Of a stretch of 64,000 nucleotides of DNA, positions 1 through 64,000 are shown one piece after another (the first letter of the stretch is position 1; each line of letters starts with the position of its first letter). The stretch lies in NCBI GenBank assembly GCA_043753565.1, contig JAYUWM010000074.1:25273-89272 (forward strand), read 5' to 3'. The notes below the pieces were generated by a model. The model was not told the DNA's origin, searched no databases, and saw only the letters and a program-made list of their open reading frames with translations. The position numbers were made by a program, and so were the translations under genes. This DNA comes from a bacterium. Lineage in GTDB: Bacteria > Patescibacteriota > Saccharimonadia > Saccharimonadales > SZUA-47.

Positions 1-45
1 CAGAGTAAGTTAGAAGTAGCCGATTCTAGTAGGTATAGCCATAGA

Positions 46-3000
46 ATGCAGATGGAAGCTAACTTAAATAAGGCTATGAAATCTGCTTCAAATGACAGGA
101 TACTAGCCACAGTTTCAGAAACTGCAGCTATAGAAGGACCTGTACGCGCTTGGAGAAAGCTTAACAGTGAAATAGCAAAGTCTAAAGCGGGAACTCAGGT
201 ACTAAATAGCTATGACGATAAAGGTAGTATTATAGGCACGGATGCTATTAATAAAACTGACGCAATGTCAAATGGGCTAGTAAGACTAAAAGGTGCGGTA
301 AGTATAGCAGCTTCTGCGGTATCTACCGCAGCTAACGCTTTTTCTGGTATTCTGTTTTACGTAGGTTTAGCAGTTGCAGGCTTCCAGCTATTATCCAGCT
401 GGTTAAGCACTAATAGTAAAGAGTTCGACAAGTTTTCTAGCAGCCTGACTTTAGTTTCTGATGCTTCAGAAAACATGTCAAGAACTTTAGCAGCTATTAT
501 ATCTAAAGACCCTTTAGAAGTGTTTAGTGTAGCTTCTGTACAGGCCAAAGCTAACGCTCTTCAAAGTATTTCAGACGGCACCAATACATTAGTTAAGGAC
601 TTCTACGCATTAAGAGCGGCATCTAGCTGGTTCGATAAGTTTTTAGACAGTTCATGGGATTCTATTGGTAAGGGTTCAGCAGATAAGTTATCTACTAACC
701 TAGCAAAAAGCATTGAAGCTTCTTTATCAGGTTTAGAAAAAGGTCCACTAAAGGAGAAAGCAAAAGCAGCTTTACAGAACATTTTAGGAGCTAATGTAGA
801 TCTCTCCAGTACTAGTAAGATTGAGGCTGCCTTACGAAAACTAAGTAACCCGGAAATTCAAAGTGCGGGTACAGGCATTACTAAAGTATTACAGGATATT
901 TCTAGAGAGGCGAATAACACAGCTTCTAATCTAACTTCTGTACTAGCTAGCTTTGAAGAACTATCTAAGATAGTTAAAGCTAATATGGCCTCAATGCAAC
1001 CTACAGATTACGCAGGTAAATTAGGTTTTCAAATGTTGAGTGACGCAGGGAAGCTAGCCCTAGCCCTAGAGTCTCCCTTAGATAGCATGAGAGCTCTAGG
1101 CGAGCTTACTAAGAATGCGCAAGTAATGAGCTTGCTACCTCCAGATACCTCAAATAGACTACTAGAGGCAAAGAAAGGTATAGACGCGCTTAATAAAAGC
1201 TACGGAGAGCTACAGCAAGCTGAATTTGCAGCAGAAAAAGCTATGCAAGCGCTAAAAGGTGGTGGCGTAATTAAAGCAGGACAAGTAGACCAAGCCCGTA
1301 ATAAAGTAGCGACAGTAGACACACTCACTCCAGCAGGTGCGCAGCAAAAAGCGATTATAGATAATATTTCTAAAGAAAAAGCCGCTATAGAAATAAAAAT
1401 GGCAGAGATGGGCACTAAAGTGTCTTCTACCCTACTAAAAGAGTTTGTGGAGGTCGGACTAAATAAGTTACAACAAAGTTTATCGGCTGCTATGGCAGAA
1501 GGTACTATAACTGCTGCCAAAGGGTATTTGTCTGTTTTAAAATCTGCTGGAGTAGGTACCGCAGCAGACGAAGGTAAACTACGACTGCAAGAAATAGGTA
1601 TTCAAAGAAAAATTCTAGAAGCTAATTTCCAGCAAGCTAAGCGTATAGAAGAAAATAATAATCGGCTAGAGGAGCTGTCTCTGTCACTTAAAGAAGCTAC
1701 CAATGCTTCCCAATTAGGTGGTACAAACCTTAGGGCTGCTGAAAAGGCAATGGCGGAGCAGCCTGGGTTAATAATAGAGCGTAAAAACCTAGATGATAGA
1801 AAAAGGCTTACTTCAGGCAAAGCACGTTCAGCTTCTGAAATTAAGGAAATGGGTATAGACCCTAAGGTGTTAGCATCTACAGCAGCCTATCAAGCCCAGG
1901 AAACAGCTTACTTAAGTGGTATTGCTAAGCTTAACGGTCAGGCTGCTGCTTCTAAAATACAGTCTATGGCAGAAGTAGCTAGAGAAGCCACTGAATTTAA
2001 TAAGAAGGAACTAACAAGAGAAATAGGTGTTAATGTTTTAGCTATAGAACGCCTAGATACCTTGCAAGCTATTAGAACTGAGTACGATAAGACACTTCAG
2101 GCAAAAAAATCTGAGCTAGAATTCACTAACCTAATGAAGGAAAGCGAAAAAACTAGACTAGACTTACAAACTAGTAAGAAGATCATAGAAGCAGCTAGCG
2201 CTTATGGAGACCCTGCTGAACGCGTAAAGGCACTTGAGGCAATAAAAGAAGAAATAAAGCTAAATGACAATAAGCGTATTAACAGTATTATTGCACTTAA
2301 ACTTAAGCATATGGACGCAGAGCAAAAAGGGTTAGAAAGTATCAGAGTAAAAAAGGCAGAACTAGCTGCTTTAGAACTTAACGAAAATAACGCAATAGCT
2401 CAAGCCAGAGTATCCCAGCAACAGGAAGAGCTTACTTATCTAGGTACTATAGGGGTATTGTCAGCAGAGCAGCTTACTAAACGCTCTGCCGCTTTAGCGC
2501 TGGATAGTCAGTCTTTAGTATATGCCAAAGAACTATCCGCCCTAGAAGCAGATAAAGCCGCTAAAATGCAGCCCCTGTTAGACGCTATGGCTAAGCAAAA
2601 ACAGATAATGGGCGGAGCTAAGGACCCTGCTACAGAAGCACAGCAAAAAGAACTAGAAGCCTCGTATACCAGACAGTTGACAACCTTAAACTTAATTAAT
2701 GCTACTAAAGTTGCTTCAATTACACTAACTGCCCAGCATAAAGCAGAGCAAGAGTTATTTGCGGAACAGATGGGCAAAATGGTCAGTATTACGGAAACGC
2801 TGACAGGGGCTTTTGGAGGTGTTGGGGAAGCTATTGGTAAGGTGGGTCAAGCTATTTTACAGATGGCTAAAGATGATGAAGACTACCTTAAAAGAAAACA
2901 AGCTATCTTAAGTAAGCAAAGAGGTACAGAAGAAGGGTCTACTGAGTATAAAGCATATACTAAAGACCTAATTAAGTTAGAGAAGGATAAGACTAATGCG

Positions 3001-5766
3001 GAGCTACAAGGTTACGCCAAGTCTGCATCAGCAGGTAAGAAGCTATTTGGTGAAAAAACCCTGGCGTATAAGGTACTTAGTGGGATAGAAAAAGCCTTTC
3101 AGATTGCTTCAGCAGCTTTACAATTAAAAGACTTGGCTATAAGCTTAGGTATTTTAACTACTAAAGTAGCTGCGACAGGAGTAGCTGAAACAAGTATTCT
3201 AGGTATTAAACTTGCATCCGCTCCAGCTAAAGTAGCAGCAGACAGTCCGGGAATATTTTCCAGCTTTGCATCAGCAGCCGGGCCTTATGGTCTAGTTGCC
3301 GCAGCTGGAGTAGTAGCTGCTCTTGTAGCAATGGCTGGTGGAGGAAGTACTAGCATGCCTGAAGTAGACATGACAGGGCTAACTTCTGAAGATCGTCAAA
3401 GCACTCAAGGTACAGGTCAATCCTGGGTTAATGGTATAAAAACGGATACAGGTGGTGGAGTTTTTGGAGATTCTGGTGCCAAGTCTACAGCAATTGTAGA
3501 TTCGCTAGAAGCCATTAAGTCCAACTCTATTTTAGGGCTTGACTATGACAATAAGATGCTCAAAGCACTAGAGAAGCTAGTCGATTCTATTAATAGTGCC
3601 GCTAAATCTATATACTCGGTACAGGGCCTTCGTCAAGGTACTGGATTCGGTACTATGGAAGGTAAGACTAAATCAAGTGGTGGGTTCCTAAGCAGCATTT
3701 TCGGCGGAGATACTACATCTACCACTAGTATACAGTCTGCAGGTATTCAGTTTACCGGTACTTTTAAGAATGTGATGGACGGCGTAGCAGGTAGTATTAG
3801 TCAGTATAAGGATGTATTAACACAGTTTACTGAATCCGGTGGATGGTTTAGTGACGACTCATCTTGGTCTACCCTAAGCCGCGAAAGCCAAGCACTTAGT
3901 TCAACTGTATCTAATTCTATTAGTGAAGTTTTCAGAGATGCAAATAGTATGTTCTTAGACGTAGCTGCTAAGATAGGTGTAGCATCTTCTAGAGTCGCAG
4001 ATGTTATTAGTAACTTTGATATTACCATGCCCGTGGATATCATGAATCTAAAAGGTGATGAGCTAGTAACCGAACTAAATGCTGTAATTGGCGCTAAGCT
4101 GGGTGAGGCAGCAAAACAGATATTTAGCGGTTTTGACCCATTTAGAAAGTTTGGTGAAGACTATCTAGCTACAGTTCTTAGAGTCATAGATGCTAGTGAT
4201 AAAGTAGACATGGCTTTACGCTCTATTGGTAATACTTTCCAGACCCTAAGCCGCTTCGATATATCAGAAGCTATGGTTAATGCAGCTGGAAGTCTAGAAA
4301 GCTTTATGGAACAGGCTAGCTTCTTTAAAGATAGTTTCTTAACTAATGTAGAGAAGCTTGCACCTCTACAAAAAGGAGTATCGGATGAACTAGCAAGACT
4401 TGGTTTAAGTACTACTACTACTAAAGACCAGTTTAAGGCTTTAGTACTTGCGCAAGACTTAAATACATTAGCTGGACGTACGCTATATCAAAGCCTAATG
4501 GAGCTAGCTCCGGGATTTGATTCTATGTTAAAACTTGCTGAAAGTATAGACTCGGAAAAGTTGTCAAGTAGTAACAATACTTTACAGCTGATGATCACTC
4601 TACTTACGTTGCAGGGTAAGGCTACAGAAGCCTTAAACCTTAGTAGGTCTAAAGAACTTAGCACTATGTCAGAAAGTGATAAACTTCTACAACGTCAGAT
4701 AAACGTATTACTTGACGCAAATAAGCATAGATCTAGTGAAATAGCTATTTATACTGCTTTAGGTGATAGCGCCCAAGCATTACTACTAACTAGAAAAGCG
4801 GAGATAGATGCTGTAGAAGAGTGGCTGAGACCTGCTAAGATGTACCTTTATGCTATGCAAGATGAAGCCAGTCAAAAAGCTAAGCTGACTACTGCGTATA
4901 CTAAGGAAACTGCTGCGATTAACTCTACAATAGCTAGTTTAACTACTTCTATAAAGACTCTTGCAGCATACAAGGATTCATTATTAGTAGGCCAGCAGAC
5001 TACCCTTACTCCTGCCGAAAGATACCAAGAAACTAAGCGTCAAGCTGCACTAGTAGCATCAATTGCTACAGGTATAGCCTCAACAGACGCAGAGATTTTA
5101 GCTAAGCAGGATGCTATTAGTAAACTGCCTAGTGTAACCTCTACCTTTTTGGAAGCTTCGAGACAGCTGTATGCTAGTTCTGAACAATACACCCAAGACT
5201 TTGCGTCTGTATTGAGCTTATTAGATACAACAGGAGCCTCTTTAATCCTACAACAAACAGATTCTCAAAGACAGTTAGATGTTTTAACTACTAGCACTAG
5301 TTTATTAGGCTTAATTGAAGTAAGTACTGCTACCGTAGCTACTTTATTACAGCAGTACTTAGTGCTGCAAAGTAATACAGGTGCTGCTAAGTACGCATAC
5401 GAGACTTCTGGAGCTTTAGCACCTAGCGTAGCTTTTGGGGGAGCATTTGCAGAGGGTGGACTAGCAAGAGGTACAGTACTAGTAGGAGAGAAAGGGCCAG
5501 AGATAGTGAATTTCACTAACCCTGGAAGAGTTTACTCTAATAAGGCAAGTAACGAGTTATTTAATACTTCGGAATTAGTTGCAGAAATTAAAGCTTTACG
5601 TACTGAGGTAACTCAGCTGCGTAAAGAGCAGCAGCAGCAGACGGGGCATCTAATTGCTGCTAACTATGATGCTAACAATAGAAACGCGGATAAAGTAAGT
5701 ACAGCTACTAGAGAAGTGTCTGCTCAGGCTGAGTGGAAAGCACGCTCTATGCTTAAAGTAGCATAA
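46..5766 (+). CDS. tail tape measure protein
   Basis: 1906-aa ORF with long Ala/Glu/Lys/Gln-rich coiled-coil stretches and hydrophobic Gly/Ala segments (GPYGLVAAAGVVAALVAMAGGG). Followed by a terminator and the tail-tip genes. Confidence 0.85.
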   Translation: MQMEANLNKAMKSASNDRILATVSETAAIEGPVRAWRKLNSEIAKSKAGTQVLNSYDDKGSIIGTDAINKTDAMSNGLVRLKGAVSIAASAVSTAANAFSGILFYVGLAVAGFQLLSSWLSTNSKEFDKFSSSLTLVSDASENMSRTLAAIISKDPLEVFSVASVQAKANALQSISDGTNTLVKDFYALRAASSWFDKFLDSSWDSIGKGSADKLSTNLAKSIEASLSGLEKGPLKEKAKAALQNILGANVDLSSTSKIEAALRKLSNPEIQSAGTGITKVLQDISREANNTASNLTSVLASFEELSKIVKANMASMQPTDYAGKLGFQMLSDAGKLALALESPLDSMRALGELTKNAQVMSLLPPDTSNRLLEAKKGIDALNKSYGELQQAEFAAEKAMQALKGGGVIKAGQVDQARNKVATVDTLTPAGAQQKAIIDNISKEKAAIEIKMAEMGTKVSSTLLKEFVEVGLNKLQQSLSAAMAEGTITAAKGYLSVLKSAGVGTAADEGKLRLQEIGIQRKILEANFQQAKRIEENNNRLEELSLSLKEATNASQLGGTNLRAAEKAMAEQPGLIIERKNLDDRKRLTSGKARSASEIKEMGIDPKVLASTAAYQAQETAYLSGIAKLNGQAAASKIQSMAEVAREATEFNKKELTREIGVNVLAIERLDTLQAIRTEYDKTLQAKKSELEFTNLMKESEKTRLDLQTSKKIIEAASAYGDPAERVKALEAIKEEIKLNDNKRINSIIALKLKHMDAEQKGLESIRVKKAELAALELNENNAIAQARVSQQQEELTYLGTIGVLSAEQLTKRSAALALDSQSLVYAKELSALEADKAAKMQPLLDAMAKQKQIMGGAKDPATEAQQKELEASYTRQLTTLNLINATKVASITLTAQHKAEQELFAEQMGKMVSITETLTGAFGGVGEAIGKVGQAILQMAKDDEDYLKRKQAILSKQRGTEEGSTEYKAYTKDLIKLEKDKTNAELQGYAKSASAGKKLFGEKTLAYKVLSGIEKAFQIASAALQLKDLAISLGILTTKVAATGVAETSILGIKLASAPAKVAADSPGIFSSFASAAGPYGLVAAAGVVAALVAMAGGGSTSMPEVDMTGLTSEDRQSTQGTGQSWVNGIKTDTGGGVFGDSGAKSTAIVDSLEAIKSNSILGLDYDNKMLKALEKLVDSINSAAKSIYSVQGLRQGTGFGTMEGKTKSSGGFLSSIFGGDTTSTTSIQSAGIQFTGTFKNVMDGVAGSISQYKDVLTQFTESGGWFSDDSSWSTLSRESQALSSTVSNSISEVFRDANSMFLDVAAKIGVASSRVADVISNFDITMPVDIMNLKGDELVTELNAVIGAKLGEAAKQIFSGFDPFRKFGEDYLATVLRVIDASDKVDMALRSIGNTFQTLSRFDISEAMVNAAGSLESFMEQASFFKDSFLTNVEKLAPLQKGVSDELARLGLSTTTTKDQFKALVLAQDLNTLAGRTLYQSLMELAPGFDSMLKLAESIDSEKLSSSNNTLQLMITLLTLQGKATEALNLSRSKELSTMSESDKLLQRQINVLLDANKHRSSEIAIYTALGDSAQALLLTRKAEIDAVEEWLRPAKMYLYAMQDEASQKAKLTTAYTKETAAINSTIASLTTSIKTLAAYKDSLLVGQQTTLTPAERYQETKRQAALVASIATGIASTDAEILAKQDAISKLPSVTSTFLEASRQLYASSEQYTQDFASVLSLLDTTGASLILQQTDSQRQLDVLTTSTSLLGLIEVSTATVATLLQQYLVLQSNTGAAKYAYETSGALAPSVAFGGAFAEGGLARGTVLVGEKGPEIVNFTNPGRVYSNKASNELFNTSELVAEIKALRTEVTQLRKEQQQQTGHLIAANYDANNRNADKVSTATREVSAQAEWKARSMLKVA

Positions 5767-5768
5767 AG

Positions 5769-5803
5769 AAAGCCCCTATCTTAATTAAGATAGGGGCTTT
5801 TTT
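5769..5803 (+). terminator. rho-independent terminator after tape measure gene
   Basis: Perfect 16-bp stem aaagcccctatcttaa/ttaagataggggcttt followed by a T-run. Confidence 0.8.
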
Positions 5804-5822
5804 ACGCTTATAAAAATTATAC

Positions 5823-5851
5823 TTGACATATATAGCTAGCTATAGTATAAT
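5823..5851 (+). promoter_or_regulatory. sigma70-type promoter (TTGACA-17-TATAAT)
   Basis: TTGACA at 5823-5828, 17-bp spacer, TATAAT at 5846-5851. Confidence 0.75.
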
Positions 5852-5881
5852 AGATAAAATATTGTGCATACTGGAGAAAAA

Positions 5882-7438
5882 ATGAGTTATTCTCAAGAAT
5901 GGTTAGAGGATCAATCTGCTATAAGGGGGGTTCTAGTAGAAGTGGGTGTTCTGAGCCTTAAGACTAATCAAGAAATAACACTGTACCTATCTAATATAGG
6001 GTATATTACTGAAGACTCCTTAGTTAGCTTTAATCCAGTTATTACTGGAGGAATACAGATAACTGAGTCTATATCTCTAGATAGTACTACATCACTATCT
6101 TTTGGAGATTTACAGGTTAGTAACTATAACGGTGAATACGACAGTTGGCTTGATGATAGCCTATTTGTATGGGTTAATAGACCAATAAAGATCTATATAG
6201 GGGACCCTTCTTGGGTATGTACTAATCTTGCTCAGGTACGTACCGATTTTGGGTTAGTATTTAGCGGCGTAGTTACTGATATTGACTCTAGCTCTAGAGA
6301 TAGTTTAAATATACGAATTGGTGACAAACTACAGAGATTAAACACACCCCTTAGCGAAGATAAGTTGGGTGTTTACGGTACGTGGCCAGGCGACCAGAGT
6401 AACCAAGATACAGTTAAGCCTTTAGTATTTGGCGAACCTTTTAATATAAGCCCTCTACTAATTAATCCCGCACAACTAGAATACATGTTCAATAACGGGG
6501 CAACTGAAAGAGTCATTGAAATTAGAGATAATGGTGTACCCATATATAATAGTAGCATTACCAGTAATGTTATAGTTAATACTACTTTAGGTACTTTCAA
6601 GCTATTAAAGCCTTTAATAGGTACTTGTACAGTGTCTCTTCAAGGAAAGCTAGGTAGTATAAATTTAGTGACAGGCGTACTGAGTAGCACTTACACTAAT
6701 ACTATTGCTAACGCGATAGCTTTAATATGCACACAATACGGCAATAATAGCACTAAGCTAGCTATATCGGAAATAGACTTAAATAATTTTGCTGCATTTA
6801 ATATAGCAAATTCCCAAGCTATTGGTATATATATATCTGATAGAGAGAATGTTCTAAATATATGTCAAAGTATAGCTAGTAGTCTTAATGCACAATTATA
6901 CATGACCCGTCTAGGTAAGCTACAGCTACTGCAATTAGGGGTGTATACTTCCGATGCTACTGTAGTAATCACCAATGACGACATACTTCAGCATACTTTA
7001 GGCATATCTACTAGAACACCCGTAATCGCAGCTAGTAAGTTAGGGTATTGTAAGAACTGGACAGTACAGCCTAATCTTACTACTAATATTCCTACCGAGC
7101 ATAAGGATATTATGAAGACAGAGTGGTATACTAGTACTGTAGTAGACCCAGAAGTTAAGCTAATGTACAGTCTTAATAGCGACCCTATACAGAAAGAGAC
7201 TGTATTCATTGATAGGCTTGAGTCAGACACGGAAGCCGTTAGACTTCTTAACTACTTTAGCGTACCTAGAACTATATACAGACTTACCGGGACTTCTAAA
7301 TTGTTATCCCTGAAGTTAGGGCAGGCTGTTACTCTTGTGCATGATAGATTTAACCTGGCTAATGGTAAGACAGGACAGGTAGTCACGCTCACCCCTAATT
7401 GGGCTACCTCAACTGTAGAATTAGAGGTACTAATTTAA
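5882..7438 (+). CDS. minor tail / distal tail protein (putative)
   Basis: 518 aa from ATG 5882, preceded by GGAG. The ORF-track GTG at 5864 sits right at the predicted transcription start. Position is immediately after the tape measure gene. Confidence 0.55.
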   Translation: MSYSQEWLEDQSAIRGVLVEVGVLSLKTNQEITLYLSNIGYITEDSLVSFNPVITGGIQITESISLDSTTSLSFGDLQVSNYNGEYDSWLDDSLFVWVNRPIKIYIGDPSWVCTNLAQVRTDFGLVFSGVVTDIDSSSRDSLNIRIGDKLQRLNTPLSEDKLGVYGTWPGDQSNQDTVKPLVFGEPFNISPLLINPAQLEYMFNNGATERVIEIRDNGVPIYNSSITSNVIVNTTLGTFKLLKPLIGTCTVSLQGKLGSINLVTGVLSSTYTNTIANAIALICTQYGNNSTKLAISEIDLNNFAAFNIANSQAIGIYISDRENVLNICQSIASSLNAQLYMTRLGKLQLLQLGVYTSDATVVITNDDILQHTLGISTRTPVIAASKLGYCKNWTVQPNLTTNIPTEHKDIMKTEWYTSTVVDPEVKLMYSLNSDPIQKETVFIDRLESDTEAVRLLNYFSVPRTIYRLTGTSKLLSLKLGQAVTLVHDRFNLANGKTGQVVTLTPNWATSTVELEVLI

Positions 7439-9015
7439 TGGCATATACTAAAAATAACAGAAATACCTCGCTTAGTGCCATAAATAGGTTAGTCCCTATT
7501 AATATAGCTATATCTACCTCAGTCAAAGAATACGGTATTAACATAATAGCTATCAATACTTCTAACACCCTACTAGTAGGGTATGAGTATCGGGTAGGAA
7601 CTAGCTGGGCAACCTCAGTTTTAATAGCTAATACTAATAGTAGCTCACATACTTGGACTGTACAGTCTGCAGGCATATATACTATATGGTGTGCTGCAAT
7701 AGATATATACGGGTACTACTCTGTACCTGCAAACACTGTTGTAGTCATAGCTGCCCCTGGATATAGTTCTATATCGGGTGTAGTTGAAGGGCCTAATATT
7801 AAGTTAGACTGGACAATTTCCGCTAGCGCCTTTGCTATTGATTCTTATGAGATTAGATACGGAGCCGCTTGGGGTACTGCTACATACGTAGGCTCTAGTA
7901 AAGCTACTACATATACTGTCAGAGTAGCCTATTTAGGTCCCTTAACTTGGTGGGTAGCAGCAAAAGACATTGCGGGTAATTTTAGTACCCCTACTGCTGT
8001 GAACATCCCGATTAATAGCCCTAGTAAGGTACTAAATATTATTGCAGATATAATAGATAATAATGTATTATTATATTGGGGGGCACCTGTAGTCGGGTAC
8101 GGGCAAGTACCTATTGACCAATACGAAGTTCGTAAGGGGGCTACCTGGGAAACAGGTACTTTAATAGGTTCAAACGCCAACAGTACTTTTACTAGTATAT
8201 TTGAGCAGGCTGCTGGAGAATACTCGTACTGGATAGCTGCTATTGATACTGCAGGAAACTACGGCGAAGCAGTTAAGTTAAGCGCTAAAGTTAATCAACC
8301 GCCTGACTACGTGCTGAGAAATAATTATAATAGTACTCTACTAGGTACTAAAGTTAATTTTTATCTAGATAATGGTGGATTAGTGGGACCTGTAATTACT
8401 AGTCAATTATGGAGCACACACTTCTCAGGAAATAATTGGAATACTCCAGCAGACCAAGTTACTGCGGGATACCCTATATACGCTACACCGGGAGTAACTT
8501 CTGGTAGCTACGAAGAGATTTTAGATTATGGTACAAATATACTCAGTACTATTGCTACCAGTAACATTACTATAAGCAATATTACTGGTACCGTCACTAA
8601 TGTGTGCACACTGTCATGGAAGCTAAATATTGGGGATCCTTGGACAGTAATGTCCACAGGTAGTAATGTTGTACTTCTACCCGTATTTAGGTACCTACGT
8701 GTACAATACGCATTTAGTTGCACCGGATTAAATAACCTAGTACGAATAAGTAGCTTAAATATCAAGCTGGATATTAAACAGCGCTCCGACTCTGGCAATG
8801 CAGTAGCTGTTGTAGGCGGAACTCAGGTAAATTTTGGGTACCCCTTTATATACGTAGATACCCCCATAGTACAGCCTAGCAGTACAACTACACCTCTTGT
8901 ACCTGTAGTTAATTATGTAGGTACAGTCAACCCCACTAATTTTACTGTACGAATTTTTAACCTATCTGGTGTTGAAGTTGGTGGGGCCTTTTCATGGGCA
9001 GTTAAGGGTTATTAA
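7438..9015 (+). CDS. tail-tip protein with FN3-like repeats (host-specificity J-like region)
   Basis: ATG overlaps the upstream stop (TAATG). Repeated motif YE[IV]R.G..W....(I/V)G......W(V/I)AA.D.AGN(F/Y) occurs about 3 times. Confidence 0.55.
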   Translation: MAYTKNNRNTSLSAINRLVPINIAISTSVKEYGINIIAINTSNTLLVGYEYRVGTSWATSVLIANTNSSSHTWTVQSAGIYTIWCAAIDIYGYYSVPANTVVVIAAPGYSSISGVVEGPNIKLDWTISASAFAIDSYEIRYGAAWGTATYVGSSKATTYTVRVAYLGPLTWWVAAKDIAGNFSTPTAVNIPINSPSKVLNIIADIIDNNVLLYWGAPVVGYGQVPIDQYEVRKGATWETGTLIGSNANSTFTSIFEQAAGEYSYWIAAIDTAGNYGEAVKLSAKVNQPPDYVLRNNYNSTLLGTKVNFYLDNGGLVGPVITSQLWSTHFSGNNWNTPADQVTAGYPIYATPGVTSGSYEEILDYGTNILSTIATSNITISNITGTVTNVCTLSWKLNIGDPWTVMSTGSNVVLLPVFRYLRVQYAFSCTGLNNLVRISSLNIKLDIKQRSDSGNAVAVVGGTQVNFGYPFIYVDTPIVQPSSTTTPLVPVVNYVGTVNPTNFTVRIFNLSGVEVGGAFSWAVKGY

Positions 9016-9098
9016 ATATATCAATTAAATTTAATATAGATAGCTATATTATTGAAATTGCACCAAATCAGGTAGCAGTAGTTAAGGACCAATACTAA

Positions 9099-9677
9099 AT
9101 GATAGAAGTTAACGTAATTAATCCCCTAACAGGTTTAGTATCTACTGTTAGTAGTAACCAGACTGAACAAATTGATGCTGTAGACTTCCAGGGTGCGTAT
9201 CTTGGAAAAGTGGCTAAATCAGCTAATGTAGTACAGGTGCCTTCTCCTCCTTCTACTAGCAACCTTAAGTGGGATTTTCTTACAAATACTTGGGTCAGGA
9301 ATTATAGTATTATAGACGTAGCCTTAATAGCCAAAAACGATATTGATAATATTGCAGGGGCTACTAGGCTAAGATATATTACAGACGTACCAGGCCAACA
9401 GGCTACTTATTTAGTAAAGAAACAACAGGCAGACACGTATTTATTGGATAATAGTATAGTTGGCCCTTATCTAGCTGTAGAAGCAGCTATTATGAATACC
9501 TCAGTTCTTACTACTGCACAGCAGATTGTATCAACCTATCACAGTTGGAATAACTATATAGGACCTAAGATAGAAGGCATCCGCCTTAAAGCTAAAGCAG
9601 ATATACGCTTAGCCACTAGTATACCCTCAATAGATAACATACGAGCAGTAGCTATACTAGAGCTAAGTTTAGTATAA
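9099..9677 (+). CDS. hypothetical tail-module protein
   Basis: 192-aa ORF in the co-directional structural block; no recognisable motif. Confidence 0.5.
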   Translation: MIEVNVINPLTGLVSTVSSNQTEQIDAVDFQGAYLGKVAKSANVVQVPSPPSTSNLKWDFLTNTWVRNYSIIDVALIAKNDIDNIAGATRLRYITDVPGQQATYLVKKQQADTYLLDNSIVGPYLAVEAAIMNTSVLTTAQQIVSTYHSWNNYIGPKIEGIRLKAKADIRLATSIPSIDNIRAVAILELSLV

Positions 9678-9687
9678 GAAAGGTACC

Positions 9688-10830
9688 ATGTCGAATAAAT
9701 TAAGAATAGTATACCAAAATTTAGTAAATAGTACCGCACCTATTAATACATCTAGTACAGCTTCGGCAGCCACCCCAAGTAGTAATTTAACTAAAGACAC
9801 TAAATCTTTAGTATGGAGGTCTGCTACTTCGCCTACTGCAGCAAAAGCTAATCTGGTACTAAGTTTCCCTAGTACTATAGTGGGCGGTGTTATTCTGCCT
9901 TTTTGTAATTTAAGCTCTGAAGCTACTATACGTATTCGCGGATATACGGGTAACACGCCCACATTAGGCAGTACTACTACCGCTAGTATAACAACTACTA
10001 GCGGTAGTAATATAGTTACAGGTAGTTTTCTTAATATTGCGGTAGGTGACGTACTATCTACCAATAGCTATACCCAGGCAGGTACTACAGTTTTAATAGG
10101 TTCTACTACAACTAGCCTTATTTTATCTACAAATGCTTTGGGTACAGTATCTAACTATTCAACGTTATTCACTAGCCCCACTAATTCTATAGTAAATACC
10201 TTAAGCGGCGGACCTAGTAAAAATGATGTCATTACAACCACAGGAACCTTGATATTTGATTCAGGGGCTGTATTAGCCGCACCTTACCAACCATTGGGGT
10301 TATGGAGCTGGGGAAGTCTACCATTAGGAGTTAATAGTTACTCTTATGGTGGAGGCACATATGGACGAGTATGGTTACCTGATAATCAGCAATTAGCATG
10401 TACTAGTATACTAATAGAAATATTAGATGTTACTAATATTTCTGGATATATAGAACTATCTAGGTTAGTAATAGGGGCTTACTGGTCGCCCAAGTTTAAT
10501 ACATCATTTGGACTATCTACAAATACTAAAGACCTTAGTACTCATCAGCGCAGCGAATCAGGAGATCTAGTAACTAATAGAGGTACTAGGCATAATAGTA
10601 TGTCTTTTGATTTAAAATGGCTAACTCCTATAGATCGCCTAGAATTTACTAGAATTCTTAAAGGTAACGGTCTGCCGAAACCTTTATTTATTAGTTTATT
10701 TCCAGATTCTTCAGAAGACTGGTCTAAAGAACAATCCCACCAAATATACGGTAAGTTATCCCAGTTAGTCGGTATAGAACACAGTATATTTGATATATAT
10801 AGCACTAGTATTGAGATAGAAGAGGTTTAG
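9688..10830 (+). CDS. hypothetical tail/baseplate protein
   Basis: 380-aa ORF, Ser/Thr-rich N-terminal half, tightly packed between tail genes. Confidence 0.5.
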   Translation: MSNKLRIVYQNLVNSTAPINTSSTASAATPSSNLTKDTKSLVWRSATSPTAAKANLVLSFPSTIVGGVILPFCNLSSEATIRIRGYTGNTPTLGSTTTASITTTSGSNIVTGSFLNIAVGDVLSTNSYTQAGTTVLIGSTTTSLILSTNALGTVSNYSTLFTSPTNSIVNTLSGGPSKNDVITTTGTLIFDSGAVLAAPYQPLGLWSWGSLPLGVNSYSYGGGTYGRVWLPDNQQLACTSILIEILDVTNISGYIELSRLVIGAYWSPKFNTSFGLSTNTKDLSTHQRSESGDLVTNRGTRHNSMSFDLKWLTPIDRLEFTRILKGNGLPKPLFISLFPDSSEDWSKEQSHQIYGKLSQLVGIEHSIFDIYSTSIEIEEV

Positions 10831-10835
10831 ACATA

Positions 10836-12659
10836 ATGCCACCAAATTTTTACGCAGGTCAAGCAGACTACATTACAGAATTAAATAAGCTAGCTACCGT
10901 TGCAGATATTGGCGGTATTACATCTAACGTCGCTTCTGCTGCTGCAAGTGCTACAGCAGCGGCAGCGTCCAATATTAATGCTGATACTGCAAGAGATGCG
11001 GCAGTGGTGGCACGCATCGCTGCAGAAACGGCTTTGGACAGCTTTGATGATCGGTATCTTGGACCAAAGGCTGCAGCTCCAACACTAGATAATGACGGGG
11101 TCGCACTGCTTGTAGGCGCACTTTACTTTGATACCGTGATCAACGGAGGTTCCATGCGTGCGTGGAACGGTACGAGTTGGGTAGGCTTTACAGCAGCTAC
11201 TAACGCATCCGCTGTGTCCAATACTCCGGCAGGTAATATCGCCGCGACCACAGTACAAACGGCACTTAATGAGCTGGACGTGGAGAAAGCTAATCTTGCT
11301 AGTCCCGCATTCACAGGTACAGTCAGTGGAATAACAAGCACAATGGTAGGCCTTGGAGCAGTTAACAACACTAGTGACTCTGCCAAACCAGTATCTACTG
11401 CTCAGGCAGCAGCGGATACTGCAGTACAATCTGCTGCTGCTACTGATGCCACTACTAAAGCTAATGCTGCACAAGCTGCTTCAGCTCCTGTAGCACACGT
11501 AGGCTCTAGTGGTACTTCACATGCTGTAGTATCTACTACAGTAGCAGGCTTTATGATTGCTGCTGATAAAGTAAAAATTGACGCCATAACTGGTACTAAT
11601 ACGGGCGATCAAACTACTATTACTGGTAATGCAGGTTCAGCTACGGTTCTTCAGACTACTAGGACTATCAATGGTGTAGCGTTTAACGGCTCAGCTAATA
11701 TTACTGTTAATGCTGTGGACGCTACCGCACGTATTGCTAGTTCTCTAATTGGTGCAGTTAGCGGCGTAGCCGCTTTAGATGCTACAGGCAAAGTTCCTGC
11801 AGCACAGCTGCCCTCATATGTAGATGATGTACTGGAATTCGCTAACCTCGCCGGATTTCCAGCTACAGGTGAGATAGGTAAAATATACGTAGCTATAGAT
11901 ACTAATAAGGCCTACCGTTGGTCTGGCACAGTATACGTCTACATTACTTCAGGAGCGGTAGATTCTGTAGCTGGTAAAACTGGCATTGTTACACTAGTCA
12001 AAGCTGATGTAGGTTTAAGTCTTGTTGATAATACGTCTGATGCCTCTAAGCCAGTATCTACTGCTCAAGCAACTGCGGATGCCCTTAAACAAGACCTAAG
12101 TGGTAAAGATGCTACAGGTGGTTATGCAGGCTTAACGCTGTTTAGGCTCAATCTTAAGAACGCGGCCAACACAATCACTAGTTGGTTTACTACTGCAGCT
12201 ACTGCAGCACGTACCTGGACTATGCCAGATAAAGATGGTACAGTAGCGATGACATCAGATATTACTGGTGTCAACTCAGGTACTAATACAGGTGACAATT
12301 CTGTTAATACTCTGTACTCAGGGTTAGTTAGTAACGCTACGCATACAGGCGATGCGACGGGCTCTACTATACTTACTATAGCAGCTGGTGTTGTTACCGA
12401 TGCTAAGCTGTCAGCAGTCAATACCGCAAGCATTAAAGGGCGAATATCTGCAGGAATTGGGGCTCCAGAGAACCTAACAGGAACGCAGACCACAACATTG
12501 CTCGATCCTTTTACTAGCACGCTTAAAGGTCTTGTTCCGGCGTCCGGAGGCGGTACAACTAACTTTTTGAGGGCTGACGGCACTTTCGCAACACCTGCTG
12601 GTGGCGGGGGCGGTGTCGCTACAGGATTCGAGACAAATTTTCTTTTAATGGGAGCGTAA
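10836..12659 (+). CDS. tail fibre protein
   Basis: Two NTSD(S/A).KPVSTAQA.AD fibre repeats, TGTNTGD motifs, TVQTALNELD, and C-terminal FLRADGTFATPAGGGGG. Composition turns GC-rich inside the gene. Confidence 0.75.
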   Translation: MPPNFYAGQADYITELNKLATVADIGGITSNVASAAASATAAAASNINADTARDAAVVARIAAETALDSFDDRYLGPKAAAPTLDNDGVALLVGALYFDTVINGGSMRAWNGTSWVGFTAATNASAVSNTPAGNIAATTVQTALNELDVEKANLASPAFTGTVSGITSTMVGLGAVNNTSDSAKPVSTAQAAADTAVQSAAATDATTKANAAQAASAPVAHVGSSGTSHAVVSTTVAGFMIAADKVKIDAITGTNTGDQTTITGNAGSATVLQTTRTINGVAFNGSANITVNAVDATARIASSLIGAVSGVAALDATGKVPAAQLPSYVDDVLEFANLAGFPATGEIGKIYVAIDTNKAYRWSGTVYVYITSGAVDSVAGKTGIVTLVKADVGLSLVDNTSDASKPVSTAQATADALKQDLSGKDATGGYAGLTLFRLNLKNAANTITSWFTTAATAARTWTMPDKDGTVAMTSDITGVNSGTNTGDNSVNTLYSGLVSNATHTGDATGSTILTIAAGVVTDAKLSAVNTASIKGRISAGIGAPENLTGTQTTTLLDPFTSTLKGLVPASGGGTTNFLRADGTFATPAGGGGGVATGFETNFLLMGA

Positions 12660-12660
12660 C

Positions 12661-12987
12661 ATGCCAAATTTATATAAAGTCCTTGGACAATCAAACCCAG
12701 CAGCGGCCACACTGACTACACTATACACAGTGCCTACAGCAACTTCGGCGGTCTGCTCTACTCTAGCAATCTGTAATCAAGGCGTTTCAACTTTATACCG
12801 AGTCGCAATTCGCCCAGCAGGAGCGCTCATTTCAGCTGCACACTATATTGTTTTCGATGCTGCGGTCGCTTCATTAGATACTGTTTTCCTTACGTTAGGC
12901 ACTACACTTGCAGCAACTGACGTTATTTCGGTACAAGCAGGTACAACAACAGTCAGCTTTAATCTTTCTGGCACGGAGATTACTTAA
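12661..12987 (+). CDS. small fibre-associated protein (hypothetical)
   Basis: 108 aa; starts 1 nt after the fibre stop and overlaps the next gene start (TAATG). Confidence 0.5.
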   Translation: MPNLYKVLGQSNPAAATLTTLYTVPTATSAVCSTLAICNQGVSTLYRVAIRPAGALISAAHYIVFDAAVASLDTVFLTLGTTLAATDVISVQAGTTTVSFNLSGTEIT

Positions 12988-15440
12988 TGAGTAGCCGCAC
13001 AGCGTCACGAAGCGGGCTTGTTGGAAAAAGCCTTTCTGTACCTTTCATCCATCCAAAGGGGGGAACCTCCAGTGCAGCATGGTACCGTGAACCTAGTTGG
13101 TTAGCACTACCTGACGTTACAGGGCTACAAAGACTTGTCGGTGTCGTTGCGATTTGGCCTGATTCGAACTTTCTTGCAGTGACATGCGCTGGGAGTCTTG
13201 GTTACCTGGTTGATTGGGGAGATGGCACGTCTTCCACAGTAGCCACAACAGTTCAAGCCGACAAACAGTACGATTTTAACTCTGTTTCTCTTGCAAATAC
13301 AAACGCACCCTGCACCTTGACAGATATAGGCGATTTGGTTACGCGTACTGCACACGGGTACACCAGCGGACAAACAGCAAAGTTTTTCAACATTTTAACG
13401 ACTACCGGGTTAACAGATAACTACACATACTTTGTTATCAACGCTACAGCAGACACTTTCCAAGTGGCGTTGACTCTAGGAGGTGCCGCGATTGCATTGA
13501 CACTTGATGGAACTGCGACACTGTTACCGTATAAGCAAGCTATAGTAAGTATAACACCTCAAAGCACAGGGACGTTAACATCACTGAATTTGAACGTAAA
13601 ACATGCAGCAATTGGTGGAAGTATTTTACCTGCGTACACAGCTGGCTGGCTGGATATAGCTATTGCTGGAACGAGTTTAGCTACTTTAACTATTGGGGGC
13701 GTTACTGTATATCAAGGGGATCTAGAACAGGTTAAGATAGTTGGTGGTAATAGCATCACGTCCATGGCCACTATGTTCAGTAACTGCTACTCCTTACAGT
13801 CAGTACCACTGTTCAGTACAGCGGGTGTAACGAATATGGTTAGTATGTTCCTTAACTGCTACTCCTTACAGTCTGTACCGCTATTCAATACAGGGGCTGT
13901 AACGAGTATGGCTAGCATGTTCAACGCCTGCTCCTCCTTACAGTCTGTACCACTGTTCAGTACAGCGGGTGTAACGAATATGGCTAGTATGTTCAACGCC
14001 TGCTACTCCTTACAGTCAGTACCGCTATTCAATACAGTGGCTGTAACGAGTATGTCTAGTATATTCAGTAGCTGCCCTTTATTACAGTCAGTACCTCTGT
14101 TTAATACAGCGGCTGTAACGAGTATGTCTAGTATGTTCAGTAGCTGCTCCTCACTACAGTCAGTACCGCTATTCAATACAGCGGGTGTAACGAATATGGT
14201 TAGTATGTTCATTAACTGCTACTCCTTACAGTCTGTACCGCTATTCAATACAGGGGCTGTAACGAGTATGGCTAGCATGTTCAACGCCTGCTCCTCACTA
14301 CAGTCAGTACCATTGTTTAATACAGCGGCTGTAACGAGTATGACTAGTATGTTCGCTAACTGCCCATCCTTACAGTCAGTACCACTGTTTAATACAGCGG
14401 TTGTAACGAATATGTCTAACATGTTCAACGCCTGCTTCTCTTTACAATCAGTACCTCTCTTCAATACAGGGGCTGTAACGACTATGTCTACTATGTTCAG
14501 TGGTGGCTGCTTCTCCTTACAGTCTGTACCACTGTTCAATACAGTAGCAGTTACCGATATGACCAGCATGTTCAGTAACTGCTCCTCCCTACAGTCAGTA
14601 CCGCTGTTCAATACAGCGGCTGTAACGAGTATGTCCACTATGTTCAACTCCTGTCCCTCCTTACAGTCAGTACCACTGTTCAATACAGCGGCTGTAACGA
14701 GTATGACTAACATGTTCAACACCTGTAGGTCTTTACAGTCAGTACCGCTGTTCAATGCAGGATTGATAGGATTTGCAACTGGCATGTTTTCAAACTCCAC
14801 TCAATTAGCTGTAGGCAGGTTGAATAATTTAAAAGTTGCTATCAGCTACGCAGGGTGTAAGTTATCTAAAACCGCCTTGGAAGATATTTTCAATGGGCTT
14901 GGAAAAGCATCAGGTGCACAGACATTTACCATCGGAACAAACTGGGGGGCAGCCCCTGTAGTATCTCTTTCTGGAACTACTACAGAGGGCTCTCTCACTG
15001 TGACAATGGCAAGCACTACAGGAATTGCAGTTGGGATGCAAGTAACTGGGACCAACTCTCCACTGACAAAAGATGGAGCCGTATCACTACAAGACGCGGG
15101 AGACACTGTTACGCGAGCTAGTCACCTACTACTAAATGGTACTGAAGTTTCGTTTGCAACCATTGTTAATACTACTGGTATTGCTACATTTACCCCATAC
15201 TTTGTTATCAACGCCACAGTAAATACTTTCCAAGTGGCACTGACTGCAGGAGGTGCCGCAATTGCGTTGACCCTTGACGGTACGGGTTCAATTCTGTATC
15301 GAACAGTGGTTGAGGCTATCAACCCAAACGTATCTGTAACGCTTTCGCGCCCCGCCACAGCAAGCGGATTGACAACGCTTACCTATCGTCAGTTAACAAC
15401 AGGAACGGCTATTCTTAAAGGCTGGACTGTTTCAGGATAA
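12987..15440 (+). CDS. BspA-like leucine-rich-repeat (DUF285-type) adhesin / receptor-binding protein
   Basis: 14 tandem 24-aa units xCxSLQSVPLFNTxxVTxMxxMFx, flanked by two paralogous ~68-aa domains (aa 113-180 and 703-770). Confidence 0.8.
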   Translation: MSSRTASRSGLVGKSLSVPFIHPKGGTSSAAWYREPSWLALPDVTGLQRLVGVVAIWPDSNFLAVTCAGSLGYLVDWGDGTSSTVATTVQADKQYDFNSVSLANTNAPCTLTDIGDLVTRTAHGYTSGQTAKFFNILTTTGLTDNYTYFVINATADTFQVALTLGGAAIALTLDGTATLLPYKQAIVSITPQSTGTLTSLNLNVKHAAIGGSILPAYTAGWLDIAIAGTSLATLTIGGVTVYQGDLEQVKIVGGNSITSMATMFSNCYSLQSVPLFSTAGVTNMVSMFLNCYSLQSVPLFNTGAVTSMASMFNACSSLQSVPLFSTAGVTNMASMFNACYSLQSVPLFNTVAVTSMSSIFSSCPLLQSVPLFNTAAVTSMSSMFSSCSSLQSVPLFNTAGVTNMVSMFINCYSLQSVPLFNTGAVTSMASMFNACSSLQSVPLFNTAAVTSMTSMFANCPSLQSVPLFNTAVVTNMSNMFNACFSLQSVPLFNTGAVTTMSTMFSGGCFSLQSVPLFNTVAVTDMTSMFSNCSSLQSVPLFNTAAVTSMSTMFNSCPSLQSVPLFNTAAVTSMTNMFNTCRSLQSVPLFNAGLIGFATGMFSNSTQLAVGRLNNLKVAISYAGCKLSKTALEDIFNGLGKASGAQTFTIGTNWGAAPVVSLSGTTTEGSLTVTMASTTGIAVGMQVTGTNSPLTKDGAVSLQDAGDTVTRASHLLLNGTEVSFATIVNTTGIATFTPYFVINATVNTFQVALTAGGAAIALTLDGTGSILYRTVVEAINPNVSVTLSRPATASGLTTLTYRQLTTGTAILKGWTVSG
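13323..13526 (+). repeat. intragenic domain duplication, copy 1
   Basis: Encodes DIGDLVTRTAHGY...YFVINATADTFQVALTLGGAAIALTLDGTATLL. The paralogous copy is at 15093-15296. Confidence 0.8.
13753..14797 (+). repeat. 14 x 72-bp coding tandem repeat (LRR units)
   Basis: Periodic ...tccttacagtcagtaccgctgttcaatacagcggctgtaacgagtatg... Segments 13821-13936 and 14181-14296 differ at one base. Confidence 0.9.
15093..15296 (+). repeat. intragenic domain duplication, copy 2
   Basis: Encodes DAGDTVTRASH...YFVINATVNTFQVALTAGGAAIALTLDGTGSIL. Confidence 0.8.
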
Positions 15441-15445
15441 TCATT

Positions 15446-15622
15446 ATGCCATTTTTCAAAATAGACAATGCTGAAATTGAAGAAACTACCCACATTGACG
15501 GGCCTGGATTCAGTCTTTCGGAGGCCGGAAAGACTGATTACATTTACCCTATAGAAGGGTGGTATTGGTTTGCTTCGGTGACTGATAGTAGAGTCTTCTT
15601 TAACTTGCCCGAACCTGCGTAA
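15446..15622 (+). CDS. small hypothetical protein (58 aa)
   Basis: ATG 15446 lies 6 nt after the LRR gene stop: MPFFKIDNAEIEE...EGWYWFASVTD... Below the ORF-track cutoff. Confidence 0.45.
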   Translation: MPFFKIDNAEIEETTHIDGPGFSLSEAGKTDYIYPIEGWYWFASVTDSRVFFNLPEPA

Positions 15623-15624
15623 AT

Positions 15625-15660
15625 AAAAATGCTCTGCGTATTTTTAGGCAGGGCATTTTT
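15625..15660 (+). terminator. rho-independent terminator
   Basis: Stem aaaaatgctctgc/gcagggcattttt ending in a T-run. Confidence 0.7.
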
Positions 15661-15664
15661 ACTC

Positions 15665-15693
15665 TTGACCCTAAACTGCGTTTGTGGTATAAT
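15665..15693 (+). promoter_or_regulatory. sigma70-type promoter (TTGACC-17-TGgTATAAT)
   Basis: -35 at 15665-15670, -10 at 15688-15693, with an extended -10 TG. Confidence 0.7.
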
Positions 15694-15784
15694 ATACCAG
15701 GCCTAGTAATAAGGTATATTATACAGCTTCTCAACACTGATACTTAGGTGTTCAACATATTTTTTACTGTACGAGGTTACTAAC

Positions 15785-17011
15785 ATGGCATTTGACCCAC
15801 TAAAACCAGCAACAACTGATAACTTCCTAACAGACTTTACACAAGGTATTAAGGCCAACTCAGTAGCATTAGCTCAGTGGCTTGACAGTACGAATGTGAC
15901 CATTACAGGCGCGACTCCTCCTTTTGCCAAGCGATACAATAGAGCTAGTGGCTTTATTGAGGAGTACAGTGGTACGGTGTGGGGTACCCTTACTGTGAAC
16001 ATCCCCGGAAATGCTGCAACTGCTACGAATGCAGTTAATGCTGTTAATGCCACGAATGCAGTTAACTCCACGAATGCAGTTAACTCTACGAATGCCACTA
16101 ATGCTGTCACAGCCACCAACCTAGCCGCAGGTGCAGCAGGCACAATCCCCTGGCAGTCCGCACCCGGCACTACTCTGTTTACTGTGGCAGGTACAGCTGG
16201 TATGGTATTAGTATCAAATGGAGCAGGTGCACCCACTTGGACGTCTGCCCCTACTTTCTCAGCTCCTACGCTTGGAACACCTGTATCTGGCAACCTTGTC
16301 AATTGTTCGATCCCATACTCACAATTGACTGGCACTATTCCAATTTGGAATCAAAGTACCACAGGCACCGCTGCAAGCGCAGACACGGCAGCTGCCTGCA
16401 CAGGCAACGCAGCCACGGCAACTACCTCTAATGGCTCATTCCGGTCCATACAGGTCTTTACAGCTTCTGGAACGTATACCAAGCCTGCCGGGCTGGTGCG
16501 GGCGAAGATTACTGTGGTGGGCGGCGGCGGCGGAGGTTCTGGTGCAAACGGAACCCCCTCTAGCGGCGGAGGAGGCGGAGGTACGGCTATCAGGGTACTT
16601 TCTGCTTCAAGTATTGGGACAACTGAAACTATCACTATTGGTGGCGGAGGAGGAGGAGGCTCCGCTGGATCTCCCGGTGGTGGCGACGCATACTCCCCTA
16701 TTCCGCCTGTCCCGGCTGGCGGCGGAGGCGGCGCTGGCACTTCCTCTATGGGCACACTGGCGTCTGCAACAGGAGGGGGTGCAGGAAACCCCGCTAGCGG
16801 AGGAGCTGGCGGGGGTACAGGCACGTCAGGAAATATAAATCTTGGCGGGGGCGGCGGGGGTCCTACTGGAGGATCCAGTTTTATGGGTGGTGGCGGCCCA
16901 GTAAACGGCGGCCCGGGTAGAGCCTTCGGCGGAGGCGGTGGAGGCTCTCTTGCCTATACCAGTGGCGGAGCCGGCGCAGCCGGCGTAGTATTTATTGAGG
17001 AGTTCTTCTAA
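15785..17011 (+). CDS. glycine-rich fibre-like structural protein
   Basis: N-terminal fibre-like region, (T/S)NAVN(A/S) hexapeptide repeats, then FTASGTYTKPAGLVRAKITVVGGGGGGSG and long poly-Gly blocks. Confidence 0.7.
   Translation: MAFDPLKPATTDNFLTDFTQGIKANSVALAQWLDSTNVTITGATPPFAKRYNRASGFIEEYSGTVWGTLTVNIPGNAATATNAVNAVNATNAVNSTNAVNSTNATNAVTATNLAAGAAGTIPWQSAPGTTLFTVAGTAGMVLVSNGAGAPTWTSAPTFSAPTLGTPVSGNLVNCSIPYSQLTGTIPIWNQSTTGTAASADTAAACTGNAATATTSNGSFRSIQVFTASGTYTKPAGLVRAKITVVGGGGGGSGANGTPSSGGGGGGTAIRVLSASSIGTTETITIGGGGGGGSAGSPGGGDAYSPIPPVPAGGGGGAGTSSMGTLASATGGGAGNPASGGAGGGTGTSGNINLGGGGGGPTGGSSFMGGGGPVNGGPGRAFGGGGGGSLAYTSGGAGAAGVVFIEEFF
16021..16110 (+). repeat. 18-bp coding tandem repeats (NAVNxT hexapeptides)
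   Basis: acgaatgcagttaa(c/t)nc(c/t) iterated about 5 times. Confidence 0.75.
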
Positions 17012-17451
17012 TGAAAAAAGTATTGATTTTTGAAAACAAAATCCACGACATTGTTGAAGTAGGGGCCGAGTTTCCGGTAGCCCGGGAAATGAAGTGGGTT
17101 GATGCGCCAGATACTGTAGACAGCGCCACACACGAATTCAATGGCAAGGCATTCGACCTTAAACTCATTCTAGTGACACCTCCTGTGCAAGCCTTCGTGG
17201 CAACCCTTGCGCCGTTAGACTTTCTTGAGCGATTCACGCTTACAGAGCAGCTTGCCATTACGACTGCAGCAATGCAGTCTCCCATGGTGCGCTTGTGGTA
17301 CGACAAGATGATTGCTGCACGCAGTATCGACGTTGCGGATGCTCGCGTAATTGCCGGTCTGGACGCGCTGATTGCAGCAGGCCTGCTATCAGCTTCACGC
17401 AAATCTGTGCTGTTGATACCCGCGGGCCAAATCCCAGTGGCCCTGCTATGA
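17011..17451 (+). CDS. hypothetical protein (cassette gene 2)
   Basis: 146 aa; TAATG overlap upstream and ATGA overlap downstream. Confidence 0.55.
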   Translation: MKKVLIFENKIHDIVEVGAEFPVAREMKWVDAPDTVDSATHEFNGKAFDLKLILVTPPVQAFVATLAPLDFLERFTLTEQLAITTAAMQSPMVRLWYDKMIAARSIDVADARVIAGLDALIAAGLLSASRKSVLLIPAGQIPVALL

Positions 17452-17837
17452 CGCAACCCGTAATTGCCTTAGGGTGCGTTGCAAACCTATTTTCCCGCAT
17501 GATGCGCTTTACCTACGCAGGGGATACAGAGCAAGGACATACGCACAATTTTGACCACCTTACGCTCCTTGCCAAAGGGAAGCTAAAGGTCACTGTCGAA
17601 GGCATGGCAACGGAGTTCAACGCGCCCCAGATGATTTACATCAAGGCCGACAAGAACCACGAACTTGTCGCCCTTGAGGACGACACACTGGCCTACTGCA
17701 TTCATGCCCTGCGTACAAAAGACGGCTCGGACATTCTTGACCCTGCCATGATTCCTGCGGGTGTTAATCCACTAGGTCTGGCCCAACCTATTTGTACTAT
17801 CACTACTGAAATTAATGTACCCAGCGTTGTTCTCTAA
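17448..17837 (+). CDS. cupin-like small protein (putative)
   Basis: Start trimmed to ATG 17448 (ATGA overlap with upstream stop). G-H-T-H-N-F-D-H plus a beta-rich region resembles a cupin metal site. Confidence 0.5.
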   Translation: MTQPVIALGCVANLFSRMMRFTYAGDTEQGHTHNFDHLTLLAKGKLKVTVEGMATEFNAPQMIYIKADKNHELVALEDDTLAYCIHALRTKDGSDILDPAMIPAGVNPLGLAQPICTITTEINVPSVVL

Positions 17838-17873
17838 CAGCTACGTATACTCATTGGCTCAGAAAGACGTCTT

Positions 17874-18341
17874 ATGAAAATCGTTTTTATTTACGGCAAC
17901 CATCTGAGCGCCCGTCTAACCAAGTTATTCACCGGCTCAACCTGCTACCACATTGGCTTTACTGACGGCATCAAGTTTTGGGACATGCACAAAATACGTC
18001 GTCGCCGCTTGTGGGACGGGCTGTACCCACCTGCTCGCTACCTGCTGGCTGATTGCCCAGTGCCCGTCACGGCTGAGTACCTTGACCACAAACTGGACAC
18101 CGACAACAGCACCTATGGCTACATCGATTATTTGCTGTTCGGCCTGCGCGGGTTTTACCACTTGGTGGGCAAGTCAACACGCAATGCCGGTGGCGTGATC
18201 TGCTCGGAGATGGTAGCCGACGACTTGGCAGCTTGCGGCTGGACAAAGCGGTTCTACGAAGTGCCTTCGCCCGCTGATTTGGAAGTATCTGTGCTGGGGC
18301 GAATAGACTACATGGCTAGAGATGTAGCTACCCGACCCTAA
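17874..18341 (+). CDS. permuted papain-fold (YiiX/LRAT-like) hydrolase, putative
   Basis: 155 aa with His (TCYHIGF) upstream of Cys (GGVICSEMV). Assignment from motif memory only. Confidence 0.35.
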   Translation: MKIVFIYGNHLSARLTKLFTGSTCYHIGFTDGIKFWDMHKIRRRRLWDGLYPPARYLLADCPVPVTAEYLDHKLDTDNSTYGYIDYLLFGLRGFYHLVGKSTRNAGGVICSEMVADDLAACGWTKRFYEVPSPADLEVSVLGRIDYMARDVATRP

Positions 18342-18359
18342 ACTGTTAAAACCGTAAAT

Positions 18360-18395
18360 AAAAATGCCCTGCTTATTTTTAGGCAAGGCATTTTT
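18360..18395 (+). terminator. rho-independent terminator
   Basis: Stem aaaaatgccctgc/gcaaggcattttt with a T-run. Confidence 0.65.
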
Positions 18396-18399
18396 ACTC

Positions 18400-18428
18400 T
18401 TGACCCTAAACTGCGTTTGTGGTATAAT
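18400..18428 (+). promoter_or_regulatory. sigma70-type promoter (TTGACC-17-TATAAT)
   Basis: -35 at 18400-18405, -10 at 18423-18428. Confidence 0.7.
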
Positions 18429-18506
18429 ATAGCAACCCTAGTAATAAGGTATAAATTTTCACAATATATAAGATAGGCTCTATCTTATTTTTATAAGGGC
18501 TTTCTT

Positions 18507-18863
18507 ATGGAAGTTACTAACCTAGCCCAAGTATTAGGCATTTTAATTGCATTTTTAGGTATTATAGCTTTCGGGCTACAAACTATTATGAAAAACTGGA
18601 AAAGTAGCTCTACTGAGTCTTCTCTGTTAACGCTTATGCATGGCGAACTAGAACGTATGTCTAGTCAAAATACTACTTTATCTAATGAAATTGGTAAGCT
18701 ACAAGTTGAACTAATTAAGCTTAGTAACCAGCTGTCTAGACTGAATGTAGAGAATCAAAAACTACAAGAAGAGGTAGCCATGCTAAATAAGGAAATCTCT
18801 AGACTGCACACTATTATGCTACGCCAAACAGTGGAATTTCCAGATGTACTCAAAAAAGATTGA
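18507..18863 (+). CDS. membrane-anchored coiled-coil protein
   Basis: N-terminal TM segment (LGILIAFLGIIAFGL) followed by heptad-rich LQVELIKLSNQLSRLNVENQKLQEEV. Confidence 0.55.
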   Translation: MEVTNLAQVLGILIAFLGIIAFGLQTIMKNWKSSSTESSLLTLMHGELERMSSQNTTLSNEIGKLQVELIKLSNQLSRLNVENQKLQEEVAMLNKEISRLHTIMLRQTVEFPDVLKKD

Positions 18864-19053
18864 GCTTGTATCTAAATATCTAGTATATAAGGGCGAAGCT
18901 TTATTAGGTAGCTCGGAAGATGCGCCCGTATGGAGAATACGCAGAATCTTAATAGATGTTAGTGGAGTAGAAACTACTGAATGTATTTATAATTCCAAAT
19001 GGAAAGATAGGTACTGCTTACCTTACGGAGACATACAATGTCCGCGACTATAA
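18844..19053 (+). CDS. hypothetical protein
   Basis: 69-aa ORF overlapping neighbours by 20 and 16 nt. Confidence 0.4.
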   Translation: MYSKKIELVSKYLVYKGEALLGSSEDAPVWRIRRILIDVSGVETTECIYNSKWKDRYCLPYGDIQCPRL

Positions 19054-19394
19054 ATTTAAAAATATACCAAGGAGCTACGTACTCTAAAAAAGTTATCTGG
19101 CAAGGCGGGACTCCCGTAGCTCCTATTAACCTTACTGGTTGTACAGCTAAAATGCACGTTAGAAGTAAGGCAGGCGACCCTAACCTACTTTTAGCCTTTA
19201 CTACAGAGAACGGCGGTATAGTACTTGGTGGTACAACAGGCTCTATTGAGTACTGTAAGCTTAGCGCTCTAGCGTCTGCTGCAATTACATGGCTTACAGG
19301 TGTGTACGATTTAAAAATTACCTTTCCTGATGGTACGGTTACCCGTAAAATATCAGGCAGTATAATTATATCTCCTGAGGTAACTAATGTCTGA
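19038..19394 (+). CDS. Ig-like tail adaptor protein (BppU-N-like), putative
   Basis: Pattern IYQGATY...W.......L.G......V.........[12 protein letters not shown]..(I)[10 protein letters not shown]. Confidence 0.45.
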
Positions 19395-19905
19395 TGAAGT
19401 ACTATTAGTATCAGAAACTCAATATTTCCTAGTAGATGGTACCACAGAGATATTAGTAAAAGAAGAAGGTACTGTTCAATTAATTGAACTTTATGAACAA
19501 GGCCCTCCCGGTCCTCAAGGTTCACTAGGTCTTACAGGACCTAGTGGACCTATTGGAATACAGGGACCTATAGGCCCCGTAGGCTTCACGGGGGCTATAG
19601 GTCTTACAGGTGCAACAGGCCTTACAGGTGCGCAGGGTCCTATAGGGGTAACTGGAGATACAGGGCCCACAGGACTTACCGGAGCCACAGGTCTTACAGG
19701 AGCTGCAGGTGACCTAAATTATAAGCATGTCCAAGGGCCTGCTTCAGCAGACTGGCTAGTGACGCATAATCTCGGCAAATTTCCTTCAGTTACTATAGTT
19801 GATAGTGCTGGCGAAGAGGTTGAAGGGTCTGTTCAACATATTAATAATAGCAGCCTAAGAATTCTATTTTCTGCTGGATTCACAGGTACTGCGTACCTAA
19901 ACTAA
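19387..19905 (+). CDS. collagen-like repeat fibre protein
   Basis: About 26 uninterrupted G-X-Y triplets ([19 protein letters not shown]...), then a C-terminal domain paralogous to 26986..27303. Confidence 0.75.
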
Positions 19906-19917
19906 TCGGAGTACATT

Positions 19918-21165
19918 ATGAGTCGCAAATTTCTTGCCCACATCAATCTAGCTAAAAACGAGATTCAAAACGCTATTATCCAGAATTTGGCTACAGCTCC
20001 TGCTGCACCGATTCCTGGACAGATTTATTACAATACTACGTCAGGTCGTTTTGAGTACTACAGTGCGGCTGCTTGGGTAGACCCAACCTCTAGAGCTAAT
20101 CATACTGGTACACAGCCTGTAGCCACAATTACAGGTCTTGCAGCTATAGCTACTAGTGGCTCTGCTGCTGATCTAAGCGCGGGAACACTACCAGCAGCTC
20201 GTTTTGATGACGTAGCTCACGGAGCCCGGGCTGGCGGTACTACACACTCTGTTGTATTAGCTGCAGGTGCTGCAGGTTTTATGACTGGAGCAGACAAGAC
20301 TAAGCTAGATGGCGTAGCCGCAGGTGCGACTGCTAACAGCACAGACGCTATCTTGCTCGCACGCGCTAATCATACAGGTACACAACTAGCCGCTACTATT
20401 AGTAACTTCGATACTCAGGTACGTACTAGTAGCATAGCGCAAATGACTGCACCTATAGCTTCTGTAAACGTGGGTGGTCAGTTACTAATCAACGTAGCTA
20501 CCCCCGTTTCGGCTACAGACGCTACTAATAAAGGTTACGTAGATGCACTAGTCAACGGTACTGACTGGAAACTATCTGTACGCGTTGCTTCTACAGCAAA
20601 TAGCTTGCTGTCTGGATTGTTGACACTTGACGGCATTACGGTAGCAGCAGGCGACCGCGTTCTACTAAAAAATCAGACAGTAGGTGCTGAAAACGGTATC
20701 TACGTGGCGTCTTCGGGTGCTTGGACAAGAGCTACAGATGCTGACGTAAGCGCAGAAGTAACGTCTGGCATGGCTATGATGGTCACCGAAGGTACTACGC
20801 AAGGCGACACTCAGTGGGTATTAACTACCAATGACCCTATCGTTATTGGTACTACAGCACTTGTATTTGCCCAAATCGGGGGAAGCACGAGCTACACTGC
20901 AAGTACTGGTATATCTATTACAGGTAACTCGATTGCTATAGATACTGCAGTAGTGGCTCGCAAATTTGCAGCTCTTGTTGGTGCAGGTACATCAGTTGCA
21001 ATTACGCATAACTTAAACACCTTAGACGTAACAGTGCAAGTGTACGAAGTAGCTGACGGGGCAACTGTTGAGTGTGATGTAATACGTAACACAGTAAATC
21101 AAGTTACATTAGGCTTCGCAATAGCTGTTGTTGCCAGCGCATTCCGAGTTGTTGTACAAGGCTAA
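19918..21165 (+). CDS. tail fibre protein
   Basis: Two RANHTGTQ repeats, a GADKTKLDG motif, and N- and C-termini paralogous to 27314..27706. Confidence 0.7.
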   Translation: MSRKFLAHINLAKNEIQNAIIQNLATAPAAPIPGQIYYNTTSGRFEYYSAAAWVDPTSRANHTGTQPVATITGLAAIATSGSAADLSAGTLPAARFDDVAHGARAGGTTHSVVLAAGAAGFMTGADKTKLDGVAAGATANSTDAILLARANHTGTQLAATISNFDTQVRTSSIAQMTAPIASVNVGGQLLINVATPVSATDATNKGYVDALVNGTDWKLSVRVASTANSLLSGLLTLDGITVAAGDRVLLKNQTVGAENGIYVASSGAWTRATDADVSAEVTSGMAMMVTEGTTQGDTQWVLTTNDPIVIGTTALVFAQIGGSTSYTASTGISITGNSIAIDTAVVARKFAALVGAGTSVAITHNLNTLDVTVQVYEVADGATVECDVIRNTVNQVTLGFAIAVVASAFRVVVQG

Positions 21166-21168
21166 AAT

Positions 21169-21690
21169 ATGGCTAAGAAAGTTCTGGGATATGAGGCCCT
21201 TGCGTCCCTTGCTATAGCAGCAGGGGCACTAACACCAAACCCTGGAATTATAGGTGTCCAGGTTTGGAGCACCACTTTAGCAGCCCCCGTAAGCTGGAAT
21301 GGTACTAGCTGGAATGCGGCGGGTTCTGGAGGAACTGTGGCCGCAAGTTCGGTAACGAACGTTCCAGCGAATGGTATCGTTGCAACAAACGTGCAGGCTG
21401 CTATCGACGAACTAGCTACCAAACCTAGCAGAGTGGTCGTGACTACCAGCGCTAACACCACAATGGCTTTAGTAAGCAACACGGACTATGTGTACTTTGT
21501 TGCTGGCGCACACCTAATTAGTCTTCCGTCACCAAATACAAATCGGTACACGGTCAAGAACAACCACTCAGCTGATATTACCATAGACACAGCAGGAGTT
21601 GAACTAATAGAGGGAGCAGCCAGTATTTCTATTAGACCAGAAAGCTCTGTTGATCTTGTCTCTAACGGTACAAATTGGTTCGTAATTTAA
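21169..21690 (+). CDS. fibre/spike-associated protein (putative)
   Basis: 173 aa; contains NVQAAIDELATK, a motif shared with the fibre genes. Confidence 0.5.
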   Translation: MAKKVLGYEALASLAIAAGALTPNPGIIGVQVWSTTLAAPVSWNGTSWNAAGSGGTVAASSVTNVPANGIVATNVQAAIDELATKPSRVVVTTSANTTMALVSNTDYVYFVAGAHLISLPSPNTNRYTVKNNHSADITIDTAGVELIEGAASISIRPESSVDLVSNGTNWFVI

Positions 21691-21702
21691 CGAGAACATC
21701 AT

Positions 21703-23085
21703 ATGGCATATACCCCCCAAAACCCAAATGGGCAAGCTATAGCAGCAGCTAGCTCCCCTGTAGTCTTAGCATCTAATCAAAGTGCAGTACCTGTCACAGG
21801 TCCACTAACAGACACCCAATTACGTACAACTCCTGTTGCGATCTCAGGCTCCATTGCAAACACTAGTTTTTCCGTCAATAACAACGGTGTTGTTTCCACG
21901 GTCAACAGTTCCGCCGTTGCGCTGGGTATAGGGGCTCTGTTCACAGGTTCATCCGAGGACGTAACAGAGCAGGCGGATGTGCGGGTCAGCGTTTTCACGG
22001 ATCAAGCCAGTGCTGTCGATGGCCTGCAATTACAGCAGTCCAGCAATGGCACAAACTGGGACATTGTTGATAGCTACACAGTGCCTGCCAACGCAGGCAA
22101 AACCTTTAGCGTAGGTGTTTCTGCCAAGTTTTTCCGCGTTGTTTACACCAATGGCGGGGTAGCGCAAACTCTATTTCGCTTACAGGTCAAATACCACAAG
22201 ACCTACAGCAAAGGCTCGTCCGTTCGTCCGCAAGATGCAAGAACCAACGACAACGACATGGAGGAGCAACTTGCGCATCTTCTAGGGTTTAATGGCGTAA
22301 GTTGGGATAGGTTACGTAGTACTGTAGCTAATGGCTTGGCGGTAGATGTGACCCGCTTGCCTGCTTTGGTAACAGGTGCTGCAGTAATCGGCGCTTTGGT
22401 GGCGAACCAGTCTGTCAACAAAGCACAGATTAATGGTGTCGTGCCTTTGATGGGCAACGGTATCACAGGTACAGGTAGCCAGCGGGTCACAATTGCATCA
22501 GATAACACAGCATTTCCAGTTAACGCAACTCTTGCAGCTGAGACGACTAAGATCATAGGTACCGTCAACAGCTCCGTAAAAGCAACCTATAGAGCATCCA
22601 CCATTATTCCTTTAGTGGCGGCAGTAACGGTTAATGTACCCTTCCTAAACATTATTGGGTCGGCTACCAAGACTATCACAGTAAAACGTATCAGAGTATC
22701 TGGTATGACGCTAACTGCTGTCGGATACTTTGCAATCAATGTGGAAAAGCTTTCATCGGCGTCTACTTTGGGTACTTTTTCAACCCTTGTGGCTACATCA
22801 TTGGATACCAATAATGCAGTCGTTACGGCGGTAGTCAAGGCGTACACAGCAGCACCAACAAAAGGTACATTAGTTGGCACCATTGCAAGCCATCGAACAC
22901 TTTGGCAAGCAACGGTAGCAGCAGCAGCGGGCGTCACAGACGACACCATATTTGAGTTTGGGAATGCTGGAGATGTACAAGGAGTCGTTTTACGTGGAGC
23001 TGCACAAGAATTGGCCATGACTTTCCCTGTGGTATTGGCATCAGCAGGTACTCTAGCAATAAGCATTGAGTGGACCGAGGAATAA
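21703..23085 (+). CDS. hypothetical structural protein
   Basis: 460-aa ORF in the late block. Confidence 0.5.
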   Translation: MAYTPQNPNGQAIAAASSPVVLASNQSAVPVTGPLTDTQLRTTPVAISGSIANTSFSVNNNGVVSTVNSSAVALGIGALFTGSSEDVTEQADVRVSVFTDQASAVDGLQLQQSSNGTNWDIVDSYTVPANAGKTFSVGVSAKFFRVVYTNGGVAQTLFRLQVKYHKTYSKGSSVRPQDARTNDNDMEEQLAHLLGFNGVSWDRLRSTVANGLAVDVTRLPALVTGAAVIGALVANQSVNKAQINGVVPLMGNGITGTGSQRVTIASDNTAFPVNATLAAETTKIIGTVNSSVKATYRASTIIPLVAAVTVNVPFLNIIGSATKTITVKRIRVSGMTLTAVGYFAINVEKLSSASTLGTFSTLVATSLDTNNAVVTAVVKAYTAAPTKGTLVGTIASHRTLWQATVAAAAGVTDDTIFEFGNAGDVQGVVLRGAAQELAMTFPVVLASAGTLAISIEWTEE

Positions 23086-23086
23086 A

Positions 23087-23476
23087 ATGATACTATCTCC
23101 TCTTTTAATTAAATGGGCAGGAGTAGGGCTAGTAATAGCAGCTCTACTATTTGGTGCACGCTCGGTATACTCTAATATCAAAGAGTCGGGGTACCAAGAA
23201 GCTGCTACTAAGTATCAACTAGTAATTGATAAACAGCAAGACGTAATTGACGCTAAACTGAAGAATATTGAAGAGCTGTCCCACTTACTAGTCACAGAAA
23301 GCAGAGTTTCAAACACCTTACTAGCAGCCAATGTTTCTAGTATTCTTACAAAAGTAAAGGGTGTTCCGCTTGTTGTTGTAAAAGACGGCAAGTGTACTCC
23401 ATCACAAACTTTTTCGGATACTATAGATGCGGTAAACAAACGCGTAAATGAGAGTATAAAGGAGAGTCAAAAGTGA
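23087..23476 (+). CDS. i-spanin (Rz-like), putative
   Basis: Start at ATG 23087, after GAGG. N-terminal TM helix plus a periplasmic coiled coil; overlaps the lipoprotein gene. Confidence 0.55.
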   Translation: MILSPLLIKWAGVGLVIAALLFGARSVYSNIKESGYQEAATKYQLVIDKQQDVIDAKLKNIEELSHLLVTESRVSNTLLAANVSSILTKVKGVPLVVVKDGKCTPSQTFSDTIDAVNKRVNESIKESQK

Positions 23477-23745
23477 AAATTATCCTTATACTAATTCTCT
23501 CATTATTTTTATCGGCGTGCGGAGTTTTCAAAAAAGACCCTGGCCCTGTTGTTTATACGAATGAACCTGTTCAAATAAACAAAGAAGCTTTAGAGCACTG
23601 TAGCCTTTTAAAAGAAGGTTTGGTAATAACTACTTTTGAAGATGCCCTACTAGCTTACTCTGATGTTGCAACCTTATACGCAACATGCAGCAACAAACAA
23701 GCTACTAGTATTAAGTTATTAAAACAATTCGGAGGTACTAAATAA
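23473..23745 (+). CDS. o-spanin lipoprotein (Rz1-like), putative
   Basis: GTG start overlaps the upstream stop. Lipobox LFLSAC at the end of the signal peptide. Confidence 0.65.
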   Translation: MKIILILILSLFLSACGVFKKDPGPVVYTNEPVQINKEALEHCSLLKEGLVITTFEDALLAYSDVATLYATCSNKQATSIKLLKQFGGTK

Positions 23746-23945
23746 TGGACTTAGAAAAAATAGGTGGGCGCAAGTTCATTATTTCTATGCTTATAGGAGC
23801 AGCTAGCACCATTTTAATGTGGTTTGCAAAAATTGGAGATTCTGCGTATACTACAATTATATTAGGTACTGTAGCTGCGTATATTACTGGAAATACCTAT
23901 GAGAAAGTAAAAACAAATGCAACTGAGCAAGCACTTCTCCCTTGA
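23745..23945 (+). CDS. holin, putative
   Basis: 66 aa with two hydrophobic helices, immediately upstream of the endolysin. Confidence 0.5.
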   Translation: MDLEKIGGRKFIISMLIGAASTILMWFAKIGDSAYTTIILGTVAAYITGNTYEKVKTNATEQALLP

Positions 23946-24348
23946 GGAGCTTACCTTCAGCCAAACAGCTGTACGTAATAAAATTGATAATGTTCCTACG
24001 GGGGCAGATTTAGCAGCTTTAACTAATACTGCTCAACAGATGGAATTAGTAAGAATATTGCTTAATAACCCTATTAGTATTAATAGCGGTTACCGATCGG
24101 CAGCACTTAATAAAGCCATTAAAGGCTCTTCTAAAACAAGCCAACATATGATAGGTGAAGCAGTAGACTTTACTTGTCGCGGTTTTGGTACTCCAAAACA
24201 AGTTGTTGAGAAAATAAAGAATTCTAACATAGAGTTTGATCAGTTAATCTATGAGTTTGAAAGCTGGGTACATATTAGTTTTACTAGTAAAAAGCCCCGT
24301 AAGCAGATTCTAACAATAGATCATAGCGGCACAAGAATTTTTGCATAA
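23917..24348 (+). CDS. endolysin, peptidase M15 family (L-alanyl-D-glutamate peptidase-like)
   Basis: FSLEELT...SGYRS..LN.....S.H..G.A.DF pattern typical of Peptidase_M15_3. Confidence 0.75.
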   Translation: MQLSKHFSLEELTFSQTAVRNKIDNVPTGADLAALTNTAQQMELVRILLNNPISINSGYRSAALNKAIKGSSKTSQHMIGEAVDFTCRGFGTPKQVVEKIKNSNIEFDQLIYEFESWVHISFTSKKPRKQILTIDHSGTRIFA

Positions 24349-24362
24349 CCTAAGGATACATA

Positions 24363-25106
24363 ATGGCAAGAAATAGTGGTAAAACGCAACGTACTTTTCC
24401 AGCAAAGAAATCCTATAGTCCTAGCCAAGAAGAGAAATCTCAGGCACGTAAGGCTACAAAAGGAGTTGAGTATCAATCTAACCACTCATTTAAGGAAGTA
24501 GTTCCGCTAAATGAGATTCAATCAAATTACCTTGATGCTATTAAGCACAATGATGTAATTTTGGGGGTTGGCTCAGCTGGAACAGGTAAGACGTTTATAG
24601 CAGCTAGTTATGCTGCTTCGGAGTTATTTCATCGTAGAGTAAATAAGATTATTCTTACAAGACCTAACGTAGAAACTGGACGAGGTCTAGGATTCTTACC
24701 AGGTACTCTAGAAGAGAAATACGCTCCTTATCTACTACCTTTTGACAATATATTTACCAAAGCTTTGGGTAAAGGTTTTTATGAATACGCCCTTAAAAAC
24801 AAAGATATTGAACCTACACCACTAGGTTTCTTGCGAGGTACTACATTTGAAAACTGTATTGTACTATTAGACGAAGCGCAGAACTGTACTAAAGAAGAAA
24901 TGAAAATGCTTCTTAGCCGTATAGGTAAAAATTGCAAAATGATTATTTCCGGTGACACCGAGCAAGCAGACATTGAGTACTCAGGACTAGATGACGCTAT
25001 CAATCGTTTAGAAGGAATTTCAGGAATTGAAGTAATTGAATTCTTGGATGAAGATATTGTACGCAGCAAAATGTGTAAACAGATTATTATGGCCTATAGA
25101 GGTTAA
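24363..25106 (+). CDS. phoH: PhoH-like ATPase
   Basis: Walker A GSAGTGKTF, LDEAQN, and ISGDTEQ motifs. Confidence 0.85.
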   Translation: MARNSGKTQRTFPAKKSYSPSQEEKSQARKATKGVEYQSNHSFKEVVPLNEIQSNYLDAIKHNDVILGVGSAGTGKTFIAASYAASELFHRRVNKIILTRPNVETGRGLGFLPGTLEEKYAPYLLPFDNIFTKALGKGFYEYALKNKDIEPTPLGFLRGTTFENCIVLLDEAQNCTKEEMKMLLSRIGKNCKMIISGDTEQADIEYSGLDDAINRLEGISGIEVIEFLDEDIVRSKMCKQIIMAYRG

Positions 25107-25115
25107 GGAATAGAA

Positions 25116-25337
25116 ATGACTTATTTATATAAAAGTACTACAGGTACTACAGTTAACATTGGATCTTATGTTATCTCGATCTTTGGTCTTGAACTAGATG
25201 AAAGAGTTGCTGAACTAGACGCAGAAGTAGGCATCAGCCTATCCATAGATTCAGAAGCGGTAGAAGCTGCGGAGGAGCCTGCTATTGTAGTACCCCCAGT
25301 TGTAGTACCCCCAGTTGCAGTACCTACAGGTAAATAA
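25116..25337 (+). CDS. hypothetical protein
   Basis: 73 aa; C-terminal VVPPVVVPPVAVP repeat. Confidence 0.45.
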   Translation: MTYLYKSTTGTTVNIGSYVISIFGLELDERVAELDAEVGISLSIDSEAVEAAEEPAIVVPPVVVPPVAVPTGK

Positions 25338-25341
25338 AAAA

Positions 25342-25375
25342 AGCCCCTATAACAGAAAATTATAGGGGCTTTTTT
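25342..25375 (+). terminator. rho-independent terminator
   Basis: Stem agcccctata/tataggggct followed by TTTTT. Confidence 0.8.
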
Positions 25376-25442
25376 ACGCCTATATTTAGTAGCTTACAAA
25401 ATTTCGCTCCTTGCAGAAATAGGGGCATTAAAAAAATGCAGG

Positions 25443-25471
25443 TTGACAAATTTTTGGTAAAGTAGTATAAT
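25443..25471 (+). promoter_or_regulatory. sigma70-type promoter (TTGACA-17-TATAAT)
   Basis: -35 at 25443-25448, -10 at 25466-25471. Confidence 0.75.
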
Positions 25472-25564
25472 TGTTGCATAAGTTAAAATAGGTAGGAATT
25501 TTTGTAAGCAGAAATTAATGCCTACTACGTTTTGCTCTTAAATTTAACCTAAAGGACGCTGTCA

Positions 25565-26824
25565 ATGTGGGCATTAGATAGTCCAGGTAGTAATACTACC
25601 AATAAAGTTGTAATACCTACTGGCGGTATTATATCAGTATCCAAGCCAGATAGTGTAACAGTGTATCCTTATGTAAATGATAGTACGGCAGCAACGCCGC
25701 ATATTCATGTCGCCGAAGGAGACACGGTATACTTTAAACTCTTAGGAACTTCAGATACACCTGTAACTGTAAGTTTCGACTATAACGGCGTAACTAGTAC
25801 AGTTGAAGTACCTGCCGCTAACACAAGCGCACTATTTGGCGCATATTCTACTAAGGAAAATATTATGACAGGTTCAGAAGCAATCAATCTATTTGCTAAT
25901 CCAAATAACGGAGGCAACATGGGTGGGGCCGGTGCAGGGCTAGGTGCAGGGCTACTAGGAGGTATTATAGGAGGTACTATTCTTAACAACCGTGGAGGTT
26001 TAGGCGACAACGTAGGCGGAATTGTTACACCTACAATGCTTACTGCGGCTTTGGGTCAAGTGCAGGACAATACAAATGCAGCAGTAGCCGCATCTGAACG
26101 CCTAAACATGGCAAGATTTGACGCTGATAGTCAACGTGAAATTCAGGCAACTATTGAGCGTACAGCTGCTGCAACTCAATTAGCCAACGCAGTACAAACA
26201 GGTGCTCTAGGTGTTAGCGTTATTAAAGGTCAGGGTGAGATCACTACTCAAGTTGCCTTAACTACTGGTAGCCTAAATACACAAAATGCTCTTAATTCTG
26301 CAGCCACGCAAACTCTAGTACAAAAAGTTGGTGGTGATCTAGGTGTTCAAGTAGCCCTCGGGCAGTCCGCTCTAGGTATGGCTATTGAACGTAATGCTGC
26401 TGCTTCTGCTTTAGCATTCAAAGATAGTGCTATTTTAGCTCTGCAAAATAGCAATAGCTTAGACAATGCAATTAAAGCCGACGGTGACCAGACTCGTGCT
26501 TTAATTGTAGCTCAAAATGACGCTGCTTTAAACCGTATGCTAACTACTGCTCAAGCTGAGATTATTGAGTTGCGCGGCGACCGTACTGCAAGCCTACGTA
26601 GTCGTGAAGTAGAAGTTAATGTAACGCAGTCTGTTAACCAGAACCAGATGCAACTACAAGCACAGCAGCAGCAGCAGCAGCAAGCTGTGTTGAATGCACA
26701 GATTGTTAGTGCACTACACGGCCTTCAGGTGGCTACTGCAACTAACCAACAATTAATTATTGGTAACAGTGGCATTACTACTGGCGGACCTCAGACAGCT
26801 AATCCGGTAAACGTACGCGCCTAA
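25565..26824 (+). CDS. hypothetical virion protein (Gly-rich and Gln-rich segments)
   Basis: 419 aa; contains GGNMGGAGAGLGAGLLGGIIGG and a QQQQQQQ tract. AAAGGA RBS. Confidence 0.5.
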   Translation: MWALDSPGSNTTNKVVIPTGGIISVSKPDSVTVYPYVNDSTAATPHIHVAEGDTVYFKLLGTSDTPVTVSFDYNGVTSTVEVPAANTSALFGAYSTKENIMTGSEAINLFANPNNGGNMGGAGAGLGAGLLGGIIGGTILNNRGGLGDNVGGIVTPTMLTAALGQVQDNTNAAVAASERLNMARFDADSQREIQATIERTAAATQLANAVQTGALGVSVIKGQGEITTQVALTTGSLNTQNALNSAATQTLVQKVGGDLGVQVALGQSALGMAIERNAAASALAFKDSAILALQNSNSLDNAIKADGDQTRALIVAQNDAALNRMLTTAQAEIIELRGDRTASLRSREVEVNVTQSVNQNQMQLQAQQQQQQQAVLNAQIVSALHGLQVATATNQQLIIGNSGITTGGPQTANPVNVRA

Positions 26825-26985
26825 TCTCTGGGGCAGTGGCCGAAATTGTGAAACAAACCATAATATTCGAAAGTGAACTCGAAAGAGAGATCAGAGAGTA
26901 CTATGCAGAGATTCAAGATGAGCTATATGTACTACGTAGACTTATAAAGCCTACGTAGTATAACAACTAATAAACTGAAGCTAGT

Positions 26986-27303
26986 ATGTTAATATCGCAA
27001 TTACAAAGTATGGAAAGCATACTTCAACAGCAGTTTCTAATAAGGTTTTATAATAGACCTATGCTTACGTACGCTACGCAGTGCACGTCCAGTTCGGCTT
27101 CCAAAGATTCTACGTATATTTTTACACAAGCAGTGGCTGCCAGGACCTGGACTATTAATCATAACTTAGGGCAATTTCCTTCAGTTACTATAGTAGACAA
27201 TTCTGGTAACGTAGTATTAGCACAGATACAGTATATTAATAGTAATCAAATAGTGCTTAGTTTTTCCCAACCATTTGCAGGTAGTGCATATTTGAACGTT
27301 TAA
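26986..27303 (+). CDS. fibre C-terminal-domain paralogue (small)
   Basis: [21 protein letters not shown]...SQPFAGSAYLN matches the C-terminus of 19387..19905. Start codon is uncertain. Confidence 0.5.
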   Translation: MLISQLQSMESILQQQFLIRFYNRPMLTYATQCTSSSASKDSTYIFTQAVAARTWTINHNLGQFPSVTIVDNSGNVVLAQIQYINSNQIVLSFSQPFAGSAYLNV

Positions 27304-27313
27304 GGAGCCTGTT

Positions 27314-27706
27314 ATGGCGTATGAAATTTTTACCCCTATTGATTTAAACCAGAATGAAATAGAAGGACTAGTCCTAGATAATTTAGTAACTGCGCCCGTT
27401 ACTCCAGTTCCGGGCCAGGCTTATTTTGATACCTTACTAGGATACGCTAGAATATGGAATGGCACTAGTTGGACCGGTCTTAGCGGTTTAGGGTCTAAGT
27501 TTGTTGCTGATGTTGGCAACGGTTTAGGGTCAGTATTTGTAGTAACTCATAATTTAAATACAAAAGATTTTGTGGCGTCTGTTTTTGATAGCGTTACTTC
27601 TAACGAGGTTTTAGCGGTAGTAAACCACACTACAATTAATACTGCCACTATCACATTCTCAACAATACCACTACTTAACCAATATAGAGTAACTATATTG
27701 GCATAA
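27314..27706 (+). CDS. mini tail-fibre paralogue
   Basis: N-terminus (IDLNQNEIEGLVLDNLVTAPVTPVPGQAYFD) and C-terminus (VTHNLNTKDF) match 19918..21165. Confidence 0.55.
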   Translation: MAYEIFTPIDLNQNEIEGLVLDNLVTAPVTPVPGQAYFDTLLGYARIWNGTSWTGLSGLGSKFVADVGNGLGSVFVVTHNLNTKDFVASVFDSVTSNEVLAVVNHTTINTATITFSTIPLLNQYRVTILA

Positions 27707-27733
27707 GTTACTGAACTAACTATTAAGGATAAT

Positions 27734-27850
27734 ATGGATGCTTCTATTAGGCTACTGTATACATTAATTCAAGAACAACAACAACTAACCCAGCTAGCTC
27801 TAGAGATGCAGCGTAAACTAATAGACCTAATGATAGGGCGATATGCTTAA
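27734..27850 (+). CDS. small hypothetical protein (38 aa)
   Basis: ATG after GGATAA; overlaps the next start by 8 nt. Below the ORF-track cutoff. Confidence 0.3.
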   Translation: MDASIRLLYTLIQEQQQLTQLALEMQRKLIDLMIGRYA

Positions 27851-28238
27851 TCAATTATTAAAAGTAATGACCCCAGATATGATTATAGAAGCTATAAAAG
27901 GCAACCCTATTATAGTTATGGAAACTTTACAAAAGTTTGATACTTTTAAATTACTGGGTCAAGCACTGACCCCTGATTTGCAGGTTGTATTATCTAATAA
28001 TGGTAGATTAATTAATCCTTACTTAAGTAGCTCAGAAGGCGTATCCGCCATTAAAGTCTGGGCAGAGGGGTTTTCTACATTTGTTGATAGGCAGAAACCC
28101 TTTCCCGAAGCTACTAAAAGTAGTGTAGAGGATAGCTTACGTAGTGAGCTAACTGCAAAGATTAGGCAAGAAATATTAGTCGAAATGAGAGAACTAGAGC
28201 TGAAAAAAGCAATAGACAGTTTACCAAAGAAAAAGTAA
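27843..28238 (+). CDS. hypothetical protein
   Basis: 131-aa ORF, last + strand gene before the convergent terminator. Confidence 0.5.
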   Translation: MLNQLLKVMTPDMIIEAIKGNPIIVMETLQKFDTFKLLGQALTPDLQVVLSNNGRLINPYLSSSEGVSAIKVWAEGFSTFVDRQKPFPEATKSSVEDSLRSELTAKIRQEILVEMRELELKKAIDSLPKKK

Positions 28239-28274
28239 AAAAGCCCGCTTAGAGCAATCTAAGCGGGCTTTTTT
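28237..28274. terminator. bidirectional rho-independent terminator
   Basis: Stem agcccgcttag/ctaagcgggct flanked by an A-run and a T-run, between convergent gene blocks. Confidence 0.8.
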
Positions 28275-30253
28275 CATTTAATAGGGCAAGAACCTGTTGC
28301 GCACTCGTCACCAACAATTTCATCAAAACTATTTGTATCATTAAGATCAACGATACCAAGAGTTTGAATATACTCATTGTATGTGTGCTCTGATACTACC
28401 TCCTGCGGAAGATATAAGTATCCTAGATCTTTAGCAGTCATACTAGGGTCCGTACGGTACAAGAAACTAACGCCTACATAGATATCCCAGTTACTAAGCA
28501 ACCAGTTAATAATATCTTCTACTTCATCTAAGGAGTATGAGATAGTTACCGAAGTATTCTGCTGAGTCCAGCTGGTTTGAATTAATTTATACTTCTCAAG
28601 CTGCTCAAGGGCTGTATCAAGATTAACTTCCTTACCGTTAACTTTGGCAAATGGTACATCGTCCCATTTTACTGGAAAGGTTACAAGTACGCCACTATCA
28701 TCCGTAGGATGGTTGATTACGTTGTAGTTTGCTTCTCGAAGCTTAACTACAACGGGGTCATACTTGCTAAACTGTACGTTATTAAAAATGTACTTACCAA
28801 GAGGTTTGTGAATACCTTCTGTAGTATCCATGATCTTAGAAAGCGTACCGGAAGGCTTAACTGTAGTTACGTTCTTAGGGCTAGGCAGGTCTAGTTCCTG
28901 AGCCATACCAATTGCAGCACTAGTAGCAGTACGCTTTAAGTATTCGTAATCATATCCGCCCATATCTGGACGCTTAGCGATACCCGTAAGGCCTACGCCA
29001 CATAAACGCAAGAAGTAGTTGTTTAAGTGCCAGGATTCTTGTAGAATACCATCTTTTAGGTTTACACAGGTTTGTCTATAATTTGCTCTAGATGCAAGAC
29101 GAATAGCCTCGTGCAAGCCAGCCGTATCGCCTTTGAATTTTCCAATGTCCGTTTCAGTGAGGTTGCAGAAAGACTTGTTCCCGAGAAGAATTTCGACGCA
29201 CGGATTGCACCCTGAGAACCAAGGAGCTCGTCTAGTTGCTTCAACTGCATTAATGAATCCAGGTTCAGAACCTCCTGCATCTGCCATGAGGTCAAAGATT
29301 CTTCTGAGGTCTGCATAAACTGGCTTTTCTTTAAATACTAGGGAATTATTAGACTGCTGACGCTGACTATTACCGTGCAACCACCAGTCTTTCTTAGCTA
29401 CTGCAAATTCTTCCCACTCAGGCTGCCCGTACTCAAATAGCGCAATCTCTGCACTCCGACGACTAGAAAGAATAGTACCCAGCCAGTTGACAATGTCAAG
29501 TATATCCATTCTGGTAAGTAAACTATCTGCTCGCCCATTAAGTATCTTAGCAATTGCAACATAGGCAACGCTAATAGCACTATCACCTGAGCTAATCCAC
29601 CCGTAACCCTTAAGCCTTTCGCCAGCTGGGCGTAACTCGCTAAAGTCCAGCACTAGTTCTTTAGCGGGATATTTACCGGCCATAAGTTTACCTATAGACT
29701 TTGCCCAAGCCTCGGCAGAATCTCCGACTTTAATTGTCCATACTCCGTTCTCAAAGATTTCAACGTTGTTTTCATTACCGCCTTTACCTGTACGAGTACT
29801 ATGAACTACACGAATAGTTTTAATAGGCTTTGAGAATCCATTAAGCGTACCTACAATAGGTTTAAACCCTACACCACACCCTTGAAGAAGTAGCCATAGA
29901 ACGTCTACTGTATCATAGATAGTCTCGACCTGCGTAAAGCTACAATTAAACTGTGATGCTTCTCGTGTTTTAGCAACTGTAGTGCCCCCAAGCCACAAAC
30001 TACGGCCACTCATAGATACCTTGCGATCAATCATTAGCTGTTCTAAATCATACAGCTCTGAGAACTCCGTGTCCCTAAGATCACGACCCAGTGCTCTCTC
30101 CCATAGCCATTGCTGGTGGTCAATAACTCTAGCTACTGTTTGCTCCCACGTTTCAAAAACTTTACCATCATCAGATAATGGCCTATTGTAGGTGCGCCGT
30201 GTAATAACCTGTGCTCGTGTACTTACTTTATCCATCTTTATTAATTCCTTCAT
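28274..30253 (-). CDS. ribonucleotide reductase, class II (adenosylcobalamin-dependent, monomeric RTPR-like)
   Basis: N-terminal RRTYNRPL...ETWEQTVARV, active-site-like NLTE/CNPC region, C-terminal redox pair C..GSCP. Confidence 0.7.
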   Translation of the reverse strand: MKELIKMDKVSTRAQVITRRTYNRPLSDDGKVFETWEQTVARVIDHQQWLWERALGRDLRDTEFSELYDLEQLMIDRKVSMSGRSLWLGGTTVAKTREASQFNCSFTQVETIYDTVDVLWLLLQGCGVGFKPIVGTLNGFSKPIKTIRVVHSTRTGKGGNENNVEIFENGVWTIKVGDSAEAWAKSIGKLMAGKYPAKELVLDFSELRPAGERLKGYGWISSGDSAISVAYVAIAKILNGRADSLLTRMDILDIVNWLGTILSSRRSAEIALFEYGQPEWEEFAVAKKDWWLHGNSQRQQSNNSLVFKEKPVYADLRRIFDLMADAGGSEPGFINAVEATRRAPWFSGCNPCVEILLGNKSFCNLTETDIGKFKGDTAGLHEAIRLASRANYRQTCVNLKDGILQESWHLNNYFLRLCGVGLTGIAKRPDMGGYDYEYLKRTATSAAIGMAQELDLPSPKNVTTVKPSGTLSKIMDTTEGIHKPLGKYIFNNVQFSKYDPVVVKLREANYNVINHPTDDSGVLVTFPVKWDDVPFAKVNGKEVNLDTALEQLEKYKLIQTSWTQQNTSVTISYSLDEVEDIINWLLSNWDIYVGVSFLYRTDPSMTAKDLGYLYLPQEVVSEHTYNEYIQTLGIVDLNDTNSFDEIVGDECATGSCPIK

Positions 30254-30410
30254 TAATTAGTCTTTGTCCAATTGCGGTGCATAGCCTGGCATACAAGGCC
30301 GTTTTTAGTTCTTCTATTTCCCTTACTTCTTCTATCTTGTAGGCCTTGCTACCTAGAAATGCACAAACTATATTAATAGCGCTATATACCGACTTTTCTT
30401 CGTCTATCAT
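30228..30410 (-). CDS. hypothetical protein
   Basis: 60-aa ORF coupled to dUTPase (ATGA overlap) and overlapping the RNR start. Confidence 0.4.
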   Translation of the reverse strand: MIDEEKSVYSAINIVCAFLGSKAYKIEEVREIEELKTALYARLCTAIGQRLINEGINKDG

Positions 30411-30838
30411 GATCCAGTACTCCCAAACCCACCGGTACCTCTTACAGTATCGTTCCAGCTAGTACCTTCATACTCTGTAAACTCGGCTAGCATAATAGGG
30501 GCGATAACCAGCTGCGCAATTCTAGTGTCAAAAGCCTTGACTTCGTAGTTAGTTCCACCGTTATTTTTTAGCAAAACTTTAATGTTTCCGCGATAATCTG
30601 AATCAATTACGCCAACGGAATTAGCCAATTGAACACCTATTTTCCCTTGCGAACTCCTATTATAAATAAGGCCTACGAAGCCCGCAGGAATTTGTAAGGC
30701 TACTCCTGTATCCAAAAGTTTTTGTTCTCCGGGATAGAGTATACCGGTTTCAGTACAAACCAAGTCTGCGCCAGCGTCCGTAGCGTGGGCTCTAATCGGT
30801 CGCGCTTTAGGGTTGCCTAATTTCATTAGTACGTTCAT
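30407..30838 (-). CDS. dut: dUTPase
   Basis: Motifs AGADL, NRSS, GVIDSDYRG, RGTGGFGSTG. Confidence 0.9.
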   Translation of the reverse strand: MNVLMKLGNPKARPIRAHATDAGADLVCTETGILYPGEQKLLDTGVALQIPAGFVGLIYNRSSQGKIGVQLANSVGVIDSDYRGNIKVLLKNNGGTNYEVKAFDTRIAQLVIAPIMLAEFTEYEGTSWNDTVRGTGGFGSTGS

Positions 30839-31689
30839 TTTAAATATTCTTCCATTATTTTATCTAGTTTTTTACAGTTATCTTCGCCAACTGCGTCAGA
30901 ACTATAGGTAACTAAGTCCATTAGCCGGTAGTTAAGCATTAGGTTATCAGCACCAAATTCGTTAAGTGAAGATATGTACTTATACTTACTAGCAATAGGT
31001 AAGGCTGAAATAATGTCAAAGGTGGAGCCGTATGTTTTTACAAGCTCAAGAGCTCGTTTAGGGCCAATACCGGGCACGCCTTTGACATTGTCCCCGGCAT
31101 CCCCCATTAAACACTTAATAGAAATGTACTCATCAATACTAAAGTCATAGTGGTCTTGCCAGTTATCTATAGTAAACTCTTTGCGTGTTACATAGCTAAA
31201 TTGGGATACGTTTTCAGATACCAAGAGGTTCCAATCTCGGTCTGAACTTATTAGCCAAATTTGCTTAATTGAAGCGTGCTGCTTACGTTTACCTACTATA
31301 TACGCGGCAATATCATCAGCCTCAACTCCTGGAAATCGAGCTACAGGGTACTTCGCTTCATTTTCATAACTAGACAAGATTTGCTGAACTTCGGTAAAGA
31401 ACGCTTCAAATTCTGCTTTTTCGGCTTCAGTCTGCTCAGCGTACTTATCTTTGCGATTTTGCTTATACTCAGGGTATATACCTTTGCGGTAGCTACTTGA
31501 GCCCATATCTCCTGCAATAATAAGTTTATCACATTTATACGATTTACGTAAGCTATCTACTGTTCGCATATAGTCTTCAGCAAAATCAACAGCTTTAGAG
31601 TGTTTATACCTAAAAGCAAGGTTGAGGCTATCAACTATCATTAGAGAACTTGATTCTGTTGAATTAATTTGTGTAAATGTTTTTGTCAT
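30835..31689 (-). CDS. flap endonuclease / 5'-3' exonuclease (T5 D15-like)
   Basis: DSLNLAFR, YPEYKQNR, GVEADD, and H3TH GIGPKRA motifs. Confidence 0.8.
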   Translation of the reverse strand: MTKTFTQINSTESSSLMIVDSLNLAFRYKHSKAVDFAEDYMRTVDSLRKSYKCDKLIIAGDMGSSSYRKGIYPEYKQNRKDKYAEQTEAEKAEFEAFFTEVQQILSSYENEAKYPVARFPGVEADDIAAYIVGKRKQHASIKQIWLISSDRDWNLLVSENVSQFSYVTRKEFTIDNWQDHYDFSIDEYISIKCLMGDAGDNVKGVPGIGPKRALELVKTYGSTFDIISALPIASKYKYISSLNEFGADNLMLNYRLMDLVTYSSDAVGEDNCKKLDKIMEEYLK

Positions 31690-31694
31690 TAGTT

Positions 31695-31723
31695 ATTATA
31701 GTGCATTATTAGCGTAAAGTCAA
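31695..31723 (-). promoter_or_regulatory. early-type promoter TTGACT-17-TATAAT
   Basis: On the minus strand: -35 at 31723-31718, -10 at 31700-31695. Confidence 0.5.
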
Positions 31724-32178
31724 GATATAAATTTAGGCTGTTCGTACTTAATGTAATCATCAAGCATAGCAACATAAAAAGGCTCATTAGCGTGGTCGTT
31801 AATAAACATATACATATAGTCACTACTAGGAATATCTTTAAAAGCTGCAAACACTTTGCTACGGTCATATTTAAATAGTAGCAAGGGATCTTTAGTGACT
31901 TGAATACCTTGTCTAACAGCCTGCTGCCACCATTCGATTAGCTGAGGGTTTTTTGAAGTCAAGATACTACTAGTTAGGTGGTCTTCTGCGTAATGCTTTA
32001 CTTCTACTGCATAGAGGTTCTTTTCATTAGGCACGTATAAATCGCCCTTGAGACCATGCTTAGGGTCTAATGCGCCTGAGCTAGGCACCCTTTCCCAGTT
32101 AAGTTTAGTTAGTACTCGTAGCTGGTCTCTGATTAAAGTCTCCGCTCTAGCGCCTTTGGCGCGTGGATCAACCGCCAT
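31720..32178 (-). CDS. PD-(D/E)xK nuclease (Holliday-junction resolvase-like), putative
   Basis: G.RAE...GDLY...EVKH arrangement typical of restriction-endonuclease-fold resolvases. Confidence 0.5.
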   Translation of the reverse strand: MAVDPRAKGARAETLIRDQLRVLTKLNWERVPSSGALDPKHGLKGDLYVPNEKNLYAVEVKHYAEDHLTSSILTSKNPQLIEWWQQAVRQGIQVTKDPLLLFKYDRSKVFAAFKDIPSSDYMYMFINDHANEPFYVAMLDDYIKYEQPKFIS

Positions 32179-32347
32179 TAGGTTGTCTCCAGTTAAATAC
32201 GTCGACTAAAGCGTTTTTTAACTTAGCCTTATCTTCGTCGGAAGGGCCATAGTCTTTAAGAGTTTTTAAACCTTTTTGTATCATAACACACATGCAGAAG
32301 GGTTCGTCTTGTCTAGGTCCTAAACAAGCGCATAAATTACTACTCAT
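32168..32347 (-). CDS. small Cys-rich protein (59 aa)
   Basis: ATGA overlap with the upstream stop; the 3' end overlaps the next ATG. Below the ORF-track cutoff. Confidence 0.45.
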   Translation of the reverse strand: MSSNLCACLGPRQDEPFCMCVMIQKGLKTLKDYGPSDEDKAKLKNALVDVFNWRQPNGG

Positions 32348-32553
32348 ACTCTACCTGACTCTGCTCTACCCCAAGTATTGCTAAAGGAGATGGATTCTGT
32401 AAGTCTAAAAGGAAACTCGCAGGTAGAGAATCCAGGAACGCTTCTCCATACTTTAACAGCTTTGTCGTATAAGTCTCTATCCGATAAAGGCGCGTGTACA
32501 CGCATTATTTTGTTACTAGTGTCAAAAGTCACTTCATTGTCGACGTATCTCAT
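32344..32553 (-). CDS. hypothetical protein
   Basis: 69 aa; ATGA-type coupling at both ends. Confidence 0.5.
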   Translation of the reverse strand: MRYVDNEVTFDTSNKIMRVHAPLSDRDLYDKAVKVWRSVPGFSTCEFPFRLTESISFSNTWGRAESGRV

Positions 32554-34346
32554 GCTTCAATCCTTGAAATATTAGCTTCTTTTACGATATGTAGTTTTTC
32601 TATAAGAGGGTGTGTAAACGAATGACTAATTAAAATAGTATTTAAGCTTTCTTCATCTAGTAAAACCTCAATCAATCTTTCTTTTCCTTCTGCATCTAGG
32701 TTCTCTACTGTTTCATCTAAGATTAGTAAATTAGTGCGACTATTAGATAGGGCTTGCATTAGTTTACGTATAGCTAATAAGGTGGCTATATTAACCCTAG
32801 CACGTTCTCCGCTAGATAAAGCACTAATATCAATGTCTCTACCGTTATCAGTAATTACTACGTTTAACTTATCAGCTGATGCAATTTTAAAAGATAACTG
32901 AAATCTACCGTCTGCTAGCACCCCAAGGTATTCATTAGTTATAGCCTCTAGGTCTTTTACTAAGCACTCTATTTTGTAGGCTACTAAACCTGTAGTAGAG
33001 AAGGCTTTCACTAAAACTTGAAGCGTAGCTTCTTGGCTTACTAAAGAAGCTAGCTCCTCACTATGCTTTTCTAAATCTGCACGCATGTCAGACATTTGTT
33101 CGGATATAACCGCTACCTTACTATTATGCGCCTCAACTAATTTATTACGAGCCCTGATTTTAGATATAGAGCTATTAACCTCAGCAATATTTAACTCTAG
33201 AGATAGTACTTCGGCTTCTAGATCTTCCGCATTAAGACACTGCTCTGGTAGTTCAGTGTCTATTAAAGCGTAGTACTTTTCCCACTCCGCTAATATTACT
33301 TTGTAATCCGAGAATTTTTTATTCTGAACTTGAGCTTTGGAAATTTCATCAGTTAGGCCTTGTATAGTTAATTCTATAGTAGATTTAGCTTCTTCAAACT
33401 TCTGAAATAGTGAAAAGCGTGTACTATTATCTATATCCTGAGAGCAGGATTTACATTTAGTAATAGCTGTAGTACCCGACAAACTTTTACCCTCACGCAA
33501 TCTGGCCTGAGTTAAAGCTAACTGTGTTTGAAGTTCAACTAAGTCTACACTAGAAGCAATGGGAGCTACAGCAGGCAGTATGATTTTTGTGTGTATGTTT
33601 CTATACGAGTTATTCTGAGTAACTTTCTTGTTTGTAAGAACTAGTCCACCTATTTCAATGCGCAAGTCCTTGACCCTAGCCTCTTCTACACTAGCAGTAT
33701 CAGGCTCTAATTCAAGAACTTTTAAAGTTAGATCTTCTTTTTCATACTTAGATAACCAACTTTTTACTGTACTACATTTAGCTTGCGTAACGTCACTTTG
33801 CTTAGACAAGGCACTAGCTAGTTCTTTAAAAACTTCAGAGGCTTTAGTATACTTAGTAAGATTTAAAAGCTCAATTAGGAACTTTTTTCTAGCTGTATCA
33901 GTTGCCGTTAAGAATTCTAAAGAAGATACACTACTTTGGTACACAATCTGACTAAATGTTTTATGATCGTAGCCTATGATGCCTTCAATAGTTTTATACG
34001 TGCCTGTAGCCGTGTGACTACTAATATCGATATCGGCACGTATAAGTTTAACGGTGCTAGAAGCGTTTGTTCTAACTGTTTTAATTTCGTACTCTACGCC
34101 GTCTTTTTCAAAGTCCAATTCTATAGAGTAGTTTTTACTATCTGTATACCTATTAAGAATGTCAGATTTCTTAATCTTTTTGGAATTAGTGTTGTAGAGC
34201 ACTTCCTCTAATACTAGGGCAATACTAGACTTACCGTTGCCATTCTTACCTACTAGCTGTGTAAGAGAGTTAGTATTTAGGTCTATAATGTTTACAGGCC
34301 CGTATGAAAACGCATTGGACCATCTTAGCTGCTTAAATTTAATCAT
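32550..34346 (-). CDS. SbcC/Rad50-like recombination ATPase (T5 D13-like)
   Basis: Walker A GKNGNGKSS, long coiled-coil middle with CxxC hook (CKSC), signature LSSGE, Walker B LLILDE. Confidence 0.8.
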   Translation of the reverse strand: MIKFKQLRWSNAFSYGPVNIIDLNTNSLTQLVGKNGNGKSSIALVLEEVLYNTNSKKIKKSDILNRYTDSKNYSIELDFEKDGVEYEIKTVRTNASSTVKLIRADIDISSHTATGTYKTIEGIIGYDHKTFSQIVYQSSVSSLEFLTATDTARKKFLIELLNLTKYTKASEVFKELASALSKQSDVTQAKCSTVKSWLSKYEKEDLTLKVLELEPDTASVEEARVKDLRIEIGGLVLTNKKVTQNNSYRNIHTKIILPAVAPIASSVDLVELQTQLALTQARLREGKSLSGTTAITKCKSCSQDIDNSTRFSLFQKFEEAKSTIELTIQGLTDEISKAQVQNKKFSDYKVILAEWEKYYALIDTELPEQCLNAEDLEAEVLSLELNIAEVNSSISKIRARNKLVEAHNSKVAVISEQMSDMRADLEKHSEELASLVSQEATLQVLVKAFSTTGLVAYKIECLVKDLEAITNEYLGVLADGRFQLSFKIASADKLNVVITDNGRDIDISALSSGERARVNIATLLAIRKLMQALSNSRTNLLILDETVENLDAEGKERLIEVLLDEESLNTILISHSFTHPLIEKLHIVKEANISRIEA

Positions 34347-35286
34347 TTAACTTGTTTATGTTATCATTAAACACACCAATAGCTTTATCTACTTGAGCGG
34401 TATTTAATTGTAGAATATAGGATAAGTACTCGGTCAACTCTTCCTGCATGGTCATAGTAGGGTCGAGAATAAGTGCTGTATCAGTTTCACGTTTCATGAC
34501 CTTTTTGTCGATAAGGTCATTGTCTTCAATAGCACCAAGCTGTGCAAGGTCGCCTTCGATTTCATACAGTGTGTGGTGATACTCCGTAGCTAGCATACTA
34601 TCGCCTGCCTGAATAGTTTTACGTAGTAGCTGCGGTAATTCTAACTTAACCCACTGATGCGCCATTATATCAGTATCATATATAATGACGCCTGTATCTA
34701 CTAAATTACGGTGAAAGCTTGTAGTGCAGGGAGAACCTGGATAAAGAAGGTTCCTCTGACTATTCTCATAAGAATGCAAATCTCCTAGTAAAACTATATC
34801 CCAACGATTAAATAAGTCTAAATCTATTTCAGCTTTAACATGTGGAGGTATTTCAGCCCTACAGTGTGTAAAAAGAATTTTGTTATTAAAGTTTTTAGGG
34901 TTAAATTCTTTTAACTTGTTATAGGGTATAATATCGTATAGATCGTTACTAAAGTAATCATCTATAATACGCACTAAAGGGTTAATACTATTAGTGACTT
35001 CCTTTAAATAAGTAAGGAATGTAGTGTTACGTTTATCACTCTCATGGTTTCCAGGAATAATAATAGTCTCAATAGTACAGTCCTTAATAAACTCAAAATA
35101 TAGTGCTAGTTCTTCCATATTAGGAAGTCTATCTACAATATCTCCGGCTATTACGTGTATAGATACGTTTTTTTCTAAGGCATGAAGTTGATTAAACATC
35201 ATCTTATAGCGATTAATGGCCCACTCTTTTGGTACGCCTTTCTGCCCTAATTTAAGGTGCCAATCTGCTGATACTAGTATTTTCAT
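34339..35286 (-). CDS. SbcD/Mre11-like nuclease (T5 D12-like)
   Basis: Phosphoesterase motifs DWHL, GDIVD, GNHE, GDLH. Confidence 0.85.
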   Translation of the reverse strand: MKILVSADWHLKLGQKGVPKEWAINRYKMMFNQLHALEKNVSIHVIAGDIVDRLPNMEELALYFEFIKDCTIETIIIPGNHESDKRNTTFLTYLKEVTNSINPLVRIIDDYFSNDLYDIIPYNKLKEFNPKNFNNKILFTHCRAEIPPHVKAEIDLDLFNRWDIVLLGDLHSYENSQRNLLYPGSPCTTSFHRNLVDTGVIIYDTDIMAHQWVKLELPQLLRKTIQAGDSMLATEYHHTLYEIEGDLAQLGAIEDNDLIDKKVMKRETDTALILDPTMTMQEELTEYLSYILQLNTAQVDKAIGVFNDNINKLND

Positions 35287-35774
35287 ATGTTATATTCTTT
35301 TTTGAATTTTAGGTATAAAGCATACGCTAATTCGGGGGTACTTTCGGTACCTAAATGTATTAACTTTTTATTATAAAGTATCTGGGCTTTCCATTTAGAC
35401 TTATTTTTAGATACTCCCATATATCCAGAAGTATTACGTCTAGATAGGCCTGTATTTCTTACATTTATATGCTGAGGTACATCTCTTAAGTTATCTAAAC
35501 TATTATTACTTCTATTTCTATCTATATGATCTATATTAAATGTAGGCCATTCTTTGAAACAGTAAAACCAAGCTAGTCTATGTGCGTAATATGATTTACC
35601 TTGTAAATAGATAGTTAAGTATCCGACACTATTTAAGCTACCCGAAATACTACCTTTAGTCGCCTAGTTACTTCTAGTCACTTTATTATTAAATATACCA
35701 GTATTAGGGCAGTAGTCTAAGTATTTAACTAGCTCTTCCCATGATATACTAACATTAGCTACCTCTATTTTCAT
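35283..35774 (-). pseudogene. HNH homing endonuclease (HNH_3 + AP2-like) with one in-frame amber codon
   Basis: 163-codon frame, ATGA-coupled at both ends. TAG is at codon 37 (35664-35666). Downstream: GYLTIYLQGKSYYAHRLAWF...IDHIDRNRSNNSLDNLR...GYMGVSKNKSKWKAQI. Confidence 0.7.
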
Positions 35775-36058
35775 GTAAGCGTACCTATAGAGTTACTAAG
35801 GCACCTAAATTCGGCATACCTATAGAGCTTTTTATTTAACTCTGCATCAGTAGATTCTAAATCAACTGCTAGAACTAACTCCAATTTTCGTATAGCTACT
35901 ACTAAATCACCTAATTCAGAACGTAAGTTATCTGTATTAGACCCTAAACTTAAGGGACCTACACCCTCTACACCAAACCTAAGCATCTTGCTACAAGCCT
36001 GCTGAACTTCTGCACACTCTTCTATTACTTTGACTAAACTGTATTCTATTGTATTCAT
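35771..36058 (-). CDS. MazG-like nucleotide pyrophosphohydrolase
   Basis: EECAEV...ELGDL motif spacing of the all-alpha NTP-PPase fold. Confidence 0.6.
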   Translation of the reverse strand: MNTIEYSLVKVIEECAEVQQACSKMLRFGVEGVGPLSLGSNTDNLRSELGDLVVAIRKLELVLAVDLESTDAELNKKLYRYAEFRCLSNSIGTLT

Positions 36059-36070
36059 ATTTTGTAGTGC

Positions 36071-36106
36071 AAAAAGCCCTCTAAGCTGTTTATTTCTTAG
36101 AGGGCT
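36071..36106 (-). terminator. rho-independent terminator
   Basis: Minus-strand stem AGCCCTCTAAG/CTTAGAGGGCT followed by UUUUU. Confidence 0.7.
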
Positions 36107-36113
36107 AGTTTAA

Positions 36114-36767
36114 TTAACCTAGTTCGTTAACTGCTTCGGTGTCTGTACCGGCAGGGCTAGAGCCTTCTGCTGGCTCGCCTTTGGTTAAGCGGTCAAGCAA
36201 GGCTTTTACTTCTTCAGAAGATTGACGCACAAACTTAGCGTCAATAGGCAGGGCTTCGGCAATTGCAGCACGCTCTGCTTCGTTAAGTGCGCGCTTTTTA
36301 AGCTTTAACTGAGCTAGGGTGTACTCTACGTTAAAGGCTAGTGGGCCGGTCTTAGCACGCTTGAACACAATGTCAAAGCCTTCGTCCATATCCGTCGGGT
36401 CAAGACTAAGATCGCTAGCTGCTGAGCAAATCTGCTCAAACAGCTTCTTTTTAAGGTTTAGTACGACGGCTTTAGGTACGCCATCAACTGTAACTAAACA
36501 GTTAACCGAGTAGCTCCATGAGCACTTAGCTTCTGGAAAGTATTCTTGAACGTGGTCAACTTCTTTGTTGTTGAACTTTTCTGCTTCTCGGTCAAATGCA
36601 AGGCACTCAACCGGAATGTCTTTATTATTTGTACCTTTTAGCCAGTATACATAGCGCGGAAGAATTCCCCCAAACATGCGAACTGTATTTTCACCATCTT
36701 TGTAGGTGTAAGACTCGTGTGAATTTTTAACCGCTTTACCATTGGTTTTTGCGAATGAGAGTGCCAT
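36114..36767 (-). CDS. ssDNA-binding protein (gp2.5-like), putative
   Basis: 217 aa with a flexible acidic C-terminal tail (GTDTEAVNELG), located in the replication module. Weak inference. Confidence 0.4.
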   Translation of the reverse strand: MALSFAKTNGKAVKNSHESYTYKDGENTVRMFGGILPRYVYWLKGTNNKDIPVECLAFDREAEKFNNKEVDHVQEYFPEAKCSWSYSVNCLVTVDGVPKAVVLNLKKKLFEQICSAASDLSLDPTDMDEGFDIVFKRAKTGPLAFNVEYTLAQLKLKKRALNEAERAAIAEALPIDAKFVRQSSEEVKALLDRLTKGEPAEGSSPAGTDTEAVNELG

Positions 36768-36773
36768 ATTTGT

Positions 36774-37202
36774 TTACTCGTATTTAAAATTGATTATAGT
36801 AGGTGTTATTTGTAGTAACGGGTTTGATCTAAGTGCGTCATAATTCAGATCAGGAAAAAACGACGTCGACAAGGCTTTGAACCCGTACTGTTTATAAAGG
36901 TTGTAGTCTCGTCTAGAGGCTAGTTTTACATACTGCATCTTAAATAGTATGTCTGTTGACATGTCGTTAAACAAGTCTACAAAGTTTAGTAGAAAGGAAC
37001 TTCCGTGTAGGGGTACTTTAGAGGGCTTTAGTTTAGCGTACTTACTAGGCAGTCGTTTAGAGTAGTGATACTCCAGCATAGACATAAACTTATCAGGAGT
37101 ATTACATGATTGTTCCTCTAAGGTACTTAAATTAAAAAAGATAATCATAGCGGCCTTTTGAATACTTATTATAGCATACTTTATGTGTGCAGACAAGCCC
37201 AA
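36774..37202 (-). CDS. hypothetical protein
   Basis: 142-aa ORF; an internal start is possible. Confidence 0.45.
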   Translation of the reverse strand: MGLSAHIKYAIISIQKAAMIIFFNLSTLEEQSCNTPDKFMSMLEYHYSKRLPSKYAKLKPSKVPLHGSSFLLNFVDLFNDMSTDILFKMQYVKLASRRDYNLYKQYGFKALSTSFFPDLNYDALRSNPLLQITPTIINFKYE

Positions 37203-37241
37203 ATTTTTTAAGCTTTATTTATACCACTCTTGTCGTTTTAA

Positions 37242-37460
37242 TCAGAGAGGTTCGTACAGTTTACCTTTAATTCCACAAGCTACTCCGAACCAACTATAGT
37301 TGGTTCGTTCGTTTAAGCACTCACGACCAATAATCTCAGGTCTAGATAGCTCATAAGAGTCTTTTATGTTTACACCAGGGTGCGTACATCTTAGTGTATT
37401 GAAGTAAGTACTTTTGTGGTCTATGCTATACTTACAGTTTGTACAATATTTTGGAGTCAT
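37242..37460 (-). CDS. small Cys-rich protein
   Basis: 72 aa; contains C.NC...C...C...C. Confidence 0.45.
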   Translation of the reverse strand: MTPKYCTNCKYSIDHKSTYFNTLRCTHPGVNIKDSYELSRPEIIGRECLNERTNYSWFGVACGIKGKLYEPL

Positions 37461-37636
37461 TTTTCTTTAACGATCAAATACTGCTCTTTAAAAACCCAAA
37501 AGGTACCCAAGGCTGTTGGGTAGTCAAGTAGTTTAGAGGAAACTAAAACGTCTCCATCTTCTCGCTTACTCCACGTTTCTACAATTACCTGGTGATTTGA
37601 GGTATCTGCGTTTTCAATTCTTACTGATTTTGTCAT
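37457..37636 (-). CDS. small hypothetical protein (59 aa)
   Basis: ATGA overlaps at both ends. Below the ORF-track cutoff. Confidence 0.45.
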   Translation of the reverse strand: MTKSVRIENADTSNHQVIVETWSKREDGDVLVSSKLLDYPTALGTFWVFKEQYLIVKEK

Positions 37637-38580
37637 AGTCCTGTTACTTCCCAGCCTTTACGCATGTAAAAGCCTTGTCTATTTCTATTTTGTACCCTAT
37701 CACTAGGCCCGCTAAAGTTAATATCTATAGCTACCGGTGCTAACTTGTTTTTGTGCTCACGTTGAATACGCCCTATTAGCTGCTCTAGTAATGCATCATT
37801 GGCAATAGGCTCTGCTAATATTATGCAGCTAAGGATATTGATGGAGATACCCTCTGAGAAGATTTGGCGCGAACCAGCAATGCAGCTCTTTTCACCGTCT
37901 TCAACTTGTCGTTTGAGCTCTTTACGTTCTTCGAAGGTTGTCCCCCCAGTAATACACACACATTCATCACCAATAAGCTCCTTTACTTGTTCTAAGAATT
38001 CAACTCTACTAGCTACTACTAATACTTTGTACCCTTTAGCAATCTGTACTTTAGCTAATCCTGCTATAAACTGCTGATAGTTGGGGTCGTATAAGAGGTT
38101 ATTAATTTTAATTACCCAAGGGTCTCCTTGGGACAATGAAATGCCAGGTTTCATAACTATAACGCTAGGCGTCATAGTATGAGATTGTGCAGGCTGCAAC
38201 AGCTTAGGGCCGAAGAAATCTTTGAATAAGATATGCCTACCGTCTACGCGTACCATAGTACCTGATAAGCCTATACGGTACTTAGCGTACATACCATCAA
38301 TAAAGTCTGTAAAGGTTGTAGCAGGGCAGTGATGTGCTTCGTCTACAATAACAGTACCAAACTCTTTAGATATTTTAGGAAGTAGTTTAGTTAGTGTTTG
38401 AATATTACCAACTACAATAGTATGGTCAATATCAAACTCCCCGCTACCTATAATACCAACAGGCATACCGTACAGGGCCTGCACTTCTTCAATCCACTGA
38501 TCTCTAAGCATTGTATTGTGACATACGATCAAAGTCTTCTGCCCGAGCTTTCTAGCAATGTGAAGGGCTGTGAATGTTTT
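37633..38580 (-). CDS. SF2 (DEAH) helicase, exon 2
   Basis: Starts KTFTALHIA (second half of Walker A); contains DEAH, SGT and QLIGRIQR motifs. The track ATG 38583-38581 is proposed to be the intron end. Confidence 0.75.
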   Translation of the reverse strand, partial: KTFTALHIARKLGQKTLIVCHNTMLRDQWIEEVQALYGMPVGIIGSGEFDIDHTIVVGNIQTLTKLLPKISKEFGTVIVDEAHHCPATTFTDFIDGMYAKYRIGLSGTMVRVDGRHILFKDFFGPKLLQPAQSHTMTPSVIVMKPGISLSQGDPWVIKINNLLYDPNYQQFIAGLAKVQIAKGYKVLVVASRVEFLEQVKELIGDECVCITGGTTFEERKELKRQVEDGEKSCIAGSRQIFSEGISINILSCIILAEPIANDALLEQLIGRIQREHKNKLAPVAIDINFSGPSDRVQNRNRQGFYMRKGWEVTGL

Positions 38581-39581
38581 CATTTATGGACTATACCATT
38601 ATCTTATAACTAACGACGCTATTTTGAATTTTCTATCAAGTCTGGTAGCTGTAGTAGAGTTTTTATATAGCATATTTATTAAGACGGCACTATCATCAAG
38701 TGTAAATCTAATATTATAAACTTGACCCTTAGGGTTTATATTTAATACTATTTTTTGTTCGATAGACTTATTAAGTAATATTTCACAAATACTTTTAAAC
38801 TCTTCTAAGAAACTTTTATTAGCGGAGCACAAACTTAAAGCTACTCTACCTGAAGCAGTTAAATTTAAGTTACCGTCCCCTTCTATATACCCACGCATAA
38901 ACTCTAAGAACAAGTAATCCTCAGTAAAATAGGGTAGCATATAGGTGTGTGTCTTAGCAGGGGTTATATTAAATATACTATTTAAATCCTGTACCATCTT
39001 TTCACTATTAAATCTAATTCTAAACGCAGACTCCTGCATAAAGGGACAAATATCGTGCGAAGAAGAAACGGCTAATTTGAATTTCTCTAAGTGACCTATA
39101 TCCTGCTTTTGTAAAGCTAATCCTACTCTATTACGTTCACCCTCTATCCAACCATCTGCCGCCAAAAAGCCTGCCCAGTAATTAGAAGATTTCGTATTAT
39201 TAGAGAAAAAATGCTCGTTTAATAGTTTCTTTTTTGAGAAATCTAAACCCCATCCTTTAGTTCTATAATTTACTTGTCGTTCTGTTAAATTAAAGTGCCT
39301 ACCAATTTGACTAAAAGTTAGTCCAGTTGCGCGTAGTTCTAAAAATTCTTCTAATGTCATTGTGTATCCCATATGTGGATTTGATACGTTAAATAAGATA
39401 TTCGCCGTGTTATACCTATATAGGTATCCCAGTCAACTTCTGTTCTAGAAGTTCTGTGAGTCTCTGAACCATTTGAAGGTATCCCTACCAACTCTGGCTG
39501 CTGATTATCCTTATTAAGGGCCTTCCAGCAATTGAGCGAATTTATTACCCTTTAATTACTTAAAGGGAGGGCAAAACGTCT
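38581..39581 (-). mobile_element. group I intron carrying a LAGLIDADG homing endonuclease ORF
   Basis: Exon 1 ends ..GGUUGGGGU and the intron ends ..AAAUG. Guide sequence GUUUU-GCCCU (39577-39568) pairs with exon 2 AAAAC (P10) and exon 1 GGGGU (P1, with U.G at the splice site). Splicing restores GWG|KT. Confidence 0.7.
38599..39372 (-). CDS. LAGLIDADG homing endonuclease (intron-encoded)
   Basis: Two motifs, WAGFLAADGWI and FMRGYIEGDGNL, plus an N-terminal HTH-like segment. Confidence 0.8.
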   Translation of the reverse strand: MGYTMTLEEFLELRATGLTFSQIGRHFNLTERQVNYRTKGWGLDFSKKKLLNEHFFSNNTKSSNYWAGFLAADGWIEGERNRVGLALQKQDIGHLEKFKLAVSSSHDICPFMQESAFRIRFNSEKMVQDLNSIFNITPAKTHTYMLPYFTEDYLFLEFMRGYIEGDGNLNLTASGRVALSLCSANKSFLEEFKSICEILLNKSIEQKIVLNINPKGQVYNIRFTLDDSAVLINMLYKNSTTATRLDRKFKIASLVIR

Positions 39582-39803
39582 ACCCCAACCAACTAGCGCA
39601 TTGATAAAGCAAGAGCCATCTACAGTATCGTATACTTCTTGCTGTCCGTCTCTAAGAGGGAATCTAGCATTTGGAAAAGGTAACTCATGCAGGCTACGTT
39701 TATCAATAATTTCATGACCTGCGGGTATTAAGTCTTCTCGGCCTACCGGAATAGACATAATACCACGTGGTAGCATTTTATAGTTTTTTACAATATCAAA
39801 CAT
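39582..39803 (-). CDS. SF2 helicase, exon 1
   Basis: Ends ...FPLRDGQQEVYDTVDGSCFINALVGWG (first half of Walker A). The frame stays open upstream to 39923 (possible ATT start after AAGGGAG). Confidence 0.65.
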
Positions 39804-39924
39804 ACCAAAAGAAATACCTGGTCTAGGTTTTTTCTTTATCTTGTATGTTAAAGCCTTGACAAGATTATTAGATATCTCAGGCGTAGTGTCTAGATATATT
39901 CTATTAGAAATAATTGCTTTAATA

Positions 39925-40290
39925 CTATACTCCCTTTGTTACTAGGTGCACGTAAACTAAAAGTTTACGTGCTTTAGCGACTGTAATCATATTAGCAGTC
40001 CCTCTGCTTTCTCCATCCCATAAGGCTACTAAGCAGTCTGCATTTTCTGCCATTTGAGCGTTACGTATGAATCCGGCTTTACGCCCATATACGTCCCAGG
40101 AAGCTAAAAACTCTTCTACAGGTACATTATTTAACTTACCCCATTGCCTACCTAGCTCGTCAGCACCCTTAGCGCCTCCGCATATAACTGTAGTAGGGGT
40201 CCAGGCAATATTGGCTAGGGCTGCTTCTAACAGTTTAGGGTCGGTAACGCCTCTACCGCCTGCTATAATAGTTCTCATACTAATCTCCAT
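39925..40290 (-). CDS. SLOG/DUF2493-like nucleotide-binding protein
   Basis: IIAGGRG...VICGGAKGADELG...ALWDGESRGT pattern. Confidence 0.6.
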   Translation of the reverse strand: MEISMRTIIAGGRGVTDPKLLEAALANIAWTPTTVICGGAKGADELGRQWGKLNNVPVEEFLASWDVYGRKAGFIRNAQMAENADCLVALWDGESRGTANMITVAKARKLLVYVHLVTKGV

Positions 40291-40817
40291 GTATCATCAA
40301 ATTTTTCAGTGTAAAATCCGTACAGGATAATAGACTTACCGAAGTGTAGCAGTCCGACGTATTTCTCGTGTACACTAGGGGGGTATAGGCTCTTAAATCT
40401 AGTAGGTACACCCTTGGCTTCGATAATTGCACCACCAGTATTAATAGGTATGTTTCTATTAATTAGATAAAAGCAGAGTTTAGCTCTAGTAGCCTTATCA
40501 TATTTAAATACTTTACCATTAGAATCAATAAACCAAGTGTGCGGTGTAGCTATTTTAATTAAGTCTCCTAAAAAGAAGATAGCTTGATCAATTCTATATA
40601 AAGGTACTTCATGTAACGATAGTTGTAGTCTACGTAACGCTAAAGTGGGCTTATCTATATTTTTATCGTCTACTAACTTATACTGACTAGTAACTACACC
40701 TTCTACTTCTCGTTCATAATAGTAGAAAACTACCCCGTTTTCTATAATAGGTTTATGTACTCCTAGCCTAAATACGGGGTACGTTATCTTATCAAGTGAC
40801 GTGCTACTCAGTATCAT
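40275..40817 (-). CDS. hypothetical protein
   Basis: 180-aa ORF overlapping both neighbours. Confidence 0.5.
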   Translation of the reverse strand: MILSSTSLDKITYPVFRLGVHKPIIENGVVFYYYEREVEGVVTSQYKLVDDKNIDKPTLALRRLQLSLHEVPLYRIDQAIFFLGDLIKIATPHTWFIDSNGKVFKYDKATRAKLCFYLINRNIPINTGGAIIEAKGVPTRFKSLYPPSVHEKYVGLLHFGKSIILYGFYTEKFDDTWRLV

Positions 40818-43098
40818 TTTTTATCAGAGCTCCGTCTCTAATGCTATAGTAATCTTCAAAAGCACCAAAAGCGTAGTCTTGCCCAATATCTTGGTCAACA
40901 CCAATAGAAGCACTTATAATAGAGCACCCCCGGTCTTTCTTAGTATTGCGCTTTAGAATTTCACAGTACTCGTCTACATCTTCATCTTTTACTATGGATA
41001 CAATAGAATCATGTACTAACATAAAAATCTTAGCGTCTAGTCGTTTATCAGCAGCTTCATTAGCTGTATCAATTGCACCAAGTAAGTTTACATCACTGCA
41101 CAGTGATTGGATCTCTGCGTTAATGCCAGATCGTACCTCGTGGGCAGCGATACCTTTATCTGAGGAGAACACATTAATAAGGCGACGCTTACGCCCAAAG
41201 AAACTGTAAGTATAACCATTAGCTTCAATGAACTCTTTACGGGACTTAAGCCATGATTTAAGTTTGTTGAACTTATCGAAGTAAGCCTTAATATCTTCTC
41301 TTGCTCTGTCAATTCCATAGTATTCCCCTGTAGCTTTTGAAACGGTATCTGATACCTTCTGCGGCCCGCTTCCATATAAAATGCCAAATGAAATGGCTTT
41401 GGCTGACTGTCTCATCGAGCCGTATAGCTTCTTTACGTCTTCTACTGCACAAGGCAAGTCAAAAACCATTTTAGCAATAGTAGAGTGAAAATCTCCGCCG
41501 TCTTTAAATACTTGCTGTAGGTTCTTATCGCCACTTAGCACTGCGGCATAGTACATCTCTCCTGTCTGCAAATCCTGTGAGATTATTTTATAGCCAGGCG
41601 GAGCAACAATGCACCCTTTAATAATGGGGTTATCTCTAGGTATTTGCTGCGCATTAAACTTACCACTACTAGACAAACGCCCAGAAGTGGTAAAAATAAG
41701 ATTAAAATTTGTACGAATTCGACCATCTCTGTCTAGCTCCGGTAAAATTTTACTAATATAGGTACTCTTGATCTTTCCTAGTTGCCTGACTTTAAGAATT
41801 GCAGCAGGTAATGGGTGTTCTTCTGCTAGAAGTGTTAGTACTTCAGCATCAGTAGAGATTGCACCAGTTCCCGTAAGCTTACCCTGAATAGGGTTAAGCT
41901 TTACGTAGTCAAACAGTACTTTACGTAGTTGTTGTACTGAATTAGGGTTAAAGATAATGCCTGCATCTGTTTCAAAGTTTTTAACATGGTCAAAAGCGTA
42001 AATCTCTTCTTTAGCTTCTAGAATCCAACGGTCTAAGTACGTATTAGCTTGAACCATACGTTCTTTACTAATAGGAATACCTACTTCTTCCATGTCCATT
42101 AAGAACAAAGTACCAGGAATCATTAGTGTATTGTATACATTAAGAATTTTAGCATTTTTTTGGATAATAGGCCAGAATTTCTGAAATAAATCATAAGTTA
42201 CAGCGGTATCAATTGCCGCGTACTTACTAATAAGATCGAAAGGAATAAGATCGTATGTAAAGTCATCGCTAGATACGCCCATTCTAGCACAATAGGCCTT
42301 CTTAAACTCGTCTAGCTCTGTATCGTAATCTCCGTAGTCCGTGTACTTTAGAGCTAAAGGTTTTAGTCCATGGCCTTCATTTTCATCTAAACAGTAGTGC
42401 ATACACATGGTATCATGTACTCGACTGCGATCAAATTTAATACCAAGATGATACTCAATCATTTTAATGTCAAACTTCATATTATGAAAGATACTAGAGT
42501 ACTTTTTAATGATTTCGTTTAAGATCTCTAGACACTCTTCGTCTATACAGTCGGTGCTGACGTAAGCACCGTGTTTGGATTTATACGACATAGACAGTCC
42601 TAGTACGTACCCATCTCTAGGGTACAAACAAGTAGTTTCCGTGTCCCAAGCTACGTATCCTTGAGCATTTTCTAATACTTCTTTAAAGAATTCAATAGCT
42701 TTAGTAGTACTATTAATACCTAAGTAGTCTCCCGTAGCTTTGGCATTAGTTAATGCTCCCGTAACGTACTTATGAATACGGTCTACTGCACGCGTAAAGG
42801 CTTCTTTACCTTCCGGTTTAAAATGCAAGATAGCGGGGTTACTAATACAGATAAACTTATCGTACATTAGCTGTCCAGCGTAATTAGTAACAGAACTGAT
42901 TTTAGCATATTCTTTAGCGGCTTCAGACCCGACTAAGATAACATAGTTATAAGGTTCTAAGTCTACAATTAAGTCTACGTCCTTTTTTAACAGTTTAGGG
43001 ACTGGTACACTAGACATATGGTACGTATCAAACTCAAACTTAAAGTAGTCTTTATAGTTATTTCTGCTAGGGGCTTTGTCTATTACTGCAATTTTCAT
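40804..43098 (-). CDS. DNA polymerase, family A, with 3'-5' exonuclease domain
   Basis: Exonuclease motif WDTET; polymerase motifs RQSAKAISFGILYGSG and LVHDS. Confidence 0.9.
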   Translation of the reverse strand: MKIAVIDKAPSRNNYKDYFKFEFDTYHMSSVPVPKLLKKDVDLIVDLEPYNYVILVGSEAAKEYAKISSVTNYAGQLMYDKFICISNPAILHFKPEGKEAFTRAVDRIHKYVTGALTNAKATGDYLGINSTTKAIEFFKEVLENAQGYVAWDTETTCLYPRDGYVLGLSMSYKSKHGAYVSTDCIDEECLEILNEIIKKYSSIFHNMKFDIKMIEYHLGIKFDRSRVHDTMCMHYCLDENEGHGLKPLALKYTDYGDYDTELDEFKKAYCARMGVSSDDFTYDLIPFDLISKYAAIDTAVTYDLFQKFWPIIQKNAKILNVYNTLMIPGTLFLMDMEEVGIPISKERMVQANTYLDRWILEAKEEIYAFDHVKNFETDAGIIFNPNSVQQLRKVLFDYVKLNPIQGKLTGTGAISTDAEVLTLLAEEHPLPAAILKVRQLGKIKSTYISKILPELDRDGRIRTNFNLIFTTSGRLSSSGKFNAQQIPRDNPIIKGCIVAPPGYKIISQDLQTGEMYYAAVLSGDKNLQQVFKDGGDFHSTIAKMVFDLPCAVEDVKKLYGSMRQSAKAISFGILYGSGPQKVSDTVSKATGEYYGIDRAREDIKAYFDKFNKLKSWLKSRKEFIEANGYTYSFFGRKRRLINVFSSDKGIAAHEVRSGINAEIQSLCSDVNLLGAIDTANEAADKRLDAKIFMLVHDSIVSIVKDEDVDEYCEILKRNTKKDRGCSIISASIGVDQDIGQDYAFGAFEDYYSIRDGALIKNDTE

Positions 43099-43131
43099 TT
43101 ATTTCCTTTTAGATACCTTTACTAAGGTGTA

Positions 43132-43989
43132 TCAAGTTCCTTTTGTATATTCTATTAGTGAATGTATGTCTTCAGTACTCATTGTACCAGGATCAACGCC
43201 ATCTGGCAAGTCTACTATTTCTACGGTGAAACCTGCTTCTTCAATTAAAGGTTTAATCTTTTTTGCGGCTTCGCGTCCAGGAGCGTCTCCATCATATAGA
43301 ATAAATACTTTTTCAATGCCCATTACCTTATAGCTTAGCATCTTCTGAGCTACGTCGTTATTAAGCTTACTAGTACCAAAAGTACATACTACGTTATGTA
43401 AACCGTTATCGTAACAATTAAGCATATCAAATATACCCTCTACTAGAACAATACTAGTAAAGTGCTCATCAAATCTGGCAGGGTACATAGGTATAGTTGC
43501 GCCTGTAGGATAATTAACGTATCTAGGATTTCCGTTAGACATAGTATGTCTACCTACGTAGCATACAGTTTTGTTTCGCACGTCTTTAACAGGAAAAACT
43601 ATTCGGTCTTCCATAACAGAAACTTTATCAGTAGAAAACGCGTCAAAATATTTCAAGGTTTTGGCGCTGACTCCGCGAAATGCGGAAGTGTAGGGGGTGC
43701 TACCTTCCATAGGCTCTAGTCCGTTAGTACTCTCGCTCAAGGCTTTAAGCTTCTCTTTAAGTTTAGCTATTCTAATAGAGACGTTATTAGTTAATAGCCC
43801 GTAAAATTTAAATAGGTTAGCTTTGTAGCCGCAAGAAAAGCAGTGGCATATCCCGGTAATCTTATCAATTCTAAAACTAGGAGTATTATCGGAGTGGTCT
43901 GGATTAAAGCACGTGGTAACGTAGTCCTTGCCTGAAATAGAGAAAGAAACCCCTTTTTCTTTTAGAAGTTCTAGTACTGGGTCACTCAT
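43132..43989 (-). CDS. DNA primase (DnaG-like, CHC2 zinc finger + Toprim)
   Basis: CFNPDHSDNTPSF...CHCFSCG zinc finger; Toprim EGIFD...DGDAPG. Confidence 0.85.
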   Translation of the reverse strand: MSDPVLELLKEKGVSFSISGKDYVTTCFNPDHSDNTPSFRIDKITGICHCFSCGYKANLFKFYGLLTNNVSIRIAKLKEKLKALSESTNGLEPMEGSTPYTSAFRGVSAKTLKYFDAFSTDKVSVMEDRIVFPVKDVRNKTVCYVGRHTMSNGNPRYVNYPTGATIPMYPARFDEHFTSIVLVEGIFDMLNCYDNGLHNVVCTFGTSKLNNDVAQKMLSYKVMGIEKVFILYDGDAPGREAAKKIKPLIEEAGFTVEIVDLPDGVDPGTMSTEDIHSLIEYTKGT

Positions 43990-44188
43990 TATTTGCCCTA
44001 TTAAAATCTTTGCAAGCTTTCCACCCCTGCTGGAAAGCTAACAACCTTTCCCATACTCCAGGCTCTGTCCACGTCCCGTCAGCAGTTTTAGCTAAACTAG
44101 CGTTATCTGGGTGCGCCCAGTAGTCCATGCTTATGTAAGCTATTTCGGATTCGCTAGATAGACCGCTAGGGTGCGCTACGCATCCCAT
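43982..44188 (-). CDS. hypothetical protein
   Basis: 68-aa ORF coupled between helicase and primase. Confidence 0.45.
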   Translation of the reverse strand: MGCVAHPSGLSSESEIAYISMDYWAHPDNASLAKTADGTWTEPGVWERLLAFQQGWKACKDFNRANNE

Positions 44189-45558
44189 GCTAGATCTCCT
44201 GCTTTTTCTTCTGTGGCGTGCGCTCTTTTCATACTATCCTTTTTAGGCTTTTCTGCAACTACAGGTTTCTCGATTGAAATTGGGCTAATACGAAGAGTGT
44301 CCCAATCTATAGGGCTAGTAAATTTCATTTCCTTAGCTCCTCGAATTTTGGTAGTCTCCATGCTAATAGCACTATCTTCTTTTGTATGTGCTTCCATAAT
44401 TACGGCAATATCCGCGGCATCTAAAATACCCTTAGCAAACCTAGTTTGGCCCGTATCATCAATCTGATAAGGTGAGACCATAACAACGTCGTGCTTGCGA
44501 GCTAGCTCTTTTAATTTCTTACTGATTACTAATTGAGGCTGCCAGTCAAACTGAGACCCGGTACCTTCTACAACAATTTGATTAAGGTAGTCTACTACTA
44601 CTGTAGTTAGCTTGTCCCCAAAGCGCGCTTTAACTTTACCAATATGAAGGTCTAGGGAGGTAAGGCTTAGTGCTCTATCGTCAACAATAATCATTTGAGC
44701 TTCTTGCAACTCGCATTCTCGGACAATACTCTCTTCGAAGATATAAGGGTCTCTGCTCTTTAAAAACTCTTGAACAAAGGGATCTGCCCCTACAAACATA
44801 GCGCCACGGGCTTTAATGACTTTTAGCATCTCGTCATCGGTGAGCTTATTGTTCTTAAGATTCATATGGTTGACGTTAGCTAGAATACTCATATTCCTTG
44901 TTAACGTTTCCTGCGCAATCATCTCAATAGTGAAGTATATACTTGTATTGCCCATCTCATACTGATTAATCATTAGGTTGCTACAGGTAATAGACTTACC
45001 AGAACCGCGTTTACCTCCAATAAGTATAAGCTCTTGTCGGGCTACTCCACCTAGTACTGAATCAAAAGTGTTGTTAAGGCCCAGGTGCACTCGGTTTTTA
45101 GCCAGTTCTTCTGGTCTTACAAAAACCATGATCTCATTCATTCCGAAAACGCCTTCAGTTTTCAGCGTCTTCTCGTCTAGTTTCATTACAATACTAGCTA
45201 GACTTTCTTTTATTTCTGTAGTGTCGTATAAGGGTAGTTTATCAATAAACTTGTCCAATAGCATAATACACTCATTTTGAGTGTACTGGTCTATAAGTGC
45301 GTCTAAGGCTACTTCTGCACTTACCTCTGTTTCATCAATAAGCCTAAGCGTGGCTAATGTCTTCTGCGCAATTCCTTCTCTGGATGTTGTCTCTAGGTCA
45401 TCAAAACTAGGGACGGTACTATACTTGTCGTAGTGTTTAGTGATAAGGTTGTAAACTGAGGAATAGGCAGGGTCAAGGAATACTAGCTTTAGTTTGGCCC
45501 AGACGTCAATATTTTTCTCTAATAAGAGCTTATTCAAAACTACTGCTGAAATATCCAT
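44176..45558 (-). CDS. replicative DNA helicase (DnaB-like)
   Basis: Walker A GGKRGSGKS, Walker B IIVDD, RecA-fold C-terminal domain. Confidence 0.75.
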   Translation of the reverse strand: MDISAVVLNKLLLEKNIDVWAKLKLVFLDPAYSSVYNLITKHYDKYSTVPSFDDLETTSREGIAQKTLATLRLIDETEVSAEVALDALIDQYTQNECIMLLDKFIDKLPLYDTTEIKESLASIVMKLDEKTLKTEGVFGMNEIMVFVRPEELAKNRVHLGLNNTFDSVLGGVARQELILIGGKRGSGKSITCSNLMINQYEMGNTSIYFTIEMIAQETLTRNMSILANVNHMNLKNNKLTDDEMLKVIKARGAMFVGADPFVQEFLKSRDPYIFEESIVRECELQEAQMIIVDDRALSLTSLDLHIGKVKARFGDKLTTVVVDYLNQIVVEGTGSQFDWQPQLVISKKLKELARKHDVVMVSPYQIDDTGQTRFAKGILDAADIAVIMEAHTKEDSAISMETTKIRGAKEMKFTSPIDWDTLRISPISIEKPVVAEKPKKDSMKRAHATEEKAGDLAWDA

Positions 45559-45587
45559 TTGGCTCCTATGTGGTTACTCACCACACA

Positions 45588-45893
45588 TTACGCTGCGGCT
45601 ACTTTAGTTTCATTATCAATAATGACCTGGTCTAAAATTTCTTCTAGTTTGTACAGAGTTTCTGATCTAAGCCGCTGAAGGCTGGCATGATACCCATGTT
45701 TGTCGTCATACAACAAGCCTAGTTGCTGATGTGTTATAATCTGCTGTAGCCCAAAATAGATTAGGTCATGTGCCTTAGCCGACTCCGGCATAATGTCTAC
45801 TTTAACCGTTTTTCCGTAATTATGCTCAGCTTGTTTCACAACCTCTTCTGATGTGAAAGCTTCGTTATCATGGTAAGTTATGGTAATTTTCAT
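45588..45893 (-). CDS. hypothetical protein
   Basis: 101-aa ORF. Confidence 0.5.
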   Translation of the reverse strand: MKITITYHDNEAFTSEEVVKQAEHNYGKTVKVDIMPESAKAHDLIYFGLQQIITHQQLGLLYDDKHGYHASLQRLRSETLYKLEEILDQVIIDNETKVAAA

Positions 45894-45903
45894 AGTATAA
45901 ACT

Positions 45904-45937
45904 AAAAAAGGCCGGGAGCTATATGTAACTCCCGGCC
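45904..45937 (-). terminator. rho-independent terminator
   Basis: Minus-strand stem GGCCGGGAG/CTCCCGGCC followed by UUUUUU. Confidence 0.75.
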
Positions 45938-45956
45938 TATTATTTAATCAATTAGA

Positions 45957-46703
45957 TTAAGCTGCTTTAGCTTCTGCTTTAGCTTTTTTAGCCTGACCAT
46001 CATAATCAGCAACTTTAATGCCGCGACGGGTAAGCAGTGTCTTCAAGCCACGCTCTGTTTTATCCACAGCTTTAGCAATTTCAGCCACGGTCATGGTTGC
46101 AATTGCGTCACCCAAGTCAGTAACAGGGTCTGTTACGTTCTTAGCGTGACTGATCTGCTGCGCAGGAATCTTCTCAATTTGTCCGTTACGGGTTAGGGAC
46201 AGAGCCTTACCGCGAACACTAGCAATAGTCTTGCCAAGTGTGGCTGCAATTTCTTCAATGAATTTACCTGCTTGTGCCATCTTAACAAACACGCCTTCTT
46301 CTGCTGTAGTGTACGTACGCGCTACTTCTACCTTTTCAGCAGCTTTAACACTACCAGTCAACTCAAGAGCAAGAAGCTTGCCCTGAATCTGCTTTGCACT
46401 AAAGGAACCGCCGTCGAACTGCTCGGAGATTTCTTTATACGTCAAATTACCTGCATTACGGCTTACAAATGCGCTCAAAGCAGCACCTTGCTCAGGAGTA
46501 AAGGCAGTAACTTTTTCTTTTGCCATCGAAGCAACTTCACGGTCTAGTTGACGCAGCTTAGAAGCAACAGAACGGGGGGTGAGTTCCATTGTGGCAGCAG
46601 CTTGTTCAACAGAGGCAACGCTTACAGGTGAACTATCTCCTACGATCGACAGGAGTTGTTCAACAGTAGCATCAGACCATTTTTTAGCTTTTGATTCAGT
46701 CAT
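45957..46703 (-). CDS. four-repeat HTH-like protein (hypothetical)
   Basis: Four ~55-aa units, each ending in a ...(I/L)A..LG.(T/S)..SVR.KL..L-like helix. A single-unit paralogue is at 51871..52233. Confidence 0.5.
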   Translation of the reverse strand: MTESKAKKWSDATVEQLLSIVGDSSPVSVASVEQAAATMELTPRSVASKLRQLDREVASMAKEKVTAFTPEQGAALSAFVSRNAGNLTYKEISEQFDGGSFSAKQIQGKLLALELTGSVKAAEKVEVARTYTTAEEGVFVKMAQAGKFIEEIAATLGKTIASVRGKALSLTRNGQIEKIPAQQISHAKNVTDPVTDLGDAIATMTVAEIAKAVDKTERGLKTLLTRRGIKVADYDGQAKKAKAEAKAA

Positions 46704-47458
46704 TAATTTATTTCTTTCAGTAGATCATTTAGATCGGTTATAATTGTAATACCGTATTGAACGGCTTTTTCCCGTTTACTAGACATTTTGCCTTCTTCGT
46801 CTACTAGATAATCTGTAGTTTTAGTTACAGAATCTACTAGAATGTAGCCTGCCGCTGAAAGGGAAGCTTCAGCATCGACTTTCTTCTTGAAGGACTTTAA
46901 CTTACCAGTAATACAAACACGTTTAGCATCTGTATTAACTAATTTCTTCTCCGAACTCTTAAAACTAAAGGGCATAAACTCTTTAATTTCTGGGTACTCT
47001 GTACTAATCCAGTTTAATAGATTAGCTGTTACCTTATCTCCTAGACCTGCTATTTTGCAGGTTTCCTGATTAATTTCTTCAATTGAGGAAACCGTATCAG
47101 CAATCTTCTTAGCAGCAGTTCCGCCAACTAGCGGTATGCTGAAAGCGGCGATTACTGCTGCTAGATCTGCACCCTTAGCGCGCTCAATTTCATCTAGTAG
47201 TTTGTCTGCTGTTTTGGCACCGAGAGCTTCTATTACCATATCTCTATCGAGATAGAACAGCTCGGTAATATCTGCTAAATTTAGTTTTTCAATAGTTTTA
47301 GGGCCAAAGCCTTTAATCTGTAAAACTTTGCAGAAATTCTCTAGTTTCTTATTAAGTTGAGCAGTACATGCCGTGTTTCTGCAGAACAGCTGCTCATTAA
47401 CAAAAATAAGCGAGTATTCGCAACAAGGACACGTAGTGGGAATCTCAATCTTTTGCAT
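46703..47458 (-). CDS. NAD-dependent DNA ligase, C-terminal piece (Zn finger-HhH-BRCT)
   Basis: CPCC...C..C zinc finger, GFGPKT HhH repeats, BRCT-like ITGKL...V. Confidence 0.75.
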   Translation of the reverse strand: MQKIEIPTTCPCCEYSLIFVNEQLFCRNTACTAQLNKKLENFCKVLQIKGFGPKTIEKLNLADITELFYLDRDMVIEALGAKTADKLLDEIERAKGADLAAVIAAFSIPLVGGTAAKKIADTVSSIEEINQETCKIAGLGDKVTANLLNWISTEYPEIKEFMPFSFKSSEKKLVNTDAKRVCITGKLKSFKKKVDAEASLSAAGYILVDSVTKTTDYLVDEEGKMSSKREKAVQYGITIITDLNDLLKEIN

Positions 47459-47482
47459 AGTTCGTTTTCGGTTTATGTATTA

Positions 47483-47511
47483 ATTATAACCCAAAAGGGT
47501 ACGTTGCACAA
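47483..47511 (-). promoter_or_regulatory. possible promoter TTGTGC-17-TATAAT between ligase pieces
   Basis: -10 at 47488-47483, weak -35 at 47511-47506. Confidence 0.35.
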
Positions 47512-47528
47512 GTCTAAATTTTTAATGC

Positions 47529-48482
47529 CTAAGCATCTACTTTGTGGGTAATGCAAGGTATTATTTCGCCACCTAAAATCACCCCTACTGTATCACCTAT
47601 ACGCAAGCCTAGCATTTCAATAAACCCAGGGTTATTAAGAGTTGCACGAGATACTAGTTTGTCGCCAATCATAACAGGTTTAAGAACGGCTACAGGCGTG
47701 ACCTTACCACTTTTGCCTACGCCCCATTCTACTGACAGAATCTGAGTTTCTACTGCCTCTTGTCTGACTTTTTTAGCGTAAGCACCATGAGGGAACTTAC
47801 TTGTGTACCCCATACTTTCAAATAGTCTATTGCTATCAACACGAAGTACGACACCGTCACACTCATAGATATTATGTAATTCACTATCGAAAATAGTATT
47901 AAAGCCAAGAGCTTTGAGATTTTGAATATCACGGGTATATGTATCTTCTGTATAAGGTATTACGCTATAAGCGAAAAAGCTAATAGCTCGGGTACAGAAC
48001 TCAGCAGTGTCTTTTAGGTTTAACGCACCACTTGCGTAGTTACGACTATTAGGTACTTCTTTAGGGGCTACAATCTCACCCGTTACTTGAAAAGTACCAG
48101 TGTTAGCAACTGTTAAAGGTACTAGGTCTTTACGAGCAATTACTTTTGCAGTAATGTCTGTACCTTCTGTACCGTCACCACGAGTAAGTGCCTGTACTAG
48201 TTCGCCTTCAATATAAAGCAGGCTTATGGCTGCGCCATCAAGTTTAGGGGTACATACTTTGTTAGGAATGTCTGCTAAAGGGACCGCACCCTCGTCTTCG
48301 TAGTATTTTTTCAGGCTGTACATAGGGTACAAATGCTTGCTAATATTCTCGTGCTGTTTTGCACCTACTTTAGCGTATCCAATCGAATCAGCTAAACGGT
48401 CAAATACTTCGTCACTAATAATAGGGGTTCCAGAGTAGTAAGATATAGACGCCTCGTCCAAATATATTTTAATTTTGTTCAT
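47529..48482 (-). CDS. NAD-dependent DNA ligase, N-terminal piece (adenylation + OB fold)
   Basis: N-terminal YY.G.P.ISD.(E/V)(Y/F)D, nucleotidyl lysine motif KLDG, and RGDG. Confidence 0.8.
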   Translation of the reverse strand: MNKIKIYLDEASISYYSGTPIISDEVFDRLADSIGYAKVGAKQHENISKHLYPMYSLKKYYEDEGAVPLADIPNKVCTPKLDGAAISLLYIEGELVQALTRGDGTEGTDITAKVIARKDLVPLTVANTGTFQVTGEIVAPKEVPNSRNYASGALNLKDTAEFCTRAISFFAYSVIPYTEDTYTRDIQNLKALGFNTIFDSELHNIYECDGVVLRVDSNRLFESMGYTSKFPHGAYAKKVRQEAVETQILSVEWGVGKSGKVTPVAVLKPVMIGDKLVSRATLNNPGFIEMLGLRIGDTVGVILGGEIIPCITHKVDA

Positions 48483-48526
48483 AAGATATATTATATACTA
48501 TTAGGCAGACTAAAGCAAATACAAAT

Positions 48527-49507
48527 TTACTGTAGCCCAAGGAACCATTTGCGGGCTGCACTAGCGGCTGTAGAAGTTACATCTTTACTAGTAAAGCCAC
48601 TGGCCGCTAACGTATCGGACTCTTCTTTAAAGATATCAGACATAACCCACTTAATGAAGACCCCTGTATTTTTAGGGTCACGACTTTCAACGTGCTCTAG
48701 ACCTTGTAGTAGTCTAGGCTCTGTAACTACTTTATCTACAAACTCACGGATTGAGGCAATTTTTTCAACGTCAACAGCTGCTAAAGTACTAACCTTAGAA
48801 CTAGAGTGCTTTTCTCCTTTTACTTTAAACCTTAGCGTGTTGCCTTTATACACGGTAGTCCATACTACCCCTTCTCCTACAAGCTCCCCAGCAAAATCAG
48901 CGCCTAGTAGTTGACGCGCAACTGGGCAGTCCTGCTCTACTAGATTAGTTTGGTATATTAATCCTGCTTGTGCTAGCTCCGGAATGTTAAAGTTAACCTT
49001 AATGGTATAGTTAGGAAACTGGTAGATACTAAGAAGTACTCCGCCGCACGCGTCTAGAACTTCTTGGCTAGACAGGAATTTTTGGGAGTCTGAGTTCTCA
49101 GAGATACGAATAGCAAATACAACAAACATTTTAGGAAGGTTATTAAGGCCTACGCTTTTTTGAATGTTGCCACCACAAAACTCGCCAAATATTTGTACAG
49201 TATCTTGAGCAGTTAAGGTATGCTGGGTCTGTATGTTAGCAAGAACCTGCGTAAATAAAGGCCTATTAGCGTAACTCCAAGTACTAGACCCTGCATTGTC
49301 GTCTTCTGGAGTAGTAACACGTTCACGGCTTTGTGTATACATAATACCTAAAGGTGAGAAACATACCGCGTGATTAGTTCCGTGTAGTTTAACCGTACCG
49401 CTGAAGTTTAGGGTCGGAAGGGGTTCATTGTGAAACTTGGCGGTATCTTTAACGTGTTTAATAACACTGCGAAATTGATCAATAGAAGGAAAAGAAATGT
49501 GTCTCAT
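48527..49507 (-). CDS. Rnl2-like RNA ligase
   Basis: Motif I VKLHGTN (compare EKIHGTN of T4 Rnl2), III FGEFCG, IV GEGVVW, V RFKVKGEKH. Confidence 0.65.
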   Translation of the reverse strand: MRHISFPSIDQFRSVIKHVKDTAKFHNEPLPTLNFSGTVKLHGTNHAVCFSPLGIMYTQSRERVTTPEDDNAGSSTWSYANRPLFTQVLANIQTQHTLTAQDTVQIFGEFCGGNIQKSVGLNNLPKMFVVFAIRISENSDSQKFLSSQEVLDACGGVLLSIYQFPNYTIKVNFNIPELAQAGLIYQTNLVEQDCPVARQLLGADFAGELVGEGVVWTTVYKGNTLRFKVKGEKHSSSKVSTLAAVDVEKIASIREFVDKVVTEPRLLQGLEHVESRDPKNTGVFIKWVMSDIFKEESDTLAASGFTSKDVTSTAASAARKWFLGLQ

Positions 49508-49514
49508 AAAGTAT

Positions 49515-49543
49515 ATTATAAAGGATTAAGCAACTATTTGCAA
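49515..49543 (-). promoter_or_regulatory. promoter TTGCAA-17-TATAAT, 7 nt upstream of the ATG
   Basis: -10 at 49520-49515, -35 at 49543-49538. No SD before ATG 49507. Confidence 0.5.
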
Positions 49544-49545
49544 TA

Positions 49546-49728
49546 TCAATAATATTGAACTAAACTCATAACTTCCGATACAGTTTCTTTAACAAGCCTA
49601 GTGTGGCCGCTATTATAGACTAAAATACTTCCACTTTGGTGGTTGTTATCATAAATTTCTAATAACTGTTCAGCATTTACTTTCATAGGGAGACCTGTAT
49701 CTAGCTCCGTTAGTGGTATAAACTTCAT
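49546..49728 (-). CDS. hypothetical protein
   Basis: 60-aa ORF abutting the next gene. Confidence 0.45.
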   Translation of the reverse strand: MKFIPLTELDTGLPMKVNAEQLLEIYDNNHQSGSILVYNSGHTRLVKETVSEVMSLVQYY

Positions 49729-50004
49729 TTAATTTACCTTAAAATGTTTTGCTACTATTTGAGCAGCTTCTTCTTTAGATACAATTTCCATAAGCCCGTC
49801 TAGTAGGCTAAGAATGTTAGAGATGCTTGCTTCCATACTTACACCCTCGCGGCTAGCTTGGTAGTCGCCTTCGTATGTTTGAAAGTATTTACGGATGTGC
49901 ACGTACTGTTTGCCACGAAACTCATTAACTACCAACCTTAGCTGGTAGAACTTATCCTCATTACTATAAACGAGTTTTTCGTACAGTTCTGGTTCTTCAT
50001 TCAT
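49729..50004 (-). CDS. PC4-like ssDNA-binding protein, putative
   Basis: ...YQLRLVVNEFRGKQYVHIRKYF... resembles the p15/PC4 beta-sheet motif. Confidence 0.45.
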   Translation of the reverse strand: MNEEPELYEKLVYSNEDKFYQLRLVVNEFRGKQYVHIRKYFQTYEGDYQASREGVSMEASISNILSLLDGLMEIVSKEEAAQIVAKHFKVN

Positions 50005-50615
50005 ATACGTACCCCAATTTCTCTAAGATGCTCAAGCGAAGCTAGTTCGTAGGCTTCGGTATTCATACTCTGCTGCCATTTCTCTGCTAGCAACCAGCAC
50101 CGATAAATATACCCATACCTGTCTGTAAGAGTTTCTAAGTCTACACGAGCTAGGGAATCGTATCGTGTAGAGTAAACGATCTCACCTACTTTGAAGCGGA
50201 TACGGGTAGCTCCGTCGGGAACTAGCTCTGGTTTAAAGTAGTCGTGCGAGGTTGCGCGTAGCGGCACATCATTAACTTCTAGGATAGTTTTAACAAATCC
50301 CGCACTACGGTAAATAGATTTAGAAATAGCATCAACTGTAGAGCCTTCAAGGTACTCTTGAATAGCGTAAACAATCTCGTCTTTTGTAGCAGCCTTACCA
50401 CGTAGAGCAGCCCTACGTGACGCATCTCGGGCTTTGTTTTCTTTGTACTTGTCAATTAAAACTGCTAAGCGTGTGACGTTGTAGGCAATACCTAAAATTG
50501 CGCACGCGTCTTTTTTAGTAATAGGCTTGCCTTCTACAGGCTCAAGCCCTGCAATCACGCGCTCAAAGTGCGCCTCGTCTAGTCTCTCGTTATCATTCTT
50601 AGCGCGTGTTGCCAT
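50001..50615 (-). CDS. hypothetical DNA-binding protein
   Basis: 204 aa with an HTH-like KKDACAILGIAYNVTRL segment. Confidence 0.45.
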   Translation of the reverse strand: MATRAKNDNERLDEAHFERVIAGLEPVEGKPITKKDACAILGIAYNVTRLAVLIDKYKENKARDASRRAALRGKAATKDEIVYAIQEYLEGSTVDAISKSIYRSAGFVKTILEVNDVPLRATSHDYFKPELVPDGATRIRFKVGEIVYSTRYDSLARVDLETLTDRYGYIYRCWLLAEKWQQSMNTEAYELASLEHLREIGVRI

Positions 50616-50623
50616 TATTTATC

Positions 50624-50803
50624 CTATGGGTTGGTTCTATGAAAGTTTCCGCAATTAGGACAGTGTAGTCCTTTAATCTTAGTACCTTCGTCTGTTCTAT
50701 CTGTGTATTTATCTTCTTGAGGAGTGTACTCAACAATAGCACTACAATGATAACAAGTAAACTGTTTAAGAACTTTTTTGTCGTATCTGATAACTGTTGC
50801 CAT
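50624..50803 (-). CDS. zinc-ribbon protein (59 aa)
   Basis: CYHC...CPNC pairs. Below the ORF-track cutoff; a promoter lies directly upstream. Confidence 0.5.
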   Translation of the reverse strand: MATVIRYDKKVLKQFTCYHCSAIVEYTPQEDKYTDRTDEGTKIKGLHCPNCGNFHRTNP

Positions 50804-50827
50804 ATTATATTAATTTCTTTAAAAGAT

Positions 50828-50856
50828 AATTATATCAAAGATCTAGCTTAGGGTCA
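50828..50856 (-). promoter_or_regulatory. early-type promoter TTGACC-17-TATAAT
   Basis: -35 at 50856-50851, -10 at 50833-50828. Confidence 0.65.
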
Positions 50857-50861
50857 ACTTA

Positions 50862-51014
50862 TTAAATATAGTGGTTACCGAATGCGCAATAAATTTTAAA
50901 CCAACGTACAGGCTTGTTACGCACATGGTATGTGTTAACTTTAAAGCTAAAAGTCTCAGGACCTATTTGAAGGTGCCTAGTACCAAACCTAATGTTAAAA
51001 AGAAGATCACTCAT
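50862..51014 (-). CDS. small hypothetical protein (50 aa)
   Basis: Start trimmed to ATG 51014, which overlaps the glutaredoxin stop by 8 nt. Confidence 0.4.
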   Translation of the reverse strand: MSDLLFNIRFGTRHLQIGPETFSFKVNTYHVRNKPVRWFKIYCAFGNHYI

Positions 51015-51261
51015 ATTTAAGATACTTTTGTAGTTCCAGGAATCCACCAATGTGCTTAGTACCTACAAAGATTTGAGGTACTGAGGTTGCGTTAGGGGCT
51101 TTGTCTTTTAGGTGAGTAACTGGAACGTACTGCTTACCGGGCTCGTGCTTTTGCCCTACGTTAAGAACGAGTTCTACATAGTCGTGCTTTTTTAGTTTAA
51201 TTAATGCTTTAGCTTGTTCACAGTACGTGCAATTAGGTTTGGAGTAAATAGTAAAATTCAT
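51007..51261 (-). CDS. glutaredoxin / NrdH-like redoxin
   Basis: CTYC active site, ...VPQIFVG.KHIGGF. Confidence 0.75.
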   Translation of the reverse strand: MNFTIYSKPNCTYCEQAKALIKLKKHDYVELVLNVGQKHEPGKQYVPVTHLKDKAPNATSVPQIFVGTKHIGGFLELQKYLKYE

Positions 51262-51431
51262 GTATTTTTCTGGAGTTTGGCGCAGGTTAAAAATCCGGCA
51301 GTTGTAATATAGACTAACAATGCTTTGAAATTGATAGATACTTGAGGTACGGGGCTAATTACAGCAGTAGTGTCGTAATGCACAATGGGGGCTTCCATAC
51401 AGATTTTGTGAGCTTCTGAGAAGTACTTCAT
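51258..51431 (-). CDS. small hypothetical protein (57 aa)
   Basis: ATGA overlaps at both ends. Below the ORF-track cutoff. Confidence 0.45.
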   Translation of the reverse strand: MKYFSEAHKICMEAPIVHYDTTAVISPVPQVSINFKALLVYITTAGFLTCAKLQKNT

Positions 51432-51823
51432 ACTGCTAATCTACCATGAGTTAAGTTAATTTCAGTGTTTGTATAGGGAAGAAACTCTTTCCAGATGTTT
51501 AACCAAGGGCCTCTAAAAGAGATAGCCCATGTGGTATCTGCAATTCCTTCTACTTTATGAAACCGCTCTCTGGGTGTGTAGATACAGTTTAGGGACGGTG
51601 TATATACACACTGAATAGGTTTGCCTGAGTTTTTAACGTACTCTAACAGCTTGCCTTTTAAGACCCACGATACCGCATTAAATGCGTGCGTATGGTAAAC
51701 TTCTCTGCTACCTTTATCAAATCGTAGTAAGACAATGGAGAAGAACATTTTAGACTCTATTAGCCAGTATCCTGTTACTTTAGACTCATGGCCCCCGTCT
51801 TTTGCTTTAAAAAATAATTTCAT
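51428..51823 (-). CDS. hypothetical protein
   Basis: 131-aa ORF; a His-rich beta-type region (VYHTHAFNA) may be cupin-like. Confidence 0.45.
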   Translation of the reverse strand: MKLFFKAKDGGHESKVTGYWLIESKMFFSIVLLRFDKGSREVYHTHAFNAVSWVLKGKLLEYVKNSGKPIQCVYTPSLNCIYTPRERFHKVEGIADTTWAISFRGPWLNIWKEFLPYTNTEINLTHGRLAV

Positions 51824-51840
51824 ATCTAACCTATAAATGC

Positions 51841-51861
51841 AAAAAGGCAGCCGAAGCTGCC
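51841..51861 (-). terminator. rho-independent terminator
   Basis: Minus-strand stem GGCAGC-UUCG-GCUGCC followed by UUUUU. Confidence 0.7.
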
Positions 51862-51870
51862 TTTTAAGGA

Positions 51871-52233
51871 TTAGGCTGCAAGAACCTTGGTGAAATAAGC
51901 AGCGGCTTTGCCTGTTAGCTTATTAAGAATTTCGTCGTCTGCTTCGGCACCTGCTTTGAGAATTGCAGCTTTCAGCTCAGCAATTTGGTCTTCTTTACTA
52001 ATGCGAGGAGCTTTGTCGCCTGTTTTAGCTTTAGTAGCGCTGGTTGAACCTGCCGCACTAGCGTCTTTCTTCAAGTATACACCTGCCTGAACCAGAATCA
52101 TGCGCACACCATTAGGTGACTGTTCCATTTCTTCTGCAATGGATTTAACCAATTCAGTAGAGTTTTCTGGAGTAGGGCTACCTGATTCGTATTTTTCAAT
52201 AACCAATTTTTTGTCGTCGTCTGTCCAAGCCAT
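51871..52233 (-). CDS. single-repeat paralogue of 45957..46703
   Basis: N-terminal W(T/S)D...V..Y....P.....E..K.IAEE(M/L)..S..(G/S)VR unit. Confidence 0.5.
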   Translation of the reverse strand: MAWTDDDKKLVIEKYESGSPTPENSTELVKSIAEEMEQSPNGVRMILVQAGVYLKKDASAAGSTSATKAKTGDKAPRISKEDQIAELKAAILKAGAEADDEILNKLTGKAAAYFTKVLAA

Positions 52234-52269
52234 TATTAATTTTCCTAGTTGTGTGTTGTTTAAAGATTA

Positions 52270-52298
52270 ATTATACAATATAATTACTAACTATTCAA
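52270..52298 (-). promoter_or_regulatory. early-type promoter TTGAAT-17-TATAATTAAT
   Basis: -35 at 52298-52293, -10 at 52275-52270. Confidence 0.65.
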
Positions 52299-52312
52299 GT
52301 AAGTAATTATAT

Positions 52313-52387
52313 TGGTACTACATAGCAGAGTTGAACTGCTCTTAATGGCTTGAAAAGCCACTGTCCTAACCGATAGACGAATGTAGT
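52313..52387 (-). tRNA. tRNA-Glu(UUC)
   Basis: Acceptor ACTACAT/ATGTAGT, anticodon loop UUUUCAA, T-loop UUCAACU, CCA encoded. Confidence 0.85.
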
Positions 52388-52631
52388 ATAATAAAAGATA
52401 AGATAGTGTGCTATTACGCTAAAAGGGACTTCAGCCTTACCGTTTCCGGGGTGCCTATGTACTTTACCAAGTGGCTCACGCGAGATTCGTATACTAAGCT
52501 AGAAGTTGCGCTGCGTTATTATATACTTTTCTACTTTCAGAAACCTAGATGCCCTTCAGTTTCTTACAGACCCAACGTGCCTTTGCCCTACTCTTTAAAT
52601 GATGGCTGCTTCTAAGCCCACATTCTAACTT

Positions 52632-52726
52632 ACCATATTTAAGTACCCTAGCAGCCCTGAAGCCCTGAAGCCCTGAAGCCCTGAAGCCCTTGCTGTGGTT
52701 TTAACACAAAGGTACTTAAATATGGT
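52632..52726 (-). ncRNA. CCAUAU-type long hairpin H1
   Basis: 16-bp arms accatatttaagtacc/ggtacttaaatatggt. The interior carries (GCCCTGAA)x4. The arm overlaps the CCA of tRNA-Thr. Confidence 0.6.
52654..52690. repeat. octamer tandem repeat (GCCCTGAA)x4 + partial
   Basis: Exact 8-bp repeats inside hairpin H1. Confidence 0.9.
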
Positions 52727-52797
52727 GCCCAGTGTCCGGATTGAACAGACGACCTATCCCTTACAAGGGGATTGCACTACCGCTGTGCTAACTGGGC
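52723..52797 (-). tRNA. tRNA-Thr(UGU)
   Basis: Acceptor GCCCAGT/ACTGGGC, anticodon loop CUUGUAA, T-loop UUCAAUC, CCA encoded. Confidence 0.9.
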
Positions 52798-52808
52798 ACG
52801 TAACTTGT

Positions 52809-53081
52809 TTATACAGATTCTTTAGTTACATCTGTCATTTTTAGCGGGTCAAAACGACGATACATAGTCTTTACATCAAACTTATCACGAATACGTGCAG
52901 CTTCTGCAAGGAAGTCGCTTTTTGCTGCTTCGTTTTCTGCAATGAATAGTCCCTGGTCTTCTACGCTAAGCTCAGAAATATCGACGCCTTCATACATATT
53001 ATTAGGACTAACAGTAACATAAAGAGCACGCTGGCTGGCTTTGTGGTCGGCTTTAGTGTAAGTAAATTGCATGAAGTTCAT
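52809..53081 (-). CDS. hypothetical protein
   Basis: 90-aa ORF downstream of a promoter. Confidence 0.5.
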   Translation of the reverse strand: MNFMQFTYTKADHKASQRALYVTVSPNNMYEGVDISELSVEDQGLFIAENEAAKSDFLAEAARIRDKFDVKTMYRRFDPLKMTDVTKESV

Positions 53082-53109
53082 TGTATTTTGCTTTCTGTGT
53101 TTAAGTATT

Positions 53110-53138
53110 AATTATACAGCGATTTATGTACTAAATCA
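53110..53138 (-). promoter_or_regulatory. early-type promoter TTGATT-17-TATAATTAAT
   Basis: -35 at 53138-53133, -10 at 53115-53110. Confidence 0.6.
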
Positions 53139-53232
53139 AGTCAATATTTAGTGACTAATAGGTGGGTACTTATACCGTCTGTGTAAGTATATATTATACA
53201 GCTTTAAGCAAAACTAATCAACTCTAAAATTT

Positions 53233-53484
53233 TTAATCTTCTTTGAATAGCCCATCATAAACGTGCTTTTGAAAGATTAAACTAAGATAAGGGTGAGTAA
53301 AACTAAAAAACACTAGGGGGGCTGCTATTAAAGCTACTACAAAAAAGGCGAAATATACGGTGCCTTTGTTAAACACTGCAAAGCCTTCTGCCTCTCGCCT
53401 TAAGATAGCAGGTCTTAAGCTAACGATGATTGCGGTAAGTGCTGTTGTTATTGCAAACAGGATATAGAGTAAAACTAACTCCAT
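53233..53484 (-). CDS. membrane protein (hypothetical)
   Basis: 83 aa with two to three hydrophobic helices. Confidence 0.5.
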   Translation of the reverse strand: MELVLLYILFAITTALTAIIVSLRPAILRREAEGFAVFNKGTVYFAFFVVALIAAPLVFFSFTHPYLSLIFQKHVYDGLFKED

Positions 53485-53485
53485 C

Positions 53486-53884
53486 TTAAGCCGGTACTCT
53501 TAGATTAGCCCGCGCTGCAATAGAGAAATAAGACTCTCGCATAGCTTTAGTTTCCGGCTTAAGAGTAGTTCTAGCAGCAACGGGGCTTTGAGCTTGAAGT
53601 GCTGCACGAGAAATCTCAACATTAGCACTCATAATAGCGCGATTAAACTTACCACCAAACAGTTTAAATAGTTTAGCGGCTGCAATCCAGCTTGCTGACC
53701 ACTCTTGATTCACGGGAGTTTTACGACGGTAAACCATGCCCTTTAAGGCAAGCTTTGCCTGCTCGTTATTAGGCTGATTACGGATAGTTCGTTCCAACCT
53801 GGCTTTACGGTTAGTTTCCCAGCGGCGGCTGGTTTTGTAAACTGAAGAGGCTGCGACTGCTGTTTTACTTTTTGCTTTTGACAT
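53486..53884 (-). CDS. basic hypothetical protein
   Basis: 132 aa, Lys/Arg-rich. Confidence 0.5.
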   Translation of the reverse strand: MSKAKSKTAVAASSVYKTSRRWETNRKARLERTIRNQPNNEQAKLALKGMVYRRKTPVNQEWSASWIAAAKLFKLFGGKFNRAIMSANVEISRAALQAQSPVAARTTLKPETKAMRESYFSIAARANLRVPA

Positions 53885-53907
53885 AGGTTTTATTAGAAGT
53901 TAAGTTT

Positions 53908-54315
53908 TTAAGATTCTGCGCCTTGAACCAAGATGTTGTATAAATAGGCTTCTACAACTTCAGGGTCTTGGAATTGTTTGATAACCATACGATGTTTAAT
54001 GTACTTGGCTACGCGTTTTAGGATAAACAAAAGCGAAGAAATTTCCGAACTATCAAAAGGTACTTCATCGCCACCAGATACAACTGTAATCGTCGGAATT
54101 TTCAAGGTTTTAGCTTGCTTAATTTGACTAATAAGTTCGTCTAAAGAATCTACGTGAAATTCTACATACCTATAAGCCGTATCAGATATACTAATTTTAG
54201 TGTCTGTAAAACTTACTGCATAATAAAAGGGTACTCCTGCAGGGCTACGAAACAAGCAGCCGGGGTCTAGTTTAGAAATAGAGTTATCAGGGACAGGACA
54301 GATGAGAAATTCCAT
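53908..54315 (-). CDS. hypothetical protein
   Basis: 135-aa ORF. Confidence 0.5.
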   Translation of the reverse strand: MEFLICPVPDNSISKLDPGCLFRSPAGVPFYYAVSFTDTKISISDTAYRYVEFHVDSLDELISQIKQAKTLKIPTITVVSGGDEVPFDSSEISSLLFILKRVAKYIKHRMVIKQFQDPEVVEAYLYNILVQGAES

Positions 54316-54345
54316 TGTATATTCTTAGTTGGTTATTTAGTTAAT

Positions 54346-54422
54346 TGGTAGATCGACTGGGATTCTAACCCAGGATCAACGGCTTATGAGGCCGCTGCTT
54401 TAGGACTCTAAGCTATCGACCT
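54346..54422 (-). tRNA. tRNA-Met or Ile2 (CAU)
   Basis: Acceptor AGGTCGA/TCGATCT, anticodon loop CUCAUAA, T-loop UUAGAAU, CCA encoded. Confidence 0.8.
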
Positions 54423-54428
54423 TTATTT

Positions 54429-54511
54429 TGGTATCCCTGGCCAGATTCGAACTGGCACGCCAAAGGCGGGAGATTTTAAGTCTCCTGTGTCTACCGTTCC
54501 ACCACAGGGAC
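54429..54511 (-). tRNA. tRNA-Leu(UAA)
   Basis: Anticodon loop CUUAAAA, long variable arm CGCCUUUGGCG, T-loop UUCGAAU, CCA encoded. Confidence 0.85.
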
Positions 54512-54517
54512 AAAAGG

Positions 54518-54982
54518 TTACATAGACCAGTAAAATGCTGTAAATGCGTGCTTTACAGCATATGCAATATCTTCTTTTTTATAGTTTTTCAATAGCGGCA
54601 ACTGGATAGTCTCACCGTTTAAGAATTTTTGTGTAGCTCCCGCATTACCGATCTTCTTGCTAAAAGAGTCTGCTGTTGAGCACACATGCACAGCTACGTC
54701 TACCATTGCACCAGAGCTATAGGGGCTAGACTTTTGATAGGCAACGGTCATACCGCCCTTTGGGTGCTCCGGGTCGTAAATATGTACGATGCCTATAGCG
54801 TTATCAGGTTTTTGCGGCTTATTAGCTTCTACTACGTCTGTTTCAAGTACGGGAAAGGGCCAAACAGTATCCGAAGTGCCGGAAGCAAACTCCATACCTG
54901 AAGTGTTTTTTGATGTGCGACTAGGAAAGGCGTTCTGGAATAGTTTAATAAGTTCAGGAGGCAGATTAAGGGGGTTAGTCAT
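54518..54982 (-). CDS. hypothetical protein
   Basis: 154-aa ORF downstream of a promoter. Confidence 0.5.
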   Translation of the reverse strand: MTNPLNLPPELIKLFQNAFPSRTSKNTSGMEFASGTSDTVWPFPVLETDVVEANKPQKPDNAIGIVHIYDPEHPKGGMTVAYQKSSPYSSGAMVDVAVHVCSTADSFSKKIGNAGATQKFLNGETIQLPLLKNYKKEDIAYAVKHAFTAFYWSM

Positions 54983-55007
54983 ATTGTTTTCTGTTTAATA
55001 AGTAATA

Positions 55008-55036
55008 ATTATATCAAAGTTAAGCACACTAATCAA
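55008..55036 (-). promoter_or_regulatory. early-type promoter TTGATT-17-TATAAT
   Basis: -35 at 55036-55031, -10 at 55013-55008. Confidence 0.6.
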
Positions 55037-55566
55037 GTAGATTTTTTAATACCTAGTTTAAGCTCTTCTAGGGAAATAGGTGTATAGTCTTCTAGTTGTT
55101 CCATACATACACATACGTATCTAGGGTCAGGAAGTTTAGTACTTTCAAAGGTTACTACGTTAGAGTGTAAGTGTCCGTGTACATTTACAGGCCAACGACC
55201 TAGGCTATTAACATGCACAGGAATGTGTGTAAGCAGCATACCGTCAAATTGGTGGCTGCCTCTAACGTCTTTAAAGTATTTTACGTACTCTGTTAGTTTT
55301 TCTTTATCGTGATTACCTTTGATAAGCACTTTTTCACCGTTTAGTCTTGCTACGTTAGCTAGTGCTTTCTTGTTAAAAGCTACATCACCTAAAAAGTACA
55401 CTTTATCCGAAGGCTTTACCGTTTTATTATGTTGAGCAATCATATGCTCATCCATTTCATCTATGTTTTTGAAATCACGAAGAACTGTTACACCATCTGC
55501 ACGAGTAAAGGTAATCATTCCTAAGTGTGAAAAATGGTGATCTGAACAGAGAAAAATGTTACTCAT
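55033..55566 (-). CDS. calcineurin-like metallophosphoesterase (Ser/Thr phosphatase-like)
   Basis: Motifs DHHFSH, GDVAF, GNHD, HGHLH. Confidence 0.8.
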   Translation of the reverse strand: MSNIFLCSDHHFSHLGMITFTRADGVTVLRDFKNIDEMDEHMIAQHNKTVKPSDKVYFLGDVAFNKKALANVARLNGEKVLIKGNHDKEKLTEYVKYFKDVRGSHQFDGMLLTHIPVHVNSLGRWPVNVHGHLHSNVVTFESTKLPDPRYVCVCMEQLEDYTPISLEELKLGIKKST

Positions 55567-55579
55567 ATACTACAATAAA

Positions 55580-55601
55580 GAAAAGCCGCGTATAGGCGGC
55601 T
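55580..55601 (-). terminator. hairpin terminator after tRNA sub-cluster
   Basis: Minus-strand stem AGCCGC/GCGGCU followed by a U-run. Confidence 0.55.
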
Positions 55602-55611
55602 TAGGGTATGG

Positions 55612-55685
55612 TGGCGGGGCATGGGAGAATCAAACCCCATCAGCGGATAGACAATCCGCGATAACGGCCGTTATATGAATGCCCG
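55612..55685 (-). tRNA. tRNA-Asp(GUC), atypical
   Basis: Anticodon stem GCGGA/UCCGC with loop UUGUCUA. Has a C1.C72 mismatch, a weak T-stem, and ends GCCACCA (double CCA). Confidence 0.6.
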
Positions 55686-55790
55686 TGGTATAGCGTGTAG
55701 GATTCTAACCTACGAAAAGATACTTTAACTAGCGACGCCTTGTCTAGTTATATAAGTTTACCGTGTCTTACGGCTCTCACTTAACGCTAT
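55686..55790 (-). ncRNA. 105-nt tRNA-like RNA without recognisable anticodon arm
   Basis: Perfect acceptor ATAGCGT/ACGCTAT with A-CCA, T-arm GUAGG-UUAGAAU-CCUAC. The core is replaced by two hairpins (CCGU-AAGAC-ACGG; ACUU..UAACUAG-11nt-CUAGUUA..AAGU). Confidence 0.55.
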
Positions 55791-55795
55791 AATAT

Positions 55796-55870
55796 TGGTA
55801 CTCTTTCGTGGTTTTGAACCACGCCGCACGGATTTTCAGTCCGCCGCTCTACCAAATGAGCTAAAAGAGT
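55796..55870 (-). tRNA. tRNA-Phe(GAA)
   Basis: Acceptor ACTCTTT/AAAGAGT, anticodon loop CUGAAAA, T-loop UUCAAAA, CCA encoded. Confidence 0.9.
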
Positions 55871-55877
55871 AAGTTGT

Positions 55878-56165
55878 TTATCCTTCTATCCAGACTGGTG
55901 TGCCAGTCATAGTATATCCGTCGTGCTTTTTAGAATCATAAAGCTCCCAAGTACCTTCTATGTTTTCGTCTGCTGAATCGTTGTCACATTCTTCATCTTC
56001 ATCTTCAGAAGGCGGATAAAAGCCGTACATTTCAGCGTTAGCTATTGCACACTCATTGGCTAAGCTATAAAGCGAGTCATCAGTTGTATCATCCGGGACT
56101 TCAAAAAATTCCCAAGAATCAGTTCCAATAGTATTGGTTGTGCAGTGAATTACAATCTTTTTCAT
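55878..56165 (-). CDS. acidic hypothetical protein
   Basis: Start trimmed to MKKIVIHC (ATG 56165, after AGGAAC). The longer track ORF would run over the promoter. Confidence 0.5.
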   Translation of the reverse strand: MKKIVIHCTTNTIGTDSWEFFEVPDDTTDDSLYSLANECAIANAEMYGFYPPSEDEDEECDNDSADENIEGTWELYDSKKHDGYTMTGTPVWIEG

Positions 56166-56187
56166 TTTAGTTCCTGTTAATGTATTA

Positions 56188-56216
56188 ATTATACAGAAAA
56201 GTAACACAGACTTCAA
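56188..56216 (-). promoter_or_regulatory. early-type promoter TTGAAG-17-TATAATTAAT
   Basis: -35 at 56216-56211, -10 at 56193-56188. Confidence 0.6.
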
Positions 56217-56227
56217 ATAAGAAATTA

Positions 56228-56302
56228 TGGTAGTTCCTCACAGTTTCGAACTGTGGACCTTCTCCGTGTAAAGGAGTTGCTCTACCCCTGAGCTAAGGAA
56301 CT
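56228..56302 (-). tRNA. tRNA-Val(UAC)
   Basis: Acceptor AGTTCCT/AGGAACT, anticodon loop UUUACAC, T-loop UUCGAAA, CCA encoded. Confidence 0.9.
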
Positions 56303-56307
56303 ATAGC

Positions 56308-56616
56308 TTAGTAACTATTGGTGGCTACTGTAACGGGGGTTATTTCTGCGCCTGATAGCTCAAGAAATATATATAGCTTTCCAGGCACCATTTTAGATAA
56401 ACGATTACACTCCAAACGAGCTGCTGCTCTGGATGTGTGTAGCGTAGGGTCTTTGGCGATAGAAAACCCGGAAGAGTTAGAGTAGCTACCTACAATAAAT
56501 CTTTTGTTAAGTACTCCTTCAATGGCTGCGTCGATAGAGTATAATATTGTGTTGTTATTCATACGTTTGCAGTAGCTTGCTAGGTACTCTAGTTCGTTAA
56601 TTGATTCTGGATTCAT
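56308..56616 (-). CDS. hypothetical protein
   Basis: 102-aa ORF. Confidence 0.5.
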   Translation of the reverse strand: MNPESINELEYLASYCKRMNNNTILYSIDAAIEGVLNKRFIVGSYSNSSGFSIAKDPTLHTSRAAARLECNRLSKMVPGKLYIFLELSGAEITPVTVATNSY

Positions 56617-56641
56617 AGTAATTTTTATTTTATTTTATTTT

Positions 56642-56718
56642 TGGTGTGAGATAAGAGATTCGAACTCTTTCTTGCTGGGTGGAAGCCAGCCGTGCTAGCC
56701 GTTAAACACTAACCCCAC
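56642..56718 (-). tRNA. tRNA-Gly(UCC)
   Basis: Acceptor GTGGGGT/ATCTCAC (two G.U pairs), anticodon loop CUUCCAC, T-loop UUCGAAU, CCA encoded. The 5' 24 nt overlap the end of CDS 56695..57060. Confidence 0.85.
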
Positions 56719-57060
56719 TATTAATATATAGGTAACCTGATGCAAATACTGGTCAAAGCCAGTCAGCCACCAAAACTCTGGGTGAGTGGTGGGACCCCAT
56801 TTTGTAATTCTAGTAACATTCATCTTAGCCCAGTCAATATGGTAATGTAAAATGAAATCTATAAAAAACACTAAGATGTACTGGTTTGTTACTAGAGAGA
56901 AACAGAGTACAGTAAATACTGCATTAAAAGCAGCATGAAGTATACCTCCATAATGTCCGTAGGTACCTTTGTTCTTCCACATCCAAGAAGGTTGTAAAAT
57001 CCAATCCACTATCAGGTGTTTTGTTTGTAACAGCAGTAATAGTATAATTAGTGTTTTCAT
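56695..57060 (-). CDS. His-rich multi-pass membrane protein (DUF3307-like)
   Basis: 121 aa with TM helices and HYHIDW/H..F motifs. Confidence 0.45.
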   Translation of the reverse strand: MKTLIILLLLLQTKHLIVDWILQPSWMWKNKGTYGHYGGILHAAFNAVFTVLCFSLVTNQYILVFFIDFILHYHIDWAKMNVTRITKWGPTTHPEFWWLTGFDQYLHQVTYILIVGLVFNG

Positions 57061-57105
57061 ACAACAGTTCTAACAAGTTTTAGTATATGTTTCAAGCTAA
57101 TATCT

Positions 57106-57179
57106 TGGTGCGGGCGGAGAGAATTGAACTCTCGTCTAGACGTTGGCAACGTCCTATTCTACCATTGAACTACGCACGC
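57106..57179 (-). tRNA. tRNA-Gly(GCC)
   Basis: Acceptor GCGTGCG/CGCCCGC (one mismatch), anticodon loop UUGCCAA, T-loop UUCAAUU, CCA encoded. Confidence 0.85.
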
Positions 57180-57185
57180 TTACTA

Positions 57186-57410
57186 CTAACGCCGCATAGA
57201 GGCAGCGTCTACAGCAGCTTGTTTGCTAAAAATAGGTTGCAAGCAGCTTTTGTGGATAATGGAAATACCAATCATTTTATCTCCAGTATAGACAGGAACT
57301 TCTTTAAGAGAAGTAGTGCCTCCATGGGTTGCAAAACTAGGGATATAAGGAGTTTCACGGTCACCAACGCGGGCTGGTGAAACTGAGGATAGTTTAAATT
57401 GCTTTTTCAT
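57186..57410 (-). CDS. hypothetical protein
   Basis: 74-aa ORF. No SD; the -10 box ends 6 nt before the ATG. Confidence 0.4.
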   Translation of the reverse strand: MKKQFKLSSVSPARVGDRETPYIPSFATHGGTTSLKEVPVYTGDKMIGISIIHKSCLQPIFSKQAAVDAASMRR

Positions 57411-57416
57411 ATAATT

Positions 57417-57445
57417 ATTATAACAATATTAAGCAAGTATTTCAA
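57417..57445 (-). promoter_or_regulatory. promoter TTGAAA-17-TATAAT abutting the ATG
   Basis: -35 at 57445-57440, -10 at 57422-57417. Confidence 0.55.
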
Positions 57446-57454
57446 GTAAGAATT

Positions 57455-57528
57455 TGGGGTAATAACGGGTTTCAATCCCTATCTTATAGTTTCACAGACG
57501 ATGGTGCTATCATTACACTATTATTACC
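57455..57528 (-). tRNA. tRNA-His(GUG)
   Basis: Encoded G-1 pairs with C73 (G-GTAATAA...TTATTAC-C-CCA). Anticodon loop CUGUGAA. Weak T-arm (GGG-AUUGAAA-CCC). Confidence 0.7.
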
Positions 57529-57529
57529 A

Positions 57530-57823
57530 TTAAAAAGGAATGTCAGTATCCCAAGCACCGTCGTCATACCGAGTAAACTCAGTATACCTGCCATCTTTTT
57601 CAGGTTCTTTAGGGGCTCCCCACTTTTCAAAGTTAGCCATATCTTGAATGGTTTCTATAACAATGTGCTGAAATTTACAGTAGCCTTGCTTTTCTGCCCA
57701 TATTAAGTACTCGTAGTGGTCTTCAATAACGTCACAAACTCTGCAACCTTTTAGTTTACCAAATGTAATTTGATCAAGTAAGCCCAGCTTAGGGTCTTTT
57801 AAGTTTCTAAAGTTTAGGGCCAT
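57530..57823 (-). CDS. hypothetical protein
   Basis: 97-aa ORF; its ATG lies inside the 3' arm of hairpin H2. Confidence 0.5.
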   Translation of the reverse strand: MALNFRNLKDPKLGLLDQITFGKLKGCRVCDVIEDHYEYLIWAEKQGYCKFQHIVIETIQDMANFEKWGAPKEPEKDGRYTEFTRYDDGAWDTDIPF

Positions 57824-57946
57824 ATGTTAGTAGATACGTAAAGTTAACTAAGAAACCCCCAGGCAGGTAGCCCTGTTTCCACTTATGATATGATGCTTCC
57901 AACCACTCTCATATACCCCTTGGGTAGGGTATCTACTAACATATGG
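57820..57946 (-). ncRNA. CCAUAU-type long hairpin H2
   Basis: 18-bp arms ccatatgttagtagatac/gtatctactaacatatgg. It bridges the tRNA-Arg CCA and ATG 57823. Confidence 0.6.
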
Positions 57947-58020
57947 CCTCTCCTGACAGACTCGAACTGCCACCGTACGGTTTCGTAAACCGACGCATTA
58001 TCCATTTGTGCTAAGGAGAG
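57944..58020 (-). tRNA. tRNA-Arg(ACG)
   Basis: Acceptor CTCTCCT/AGGAGAG, anticodon loop UUACGAA, T-loop UUCGAGU, CCA encoded. Confidence 0.85.
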
Positions 58021-58121
58021 ATTAGTGCAGCGTCTAGTCTGATGACCATGCGAGGATTTGCGGTATTCCGGTGTACCTTTAGTAGAAATCCATCTACTAG
58101 GCCCTTCACGTTGGCCTTTAT

Positions 58122-58196
58122 TGGTAGTAAAGATAGGATTTGAACCTATGATCTTCTCCGTATGAAGGAGCTGCTTTACCGCTAAGCTACTTTACC
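58122..58196 (-). tRNA. tRNA-Met or Ile2 (CAU)
   Basis: Acceptor GGTAAAG/CTTTACT, anticodon loop UUCAUAC, T-loop UUCAAAU, CCA encoded. Confidence 0.8.
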
Positions 58197-58202
58197 TCAA
58201 TT

Positions 58203-58412
58203 TTAATCGTTTGTTATGGTAAACACTTTTCTATTAGAGCAGGTAGTAGTTTCATTTCCTATAAAACTAGCTCGGATGCTTACTACTGTACTACTATTCT
58301 TAGCACACAATAGTACGGCTGTGTCTATGTCATTAGAGCTAACGGATTGGTAAAAGCAGCCGCTAAGCATAATGCTAGTCAGTATTGTTATCAGTATTTT
58401 GTTCATCAGCAC
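58203..58412 (-). CDS. small lipoprotein, putative
   Basis: Signal peptide with lipobox MLSGC; overlaps the protease gene end. Confidence 0.5.
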   Translation of the reverse strand: MLMNKILITILTSIMLSGCFYQSVSSNDIDTAVLLCAKNSSTVVSIRASFIGNETTTCSNRKVFTITND

Positions 58413-58992
58413 GCTCTTGTAAAAGTTTAGTACGTTGTTCCATGCGCAAGACTACTTCGTCTACGTCCATCCACAAATCTTTATTATCTAGTAAGGACTG
58501 GATTTCTGCTGGAGATAAGAACTCTTCGTAGATTTCTTTTAAAAGCTGTTCTGACCACTTACGCTCATGCTGAATCTGGCCGTACATCTCGCCACCTTTG
58601 CCCATTGTTCCACCAGAATAATTGTGGAACATAAACATAGAGTGCGGAGTTACCTCAAACTGGTCTGCACATAAAAAGATCATAGTAGCGGCACTCATAC
58701 AAGCACCTTCAACACTACAAATAACCAACGCTTCTGTTTCTGCTAAAACACGCATGAACTGAATACCTGTAAACATATCACCACCGTAGCTGTTAATATA
58801 AATTTTAACAGTATCGTCAGGCTTGCAGTGTCGAATGGTATCAAACCAATCAATGTAATTTTCAGGGCTATCAATAGTACCTGAAATATAAAACTCGTAC
58901 ACGTGAGAGGATGCTTTAGGCTCAATCATTCCAGGGATGCCGTCCCCAAAGATAGGTACTAGTTTACTTGCTTTGGTCATTGTCGCTTTCAT
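58375..58992 (-). CDS. ClpP-like serine protease (S14 family)
   Basis: INSYGGD, G.CMSAA (Ser), and MFHNYSGG (His) resemble the ClpP catalytic motifs. Confidence 0.6.
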   Translation of the reverse strand: MKATMTKASKLVPIFGDGIPGMIEPKASSHVYEFYISGTIDSPENYIDWFDTIRHCKPDDTVKIYINSYGGDMFTGIQFMRVLAETEALVICSVEGACMSAATMIFLCADQFEVTPHSMFMFHNYSGGTMGKGGEMYGQIQHERKWSEQLLKEIYEEFLSPAEIQSLLDNKDLWMDVDEVVLRMEQRTKLLQERADEQNTDNNTD

Positions 58993-58996
58993 AAAG

Positions 58997-59071
58997 TGGA
59001 GTCGGGTACTGGAGTTGCACCAGTCTGGTACGGATTTGCAATCCGCTGCCTAACTACTCGGCCAACCCGAC
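58997..59071 (-). tRNA. tRNA-Cys(GCA)
   Basis: Acceptor GTCGGGT/ACCCGAC, anticodon loop UUGCAAA, non-canonical T-loop UGCAACU, CCA encoded. Confidence 0.8.
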
Positions 59072-59191
59072 ATAAATAAGTACTACTCAGCGCTTGAATC
59101 TGTGAAAACCCTGCTCTTCATGGCCTACCTTCACGTTCTGCAGAATAGTGTCGGTTATCGGTGTTCCATTGTAGTTTTTGTAGTAATATGG
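59071..59191 (-). ncRNA. CCAUAU-type long hairpin H3 (imperfect)
   Basis: CCAUA-U-UACUAC ... GUAGUA-CUUAUU-UAUG. It bridges the tRNA-Ser(UGA) CCA and tRNA-Cys G1. Confidence 0.45.
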
Positions 59192-59278
59192 CGGAAAAGG
59201 AGAGGGTCGAACTCTCAAGGCTATTTCTAACTCGACGGTTTTCAAGACCGGTCCCATCGCCAATTGGGTTGCTTTTCC
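59189..59278 (-). tRNA. tRNA-Ser(UGA)
   Basis: Acceptor GGAAAAG/CTTTTCC, anticodon loop CUUGAAA, long variable arm, T-loop UUCGACC, CCA encoded. Confidence 0.85.
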
Positions 59279-59427
59279 TTCTAATTAGAACACTTAGTAA
59301 GTATGCTAATTAGAAGAGTCTCATATAGTGTTAACTGATGAAACTCTGTACTGTTTATCAAATAGGAGTGGACGTGTGACCTCATACCCTATTAGTTCTA
59401 GTACTTTTAAGCACTGCTGCTTAAATC

Positions 59428-59503
59428 TGGTTGCGGGTGTTGGAGTCGAACCAACGGCCTCTAGGTTATGAGCCTAGCTATCTACCACCTGATATAACCC
59501 GCG
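59428..59503 (-). tRNA. initiator-type tRNA-fMet(CAU)
   Basis: CGCGGG...CCCGCAACCA ends with a C1.A72 mismatch; anticodon loop CUCAUAA on a stem with two G-C pairs. Confidence 0.75.
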
Positions 59504-59520
59504 TTATTTTTTTAATTGTA

Positions 59521-59597
59521 TGGCAACCCAGGTAGGATTTGAACCTACAACACATGCGTTTGGAGCGCACCGCTCTGCCAATTGGAGCTACTGAGTT
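59521..59597 (-). tRNA. tRNA-Trp(CCA)
   Basis: Acceptor AACTCAG/CTGGGTT, anticodon loop CUCCAAA, T-loop UUCAAAU, CCA encoded. Confidence 0.85.
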
Positions 59598-59602
59598 ATA
59601 TT

Positions 59603-59676
59603 TGGTACCTGCTGATGGTTACGCTCCACCGTCTAACGATTATCAGTCATTGGCTCTACTATTGAGCTAAGCAGGT
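59603..59676 (-). tRNA. tRNA-Ile(GAU)
   Basis: Acceptor ACCTGCT/AGCAGGT, anticodon loop CUGAUAA, non-canonical T-loop AGCGUAA, CCA encoded. Confidence 0.8.
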
Positions 59677-59770
59677 TTATTATATTTAGTAGTTAGCCAG
59701 TAGTACCAAGTATTTAATTTCCACCCTAAGGCAATAAATGCAAATACTACTAACGCTAAAATTAGGTTAA

Positions 59771-60196
59771 TCACTTAAACTTTTCCAGGTTTTCAAGATT
59801 TTGGCAAGAACCTTCTTCTGCTTTATATGTTTTAGTCTCAAACTCAGCCTTGGTCATGCAGCCATTAATGCCTTTGCCAGTACCGTTTGTTTGGCACTTA
59901 ACAGGCAAGACTTTACCCGTTTCAAACTGAATTTCTCCACTAGCCCAGCCGTCACCGTTACGGCAATTTTTAGCGACTGTGCTGTCTGACTGCATAAGAA
60001 TACGTGTAGGCTTTCCCAGTTTAGCGTCTACAGCGCCTTCAGGATACGCAATAGGGAAATAACTAGCAGCGTTTTTCTGGGCATTAAAACGGGTTACAGC
60101 CATGTTATTATCTACTACATCCTGAGGTGCCTCTGAAGTACAAGCTACCAAAGACGCAGCAATAATCATAGAAGCCAGTAGTTTAGTGAATTTCAT
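59771..60196 (-). CDS. lipoprotein, putative (possible superinfection-exclusion type)
   Basis: Signal peptide with lipobox SLVAC; the mature part is Cys-containing. The function is inference only. Confidence 0.5.
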   Translation of the reverse strand: MKFTKLLASMIIAASLVACTSEAPQDVVDNNMAVTRFNAQKNAASYFPIAYPEGAVDAKLGKPTRILMQSDSTVAKNCRNGDGWASGEIQFETGKVLPVKCQTNGTGKGINGCMTKAEFETKTYKAEEGSCQNLENLEKFK

Positions 60197-60222
60197 TTTA
60201 GAGATTTGTTGTTTAAAGAATA

Positions 60223-60251
60223 ATTATAACGCATTTTGACTAGGGTTTCAA
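60223..60251 (-). promoter_or_regulatory. early-type promoter TTGAAA-17-TATAAT
   Basis: -35 at 60251-60246, -10 at 60228-60223. Confidence 0.6.
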
Positions 60252-60264
60252 GTCTATTTTTATC

Positions 60265-60351
60265 TGGCGGAAAACATTGGAATCGAACCAATCAGCCCAT
60301 TACTGAGCGAGTATTTAGCAAACACTTGTCGCACCTTGCAACACGTCTTCC
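60265..60351 (-). tRNA. tRNA-Ser(GCU)
   Basis: Acceptor GGAAGAC/GTTTTCC, anticodon loop UUGCUAA, long variable arm, T-loop UUCGAUU, CCA encoded. Confidence 0.85.
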
Positions 60352-61659
60352 ATTGAAAACTTAGATAAATGTAAGCTATACACTTATCTAAGTTCTCGCG
60401 AACTTAGGGCTTTAACTGGCTTGCGGCCTAGGACTGGCTACCTTTTAGGTGTAAATCACTATTGCACTTACGGACTGAATACCGGCTCATAAATGGGTGT
60501 GCCTTTGATTACTTAATCACTGAGCTGAATTCGGCTGACTAGGCCCATAGGACTGACTACCTACTGAAGTAATAATTGAATATAAGTAGTCATCTCAAAT
60601 ATTCAACTCATATTTACTACCTTTTCACGGCTGGTTACGTCTAGTGTTATAGTGGGTAGCTTAGGCAAGAGCATAATCACATCTAGCAGGTATATGCAAG
60701 AAACTCTTTCGAGATTCTGCAACCCTGTATTAAAAACACAGAGCGGGTATAAGTGTAGAGCTATGTCAAAGCTCTTAGGAATTCAAGCCCTCGTAGATTC
60801 GCAAATCTACTACATTGCCACCCAGTTATTACACTTATTAGGAACAAATAAACCTAAACAATTTAGCTTGATAAGCATTTTTAGGCTTAGCGTGTACTAA
60901 GCGCAATACTTTTGCTAGCATAGGTTTATTTGTAATGTTTTGATAATCTAAAGTATTAAATTCTACTCGCAACTGCTTTCGTAGCTGATTGGAGATAGGG
61001 CAGAAGCCGTTTTTCCAATAATTTTGCATTGTTTTAATAATCATAATATATGTAAAGGTTAACCTCTGTTCAGAAGTCTTATTAGGGTTAAACAGTTATT
61101 ATCTGTGTACACCGTTATACGTTTTGTAGACCTTAGGTAATTATTCTAAGCTCATACAAGAGCTTTATTGTCATTCTTACTGTGGCCACAGCCAAAGGTT
61201 AATCTTTAAATGCCTTTACGCTAAGATTCTAGCCATAGGAGTATTGAAGTCTCCAGGTAGCTAGCTGCTCTTGCGTTTCGGTTCTGTTTAAAGTTACTAC
61301 AACTTGCCTGAAATCAGGAAATTTGCTACAACTTAGGGTCGAACCATCATCAGAAGGTTACCATAATAATTAGGGCTGTTGCTAAGATTTGTCAACAATT
61401 AAGAACTTGATTAGCGGCCAAACTAAATCGACTATCATTTAAGCTATCTCATGTCCACCCGAATAACAAGTTTTACCTTAGGACATTATTAGGTCCAAAT
61501 AGAGAAGTTATCCGTCTAAGTTCACTACAACTTATTTACACATACAAGGGTGTTGTATGTAGCAAAATCCGAGAGGCTTACACGAACCTAAAACGTCTAC
61601 ATTGATCTTATGTTAAATGTGGGTAGCGCCGGTGTGTCTTACTCTGTCTCTAAGTATTA
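60352..61659 (-). ncRNA. promoter-driven ORF-poor 1.3-kb segment (candidate long structured RNA)
   Basis: A consensus promoter at 61660-61688 fires into it. Only one weak 68-aa ORF is present. It has many 6-9 bp hairpins and short direct repeats. Confidence 0.35.
60838..61044 (-). CDS. doubtful ORF (68 aa)
   Basis: The only minus-strand ORF of 60 aa or more in the ORF-poor segment; no SD at either candidate ATG. Confidence 0.2.
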   Translation of the reverse strand: MIIKTMQNYWKNGFCPISNQLRKQLRVEFNTLDYQNITNKPMLAKVLRLVHAKPKNAYQAKLFRFICS

Positions 61660-61688
61660 ATTATACAATGATTTTATTATTACTTCAA
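61660..61688 (-). promoter_or_regulatory. early-type promoter TTGAAG-17-TATAATTAAT
   Basis: -35 at 61688-61683, -10 at 61665-61660. Confidence 0.65.
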
Positions 61689-61705
61689 GCCTAAATTTTA
61701 CTAAC

Positions 61706-61906
61706 TTACCAGGAAGCTTCGTCTACAACTGTTTTAGTAATAGTTACTAGGTCGCCATTAACCATGGCGACTAGAGATGCTGTTACAAGTGACCCAATAC
61801 CACTAGAAGAGTCTACATTAATAGTAAGGTATTCCGAATCTGGGTACTTAGAATGCCACAAAGTTATAGCAGTTACGTCATCACGGTGTAAGGATATAGT
61901 GTTCAT
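61706..61906 (-). CDS. hypothetical protein
   Basis: 66-aa ORF downstream of a promoter. Confidence 0.5.
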   Translation of the reverse strand: MNTISLHRDDVTAITLWHSKYPDSEYLTINVDSSSGIGSLVTASLVAMVNGDLVTITKTVVDEASW

Positions 61907-61932
61907 TTTGCGGTATTTCCAAATAAGTATTA

Positions 61933-61962
61933 ATTATACAATAAATAATACTTAGTTATCAA
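61933..61962 (-). promoter_or_regulatory. early-type promoter TTGATA-18-TATAATTAAT
   Basis: -35 at 61962-61957, -10 at 61938-61933. Confidence 0.55.
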
Positions 61963-61980
61963 GTTTAAAATTATTAATGC

Positions 61981-62058
61981 TGGCTGACCGTCTTGGAATC
62001 GAACCAAGCTTATTCTTCGTTAACAGCGAAGCGCCTACACCATGTTTGCTTACGGTCA
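61981..62058 (-). tRNA. tRNA-Asn(GUU)
   Basis: Acceptor TGACCGT/ACGGTCA, anticodon stem CUUCG/CGAAG with loop CUGUUAA, T-loop UUCGAUU, CCA encoded. Weak D-stem. Confidence 0.8.
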
Positions 62059-62202
62059 ATTTATTAGTAATCGGTATCCCTCTTCCCGATTGTGTAACTT
62101 GATTTTATAGATGGTTGTCAATTTAGTGTGGCACCAAGAATGACGTTTACCGAGTGTTACTTACCATCAACTCGCATAGGGTTCTTTATCTCTAAAGAAT
62201 AC

Positions 62203-62276
62203 TGGCAGGGGTACTAGGGCTCGAACCTAGAATAACGACGTCAAAGGTCGTTGTGTTACCATTACACTATACCCCA
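62203..62276 (-). tRNA. tRNA-Gln(UUG)
   Basis: TGGGGTA...TACCCCT with U1.U72, anticodon loop CUUUGAC, T-loop UUCGAGC, CCA encoded. Confidence 0.85.
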
Positions 62277-62399
62277 GTAATCATATTTAAGCATACTCCC
62301 ATTTGCCTTATGAGCCGGGTGTTCTTACTGGTTCTTATATACTGCCAACGCGCTAACAATCAGTTGTGCCCATTTACACTAATGCTTAAATATATTTAC
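62277..62399 (-). ncRNA. CCAUAU-type long hairpin H4
   Basis: 12-bp arms atatttaagcat/atgcttaaatat plus outer gtaa/ttac. It abuts the 5' end of tRNA-Gln. Confidence 0.55.
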
Positions 62400-62405
62400 T
62401 ACAAA

Positions 62406-62526
62406 CATATTTATGAATTTTAAATATTAACTACGCCTGACAACGTAGCTGTTTCGCAGGTGTCAGCCTACCGACCTAGGTTCCACGGCATGGTGGAACA
62501 AAAGCCGTCTAAAATTCATAAATATG
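62406..62526 (-). ncRNA. CCAUAU-type long hairpin H5
   Basis: 17-bp arms catatttatgaatttta/taaaattcataaatatg. Confidence 0.6.
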
Positions 62527-62527
62527 C

Positions 62528-62603
62528 GAACTCATTGCAAGCAGGATTCGAACCTACGTTTACCCTAACGGGCCGTCCTAAGCCACTAGACTATTGCGAG
62601 TTC
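62528..62603 (-). ncRNA. tRNA-like module lacking an anticodon loop (Y-RNA/YrlA-like architecture?)
   Basis: D-arm GUCU-AGUGGCUUA-GGAC and canonical T-arm GUAGG-UUCGAAU-CCUGC. The anticodon arm is replaced by GCCC-GUUA-GGGU. Extended 10-bp closing helix GAACUCGCAA/UUGC(AAU)GAGUUC, with no CCA. Confidence 0.55.
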
Positions 62604-62653
62604 TTTGGGTCATGACTCCCAAATCTGGTTAAAGGGTAATTAATCCTCGTGAC

Positions 62654-62765
62654 CATATTTAACAACACTTTAAAGCTACTAGTACACTGTACCGTTACGC
62701 TCCACGCGCGGAGAGTATAATGTTAAGCACCAATCACTCATGAATGATAAATGTTGTTAAATATG
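62654..62765 (-). ncRNA. CCAUAU-type long hairpin H6
   Basis: 14-bp arms catatttaacaaca/tgttgttaaatatg. Confidence 0.6.
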
Positions 62766-62863
62766 ATTAGAGTTAGTTACTTGATGGTACTTAGCACCGT
62801 CTATTACTTAGTATAGGGCACAACTTAACTGCCCGGACGTATTGTCGTTTCACCGAACTCTGA

Positions 62864-62964
62864 CCATATTTAAGTAATCTAATCTTACTATAGTTGGCGC
62901 TATAGATTCGCAACTCGTCAAAGTTACCGGGCTAGTAATTGCCCGTTAAATTACTTAAATATGG
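62864..62964 (-). ncRNA. CCAUAU-type long hairpin H7
   Basis: 15-bp arms ccatatttaagtaat/attacttaaatatgg; two internal hairpins. The arm overlaps the CCA of tRNA-Lys. Confidence 0.6.
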
Positions 62965-63035
62965 TGGGACTGCTAGGTATCGCGCCTAGTTTTACTGGTT
63001 AAAAGCCAGTTACTTCACTTTAAAGTTTCAATCCC
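62962..63035 (-). tRNA. tRNA-Lys(UUU), divergent
   Basis: Acceptor GGGATTG/CAGTCCC, anticodon loop CUUUUAA. T-loop is CGCGAUA and the D-loop lacks GG. Confidence 0.75.
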
Positions 63036-63119
63036 ATTAAATATCCCAACCTTCGCGGTTGAGTGCACCTCGAGTAGCCCTGTAAGGCTTCTGGTGACTA
63101 CCCGCGCTTCTTTTTCTAG

Positions 63120-63153
63120 CTAGTGCCGCAAAGGGGGGGTTTCGCGGCACTAG
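63120..63153. other. strong hairpin with G7 loop
   Basis: ctagtgccgc-aaa-ggggggg-ttt(c)-gcggcactag. A T-rich tract follows on the + strand only. Confidence 0.6.
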
Positions 63154-63158
63154 CGTTT

Positions 63159-63190
63159 GTTTTCGTGTTTTCGTGTTTTCATGTTTTCAT
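63159..63190. repeat. octamer tandem repeat (GTTTTCGT)x2(GTTTTCAT)x2
   Basis: Four contiguous 8-bp units between the hairpin and the stop codon at 63192. Confidence 0.85.
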
Positions 63191-63191
63191 G

Positions 63192-63365
63192 TTAATTATA
63201 TGGTCCGGTGTACACTGGTTTTTCTACTACCCATGTAGGGATATATTGCTGCTGGAAAGGCATACCTGGGTATTCGTGCGTTACACTAGGTTGACCAAAT
63301 GTAACTGTACACTCTTTTGTTTGATCCATTTGCTCTAGCATAGCAATAGCTTCATGAATTTTCAT
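63192..63365 (-). CDS. small hypothetical protein (57 aa)
   Basis: MKIHEAIAMLEQMDQTKECT... Below the ORF-track cutoff; lies 2 nt after the upstream small ORF. Confidence 0.45.
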   Translation of the reverse strand: MKIHEAIAMLEQMDQTKECTVTFGQPSVTHEYPGMPFQQQYIPTWVVEKPVYTGPYN

Positions 63366-63367
63366 AA

Positions 63368-63496
63368 TTAACTCTTTCTAGGCTGATTAGTGTACTGCTC
63401 ATAGTTGGCAGCTTCGTGCCACTGAGCAAATGGAATAACTACGGGGACTGCTGTAAGTGGCAGGCCCCCAAATCCTTGAAATTGAAAGGCTGTCAT
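63368..63496 (-). CDS. small hypothetical protein (42 aa)
   Basis: ATG 63496 after AGAAAGAG; a promoter is directly upstream. Confidence 0.4.
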   Translation of the reverse strand: MTAFQFQGFGGLPLTAVPVVIPFAQWHEAANYEQYTNQPRKS

Positions 63497-63521
63497 GTTT
63501 ACTCTTTCTGTTTAAGTATTA

Positions 63522-63550
63522 ATTATACAGCGAAACAGCTAGCCATTCAA
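63522..63550 (-). promoter_or_regulatory. early-type promoter TTGAAT-17-TATAATTAAT
   Basis: -35 at 63550-63545, -10 at 63527-63522. Confidence 0.6.
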
Positions 63551-63551
63551 G

Positions 63552-63686
63552 TTAATAATCTTCGCGGTATGGGATACCTTGCGCTTTACAAAACATCTTT
63601 TTTAGCCATAGAAGCAAGGCATCACTACGAGCACGTTTCATAGATGATAGGTAAGACTTGTATGTAGGTGTGTATAGTTTTTTCAT
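63552..63686 (-). CDS. small hypothetical protein (44 aa)
   Basis: ATG 63686 lies 4 nt after the tRNA-Thr 3' end; basic peptide. Confidence 0.3.
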   Translation of the reverse strand: MKKLYTPTYKSYLSSMKRARSDALLLWLKKMFCKAQGIPYREDY

Positions 63687-63690
63687 AATG

Positions 63691-63766
63691 TGGAGCTATT
63701 TGTTGGACTTGAACCAACGACCTTACCCATACCAAGGGCAAATTCTACCAACTGAACTAAAATAGC
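63691..63766 (-). tRNA. tRNA-Thr(GGU)
   Basis: Acceptor GCTATTT/AAATAGC, anticodon loop UUGGUAU, T-loop UUCAAGU, CCA encoded. Confidence 0.9.
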
Positions 63767-63876
63767 ATATGTTAACACTAACTTGGCTTCTAAGGGCTTA
63801 TAACAATTAAAGGGCTAGGACCCCCACGTAATTGTAATACCTAACTTTCCTAGAGAAAGGCGTAGTGCTAACATAT
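63767..63876 (-). ncRNA. CCAUAU-type long hairpin H8
   Basis: 13-bp arms atatgttaacact/agtgctaacatat (one A.C mismatch). The 3' arm abuts G1 of tRNA-Thr(GGU). Confidence 0.5.
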
Positions 63877-64000
63877 ATTATTCTGCGTACCATCGTGCAG
63901 CTATCTAACAGTATACAAGGTGCGACCATGTATGGATAGGGGGTGAGAACTTATTTGCTTCACTCAGTCTAGACACAGTGCTACTAGCAGGCAATAAAAA

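What the first reader, a model, noticed from the sequence alone, without database searches (positions are those of the whole stretch)
38581..39581. Group I intron with LAGLIDADG endonuclease splitting the Walker A codons of the SF2 helicase
ORF 39552..39803 ends ...INALVGWG and then runs into a stop. ORF 37633..38583 starts M-KTFTALHIA... and carries DEAH. Joining 39582 to 38580 recreates A-L-V-G-W-G-K-T, a Walker A motif, in frame. The 1001-nt insert begins after a U (..GGGGU|A) and ends in G (..AAAUG|AAAACA). Its 5' end contains GUUUU-GCCCU. GCCCU can pair with exon 1 GGGGU (P1, with the canonical U.G at the splice site) and GUUUU with exon 2 AAAAC (P10). A double-motif LAGLIDADG ORF (38599..39372) sits inside. 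I am not aware of introns in this helicase in T5-type phages, but I cannot search.
Basis: partly seen in the sequence, partly recalled or inferred. Interest (0 to 1): 0.65.

Follow-up and report, generated by a model that had tools for sequence, protein, structure and literature searches.

The report
Group I intron in phage helicase
A 1001-base self-splicing-type (group I) intron carrying its own homing-endonuclease gene interrupts the ATP-binding loop codons of a replication helicase in an uncultured T5-like phage. This is a real but ordinary kind of mobile element, at an insertion site that has not been described.

Summary
The observation and the interpretation both hold. On the minus strand, joining 39582 to 38580 restores ..CFINALVGWG|KTFTALH.., which 25 intron-less homologous contigs encode without interruption. 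The 1001-nt insert (38581..39581) is the only RF00028 match in the window. It scores 38.8 bits (E 2e-6 for the whole window), below the gathering score of 50. The likely reasons are an ~800-nt ORF in the P8 loop that splits the core, and the absence of P9. P1-P8 with P7.1/P7.2 can be drawn, an unconstrained fold reproduces them, and seven homologous introns at the same site support them: 95% of cells paired, 25 of 74 pairs with compensatory changes, 0 of 500 shuffles as good. ORF-less members of the same sequence family reach 65-79 bits. The ORF is an intact two-motif LAGLIDADG endonuclease.

New context:
- The intron belongs to a family with a nearly identical core at two sites in T5-like phages: this helicase site and motif B of the neighbouring DNA polymerase.
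- The guide sequence fits the exons at each site, and the two sites carry paralogous endonucleases.
- The helicase-site lineage has no P9.
- The helicase really starts at an ATT codon (39923), not at ATG 39803.

Splicing itself is untested. Verdict: new member of a known kind, moderate interest.

The parts
39582..39923 (-). Helicase exon 1 (114 codons). The likely start is ATT 39923, preceded by AGGGAG and a 6-nt spacer. The exon ends ..ALVGWG with GGU; U39582 is the 5' splice-site U.
   Evidence: The frame is open from 39938. The N-terminus 'KAIISNRIYLD..LTYKI' is conserved in homologs that start M(A/P)KAIISNRIYLD. The closest relative, L041, has ATC at the same codon. ATG 39803, which the ORF finder used, is internal.
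38581..39581 (-). Group I intron, 1001 nt, IA-like, with its ORF in the P8 loop and no P9.
   Evidence: RF00028 matches at 38.8 bits for 39339..39591 and 17.2 bits for 38568..38728. Covariation on alignment A2. Unconstrained fold. Junction of intron-less alleles.
39568..39586 (-). P1: exon GGGGU (39586..39582) plus intron AGA (39581..39579) pairs with UUUGCCCU (39575..39568). U39582.G39572 is the wobble pair at the splice site. The guide GUUUU (39577..39573) can form P10 with exon 2.
   Evidence: Rfam alignment and unconstrained fold. 96% of cells are paired across 7 introns. GUUUUGCC is invariant.
39548..39567 (-). P2: CCCUUUAA / UUAAAGGG with a GUAA tetraloop. The exon-1 reading frame ends at UAA 39554..39552, inside the 3' strand.
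   Evidence: 6 of 8 pairs show compensatory changes. The stop is seen.
39535..39541 (-). P3 5' strand AUUCGCU (pairs with 39400..39406).
   Evidence: Family-wide covariation: AUUCGCU/GGCGAAU, ACUCGCU/GGCGAGU, ACUUGCU/GGCAAGU, AGUCGCU/GGCGACU, ACCCGCU/GGCGGGU, ACCUGCU/GGCAGGU.
39468..39530 (-). P4-P6 domain: P4 39530..39525 / 39504..39499; P5 39519..39516 / 39512..39509; P6 39498..39495 / 39471..39468; P6a 39491..39486 / 39481..39476 with a GGGA tetraloop.
   Evidence: P4 and P6 are invariant; P5 and P6a covary.
39459..39464 (-). P7 5' strand G[A]GACU with bulged A39463. It pairs with AGUCC 38592..38588. G39462-C38589 lies at the position of the guanosine-binding pair.
   Evidence: Matches the Rfam consensus GUUCAaAGACUA ... 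UAUAGUC. It is invariant in all family members, so it offers no covariation test.
39412..39456 (-). P7.1 (39456..39447 / 39441..39430, loop AGAAC) and P7.2 (39427..39422 / 39417..39412), the extra hairpins of subgroup IA.
   Evidence: Unconstrained fold. P7.1 has 5 pairs with compensatory changes, for example AACUUCU/AGAAGUU versus CAAAACC/GGUUUUG.
39400..39406 (-). P3 3' strand GGCGAAU.
39388..39399 (-). P8 5' strand AUCUUAU-UU-AAC.
   Evidence: It pairs with 38601..38610. 5 of 10 pairs show compensatory changes.
38599..39372 (-). LAGLIDADG homing-endonuclease ORF (257 aa from ATG 39372). The conserved start MT.E.F corresponds to ATG 39360, giving 253 aa. It has an N-terminal helix-turn-helix-like region and two LAGLIDADG motifs. 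Its last codons and stop overlap the P8 3' strand and J8/7.
   Evidence: Pfam LAGLIDADG_3, 32.4 bits against a cut-off of 22.5. phrog_4645 'endonuclease', E 3e-36. The profile matches PDB 2dch at E 1.7e-9. The ORF is intact in all 7 helicase-site introns, with YWAGFxAADG and RGYxxGDG invariant.
38581..38610 (-). 3' core: P8 3' strand (38610..38601), J8/7 AAUGGUAU (38600..38593), P7 3' strand AGUCC (38592..38588), a 6-nt tail AUAAAU, and the terminal G38581. There is no P9 hairpin.
   Evidence: Second Rfam piece. GGUAUAGUCC followed by 4-8 nt and then G|AAAAC in all 8 helicase-site introns. No conserved hairpin across the 3' splice site.
37633..38580 (-). Helicase exon 2 (315 codons plus stop). 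It starts AAA ACA (K-T of Walker A) and contains DEAH and the Helicase_C domain.
   Evidence: The spliced protein aligns in one piece with uninterrupted T5-like helicases.

Best explanation
The insert 38581..39581 (minus strand) is a mobile group I intron of the IA type in the D10-position SF2 helicase gene of an uncultured T5-like phage.

Splicing (inferred from the canonical group I pathway, not tested here). The pre-mRNA folds into P1-P8 with a P3/P7 pseudoknot. An external guanosine bound in P7 attacks after U39582, which P1 presents as a U.G wobble. The guide then holds exon 2 through P10 (GUUUU with AAAAC). The terminal G38581 enters the guanosine site, and the exons are ligated to GGU|AAA. 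This recreates the GWGKT P-loop and a 429-aa helicase.

Translation (partly shown, partly inferred). Ribosomes that run from exon 1 into unspliced RNA stop after nine codons, at a UAA in P2; that stop is seen in the sequence.

Mobility (inferred). The P8 loop carries a single-chain LAGLIDADG endonuclease. It presumably cuts intron-less helicase alleles at the Walker A codons during mixed infection, and repair then copies the intron into the cut allele (homing).

Family context (shown). The intron belongs to a family with an almost identical catalytic core that occupies two sites in T5-like phages, this one and motif B of the DNA polymerase. The guide sequences fit each site's exons, and the two sites carry paralogous endonucleases.
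For: 1. Junction.
- The ligated sequence encodes CFINALVGWGKTFTALH, exactly what 25 intron-less contigs (18 distinct sequences) encode without interruption.
- The spliced protein aligns in one piece with Vibrio T5-like helicases at 43-44% identity and with the PM135 helicase at 37%.

2. RNA.
- This is the only RF00028 match in the window: 38.8 bits, E 2.3e-6.
- A second piece of the model covers the P8 3' strand, J8/7 and the P7 3' strand.
- An unconstrained minimum-energy fold reproduces P1, P2, P3, P4, P5, P6, P6a, P7.1 and P7.2 (z = -2.86).

3. Covariation in 7 introns at the same site.
- 95.2% of cells are paired, 25 of 74 pairs carry compensatory changes, and 0 of 500 shuffles do as well.
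- Slid controls give 32-46% paired and 4-9 compensated pairs.
- P3 covaries across the wider family.

4. Short or ORF-less members of the same sequence family pass the Rfam gathering score at 64.6-78.9 bits.

5. Splice-site rules.
- The terminal G is conserved in 8 of 8 introns even though the tail before it varies from 4 to 8 nt.
- All 7 intron-bearing alleles use GGU for the Gly codon, against 6 of 18 distinct intron-less alleles (one-sided p about 0.004, not corrected for phylogeny).

6. Mobility.
- The closest helicase, L041 (82% aa identity), is intron-less.
- Intron-bearing helicases are only 44-71% identical to the window's, yet their intron cores are about 85% identical in nucleotides.

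7. Endonuclease. The ORF is intact in all copies and both catalytic Asp residues are invariant.
Against: - No splicing data of any kind; the source is a metagenome assembly.
- The window's intron does not reach the Rfam gathering score (38.8 versus 50 bits).
- P9, present in the polymerase-site relatives and in the Rfam consensus, is missing. Only 6 nt separate P7 from the terminal G, so autonomous and efficient 3' splice-site use is not guaranteed.
- P4, P6 and P7 never vary among the sequences found, so they have no covariation support. The family was also collected through an exact 21-mer that spans J6/7 and P7.
- The covariation alignment used hand-built constructs with the ORF removed, and the structure was drawn from the window sequence.
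- The window copy lacks the promoter-like insert in P7.2 that most relatives carry, so how its endonuclease is expressed is unclear.
Confidence: 0.88

Rival explanations
1. The intron is real, but it does not splice autonomously. Having lost P9, the ribozyme needs a protein helper to fold or to select the 3' splice site. The helper could be its own LAGLIDADG protein acting as a maturase, or a host factor.
For: All 8 helicase-site introns have only 4-8 nt between P7 and the terminal G and no substitute hairpin. The polymerase-site relatives keep a covarying P9 with a GNRA loop. Every helicase-site copy keeps an intact LAGLIDADG ORF, and no ORF-less copy was found at this site, unlike the polymerase site. 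LAGLIDADG maturases are known from fungal mitochondrial group I introns (from my own knowledge).
Against: The catalytic core P3-P8, P1 and P10 are complete and conserved. Truncated phage group I ribozymes that lack their 3'-terminal domains are active in vitro (from my own knowledge of work on the T4 sunY intron). Both catalytic aspartates are invariant, which fits a nuclease rather than a dedicated maturase. The absence of ORF-less copies rests on only 7-8 sequences.
Confidence: 0.1
2. The helicase is a split gene. A homing-endonuclease insertion divided it, and the two halves are translated separately and assemble, as in some HEG-split phage genes. There is no RNA splicing.
For: ORF finders and gene callers do call two separate ORFs (83 aa and 316 aa). 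The second begins with an ATG formed by the last three insert bases.
Against: The break falls between G and K of the GxGKT P-loop, which must be contiguous to bind phosphate. The ATG before exon 2 is absent from the other seven copies (..GTAAG|..CACAG|..AAACG|). The flanks of the endonuclease ORF fold into a covarying group I core, which a free-standing endonuclease insertion would not need.
Confidence: 0.03
3. The intron is a decayed relic that no longer splices, which leaves the helicase a pseudogene in this phage.
For: Its Rfam score is below the gathering score. It has no P9. It lacks the promoter-like element in P7.2 that most relatives carry.
Against: No core helix is disrupted in the window copy. 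Both exons are open and conserved, at 82% aa identity to an intron-less relative. The endonuclease ORF is intact. The U at the 5' splice site, the terminal G and the guide sequence are all preserved. The same P9-less design is shared by 8 diverged copies, which means it is maintained.
Confidence: 0.04
4. The insert is an intein, that is, the element is removed by protein splicing.
For: LAGLIDADG endonucleases are common in inteins, and helicase P-loops are classic intein sites.
Against: The exon-1 frame stops 9 codons into the insert. The endonuclease ORF has its own start and stop and is flanked by about 210 nt and 18 nt of non-coding RNA-core sequence. Pfam finds only LAGLIDADG_3 (plus a sub-threshold DUF2481 match) in the ORF, with no intein-splicing family among the hits.
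Confidence: 0

Closest known systems
Polymerase-site group I introns of T5-like phages: Proteus phage PM135, Providencia phage PR1, GenBank OR848168, and many IMG/VR contigs
   Same: - The catalytic core is almost identical. An exact 21-mer across J6/7-P7 and the GGUAUAGUCC of J8/7-P7 are shared.
- P7.1 and P7.2 are present in both.
- The ORF sits in the P8 loop in both.
- The LAGLIDADG endonuclease is homologous, with the same N-terminal helix-turn-helix-like region (26-31% identity).
- The phage group is the same and the replication genes are neighbours.
   Different: - The insertion site differs: family-A polymerase motif B (..AKAISFGI|LYG) rather than helicase Walker A.
- The guide sequence differs (GUCCC / AUAAA rather than GCCCU / GUUUU).
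- They have a covarying P9 hairpin that the helicase-site introns lack.
- Some copies have no ORF (L010, L017).
- The window's own polymerase is uninterrupted.
- In the GenBank records the polymerase is annotated as two CDSs plus an endonuclease, with no intron feature.
Phage T4 td / nrdB / sunY introns and Bacillus SPO1-group DNA polymerase introns (classical phage group I introns)
   Same: - Group I introns of the IA type that sit in conserved motifs of DNA-metabolism genes.
- They carry a homing-endonuclease ORF looped out of a peripheral helix.
- An in-frame stop lies soon after the 5' splice site.
- Their distribution among related phages is sporadic.
(From my own knowledge and from PMC8541194 and PMC12350094.)
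   Different: - No detectable sequence similarity at blastn level.
- The endonucleases of those introns are GIY-YIG or HNH types rather than LAGLIDADG (from my own knowledge).
- The host gene and phage family differ.
- Those introns have P9 and extended 3' domains.
I-Tsp061I (PDB 2dch), I-DmoI-type single-chain LAGLIDADG endonucleases
   Same: Two LAGLIDADG motifs in one chain. The profile match of E 1.7e-9 spans both motifs.
   Different: Those enzymes come from archaeal rRNA introns. The phage protein has an extra N-terminal helix-turn-helix-like region of about 55 aa. Its cleavage activity and target are untested.
Bacteriophage T5 D10 helicase (branch-migration SF2 helicase, PMC5180179)
   Same: The host gene occupies the same position (polymerase, then a small ORF, then the helicase). 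It has the SF2 motifs I, II and VI, and is 37% identical to the helicase at that position in PM135.
   Different: I did not align it directly with T5 D10. No intron at this site was found in any cultured T5-like phage genome searched.

Membership tests
Group I intron (Rfam RF00028) | P1 helix formed by the end of the 5' exon and an internal guide sequence, with a U.G wobble at the 5' splice site | tested here: met
   GGGGU|AGA pairs with UUUGCCCU; the wobble is U39582.G39572. 96% of cells are paired in 7 introns. All 7 intron-bearing alleles have U at this position, against 6 of 18 intron-less alleles.
Group I intron (Rfam RF00028) | Conserved core helices P3-P8 with the P3/P7 pseudoknot, including a P7 with a bulged nucleotide and a G-C pair at the guanosine-binding position | tested here: met
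   All helices can be drawn, and an unconstrained fold reproduces P3-P6, P7.1 and P7.2. P3, P5, P6a, P7.1, P7.2 and P8 covary. P4, P6 and P7 are invariant, so they are consistent with the structure but untested by covariation. The J6/7-P7 and J8/7 sequences match the Rfam consensus.
Group I intron (Rfam RF00028) | Terminal guanosine at the 3' end of the intron | tested here: met
   G38581. G is conserved in 8 of 8 helicase-site introns, although the tail before it varies in length and sequence.
Group I intron (Rfam RF00028) | Removal joins the exons in frame and restores the host gene | tested here: met
   GGU|AAA restores GWGKT. The junction peptide is identical to that of 25 intron-less contigs, and the spliced protein aligns in a single piece.
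Group I intron (Rfam RF00028) | Score at or above the curated gathering score (50 bits). This is an operational criterion, not a structural one. | tested here: inconclusive
   The window scores 38.8 bits for P1 to the P8 5' strand, plus a separate 17.2-bit piece for the 3' core. The model cannot bridge the ~800-nt ORF in P8, and there is no P9 to score. Family members with short P8 loops score 64.6-78.9 bits. I could not scan an ORF-deleted construct with the tools available.
Group I intron (Rfam RF00028) | P9 hairpin after P7. It is usual in described introns and part of the Rfam consensus, but it is not part of the catalytic core. | tested here: not met
   Only 6 nt (AUAAAU) lie between P7 and the terminal G, and 4-8 nt in the 7 relatives. 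No conserved hairpin forms across the 3' splice site. I treat this as a lineage-specific reduction rather than grounds for exclusion, because all catalytic-core features are met.
Group I intron (Rfam RF00028) | Guanosine-dependent self-splicing | not testable with these tools
   This needs in vitro transcription with GTP, or RNA from infected cells.
Subgroup IA (classification recalled from my own knowledge) | Extra helices P7.1 and P7.2 between P7 and the P3 3' strand | tested here: met
   Two hairpins at 39456..39430 and 39427..39412. Both covary. The finer assignment to IA1, IA2 or IA3 was not tested.
LAGLIDADG homing endonuclease (single-chain) | Two LAGLIDADG motifs in one chain, each ending in a conserved acidic residue, and a match to curated family models | tested here: met
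   YWAGFLAADG and RGYIEGDG, with D73 and D166 invariant in 11 homologs. Pfam PF14528 scores 32.4 bits against a cut-off of 22.5. The profile matches PDB 2dch across both motifs at E 1.7e-9.
LAGLIDADG homing endonuclease (single-chain) | Site-specific cleavage of the intron-less allele | not testable with these tools
   The inferred target is the intron-less junction, for example L041 GCACTAGTTGGCTGGGGT|AAAACATTTACAGCA. Cleavage itself is untested.
SF2 helicase at the T5 D10 position | Walker A GxGKT, DEAH, ResIII and Helicase_C domains, and gene order polymerase, small ORF, helicase | tested here: met
   For the spliced protein, Pfam gives ResIII at E 2e-21 and Helicase_C at E 4e-10. The gene order matches that of pVp-1, PM135 and PR1. 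It is 37% identical to the PM135 helicase.
Intein | An in-frame insertion translated as one polypeptide with the host protein | tested here: not met
   The exon-1 frame stops after 9 codons inside the insert, and the endonuclease ORF is separate.

The most novel reading that the evidence does not exclude
The helicase-site introns are a naturally P9-less lineage of group I ribozyme. On this reading the lineage arose by ectopic transposition between the neighbouring polymerase and helicase genes, with both the guide sequence and the LAGLIDADG specificity retargeted. The loss of the 3' domain would then be compensated by the intron's own LAGLIDADG protein acting as a maturase. As far as I know, no maturase-dependent phage group I intron has been described.
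Probability: 0.1. Interest if true: 0.6.

Novelty: new member of a known kind. Interest (0 to 1): 0.35.

Why it matters
Annotation. Gene callers split this helicase into an 83-aa orphan ORF and a 316-aa ORF that lacks its P-loop. Default Rfam scans miss the intron. The related polymerase introns in the GenBank T5-like phages PM135 and PR1 are likewise not annotated as introns. Recognising the element restores a 429-aa replication helicase.

Biology. The finding adds a new insertion site, the P-loop codons of the D10-position SF2 helicase, and a phage family (T5-like) for which the library searched holds no paper on group I introns. It fits the known rule that homing elements settle in the most conserved motifs of DNA-metabolism genes.

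The family is also a compact natural experiment. One ribozyme core occupies two target sites. Guide sequences and paralogous endonucleases fit each site. One lineage has P9 and the other does not, and there are copies with and without an ORF or an internal promoter. That makes it useful for studying how introns change sites, and how much of the 3' domain a group I ribozyme needs.

Tried and rejected
- Rfam at the gathering threshold over the whole window found tRNAs only, no intron.
- Megablast of 37400..40000 against cultured phage genomes found no match. The phage has no close cultured relative.
- Rfam in E-value mode on the whole 5.9-kb L004 locus found nothing, although L004 carries the same intron. 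The miss is an effect of the filters and the split core, not evidence against the intron.
- A single-sequence search of the PDB with the endonuclease gave no meaningful hit. A profile of 11 homologs was needed.
- I looked for a substitute P9, meaning a hairpin spanning the 3' splice site into exon 2, as the second Rfam piece suggested. There is no stable or conserved structure in 8 sequences, so I rejected it.
- The intein reading is rejected by the reading frames.
- The split-gene reading is rejected because the ATG before exon 2 is not conserved and because the flanks form an RNA core.
- Literature searches found no description of this intron. The terms covered group I introns with T5-like, Demerecviridae, helicase gene, PM135 and PR1. 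A search for precedents of P9-less introns found nothing usable.
- I did not run the large protein-database searches, structure prediction, or the metagenome and genome scans. The question was settled without them.
Full report
**Observation.**
- ORF 39552..39803 ends ..CFINALVGWG and then reads RRFALPLSN* into the insert.
- ORF 37633..38583 begins M-KTFTALHIA and carries DEAH.
- Joining 39582 to 38580 gives GGU|AAA ACA, that is G-K-T in frame.
- The insert is 38581..39581 (1001 nt). It follows a U and ends in G.
- The boundaries could slide by one base (A39581 equals A38580) without changing the product. Only the stated pair puts U before the 5' site and G before the 3' site.

**The host gene.**
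- The spliced protein has ResIII and Helicase_C domains.
- It aligns in a single piece, straight through the junction, with uninterrupted helicases of Vibrio T5-like phages (43-44% identity over residues 4-385) and with the PM135 helicase (37%, GWGKT aligned to GFGKT).
- The gene order (polymerase, small ORF, helicase) matches pVp-1, PM135 and PR1. This is the position of T5 D10, a characterised SF2 branch-migration helicase (PMC5180179).
- The window comes from a metagenome assembly (Logan SRR23617191) and has no close cultured relative.

**The RNA.**
- Rfam at its gathering score reports no intron.
- With permissive thresholds, RF00028 is the only non-tRNA match in 64 kb. It scores 38.8 bits at 39339..39591, E 2.3e-6 for the whole window and E 5e-8 for the region.
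- A second piece of 17.2 bits covers the P8 3' strand, J8/7 (GGUAUAGUCC against the consensus GAUAUAGUC) and the P7 3' strand.
- The model is split because the P8 loop holds about 790 nt of ORF.

The helices I draw are:

| Helix | Sequence | Note |
|---|---|---|
| P1 | GGGGU\|AGA / UUUGCCCU | U39582.G39572 at the splice site |
| P10 | GUUUU / exon-2 AAAAC | |
| P2 | CCCUUUAA / UUAAAGGG | GUAA loop |
| P3 | AUUCGCU / GGCGAAU | |
| P4 | UGCUGG / UCAGCA | |
| P5 | CCUU / AAGG | |
| P6 | GCCA / UGGU | |
| P6a | UUGGUA / UACCUU | GGGA loop |
| P7 | G[A]GACU / AGUCC | bulged A39463 |
| P7.1 and P7.2 | two hairpins | IA type |
| P8 | AUCUUAU-UU-AAC / GUU-AUAAGAU | ORF in the loop |

An unconstrained minimum-energy fold of 39390..39588 returns exactly P1, P2, P3, P4, P5, P6, P6a, P7.1 and P7.2 (-57.5 kcal/mol, z = -2.86).

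**Relatives and covariation.**
- A 72%-identical endonuclease led to IMG/VR contig L004, which has the same intron at the same site.
- An exact 21-mer from J6/7-P7 then found 33 stretches in IMG/VR, and a J8/7-P7 18-mer found 8.
- Seven distinct introns, the window included, sit at ..GGxTGGGGT|..G|AAAAC.. in the helicase. An eighth (L040) is truncated.
- I built ORF-deleted constructs of the seven (alignment A2) and counted pairs for the drawn structure. 95.2% of cells are paired, 25 of 74 pairs have changes on both sides, and 0 of 500 shuffles reach any measure. Sliding the partners gives 32-46% paired and 4-9 compensated pairs.
- P2, P5, P6a, P7.1, P7.2 and P8 carry the compensation. P4, P6 and P7 are invariant.
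- P3 covaries across the wider family, with six pair combinations.
- Family members with short P8 loops pass the Rfam gathering score: L010 64.6, L017 69.9, L031 76.7 and L015 78.9 bits.

**Intron-less alleles.**
- A protein-guided scan found 29 helicase loci.
- 25 of them encode NALVGWGKTFTAL, or a near variant, without interruption (18 distinct sequences).
- The closest relative of the window helicase, L041 (82% aa), is intron-less and reads TGGGGT|AAAACATT.
- Intron-bearing helicases are only 44-71% identical to the window's, while their intron cores are about 85% identical in nucleotides. This is the sporadic pattern expected of a mobile element that transfers horizontally.
- All 7 intron-bearing alleles have GGT for the Gly codon, which supplies the U for the U.G pair. 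Among the intron-less alleles, 12 of 18 have GGC (p about 0.004, uncorrected for phylogeny).

**The endonuclease.**
- ORF 38599..39372 matches Pfam LAGLIDADG_3 and phrog_4645.
- A profile of 11 homologs matches the single-chain enzyme in PDB 2dch across both motifs (E 1.7e-9), and I-CreI weakly.
- The ORF is intact (252-257 aa) in all seven helicase-site introns. YWAGFxAADG and RGYxxGDG are invariant, including both catalytic Asp residues.
- Homologs start MT.E.F, so ATG 39360 is the more likely start.
- The last codons and the stop lie in the P8 3' strand and J8/7.

**A two-site family.**
- Most of the 33 stretches are not in the helicase. They are in the family-A DNA polymerase at ..AKAIxFGI|LYG (motif B), with the guide GUCCC/AUAAA fitted to those exons.
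- The polymerase-site introns share the core almost base for base. They carry a paralogous LAGLIDADG protein (26-31% identity, same N-terminal region).
- They have a covarying P9 hairpin with a GNRA loop.
- Contigs L016 and L023 carry both introns. Contigs behind L059 and L060 carry only the polymerase intron. The window carries only the helicase intron, and its polymerase reads SFGILYG without interruption.
- The cultured T5-like phages PM135 and PR1, and GenBank fragment OR848168, have the polymerase-site intron. There it is annotated only as two polymerase CDSs plus an endonuclease, or not annotated at all.

**What is unusual.** All eight helicase-site introns have only 4-8 nt between P7 and the terminal G (AUAAAU in the window). 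They have no P9, and no conserved hairpin crosses into exon 2. I could not find or verify a precedent. It may simply be a tolerated reduction, since P1, P10 and the terminal G remain to define the 3' site. It may instead mean dependence on a protein helper. The second possibility is the main open rival, and I give it about 0.1.

**Mechanism.**
- Shown: the anatomy, the covariation, the in-frame restoration, the sporadic distribution and the intact endonuclease.
- Inferred: guanosine-initiated two-step splicing; homing by cleavage of the intron-less Walker A site and copy repair.
- Inferred: the UAA in P2 protects the core from ribosomes. A conserved CCACAUAUGG hairpin just upstream of the endonuclease start may limit its translation, by analogy with T4 introns (from my own knowledge).

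**Novelty.**
- Group I introns with homing endonucleases in phage DNA-metabolism genes have been known for decades (PMC12350094, PMC8541194).
- I found no paper or cultured phage genome with an intron at this helicase site, and no paper on group I introns in T5-like phages.
- It is therefore a new member of a known kind. The P9-less design and the two-site family make it modestly more interesting than a routine intron.

**Limits.**
- There is no expression or splicing evidence.
- The family was gathered through exact core words, so more diverged members are missing and the core looks more invariant than it may be.
- The covariation alignment used hand-made ORF deletions, and the structure was drawn from the window sequence. 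The slid controls partly address this.

Noticed in passing
window 39923..39803 (-): The helicase appears to start at a non-canonical ATT codon (39923), preceded by AGGGAG and a 6-nt spacer. The 40 codons upstream of ATG 39803 are open and conserved (KAIISNRIYLD..LTYKI). Homologs have ATG or GTG at that codon, and the closest relative, L041, has ATC. Gene callers therefore truncate exon 1 to 83 aa.
   Followed up: partly
window 39925..40290 (-): An extra 121-aa gene lies between the small post-polymerase ORF and the helicase. It matches Pfam YAcAr (PF10686) and phrog_289 'GTP-binding domain'. L004 and pVp-1 have no gene at this position.
   Followed up: no
L004 about 2880..2950; also L006, L009, L016 and most polymerase-site introns (for example L021, L023): Most family members carry a 55-70-nt extension of P7.2 with a near-consensus sigma-70-type promoter aimed at the endonuclease ORF. 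Examples are TTGAAA-17 nt-TATAAT and TTGACA-18 nt-TATAAT. The window's intron has only a 6-bp P7.2 hairpin and no such element, as do L013, L023b, L005, L010 and L017.
   Followed up: partly
L001 (PM135), L002 (PR1), L071 (OR848168): Cultured or GenBank T5-like phages have a group I intron with a LAGLIDADG ORF in the DNA polymerase at ..AKAISFGI|LYG. The records annotate two 'DNA polymerase' CDSs and an 'endonuclease', with no intron feature. OR848168 is labelled a Listeria phage, but it encodes a T5-type polymerase.
   Followed up: partly
L010 4585..5153: Two group I introns lie about 40 nt apart in one polymerase gene (79.2 and 64.6 bits). The second belongs to this family and has no ORF.
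   Followed up: no
L005 (IMGVR_UViG_3300035701_000016), around the 21-mer at 2701..2721 (-): The same intron core sits at a third, different exon context (..GCTTTGGTCAACC..). It carries a 177-aa Cys-rich ORF with an HNH-like tail instead of a LAGLIDADG protein. I did not identify the host gene.
   Followed up: no
window 39395..39355 (-): A conserved CCACAUAUGG(G/A)G element lies just upstream of the endonuclease start in all helicase-site introns. It can form a small hairpin (CCA/UGG) that overlaps the likely ribosome-binding purines, so it may control translation.
   Followed up: no
window 52316..63766 (-), especially 59193..59278: A block of 19 tRNA genes lies on the minus strand. One further element matches tRNA-Sec weakly (39.9 bits against a gathering score of 47) and is probably a tRNA with a long variable arm.
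   Followed up: no

What the first reader, a model, noticed from the sequence alone, without database searches (positions are those of the whole stretch)
52632..63876. Family of at least 8 long covarying hairpins (CCAUAU...AUAUGG) wedged between tRNA genes - candidate undescribed RNA/DNA element class
Eight inverted repeats with 12-18 bp arms share the closing motif CCAUAU(U/G)U(U/A)A...U(U/A)A(A/C)AUAUGG on the transcribed (minus) strand:
- H1 52632-52726
- H2 57820-57946
- H3 59071-59191 (imperfect)
- H4 62277-62399
- H5 62406-62526
- H6 62654-62765
- H7 62864-62964
- H8 63767-63876

Beyond the shared base the arms differ but remain complementary: AAGUACC, GUUAGUAGAUAC, AAGCAU, AUGAAUUUUA, AACAACA, AAGUAAU, GUUAACACU. 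That is compensatory covariation. The interiors (63-95 nt) are unrelated in sequence, have no ORFs and contain their own sub-hairpins.

The 5' arm reuses the encoded CCA of the upstream tRNA (Thr-UGU, Arg, Ser-UGA, Lys). The 3' arm ends on G1 of the next tRNA (Cys, Thr-GGU), abuts tRNA-Gln, or ends on an ATG (57821-57823). Two 'empty' mini-hairpins directly after tRNA CCA ends (59406-59425 after fMet; 62182-62199 after Gln) have only 4-nt loops. The first (UUUAAGCA-GCAG-UGCUUAAA) has the same stem sequence as H4. The large interiors therefore look like insertions into, or expansions of, a basic post-tRNA hairpin.

Possible roles are RNase III/P/E processing cassettes, stable small RNAs, decoys, or DNA-level junctions for shuffling tRNA cassettes. 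I know of no described element with this architecture.
Basis: partly seen in the sequence, partly recalled or inferred. Interest (0 to 1): 0.85.

Follow-up and report, generated by a model that had tools for sequence, protein, structure and literature searches.

The report
Small structured RNAs between phage tRNAs
The long hairpins between the tRNA genes of this T5-like phage are real small structured RNAs of the same kind as the "stable RNAs of unknown function" long known in the tRNA clusters of phages T5 and T4, and two of them carry the same pair of complementary hairpin loops as T4 RNAC.

Summary
Seven of the eight hairpins are real and far beyond chance. The tRNA array holds 7 inverted repeats with perfect arms of 12 nt or more; chance predicts 0.13, and the other 52 kb has none. 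H3 is not a hairpin but a conserved tRNA-like RNA.

The stems are selected as RNA on the tRNA strand (30 G·U against 4 A·C mismatches) and they covary between orthologues.

The window is a distant T5-like phage. T5's own record annotates "stable RNAs with unknown functions" in its tRNA region. T5 RNA III has the same design: the GCCA of the upstream RNA pairs with UGGC at the start of tRNA-His, around three inner hairpins. The architecture therefore has a precedent.

The interiors are not all unrelated. H5 and H7 belong to a family found in at least 13 viral contigs besides this window: a four-way junction with kissing loops UUGACG:CGUCAA (CUGACA:UGUCAG in H5). It has strong covariation and no Rfam match. 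T4 RNAC carries the same two loops.

Relatives show whole-hairpin gain and loss, replaced interiors, and minimal 4-nt-loop versions at the same junctions.

Best reading: these are sRNA modules released by tRNA processing, and the closing helix serves processing and stability. Their function is unknown.

The parts
52632..52726 (-). H1. Hairpin RNA directly after tRNA-Thr(UGU). The ACCA of the tRNA (52723-52726) forms the base of the stem. The interior holds about 4.5 copies of GGGCUUCAG.
   Evidence: 16-nt perfect arms. z = -4.1. The orthologous Thr->Glu junction carries a hairpin in L054, L055 and L056, each with a different interior. L056 keeps the first inner hairpin (UUAAAAC loop) with compensatory changes.
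57818..57948 (-). H2. Hairpin RNA after tRNA-Arg(ACG). GGCC(A) pairs with (U)GGCC. The 3' arm contains the AUG (57821-57823) of ORF 57530-57823.
   Evidence: 20-nt perfect arms. z = -4.0. The stem is retained in L054, L056 and L070, with interiors from 4 to 91 nt and a conserved AUGGC start.
59072..59190 (-). H3. Not a long hairpin. It is a conserved tRNA-like RNA ('class E') between tRNA-Ser(UGA) and tRNA-Cys.
   Evidence: z = +0.5. Homologues in L054, L023 and L055 share blocks (GCUACAaUGGAACACCGAuA, GGCCAUGAAGA) and a T-arm-like AGAUUCAAG (GGGUUCAAGUCCC in L055).
62277..62399 (-). H4. Hairpin RNA that abuts tRNA-Gln. It is present in the window and absent from the closest relative.
   Evidence: Arms 19 nt, 89% complementary. 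z = -2.3. It is a clean 123-nt indel against L054, bounded by UAAAUAUG on both sides.
62404..62528 (-). H5. Class A RNA: a long closing helix, a variable hairpin P2, hairpin P3 (loop CUGACA), GAAA, then hairpin P4 (loop UGUCAG).
   Evidence: Model R1 gives 84.4 bits, E = 3.5e-17. z = -8.9. The orthologue is L054 5679-5804. The two loops are complementary and differ from the family consensus at both ends of the loop helix, with pairing kept.
62530..62600 (-). tRNA-like RNA without an encoded CCA, closed by an extra outer helix (GAACUC/GAGUUC). It lies upstream of H5.
   Evidence: Rfam tRNA 34.9 bits, missed by ARAGORN. Conserved in L054. Fold.
62654..62765 (-). H6. Hairpin RNA. The closing arms are shared with the L054 orthologue, but the interior has been replaced.
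   Evidence: 17-nt arms, 94% complementary. z = -3.7. The alignment with L054 5448-5555 keeps only the arms.
62766..62862 (-). X. A further stem-closed element (CAGAGUU.../...AACUCUAAU) that fills the space between H7 and H6.
   Evidence: Inverted repeat I11. 86% identical to L001/L054. The fold is only weakly better than shuffles (z = -1.4).
62863..62965 (-). H7. Class A RNA directly after tRNA-Lys(UUU). Loops are UUGACG and CGCCAA.
   Evidence: R1 gives 80.3 bits, E = 3.7e-16. z = -8.0. The orthologue in L001/L054 has compensatory changes in P4 (CUAUAG/CUAUAG becomes CCAAG/CUUGG).
63761..63882 (-). H8. Hairpin RNA whose 3' arm runs into the first 6 nt of tRNA-Thr(GGU).
   Evidence: 20-nt arms, 85% complementary. 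z = -2.75. Arms are conserved and the interior partly conserved in L054.
52276..52314 (-). 'Empty' post-tRNA hairpin after tRNA-Glu. It has a 17-bp stem starting at the CA of CCA, and a 5-nt loop. It overlaps a promoter-like site.
59406..59425 (-). 'Empty' mini-hairpin after tRNA-fMet (UUUAAGCA-GCAG-UGCUUAAA).
62182..62199 (-). 'Empty' mini-hairpin after tRNA-Gln (UUCUUUA-GAGA-UAAAGAA).
60355..60397 (-). Leader hairpin (19 bp) directly 5' of tRNA-Ser(GCU).
59278..59316 (-). Leader hairpin directly 5' of tRNA-Ser(UGA).

Best explanation
The hairpins are genes, or modules, for small structured RNAs embedded in the multi-promoter tRNA operons of a distant T5-like phage. They are the same kind of thing as T5 RNA III, IV and 2H and T4 RNAC and RNAD.

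Each unit is closed by a 14-20-bp A/U-rich helix. This helix pairs the trailer of the upstream unit with the leader of the downstream unit. The upstream side often includes the discriminator and CCA of a tRNA. The downstream unit may be a tRNA, another sRNA, or an mRNA whose AUG sits in the 3' arm.

Inferred mechanism:
- The units are transcribed with the tRNAs and released by the tRNA-processing machinery.
- RNase P at the next tRNA's 5' end sets the 3' end of the hairpin RNA.
- An endonuclease cutting just after the CCA, or inside the helix, sets the 5' end. RNase E or RNase III are the candidates.
- The helix then insulates neighbouring tRNAs from misfolding and protects the released RNA from exonucleases.

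The interior is a variable payload. It can be nothing (a 4-nt loop), a fast-evolving filler, a tRNA-like fold, or a strongly conserved module. H5 and H7 carry a conserved module: a four-way junction whose P3 and P4 loops kiss (UUGACG:CGUCAA). T4 RNAC contains the same two loops.

Shown here: existence, RNA-level selection, covariation, placement relative to tRNA ends, modular gain and loss, and the precedents. Inferred: which RNases act, that the RNAs are stable, and any trans-acting role.
For: - Non-random and confined to the tRNA array.
- RNA-level selection on the tRNA-sense strand. In 66 unique tRNA-proximal hairpins there are 30 G·U against 4 A·C mismatches, p = 6e-6.
- Ends tile with tRNA ends. 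In 20 of 66 the 5' arm includes 2-5 nt of the upstream tRNA's 3' end, and 11 more start within 10 nt. In 26 of 66 the 3' arm ends within 10 nt of the next tRNA. This is an undercount, because ARAGORN misses tRNAs here.
- Orthologous junctions keep the helix but not its sequence or its interior.
- Class A: 17 hits in 1.2 Mb. 97.5% of cells are paired, against 34-41% in slid controls. 32 of 44 pairs change on both sides, and 0 of 500 shuffles reach this. The kissing loops covary.
- T5 precedent. T5 has annotated stable RNAs in its tRNA region. RNA III has the stem GCCACAAUUGAAAA/UUUUCAAUUGUGGC, formed between the CCA end of RNA I and tRNA-His. RNA III, IV and 2H each fold as a long closing helix around 2-3 inner hairpins.
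- T4 RNAC has hairpin loops UUUGACGG and CGUCAA. These are kept in EcS1 and UFV01, with compensatory stem changes.
- RNAC and RNAD accumulate in infection and have no known role (PMC3014915; PMC9697503).
- The window's replication module is T5-like.
- There are 11 strong minus-strand promoter-like sites in the array, and the hairpins are not terminator-like.
Against: - There are no expression or end-mapping data for this uncultured phage.
- H1, H2, H4, H6 and H8 have no detectable homologues beyond the nearest relative. H6's interior is replaced and H4 is absent in L054. Some interiors may therefore have no function of their own.
- No sequence homology to the T5 RNAs was detected. R1 finds only stem-like fragments in T5.
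- The similarity to RNAC is limited to two hairpin loops of 10-11 nt each, set in a different overall topology. It could be convergence.
- The lineage-specific (CC)AUAUUUAAG arm motif is not explained. It also occurs where no CCA precedes it.
- A helix that sequesters the CCA could hinder RNase P rather than help it.
Confidence: 0.6

Rival explanations
1. The hairpins are only processing or insulator structures at tRNA junctions, for example RNase III or RNase E sites that separate tRNAs, sRNAs and mRNAs. Most large interiors would then be non-functional expansions with no role as RNAs in their own right.
For: - Minimal versions with 4-5-nt loops sit at the same or similar junctions.
- Interior length at one junction ranges from 4 to 91 nt.
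- Between 77%-identical relatives, interiors are replaced (H6) or whole units are absent (H4).
- H1's interior is a simple tandem repeat.
- The AUG of a conserved ORF is embedded in the 3' arm of H2.
- The mature ends of T5 RNA III lie inside the helix with a 2-nt 3' overhang, which resembles RNase III cutting.
Against: - Class A interiors (H5, H7) are conserved, with heavy covariation, across at least 13 viral contigs besides this window.
- H3-type and X interiors are conserved too.
- T5 and T4 counterparts accumulate as stable RNAs (PMC9697503).
Confidence: 0.2
2. The elements act at the DNA level. They would be attC-like or MITE-like junctions, or recombination hotspots, whose conserved arms mediate gain, loss and shuffling of tRNA and sRNA cassettes.
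For: - Clean whole-unit indels: H4 in the window only, and an 88-nt unit after tRNA-Ser(UGA) in L054 only.
- H6's interior is swapped between conserved arms.
- The same 9-11-nt arm motif recurs in both orientations across the array.
- H6's arms happen to fit the attC R-box consensus (ATTTAAC...GTTAAAT). This is a direct reading of the sequence.
Against: - The 30:4 excess of G·U over A·C shows that pairing is selected on one strand, as RNA.
- Interior helices and kissing loops covary.
- The copies do not share interiors, unlike MITEs.
- No integrase or transposase was found among the 30 window ORFs scanned.
- The other hairpins do not fit the attC boxes.
- The arms are too short for ordinary homologous recombination.
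Confidence: 0.08
3. They are trans-acting counter-defence or host-takeover RNAs. Examples would be decoys or sponges for anticodon nucleases, tRNA-modifying or tRNA-processing enzymes, or RNA-binding proteins. In this view the closing helix is only packaging.
For: - They sit inside tRNA arrays, which are now seen as anti-defence cargo (PMC11464382; PMC12803027).
- Several interiors are tRNA-like.
- Interiors turn over fast, as expected in arms races.
- An Rnl2-family RNA ligase gene lies next to the array.
Against: There is no direct evidence and no identified target. T4 RNAC and RNAD have had no phenotype assigned in decades (PMC3014915).
Confidence: 0.1
4. They are intrinsic terminators or attenuators, or chance palindromes in A/T-rich DNA.
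For: They are hairpins in non-coding DNA.
Against: - The stems are A/U-rich and lack a U tract, and none is called terminator-like as a whole.
- Chance is excluded.
- The same pattern in 596 Gb of bacterial and archaeal genomes gives only chance-like hits. In 54 of 80 the stem stops at the 10 specified bases, and none lies in a tRNA array.
Confidence: 0.02

Closest known systems
Phage T5 stable RNAs of the tRNA region: RNA III, RNA IV and RNA 2H, plus the tRNA-like RNA 1, 2 and 3. They are annotated in NC_005859 as 'stable RNA with unknown functions'.
   Same: - Same phage group.
- Same location: between tRNA genes, on the same strand, in a multi-promoter array.
- Same size, about 100-170 nt.
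- Same fold plan: a long closing helix around 2-3 inner hairpins.
- RNA III's helix pairs the GCCA of the upstream CCA-ending RNA with UGGC at the start of tRNA-His. This is exactly what H1, H2 and H7 do.
- Not in Rfam.
   Different: - No detectable sequence homology.
- The T5 helices lack the (CC)AUAUUUAAG motif.
- The window has more copies and they are tandemly tiled.
- No class A RNA is found in the T5 array.
Phage T4 RNAC (species 1 RNA), and RNAD (species 2)
   Same: - Small RNAs co-transcribed with the phage tRNA cluster, with unknown function (PMC3014915; PMC9697503).
- RNAC has one hairpin with loop UUUGACGG and a second with loop CGUCAA. These blocks are 10-11 nt identical to P3 and P4 of class A (H7 type) and lie in the same 5'-to-3' order.
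   Different: - RNAC is a tRNA-like molecule with a T arm and a short acceptor stem, not a long closing helix.
- The UUGACG hairpin caps a long arm, and about 45 nt separate the two loops, against about 16 nt in class A.
- A full-length class A model does not hit RNAC.
- Homology against convergence is unresolved.
rRNA-type processing stems and phage RNase III sites: long helices formed by sequences that flank a mature RNA
   Same: - A helix of about 20 bp brackets the mature RNA and brings both processing sites together.
- The annotated ends of T5 RNA III fall inside the helix with a 2-nt 3' overhang.
   Different: - Cleavage by RNase III has not been shown for these elements.
- In several copies the 3' end coincides with an RNase P site.
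- The host, and so its RNase III specificity, is unknown.
Integron attC sites
   Same: Imperfect inverted repeats 60-140 nt long, with conserved outer boxes and a variable centre, placed at cassette boundaries. Whole units are gained and lost.
   Different: - The strand-specific G·U bias indicates RNA.
- No integrase was found.
- Extrahelical-base and R/L-box rules are not met except by chance in H6.
- The interiors carry conserved RNA folds.
Bacterial Y RNA-like RNAs (YrlA)
   Same: A long terminal helix joined to a tRNA-like module. Some relatives' interiors resemble this: L012 5726-5847 has D and T arms, and L054 17861-17931 and L017 have T arms.
   Different: - No Rfam YrlA or Y_RNA hit in the window at E <= 1.
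- No Ro60 (TROVE) protein among the 30 window ORFs scanned.
- No bulged Ro-binding helix.

Membership tests
Phage tRNA-cluster small stable RNAs (T5 RNA III/IV type) | Encoded inside a phage tRNA gene cluster, on the tRNA strand, abutting tRNA ends | tested here: met
   All units lie in the minus-strand array at 52.3-63.8 kb. Their arms overlap or abut tRNA ends.
Phage tRNA-cluster small stable RNAs (T5 RNA III/IV type) | About 100-170 nt, with 5' and 3' ends paired in a long helix that encloses several hairpins | tested here: met
   Met for H1, H2 and H4-H8. Not met for H3. The T5 RNAs fold the same way.
Phage tRNA-cluster small stable RNAs (T5 RNA III/IV type) | The closing helix uses the CCA end of the upstream tRNA(-like) RNA and the first nucleotides of the downstream tRNA | tested here: met
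   T5 RNA III has GCCA...UGGC. In the window, H1, H2 and H7 use the CCA, H3 also abuts an encoded CCA, and H8, H4 and H3 abut the next tRNA.
Phage tRNA-cluster small stable RNAs (T5 RNA III/IV type) | Accumulates as a discrete stable RNA in infected cells | not testable with these tools
   The phage is uncultured and no RNA data are available.
Phage tRNA-cluster small stable RNAs (T5 RNA III/IV type) | Sequence or structure homology to a T5 RNA | tested here: not met
   BLAST of the window elements against loci fetched before T5 found only L001, the same contig as L054. T5 itself was tested only with the class A model R1, with filters off, which gave only stem fragments.
T4 RNAC (species 1 RNA) | Two hairpins with loops UUGACG and CGUCAA | tested here: met
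   H7 has UUGACG and CGCCAA. H5 has the compensated CUGACA and UGUCAG. RNAC is shown.
T4 RNAC (species 1 RNA) | tRNA-like T arm (GGUUCGAAUCC) and a short acceptor stem at the ends | tested here: not met
   Class A has a closing helix of about 22 bp (20 + 3 pairs in the model) and no T arm.
T4 RNAC (species 1 RNA) | Detectable full-length homology | tested here: not met
   In the T4 locus R1 hits only the P4-like hairpin, at E = 3.4.
Integron attC site | R''/L''...L'/R' boxes (RYYYAAC...GTTRRRY), folding as ssDNA, and an associated IntI integrase | tested here: not met
   Only H6 fits the boxes. The G·U bias points to RNA. No integrase was found among the scanned ORFs, though not every ORF was scanned.
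MITE / terminal-inverted-repeat element | Copies share interior sequence and have target-site duplications | tested here: not met
   Interiors differ between copies apart from the H5/H7 RNA core. No consistent duplications are seen.
Intrinsic terminator | G+C-rich stem followed by a U tract | tested here: not met
   The stems are A/U-rich and no U run follows the 3' arms.
Y RNA / YrlA | Rfam model match, Ro-binding bulged helix, and a neighbouring rsr gene | tested here: not met
   No match at E <= 1 in 50-64 kb. No TROVE domain in the scanned ORFs.
RNase III processing stem | Cleaved on both strands with a 2-nt 3' overhang by RNase III | not testable with these tools
   There is only an indirect hint, from the annotated ends of T5 RNA III.

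The most novel reading that the evidence does not exclude
The UUGACG:CGUCAA kissing-loop module shared by class A RNAs (H5, H7 and at least 13 other viral contigs) and by T4 RNAC is one ancient functional RNA device. It would be carried in different scaffolds by T4-like and T5-like phages. The A/U-rich closing helices would then make such RNA payloads exchangeable cassettes in tRNA arrays, gained, lost and swapped at the arms. If so, these arrays are toolkits of trans-acting RNAs, for example against tRNA-targeting host defences or for control of tRNA processing, and not just tRNA supplements.
Probability: 0.25. Interest if true: 0.75.

Novelty: new variant of a known kind. Interest (0 to 1): 0.55.

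Why it matters
Small stable RNAs in the tRNA clusters of T4 (RNAC, RNAD) and T5 (RNA I, III, IV and others) have been known for decades. Their role is still unknown (PMC3014915; PMC9697503).

This window and its metagenomic relatives show three things:
- Such RNAs are widespread in T5-like phages.
- They follow a common building rule: a closing helix tied to tRNA ends, plus a payload.
- At least one payload is a strongly covarying four-way junction with kissing loops that is also present in T4 RNAC.

This gives a comparative handle: alignments, a covariance model, compensatory mutants to design, and two cultivable model phages. An old open question becomes directly testable.

It also matters for annotation. 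These arrays contain many non-tRNA RNA genes that neither tRNA finders nor Rfam report.

Tried and rejected
- Rfam 15 at E <= 1 over 50-64 kb found only tRNAs. The same holds for the T5 and T4 arrays.
- Megablast of the array against INPHARED found only tRNA fragments. Blastn of a class A RNA found no match.
- The pattern CCATATTTAA-N55-85-TTAAATATGG in GTDB genomes gave 85 chance-like hits, none in tRNA arrays. The element is not a bacterial feature.
- BLAST of H1-H8 and X against the loci held at that point (L001-L053) found homologues only for H7 and X, in L001. The other orthologues were found only by synteny.
- R1 was run on T5 and T4 with filters off and gave no full-length hit.
- The region around the pVp-1 DNA polymerase was fetched to look for a cultured relative's array. 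It holds no tRNAs.
- Literature searches for the original T5 stable-RNA papers found nothing in the library. The T4 genome review is not held.
- Terminator, coding, attC, MITE and Y RNA readings were considered and rejected (see the membership tests). Short ORFs overlapping the hairpins are 40-58 codons, mostly start with GTG or TTG, overlap tRNAs, and were not pursued.
- An anticodon-loop mimicry reading of the GAC and GUC loop cores was considered but could not be tested.

Full report
**1. What is in the sequence**

ARAGORN finds 17 tRNA genes on the minus strand between 52.3 and 63.8 kb. Rfam adds five more tRNA or tRNA-like hits: 57458-57527, 59193-59278, 59606-59676, 62533-62600 and 62965-63035.

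- H1: 16-nt arms
- H2: 20 nt
- H5: 17 nt
- H7: 20 nt, 95% complementary
- H6: 17 nt, 94%
- H4: 19 nt, 89%
- H8: 20 nt, 85%

Interiors are 63-91 nt. Nothing comparable exists in the first 52 kb.

My own count gives 7 inverted repeats with perfect arms of 12 nt or more and 30-150-nt gaps in the array. There are none elsewhere, and 0.13 are expected in first-order Markov simulations. CATATKTWA occurs 15 times against 4.7 expected, and ten of these sit in hairpin arms.

All but H3 fold better than dinucleotide shuffles, with z from -2.3 to -8.9. H3 gives z = +0.5 and is not a long hairpin.

The flanking claims hold: the CCA of Thr-UGU, Arg-ACG, Ser-UGA and Lys-UUU lies in the 5' arm, the 3' arms reach Cys, Thr-GGU and Gln or the ATG at 57821-57823, and both mini-hairpins exist.

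I found further 'empty' hairpins at tRNA borders: after tRNA-Glu (52276-52314), before tRNA-Ser(GCU) (60355-60397) and before tRNA-Ser(UGA) (59278-59316). I also found another stem-closed element, X (62766-62862), that fills the space between H7 and H6.

**2. What genome this is**

The large ORFs are a T5-type replication module: family A DNA polymerase, DnaB-like helicase, SbcCD, ribonucleotide reductase, a split NAD-dependent ligase, a flap endonuclease and a primase. The polymerase is 47% identical to those of Vibrio phage pVp-1 and E. coli T5-like phages.

No close relative exists among 50,697 deposited phage genomes. IMG/VR holds many relatives. A Clp-protease-like ORF inside the array (58375-58992) has 285 related loci. 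The closest are L054 (87%), L055 (85%) and L056 (81%).

**3. The hairpins recur in other phage tRNA arrays**

Scanning IMG/VR for CCATATTTAA-N55-85-TTAAATATGG gave 23 loci. About half lie inside tRNA arrays of other large viral contigs, and their stems extend well beyond the ten specified bases.

The same pattern in 596 Gb of bacterial and archaeal genomes gave 85 hits that behave like chance. In 54 of 80 the stem stops at exactly 10 nt, and none is in a tRNA array.

Related arrays use variants of the arm start: CCAUAUAAAA, CCAUAUUGAA, CCAUAUAUUAG, CCAUAAUUAU and UAUUUAUAAG.

**4. RNA or DNA?**

I oriented 66 unique tRNA-proximal hairpins on the tRNA strand and counted isolated non-Watson-Crick positions inside their stems. 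There are 30 G·U against 4 A·C, p = 6e-6. On the opposite strand every G·U would be a C·A mismatch. Pairing is therefore selected in the transcript of the tRNA strand.

The array contains 11 strong promoter-like sites (TTGAxx-17-TATAAT), all on the minus strand. The hairpins are not terminator-like.

**5. Relation to tRNA ends**

In 20 of 66 hairpins the 5' arm includes the last 2-5 nt of the upstream tRNA (CA, CCA or NCCA). Eleven more start within 10 nt. In 26 of 66 the 3' arm ends within 10 nt of the next tRNA. This is an undercount, because ARAGORN misses tRNAs in these phages.

The helix thus pairs the trailer of one unit with the leader of the next.

tRNA trailers without hairpins are also A/U-rich. 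In the window, H4, H5, H6 and H8 carry the (C)AUAU(U/G)U start without a preceding CCA. The arm motif is therefore a property of the elements, not just a by-product of the CCA.

**6. Orthologous junctions**

After tRNA-Arg(ACG), four relatives keep a helix. It runs from the discriminator and CCA to AUAUGGC, whose AUG starts a conserved ORF (M-A-...-L-K-D-P). The arm sequences differ but stay paired. Perfect pairs run 19 bp in the window and 14 bp in L056. L070 has about 17 bp with one mismatch, by my reading of that output, and in L054 the whole GCCAUAGACUAAUAUAUCU arm pairs in the fold. Interiors are 91 nt (window) and 4 nt (L056, loop GUAG), and about 45 nt in L054 and L070 by the fuller stems (69 and 38 by the perfect-stem count).

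At the Thr(UGU)->Glu junction every relative has a hairpin, but the payloads differ. L056 keeps H1's first inner hairpin with compensatory changes. L054 has a T-arm-containing mini-RNA.

Against L054, which is about 77% identical in DNA:
- H7, X, the tRNA-like RNA at 62530-62600, and H5 are conserved.
- H6 keeps its arms, but its interior is replaced.
- H4 is a clean 123-nt indel bounded by UAAAUAUG on both sides.
- L054 has an extra 88-nt hairpin unit right after the CCA of tRNA-Ser(UGA), which the window lacks.

It also shows that the units are gained and lost as modules.

**7. The interiors are not all unrelated: class A**

H5 and H7 share a core with many metagenomic elements. From 5' to 3' it consists of:
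- the closing helix P1
- (U)UGACGG
- a variable hairpin P2
- UUCGGU
- a 6-bp hairpin P3 with loop UUGACG
- GAAA
- a 6-bp hairpin P4 with loop CGUCAA
- AAUAU
- the 3' strand of P1

A covariance model (R1) finds 17 hits in 1.2 Mb of window plus loci. These include H5, H7 and their two L054 orthologues. It finds none in T5.

On the resulting alignment 97.5% of cells form standard pairs, against 34-41% when partners are slid by 1-3 columns. 32 of 44 pairs show changes on both sides, and 0 of 500 shuffles reach the observed values. The alignment is model-fitted, which favours the structure, but the margin is large.

The two loops are complementary. In H5 and its orthologue they are CUGACA and UGUCAG, so both terminal pairs of the loop-loop helix are compensated. 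I read this as a kissing interaction.

Some members have entirely different P1 sequences (L027, L039, L041, L044). The CCAUAU motif is therefore lineage-specific and not needed for the class A fold.

No Rfam family matches.

**8. Other payloads**

H3 belongs to a conserved tRNA-like class, with homologues in L054, L023 and L055 and a degenerate T arm. Some relatives' interiors are plainly tRNA-like. L012 5726-5847 has D and T arms, with the anticodon arm replaced by a UACG-capped hairpin. L017 and L054 17861-17931 have T arms.

H1, H2, H4, H6 and H8 have no detectable homologues beyond L054.

**9. Known precedents**

The T5 RefSeq record annotates, inside its tRNA region, misc_RNAs described as 'stable RNA with unknown functions' (rnaI, rnaIII, rnaIV, rna2H, rnaX) and 'tRNA-like stable RNA' (rna1, rna2, rna3).

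RNA III, RNA IV and RNA 2H each fold as a long closing helix around 2-3 hairpins.

The local T5 order is RNA I (ending ...GAGCCGCCA), then CAAU, then RNA III (UGAAAAUUCG...CGAGUUUUCAAU), then tRNA-His (UGUGGC...). This gives the helix GCCACAAUUGAAAA/UUUUCAAUUGUGGC, which is the same CCA-to-next-tRNA design as H1, H2 and H7.

The annotated ends of RNA III lie inside that helix with a 2-nt 3' overhang. This is compatible with RNase III, but also with RNase P acting on tRNA-His plus a separate 5' cut.

T4 encodes RNAC and RNAD next to its tRNAs. Their roles are unknown (PMC3014915), and they are detected late in infection by northern blot (PMC9697503).

Folding RNAC shows one hairpin with loop UUUGACGG and another with loop CGUCAA. 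These blocks are 10-11 nt identical to class A P3 and P4 and lie in the same order. They are invariant in two diverged T4-like phages, while the CGUCAA stem changes compensatorily. By simple arithmetic, the chance that TTTGACG and GCGTCAAC both occur in one 139-nt RNA is about 2e-5.

RNAC otherwise differs: it has a T arm, a short acceptor stem and a longer spacing between the loops. R1 does not recover it.

**10. Interpretation**

The best-supported reading is that these are sRNA modules of the T5 RNA III and T4 RNAC kind. They would be released from tRNA operon transcripts by the tRNA-processing machinery. The closing helix would serve as a processing, insulation and stability element, and the interior as a variable payload.

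The identity of the nucleases, the stability of the RNAs, and any trans-acting function are inferences.

The main rival is that most hairpins are only junction or processing structures with junk interiors. This may well be true for H1, H2, H4, H6 and H8, but it does not fit class A.

A DNA-level cassette-junction role is disfavoured as the primary function by the strand-specific G·U bias. Even so, the indel pattern suggests that the repeated arms help units come and go.

**11. Verdict**

However, the architecture is not undescribed. It is a new, lineage-specific variant of a known but functionally unsolved kind of phage RNA. The most interesting new points are the class A family, its shared kissing-loop module with T4 RNAC, and the modular 'closing helix plus payload' rule.

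Noticed in passing
window 57530-57823 (start codon 57821-57823): The AUG of a conserved small ORF lies in the 3' arm of hairpin H2, paired with the CAU that follows the CC of tRNA-Arg's CCA. There is no Shine-Dalgarno sequence upstream. The same arrangement is kept in L054, L056 and L070. Translation may depend on processing of the hairpin, perhaps giving a leaderless mRNA.
   Followed up: partly
window 52653-52689: The interior of H1 holds about 4.5 tandem copies of the 9-nt unit GGGCUUCAG. The orthologous hairpin in L056 has no such repeat.
   Followed up: partly
window 62530-62600: A tRNA-like RNA with D and T arms, a 4-bp acceptor, no encoded CCA, and an extra outer helix (GAACUC/GAGUUC). 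It is conserved in L054. ARAGORN misses it, and Rfam tRNA gives 34.9 bits. It resembles T5's 'tRNA-like stable RNAs'.
   Followed up: partly
window 57458-57527, 59193-59278, 59606-59676, 62965-63035: Rfam calls these tRNA genes or tRNA-like RNAs, but ARAGORN does not. tRNA counts for such phages are underestimated by a single tool.
   Followed up: partly
window 52270-52298, 61933-61962, 63522-63550 and eight more minus-strand sites: Strong sigma-70-like promoters are spread through the array. At least three (52270, 61933, 63522) continue as TGTATAATTAAT..., and two of these as ...ACTTA. The one after tRNA-Glu has its -35 in the loop and its spacer in the 3' arm of a post-tRNA hairpin.
   Followed up: no
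window 63877-64000: A non-coding stretch upstream of H8 is highly conserved with L054 (UUUUUAUUGCCUGCUAGUAGCA...UAGCUGCACGAUGGUACGCAGAA). It may be another RNA gene. The window ends here, and L054 shows that the array continues with more tRNAs and hairpins.
   Followed up: no
window 48527-49507; 47529-48482 and 46703-47458; 38599-39372: An Rnl2-family RNA ligase (PF09414) lies next to the tRNA/sRNA array. The NAD-dependent DNA ligase appears split into two ORFs; two NAD-dependent ligase ORFs are also annotated in the T5-like Vibrio phage pVp-1. A LAGLIDADG-like ORF sits among the replication genes.
   Followed up: no
L134 (T5) 14853-14892: T5 has an A/U-rich hairpin directly 5' of tRNA-Arg, at the 3' end of 'RNA X' (UGUAUUUUUAAGAG...CUCUUAAAAAUACU). 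Its arms resemble the AUAUUUAAG/CUUAAAUAU motif of the window.
   Followed up: no
L007 10-405: ARAGORN predicts a permuted tmRNA (tag ANDTQFALAA*) at the edge of a related viral tRNA array.
   Followed up: no
class A P3 and P4 loops (window 62404-62528 and 62863-62965): The invariant loop cores are GAC and GUC. These are the anticodons of tRNA-Val(GAC) and tRNA-Asp(GUC), so the kiss resembles an anticodon-anticodon pairing. Its significance is unknown.
   Followed up: no
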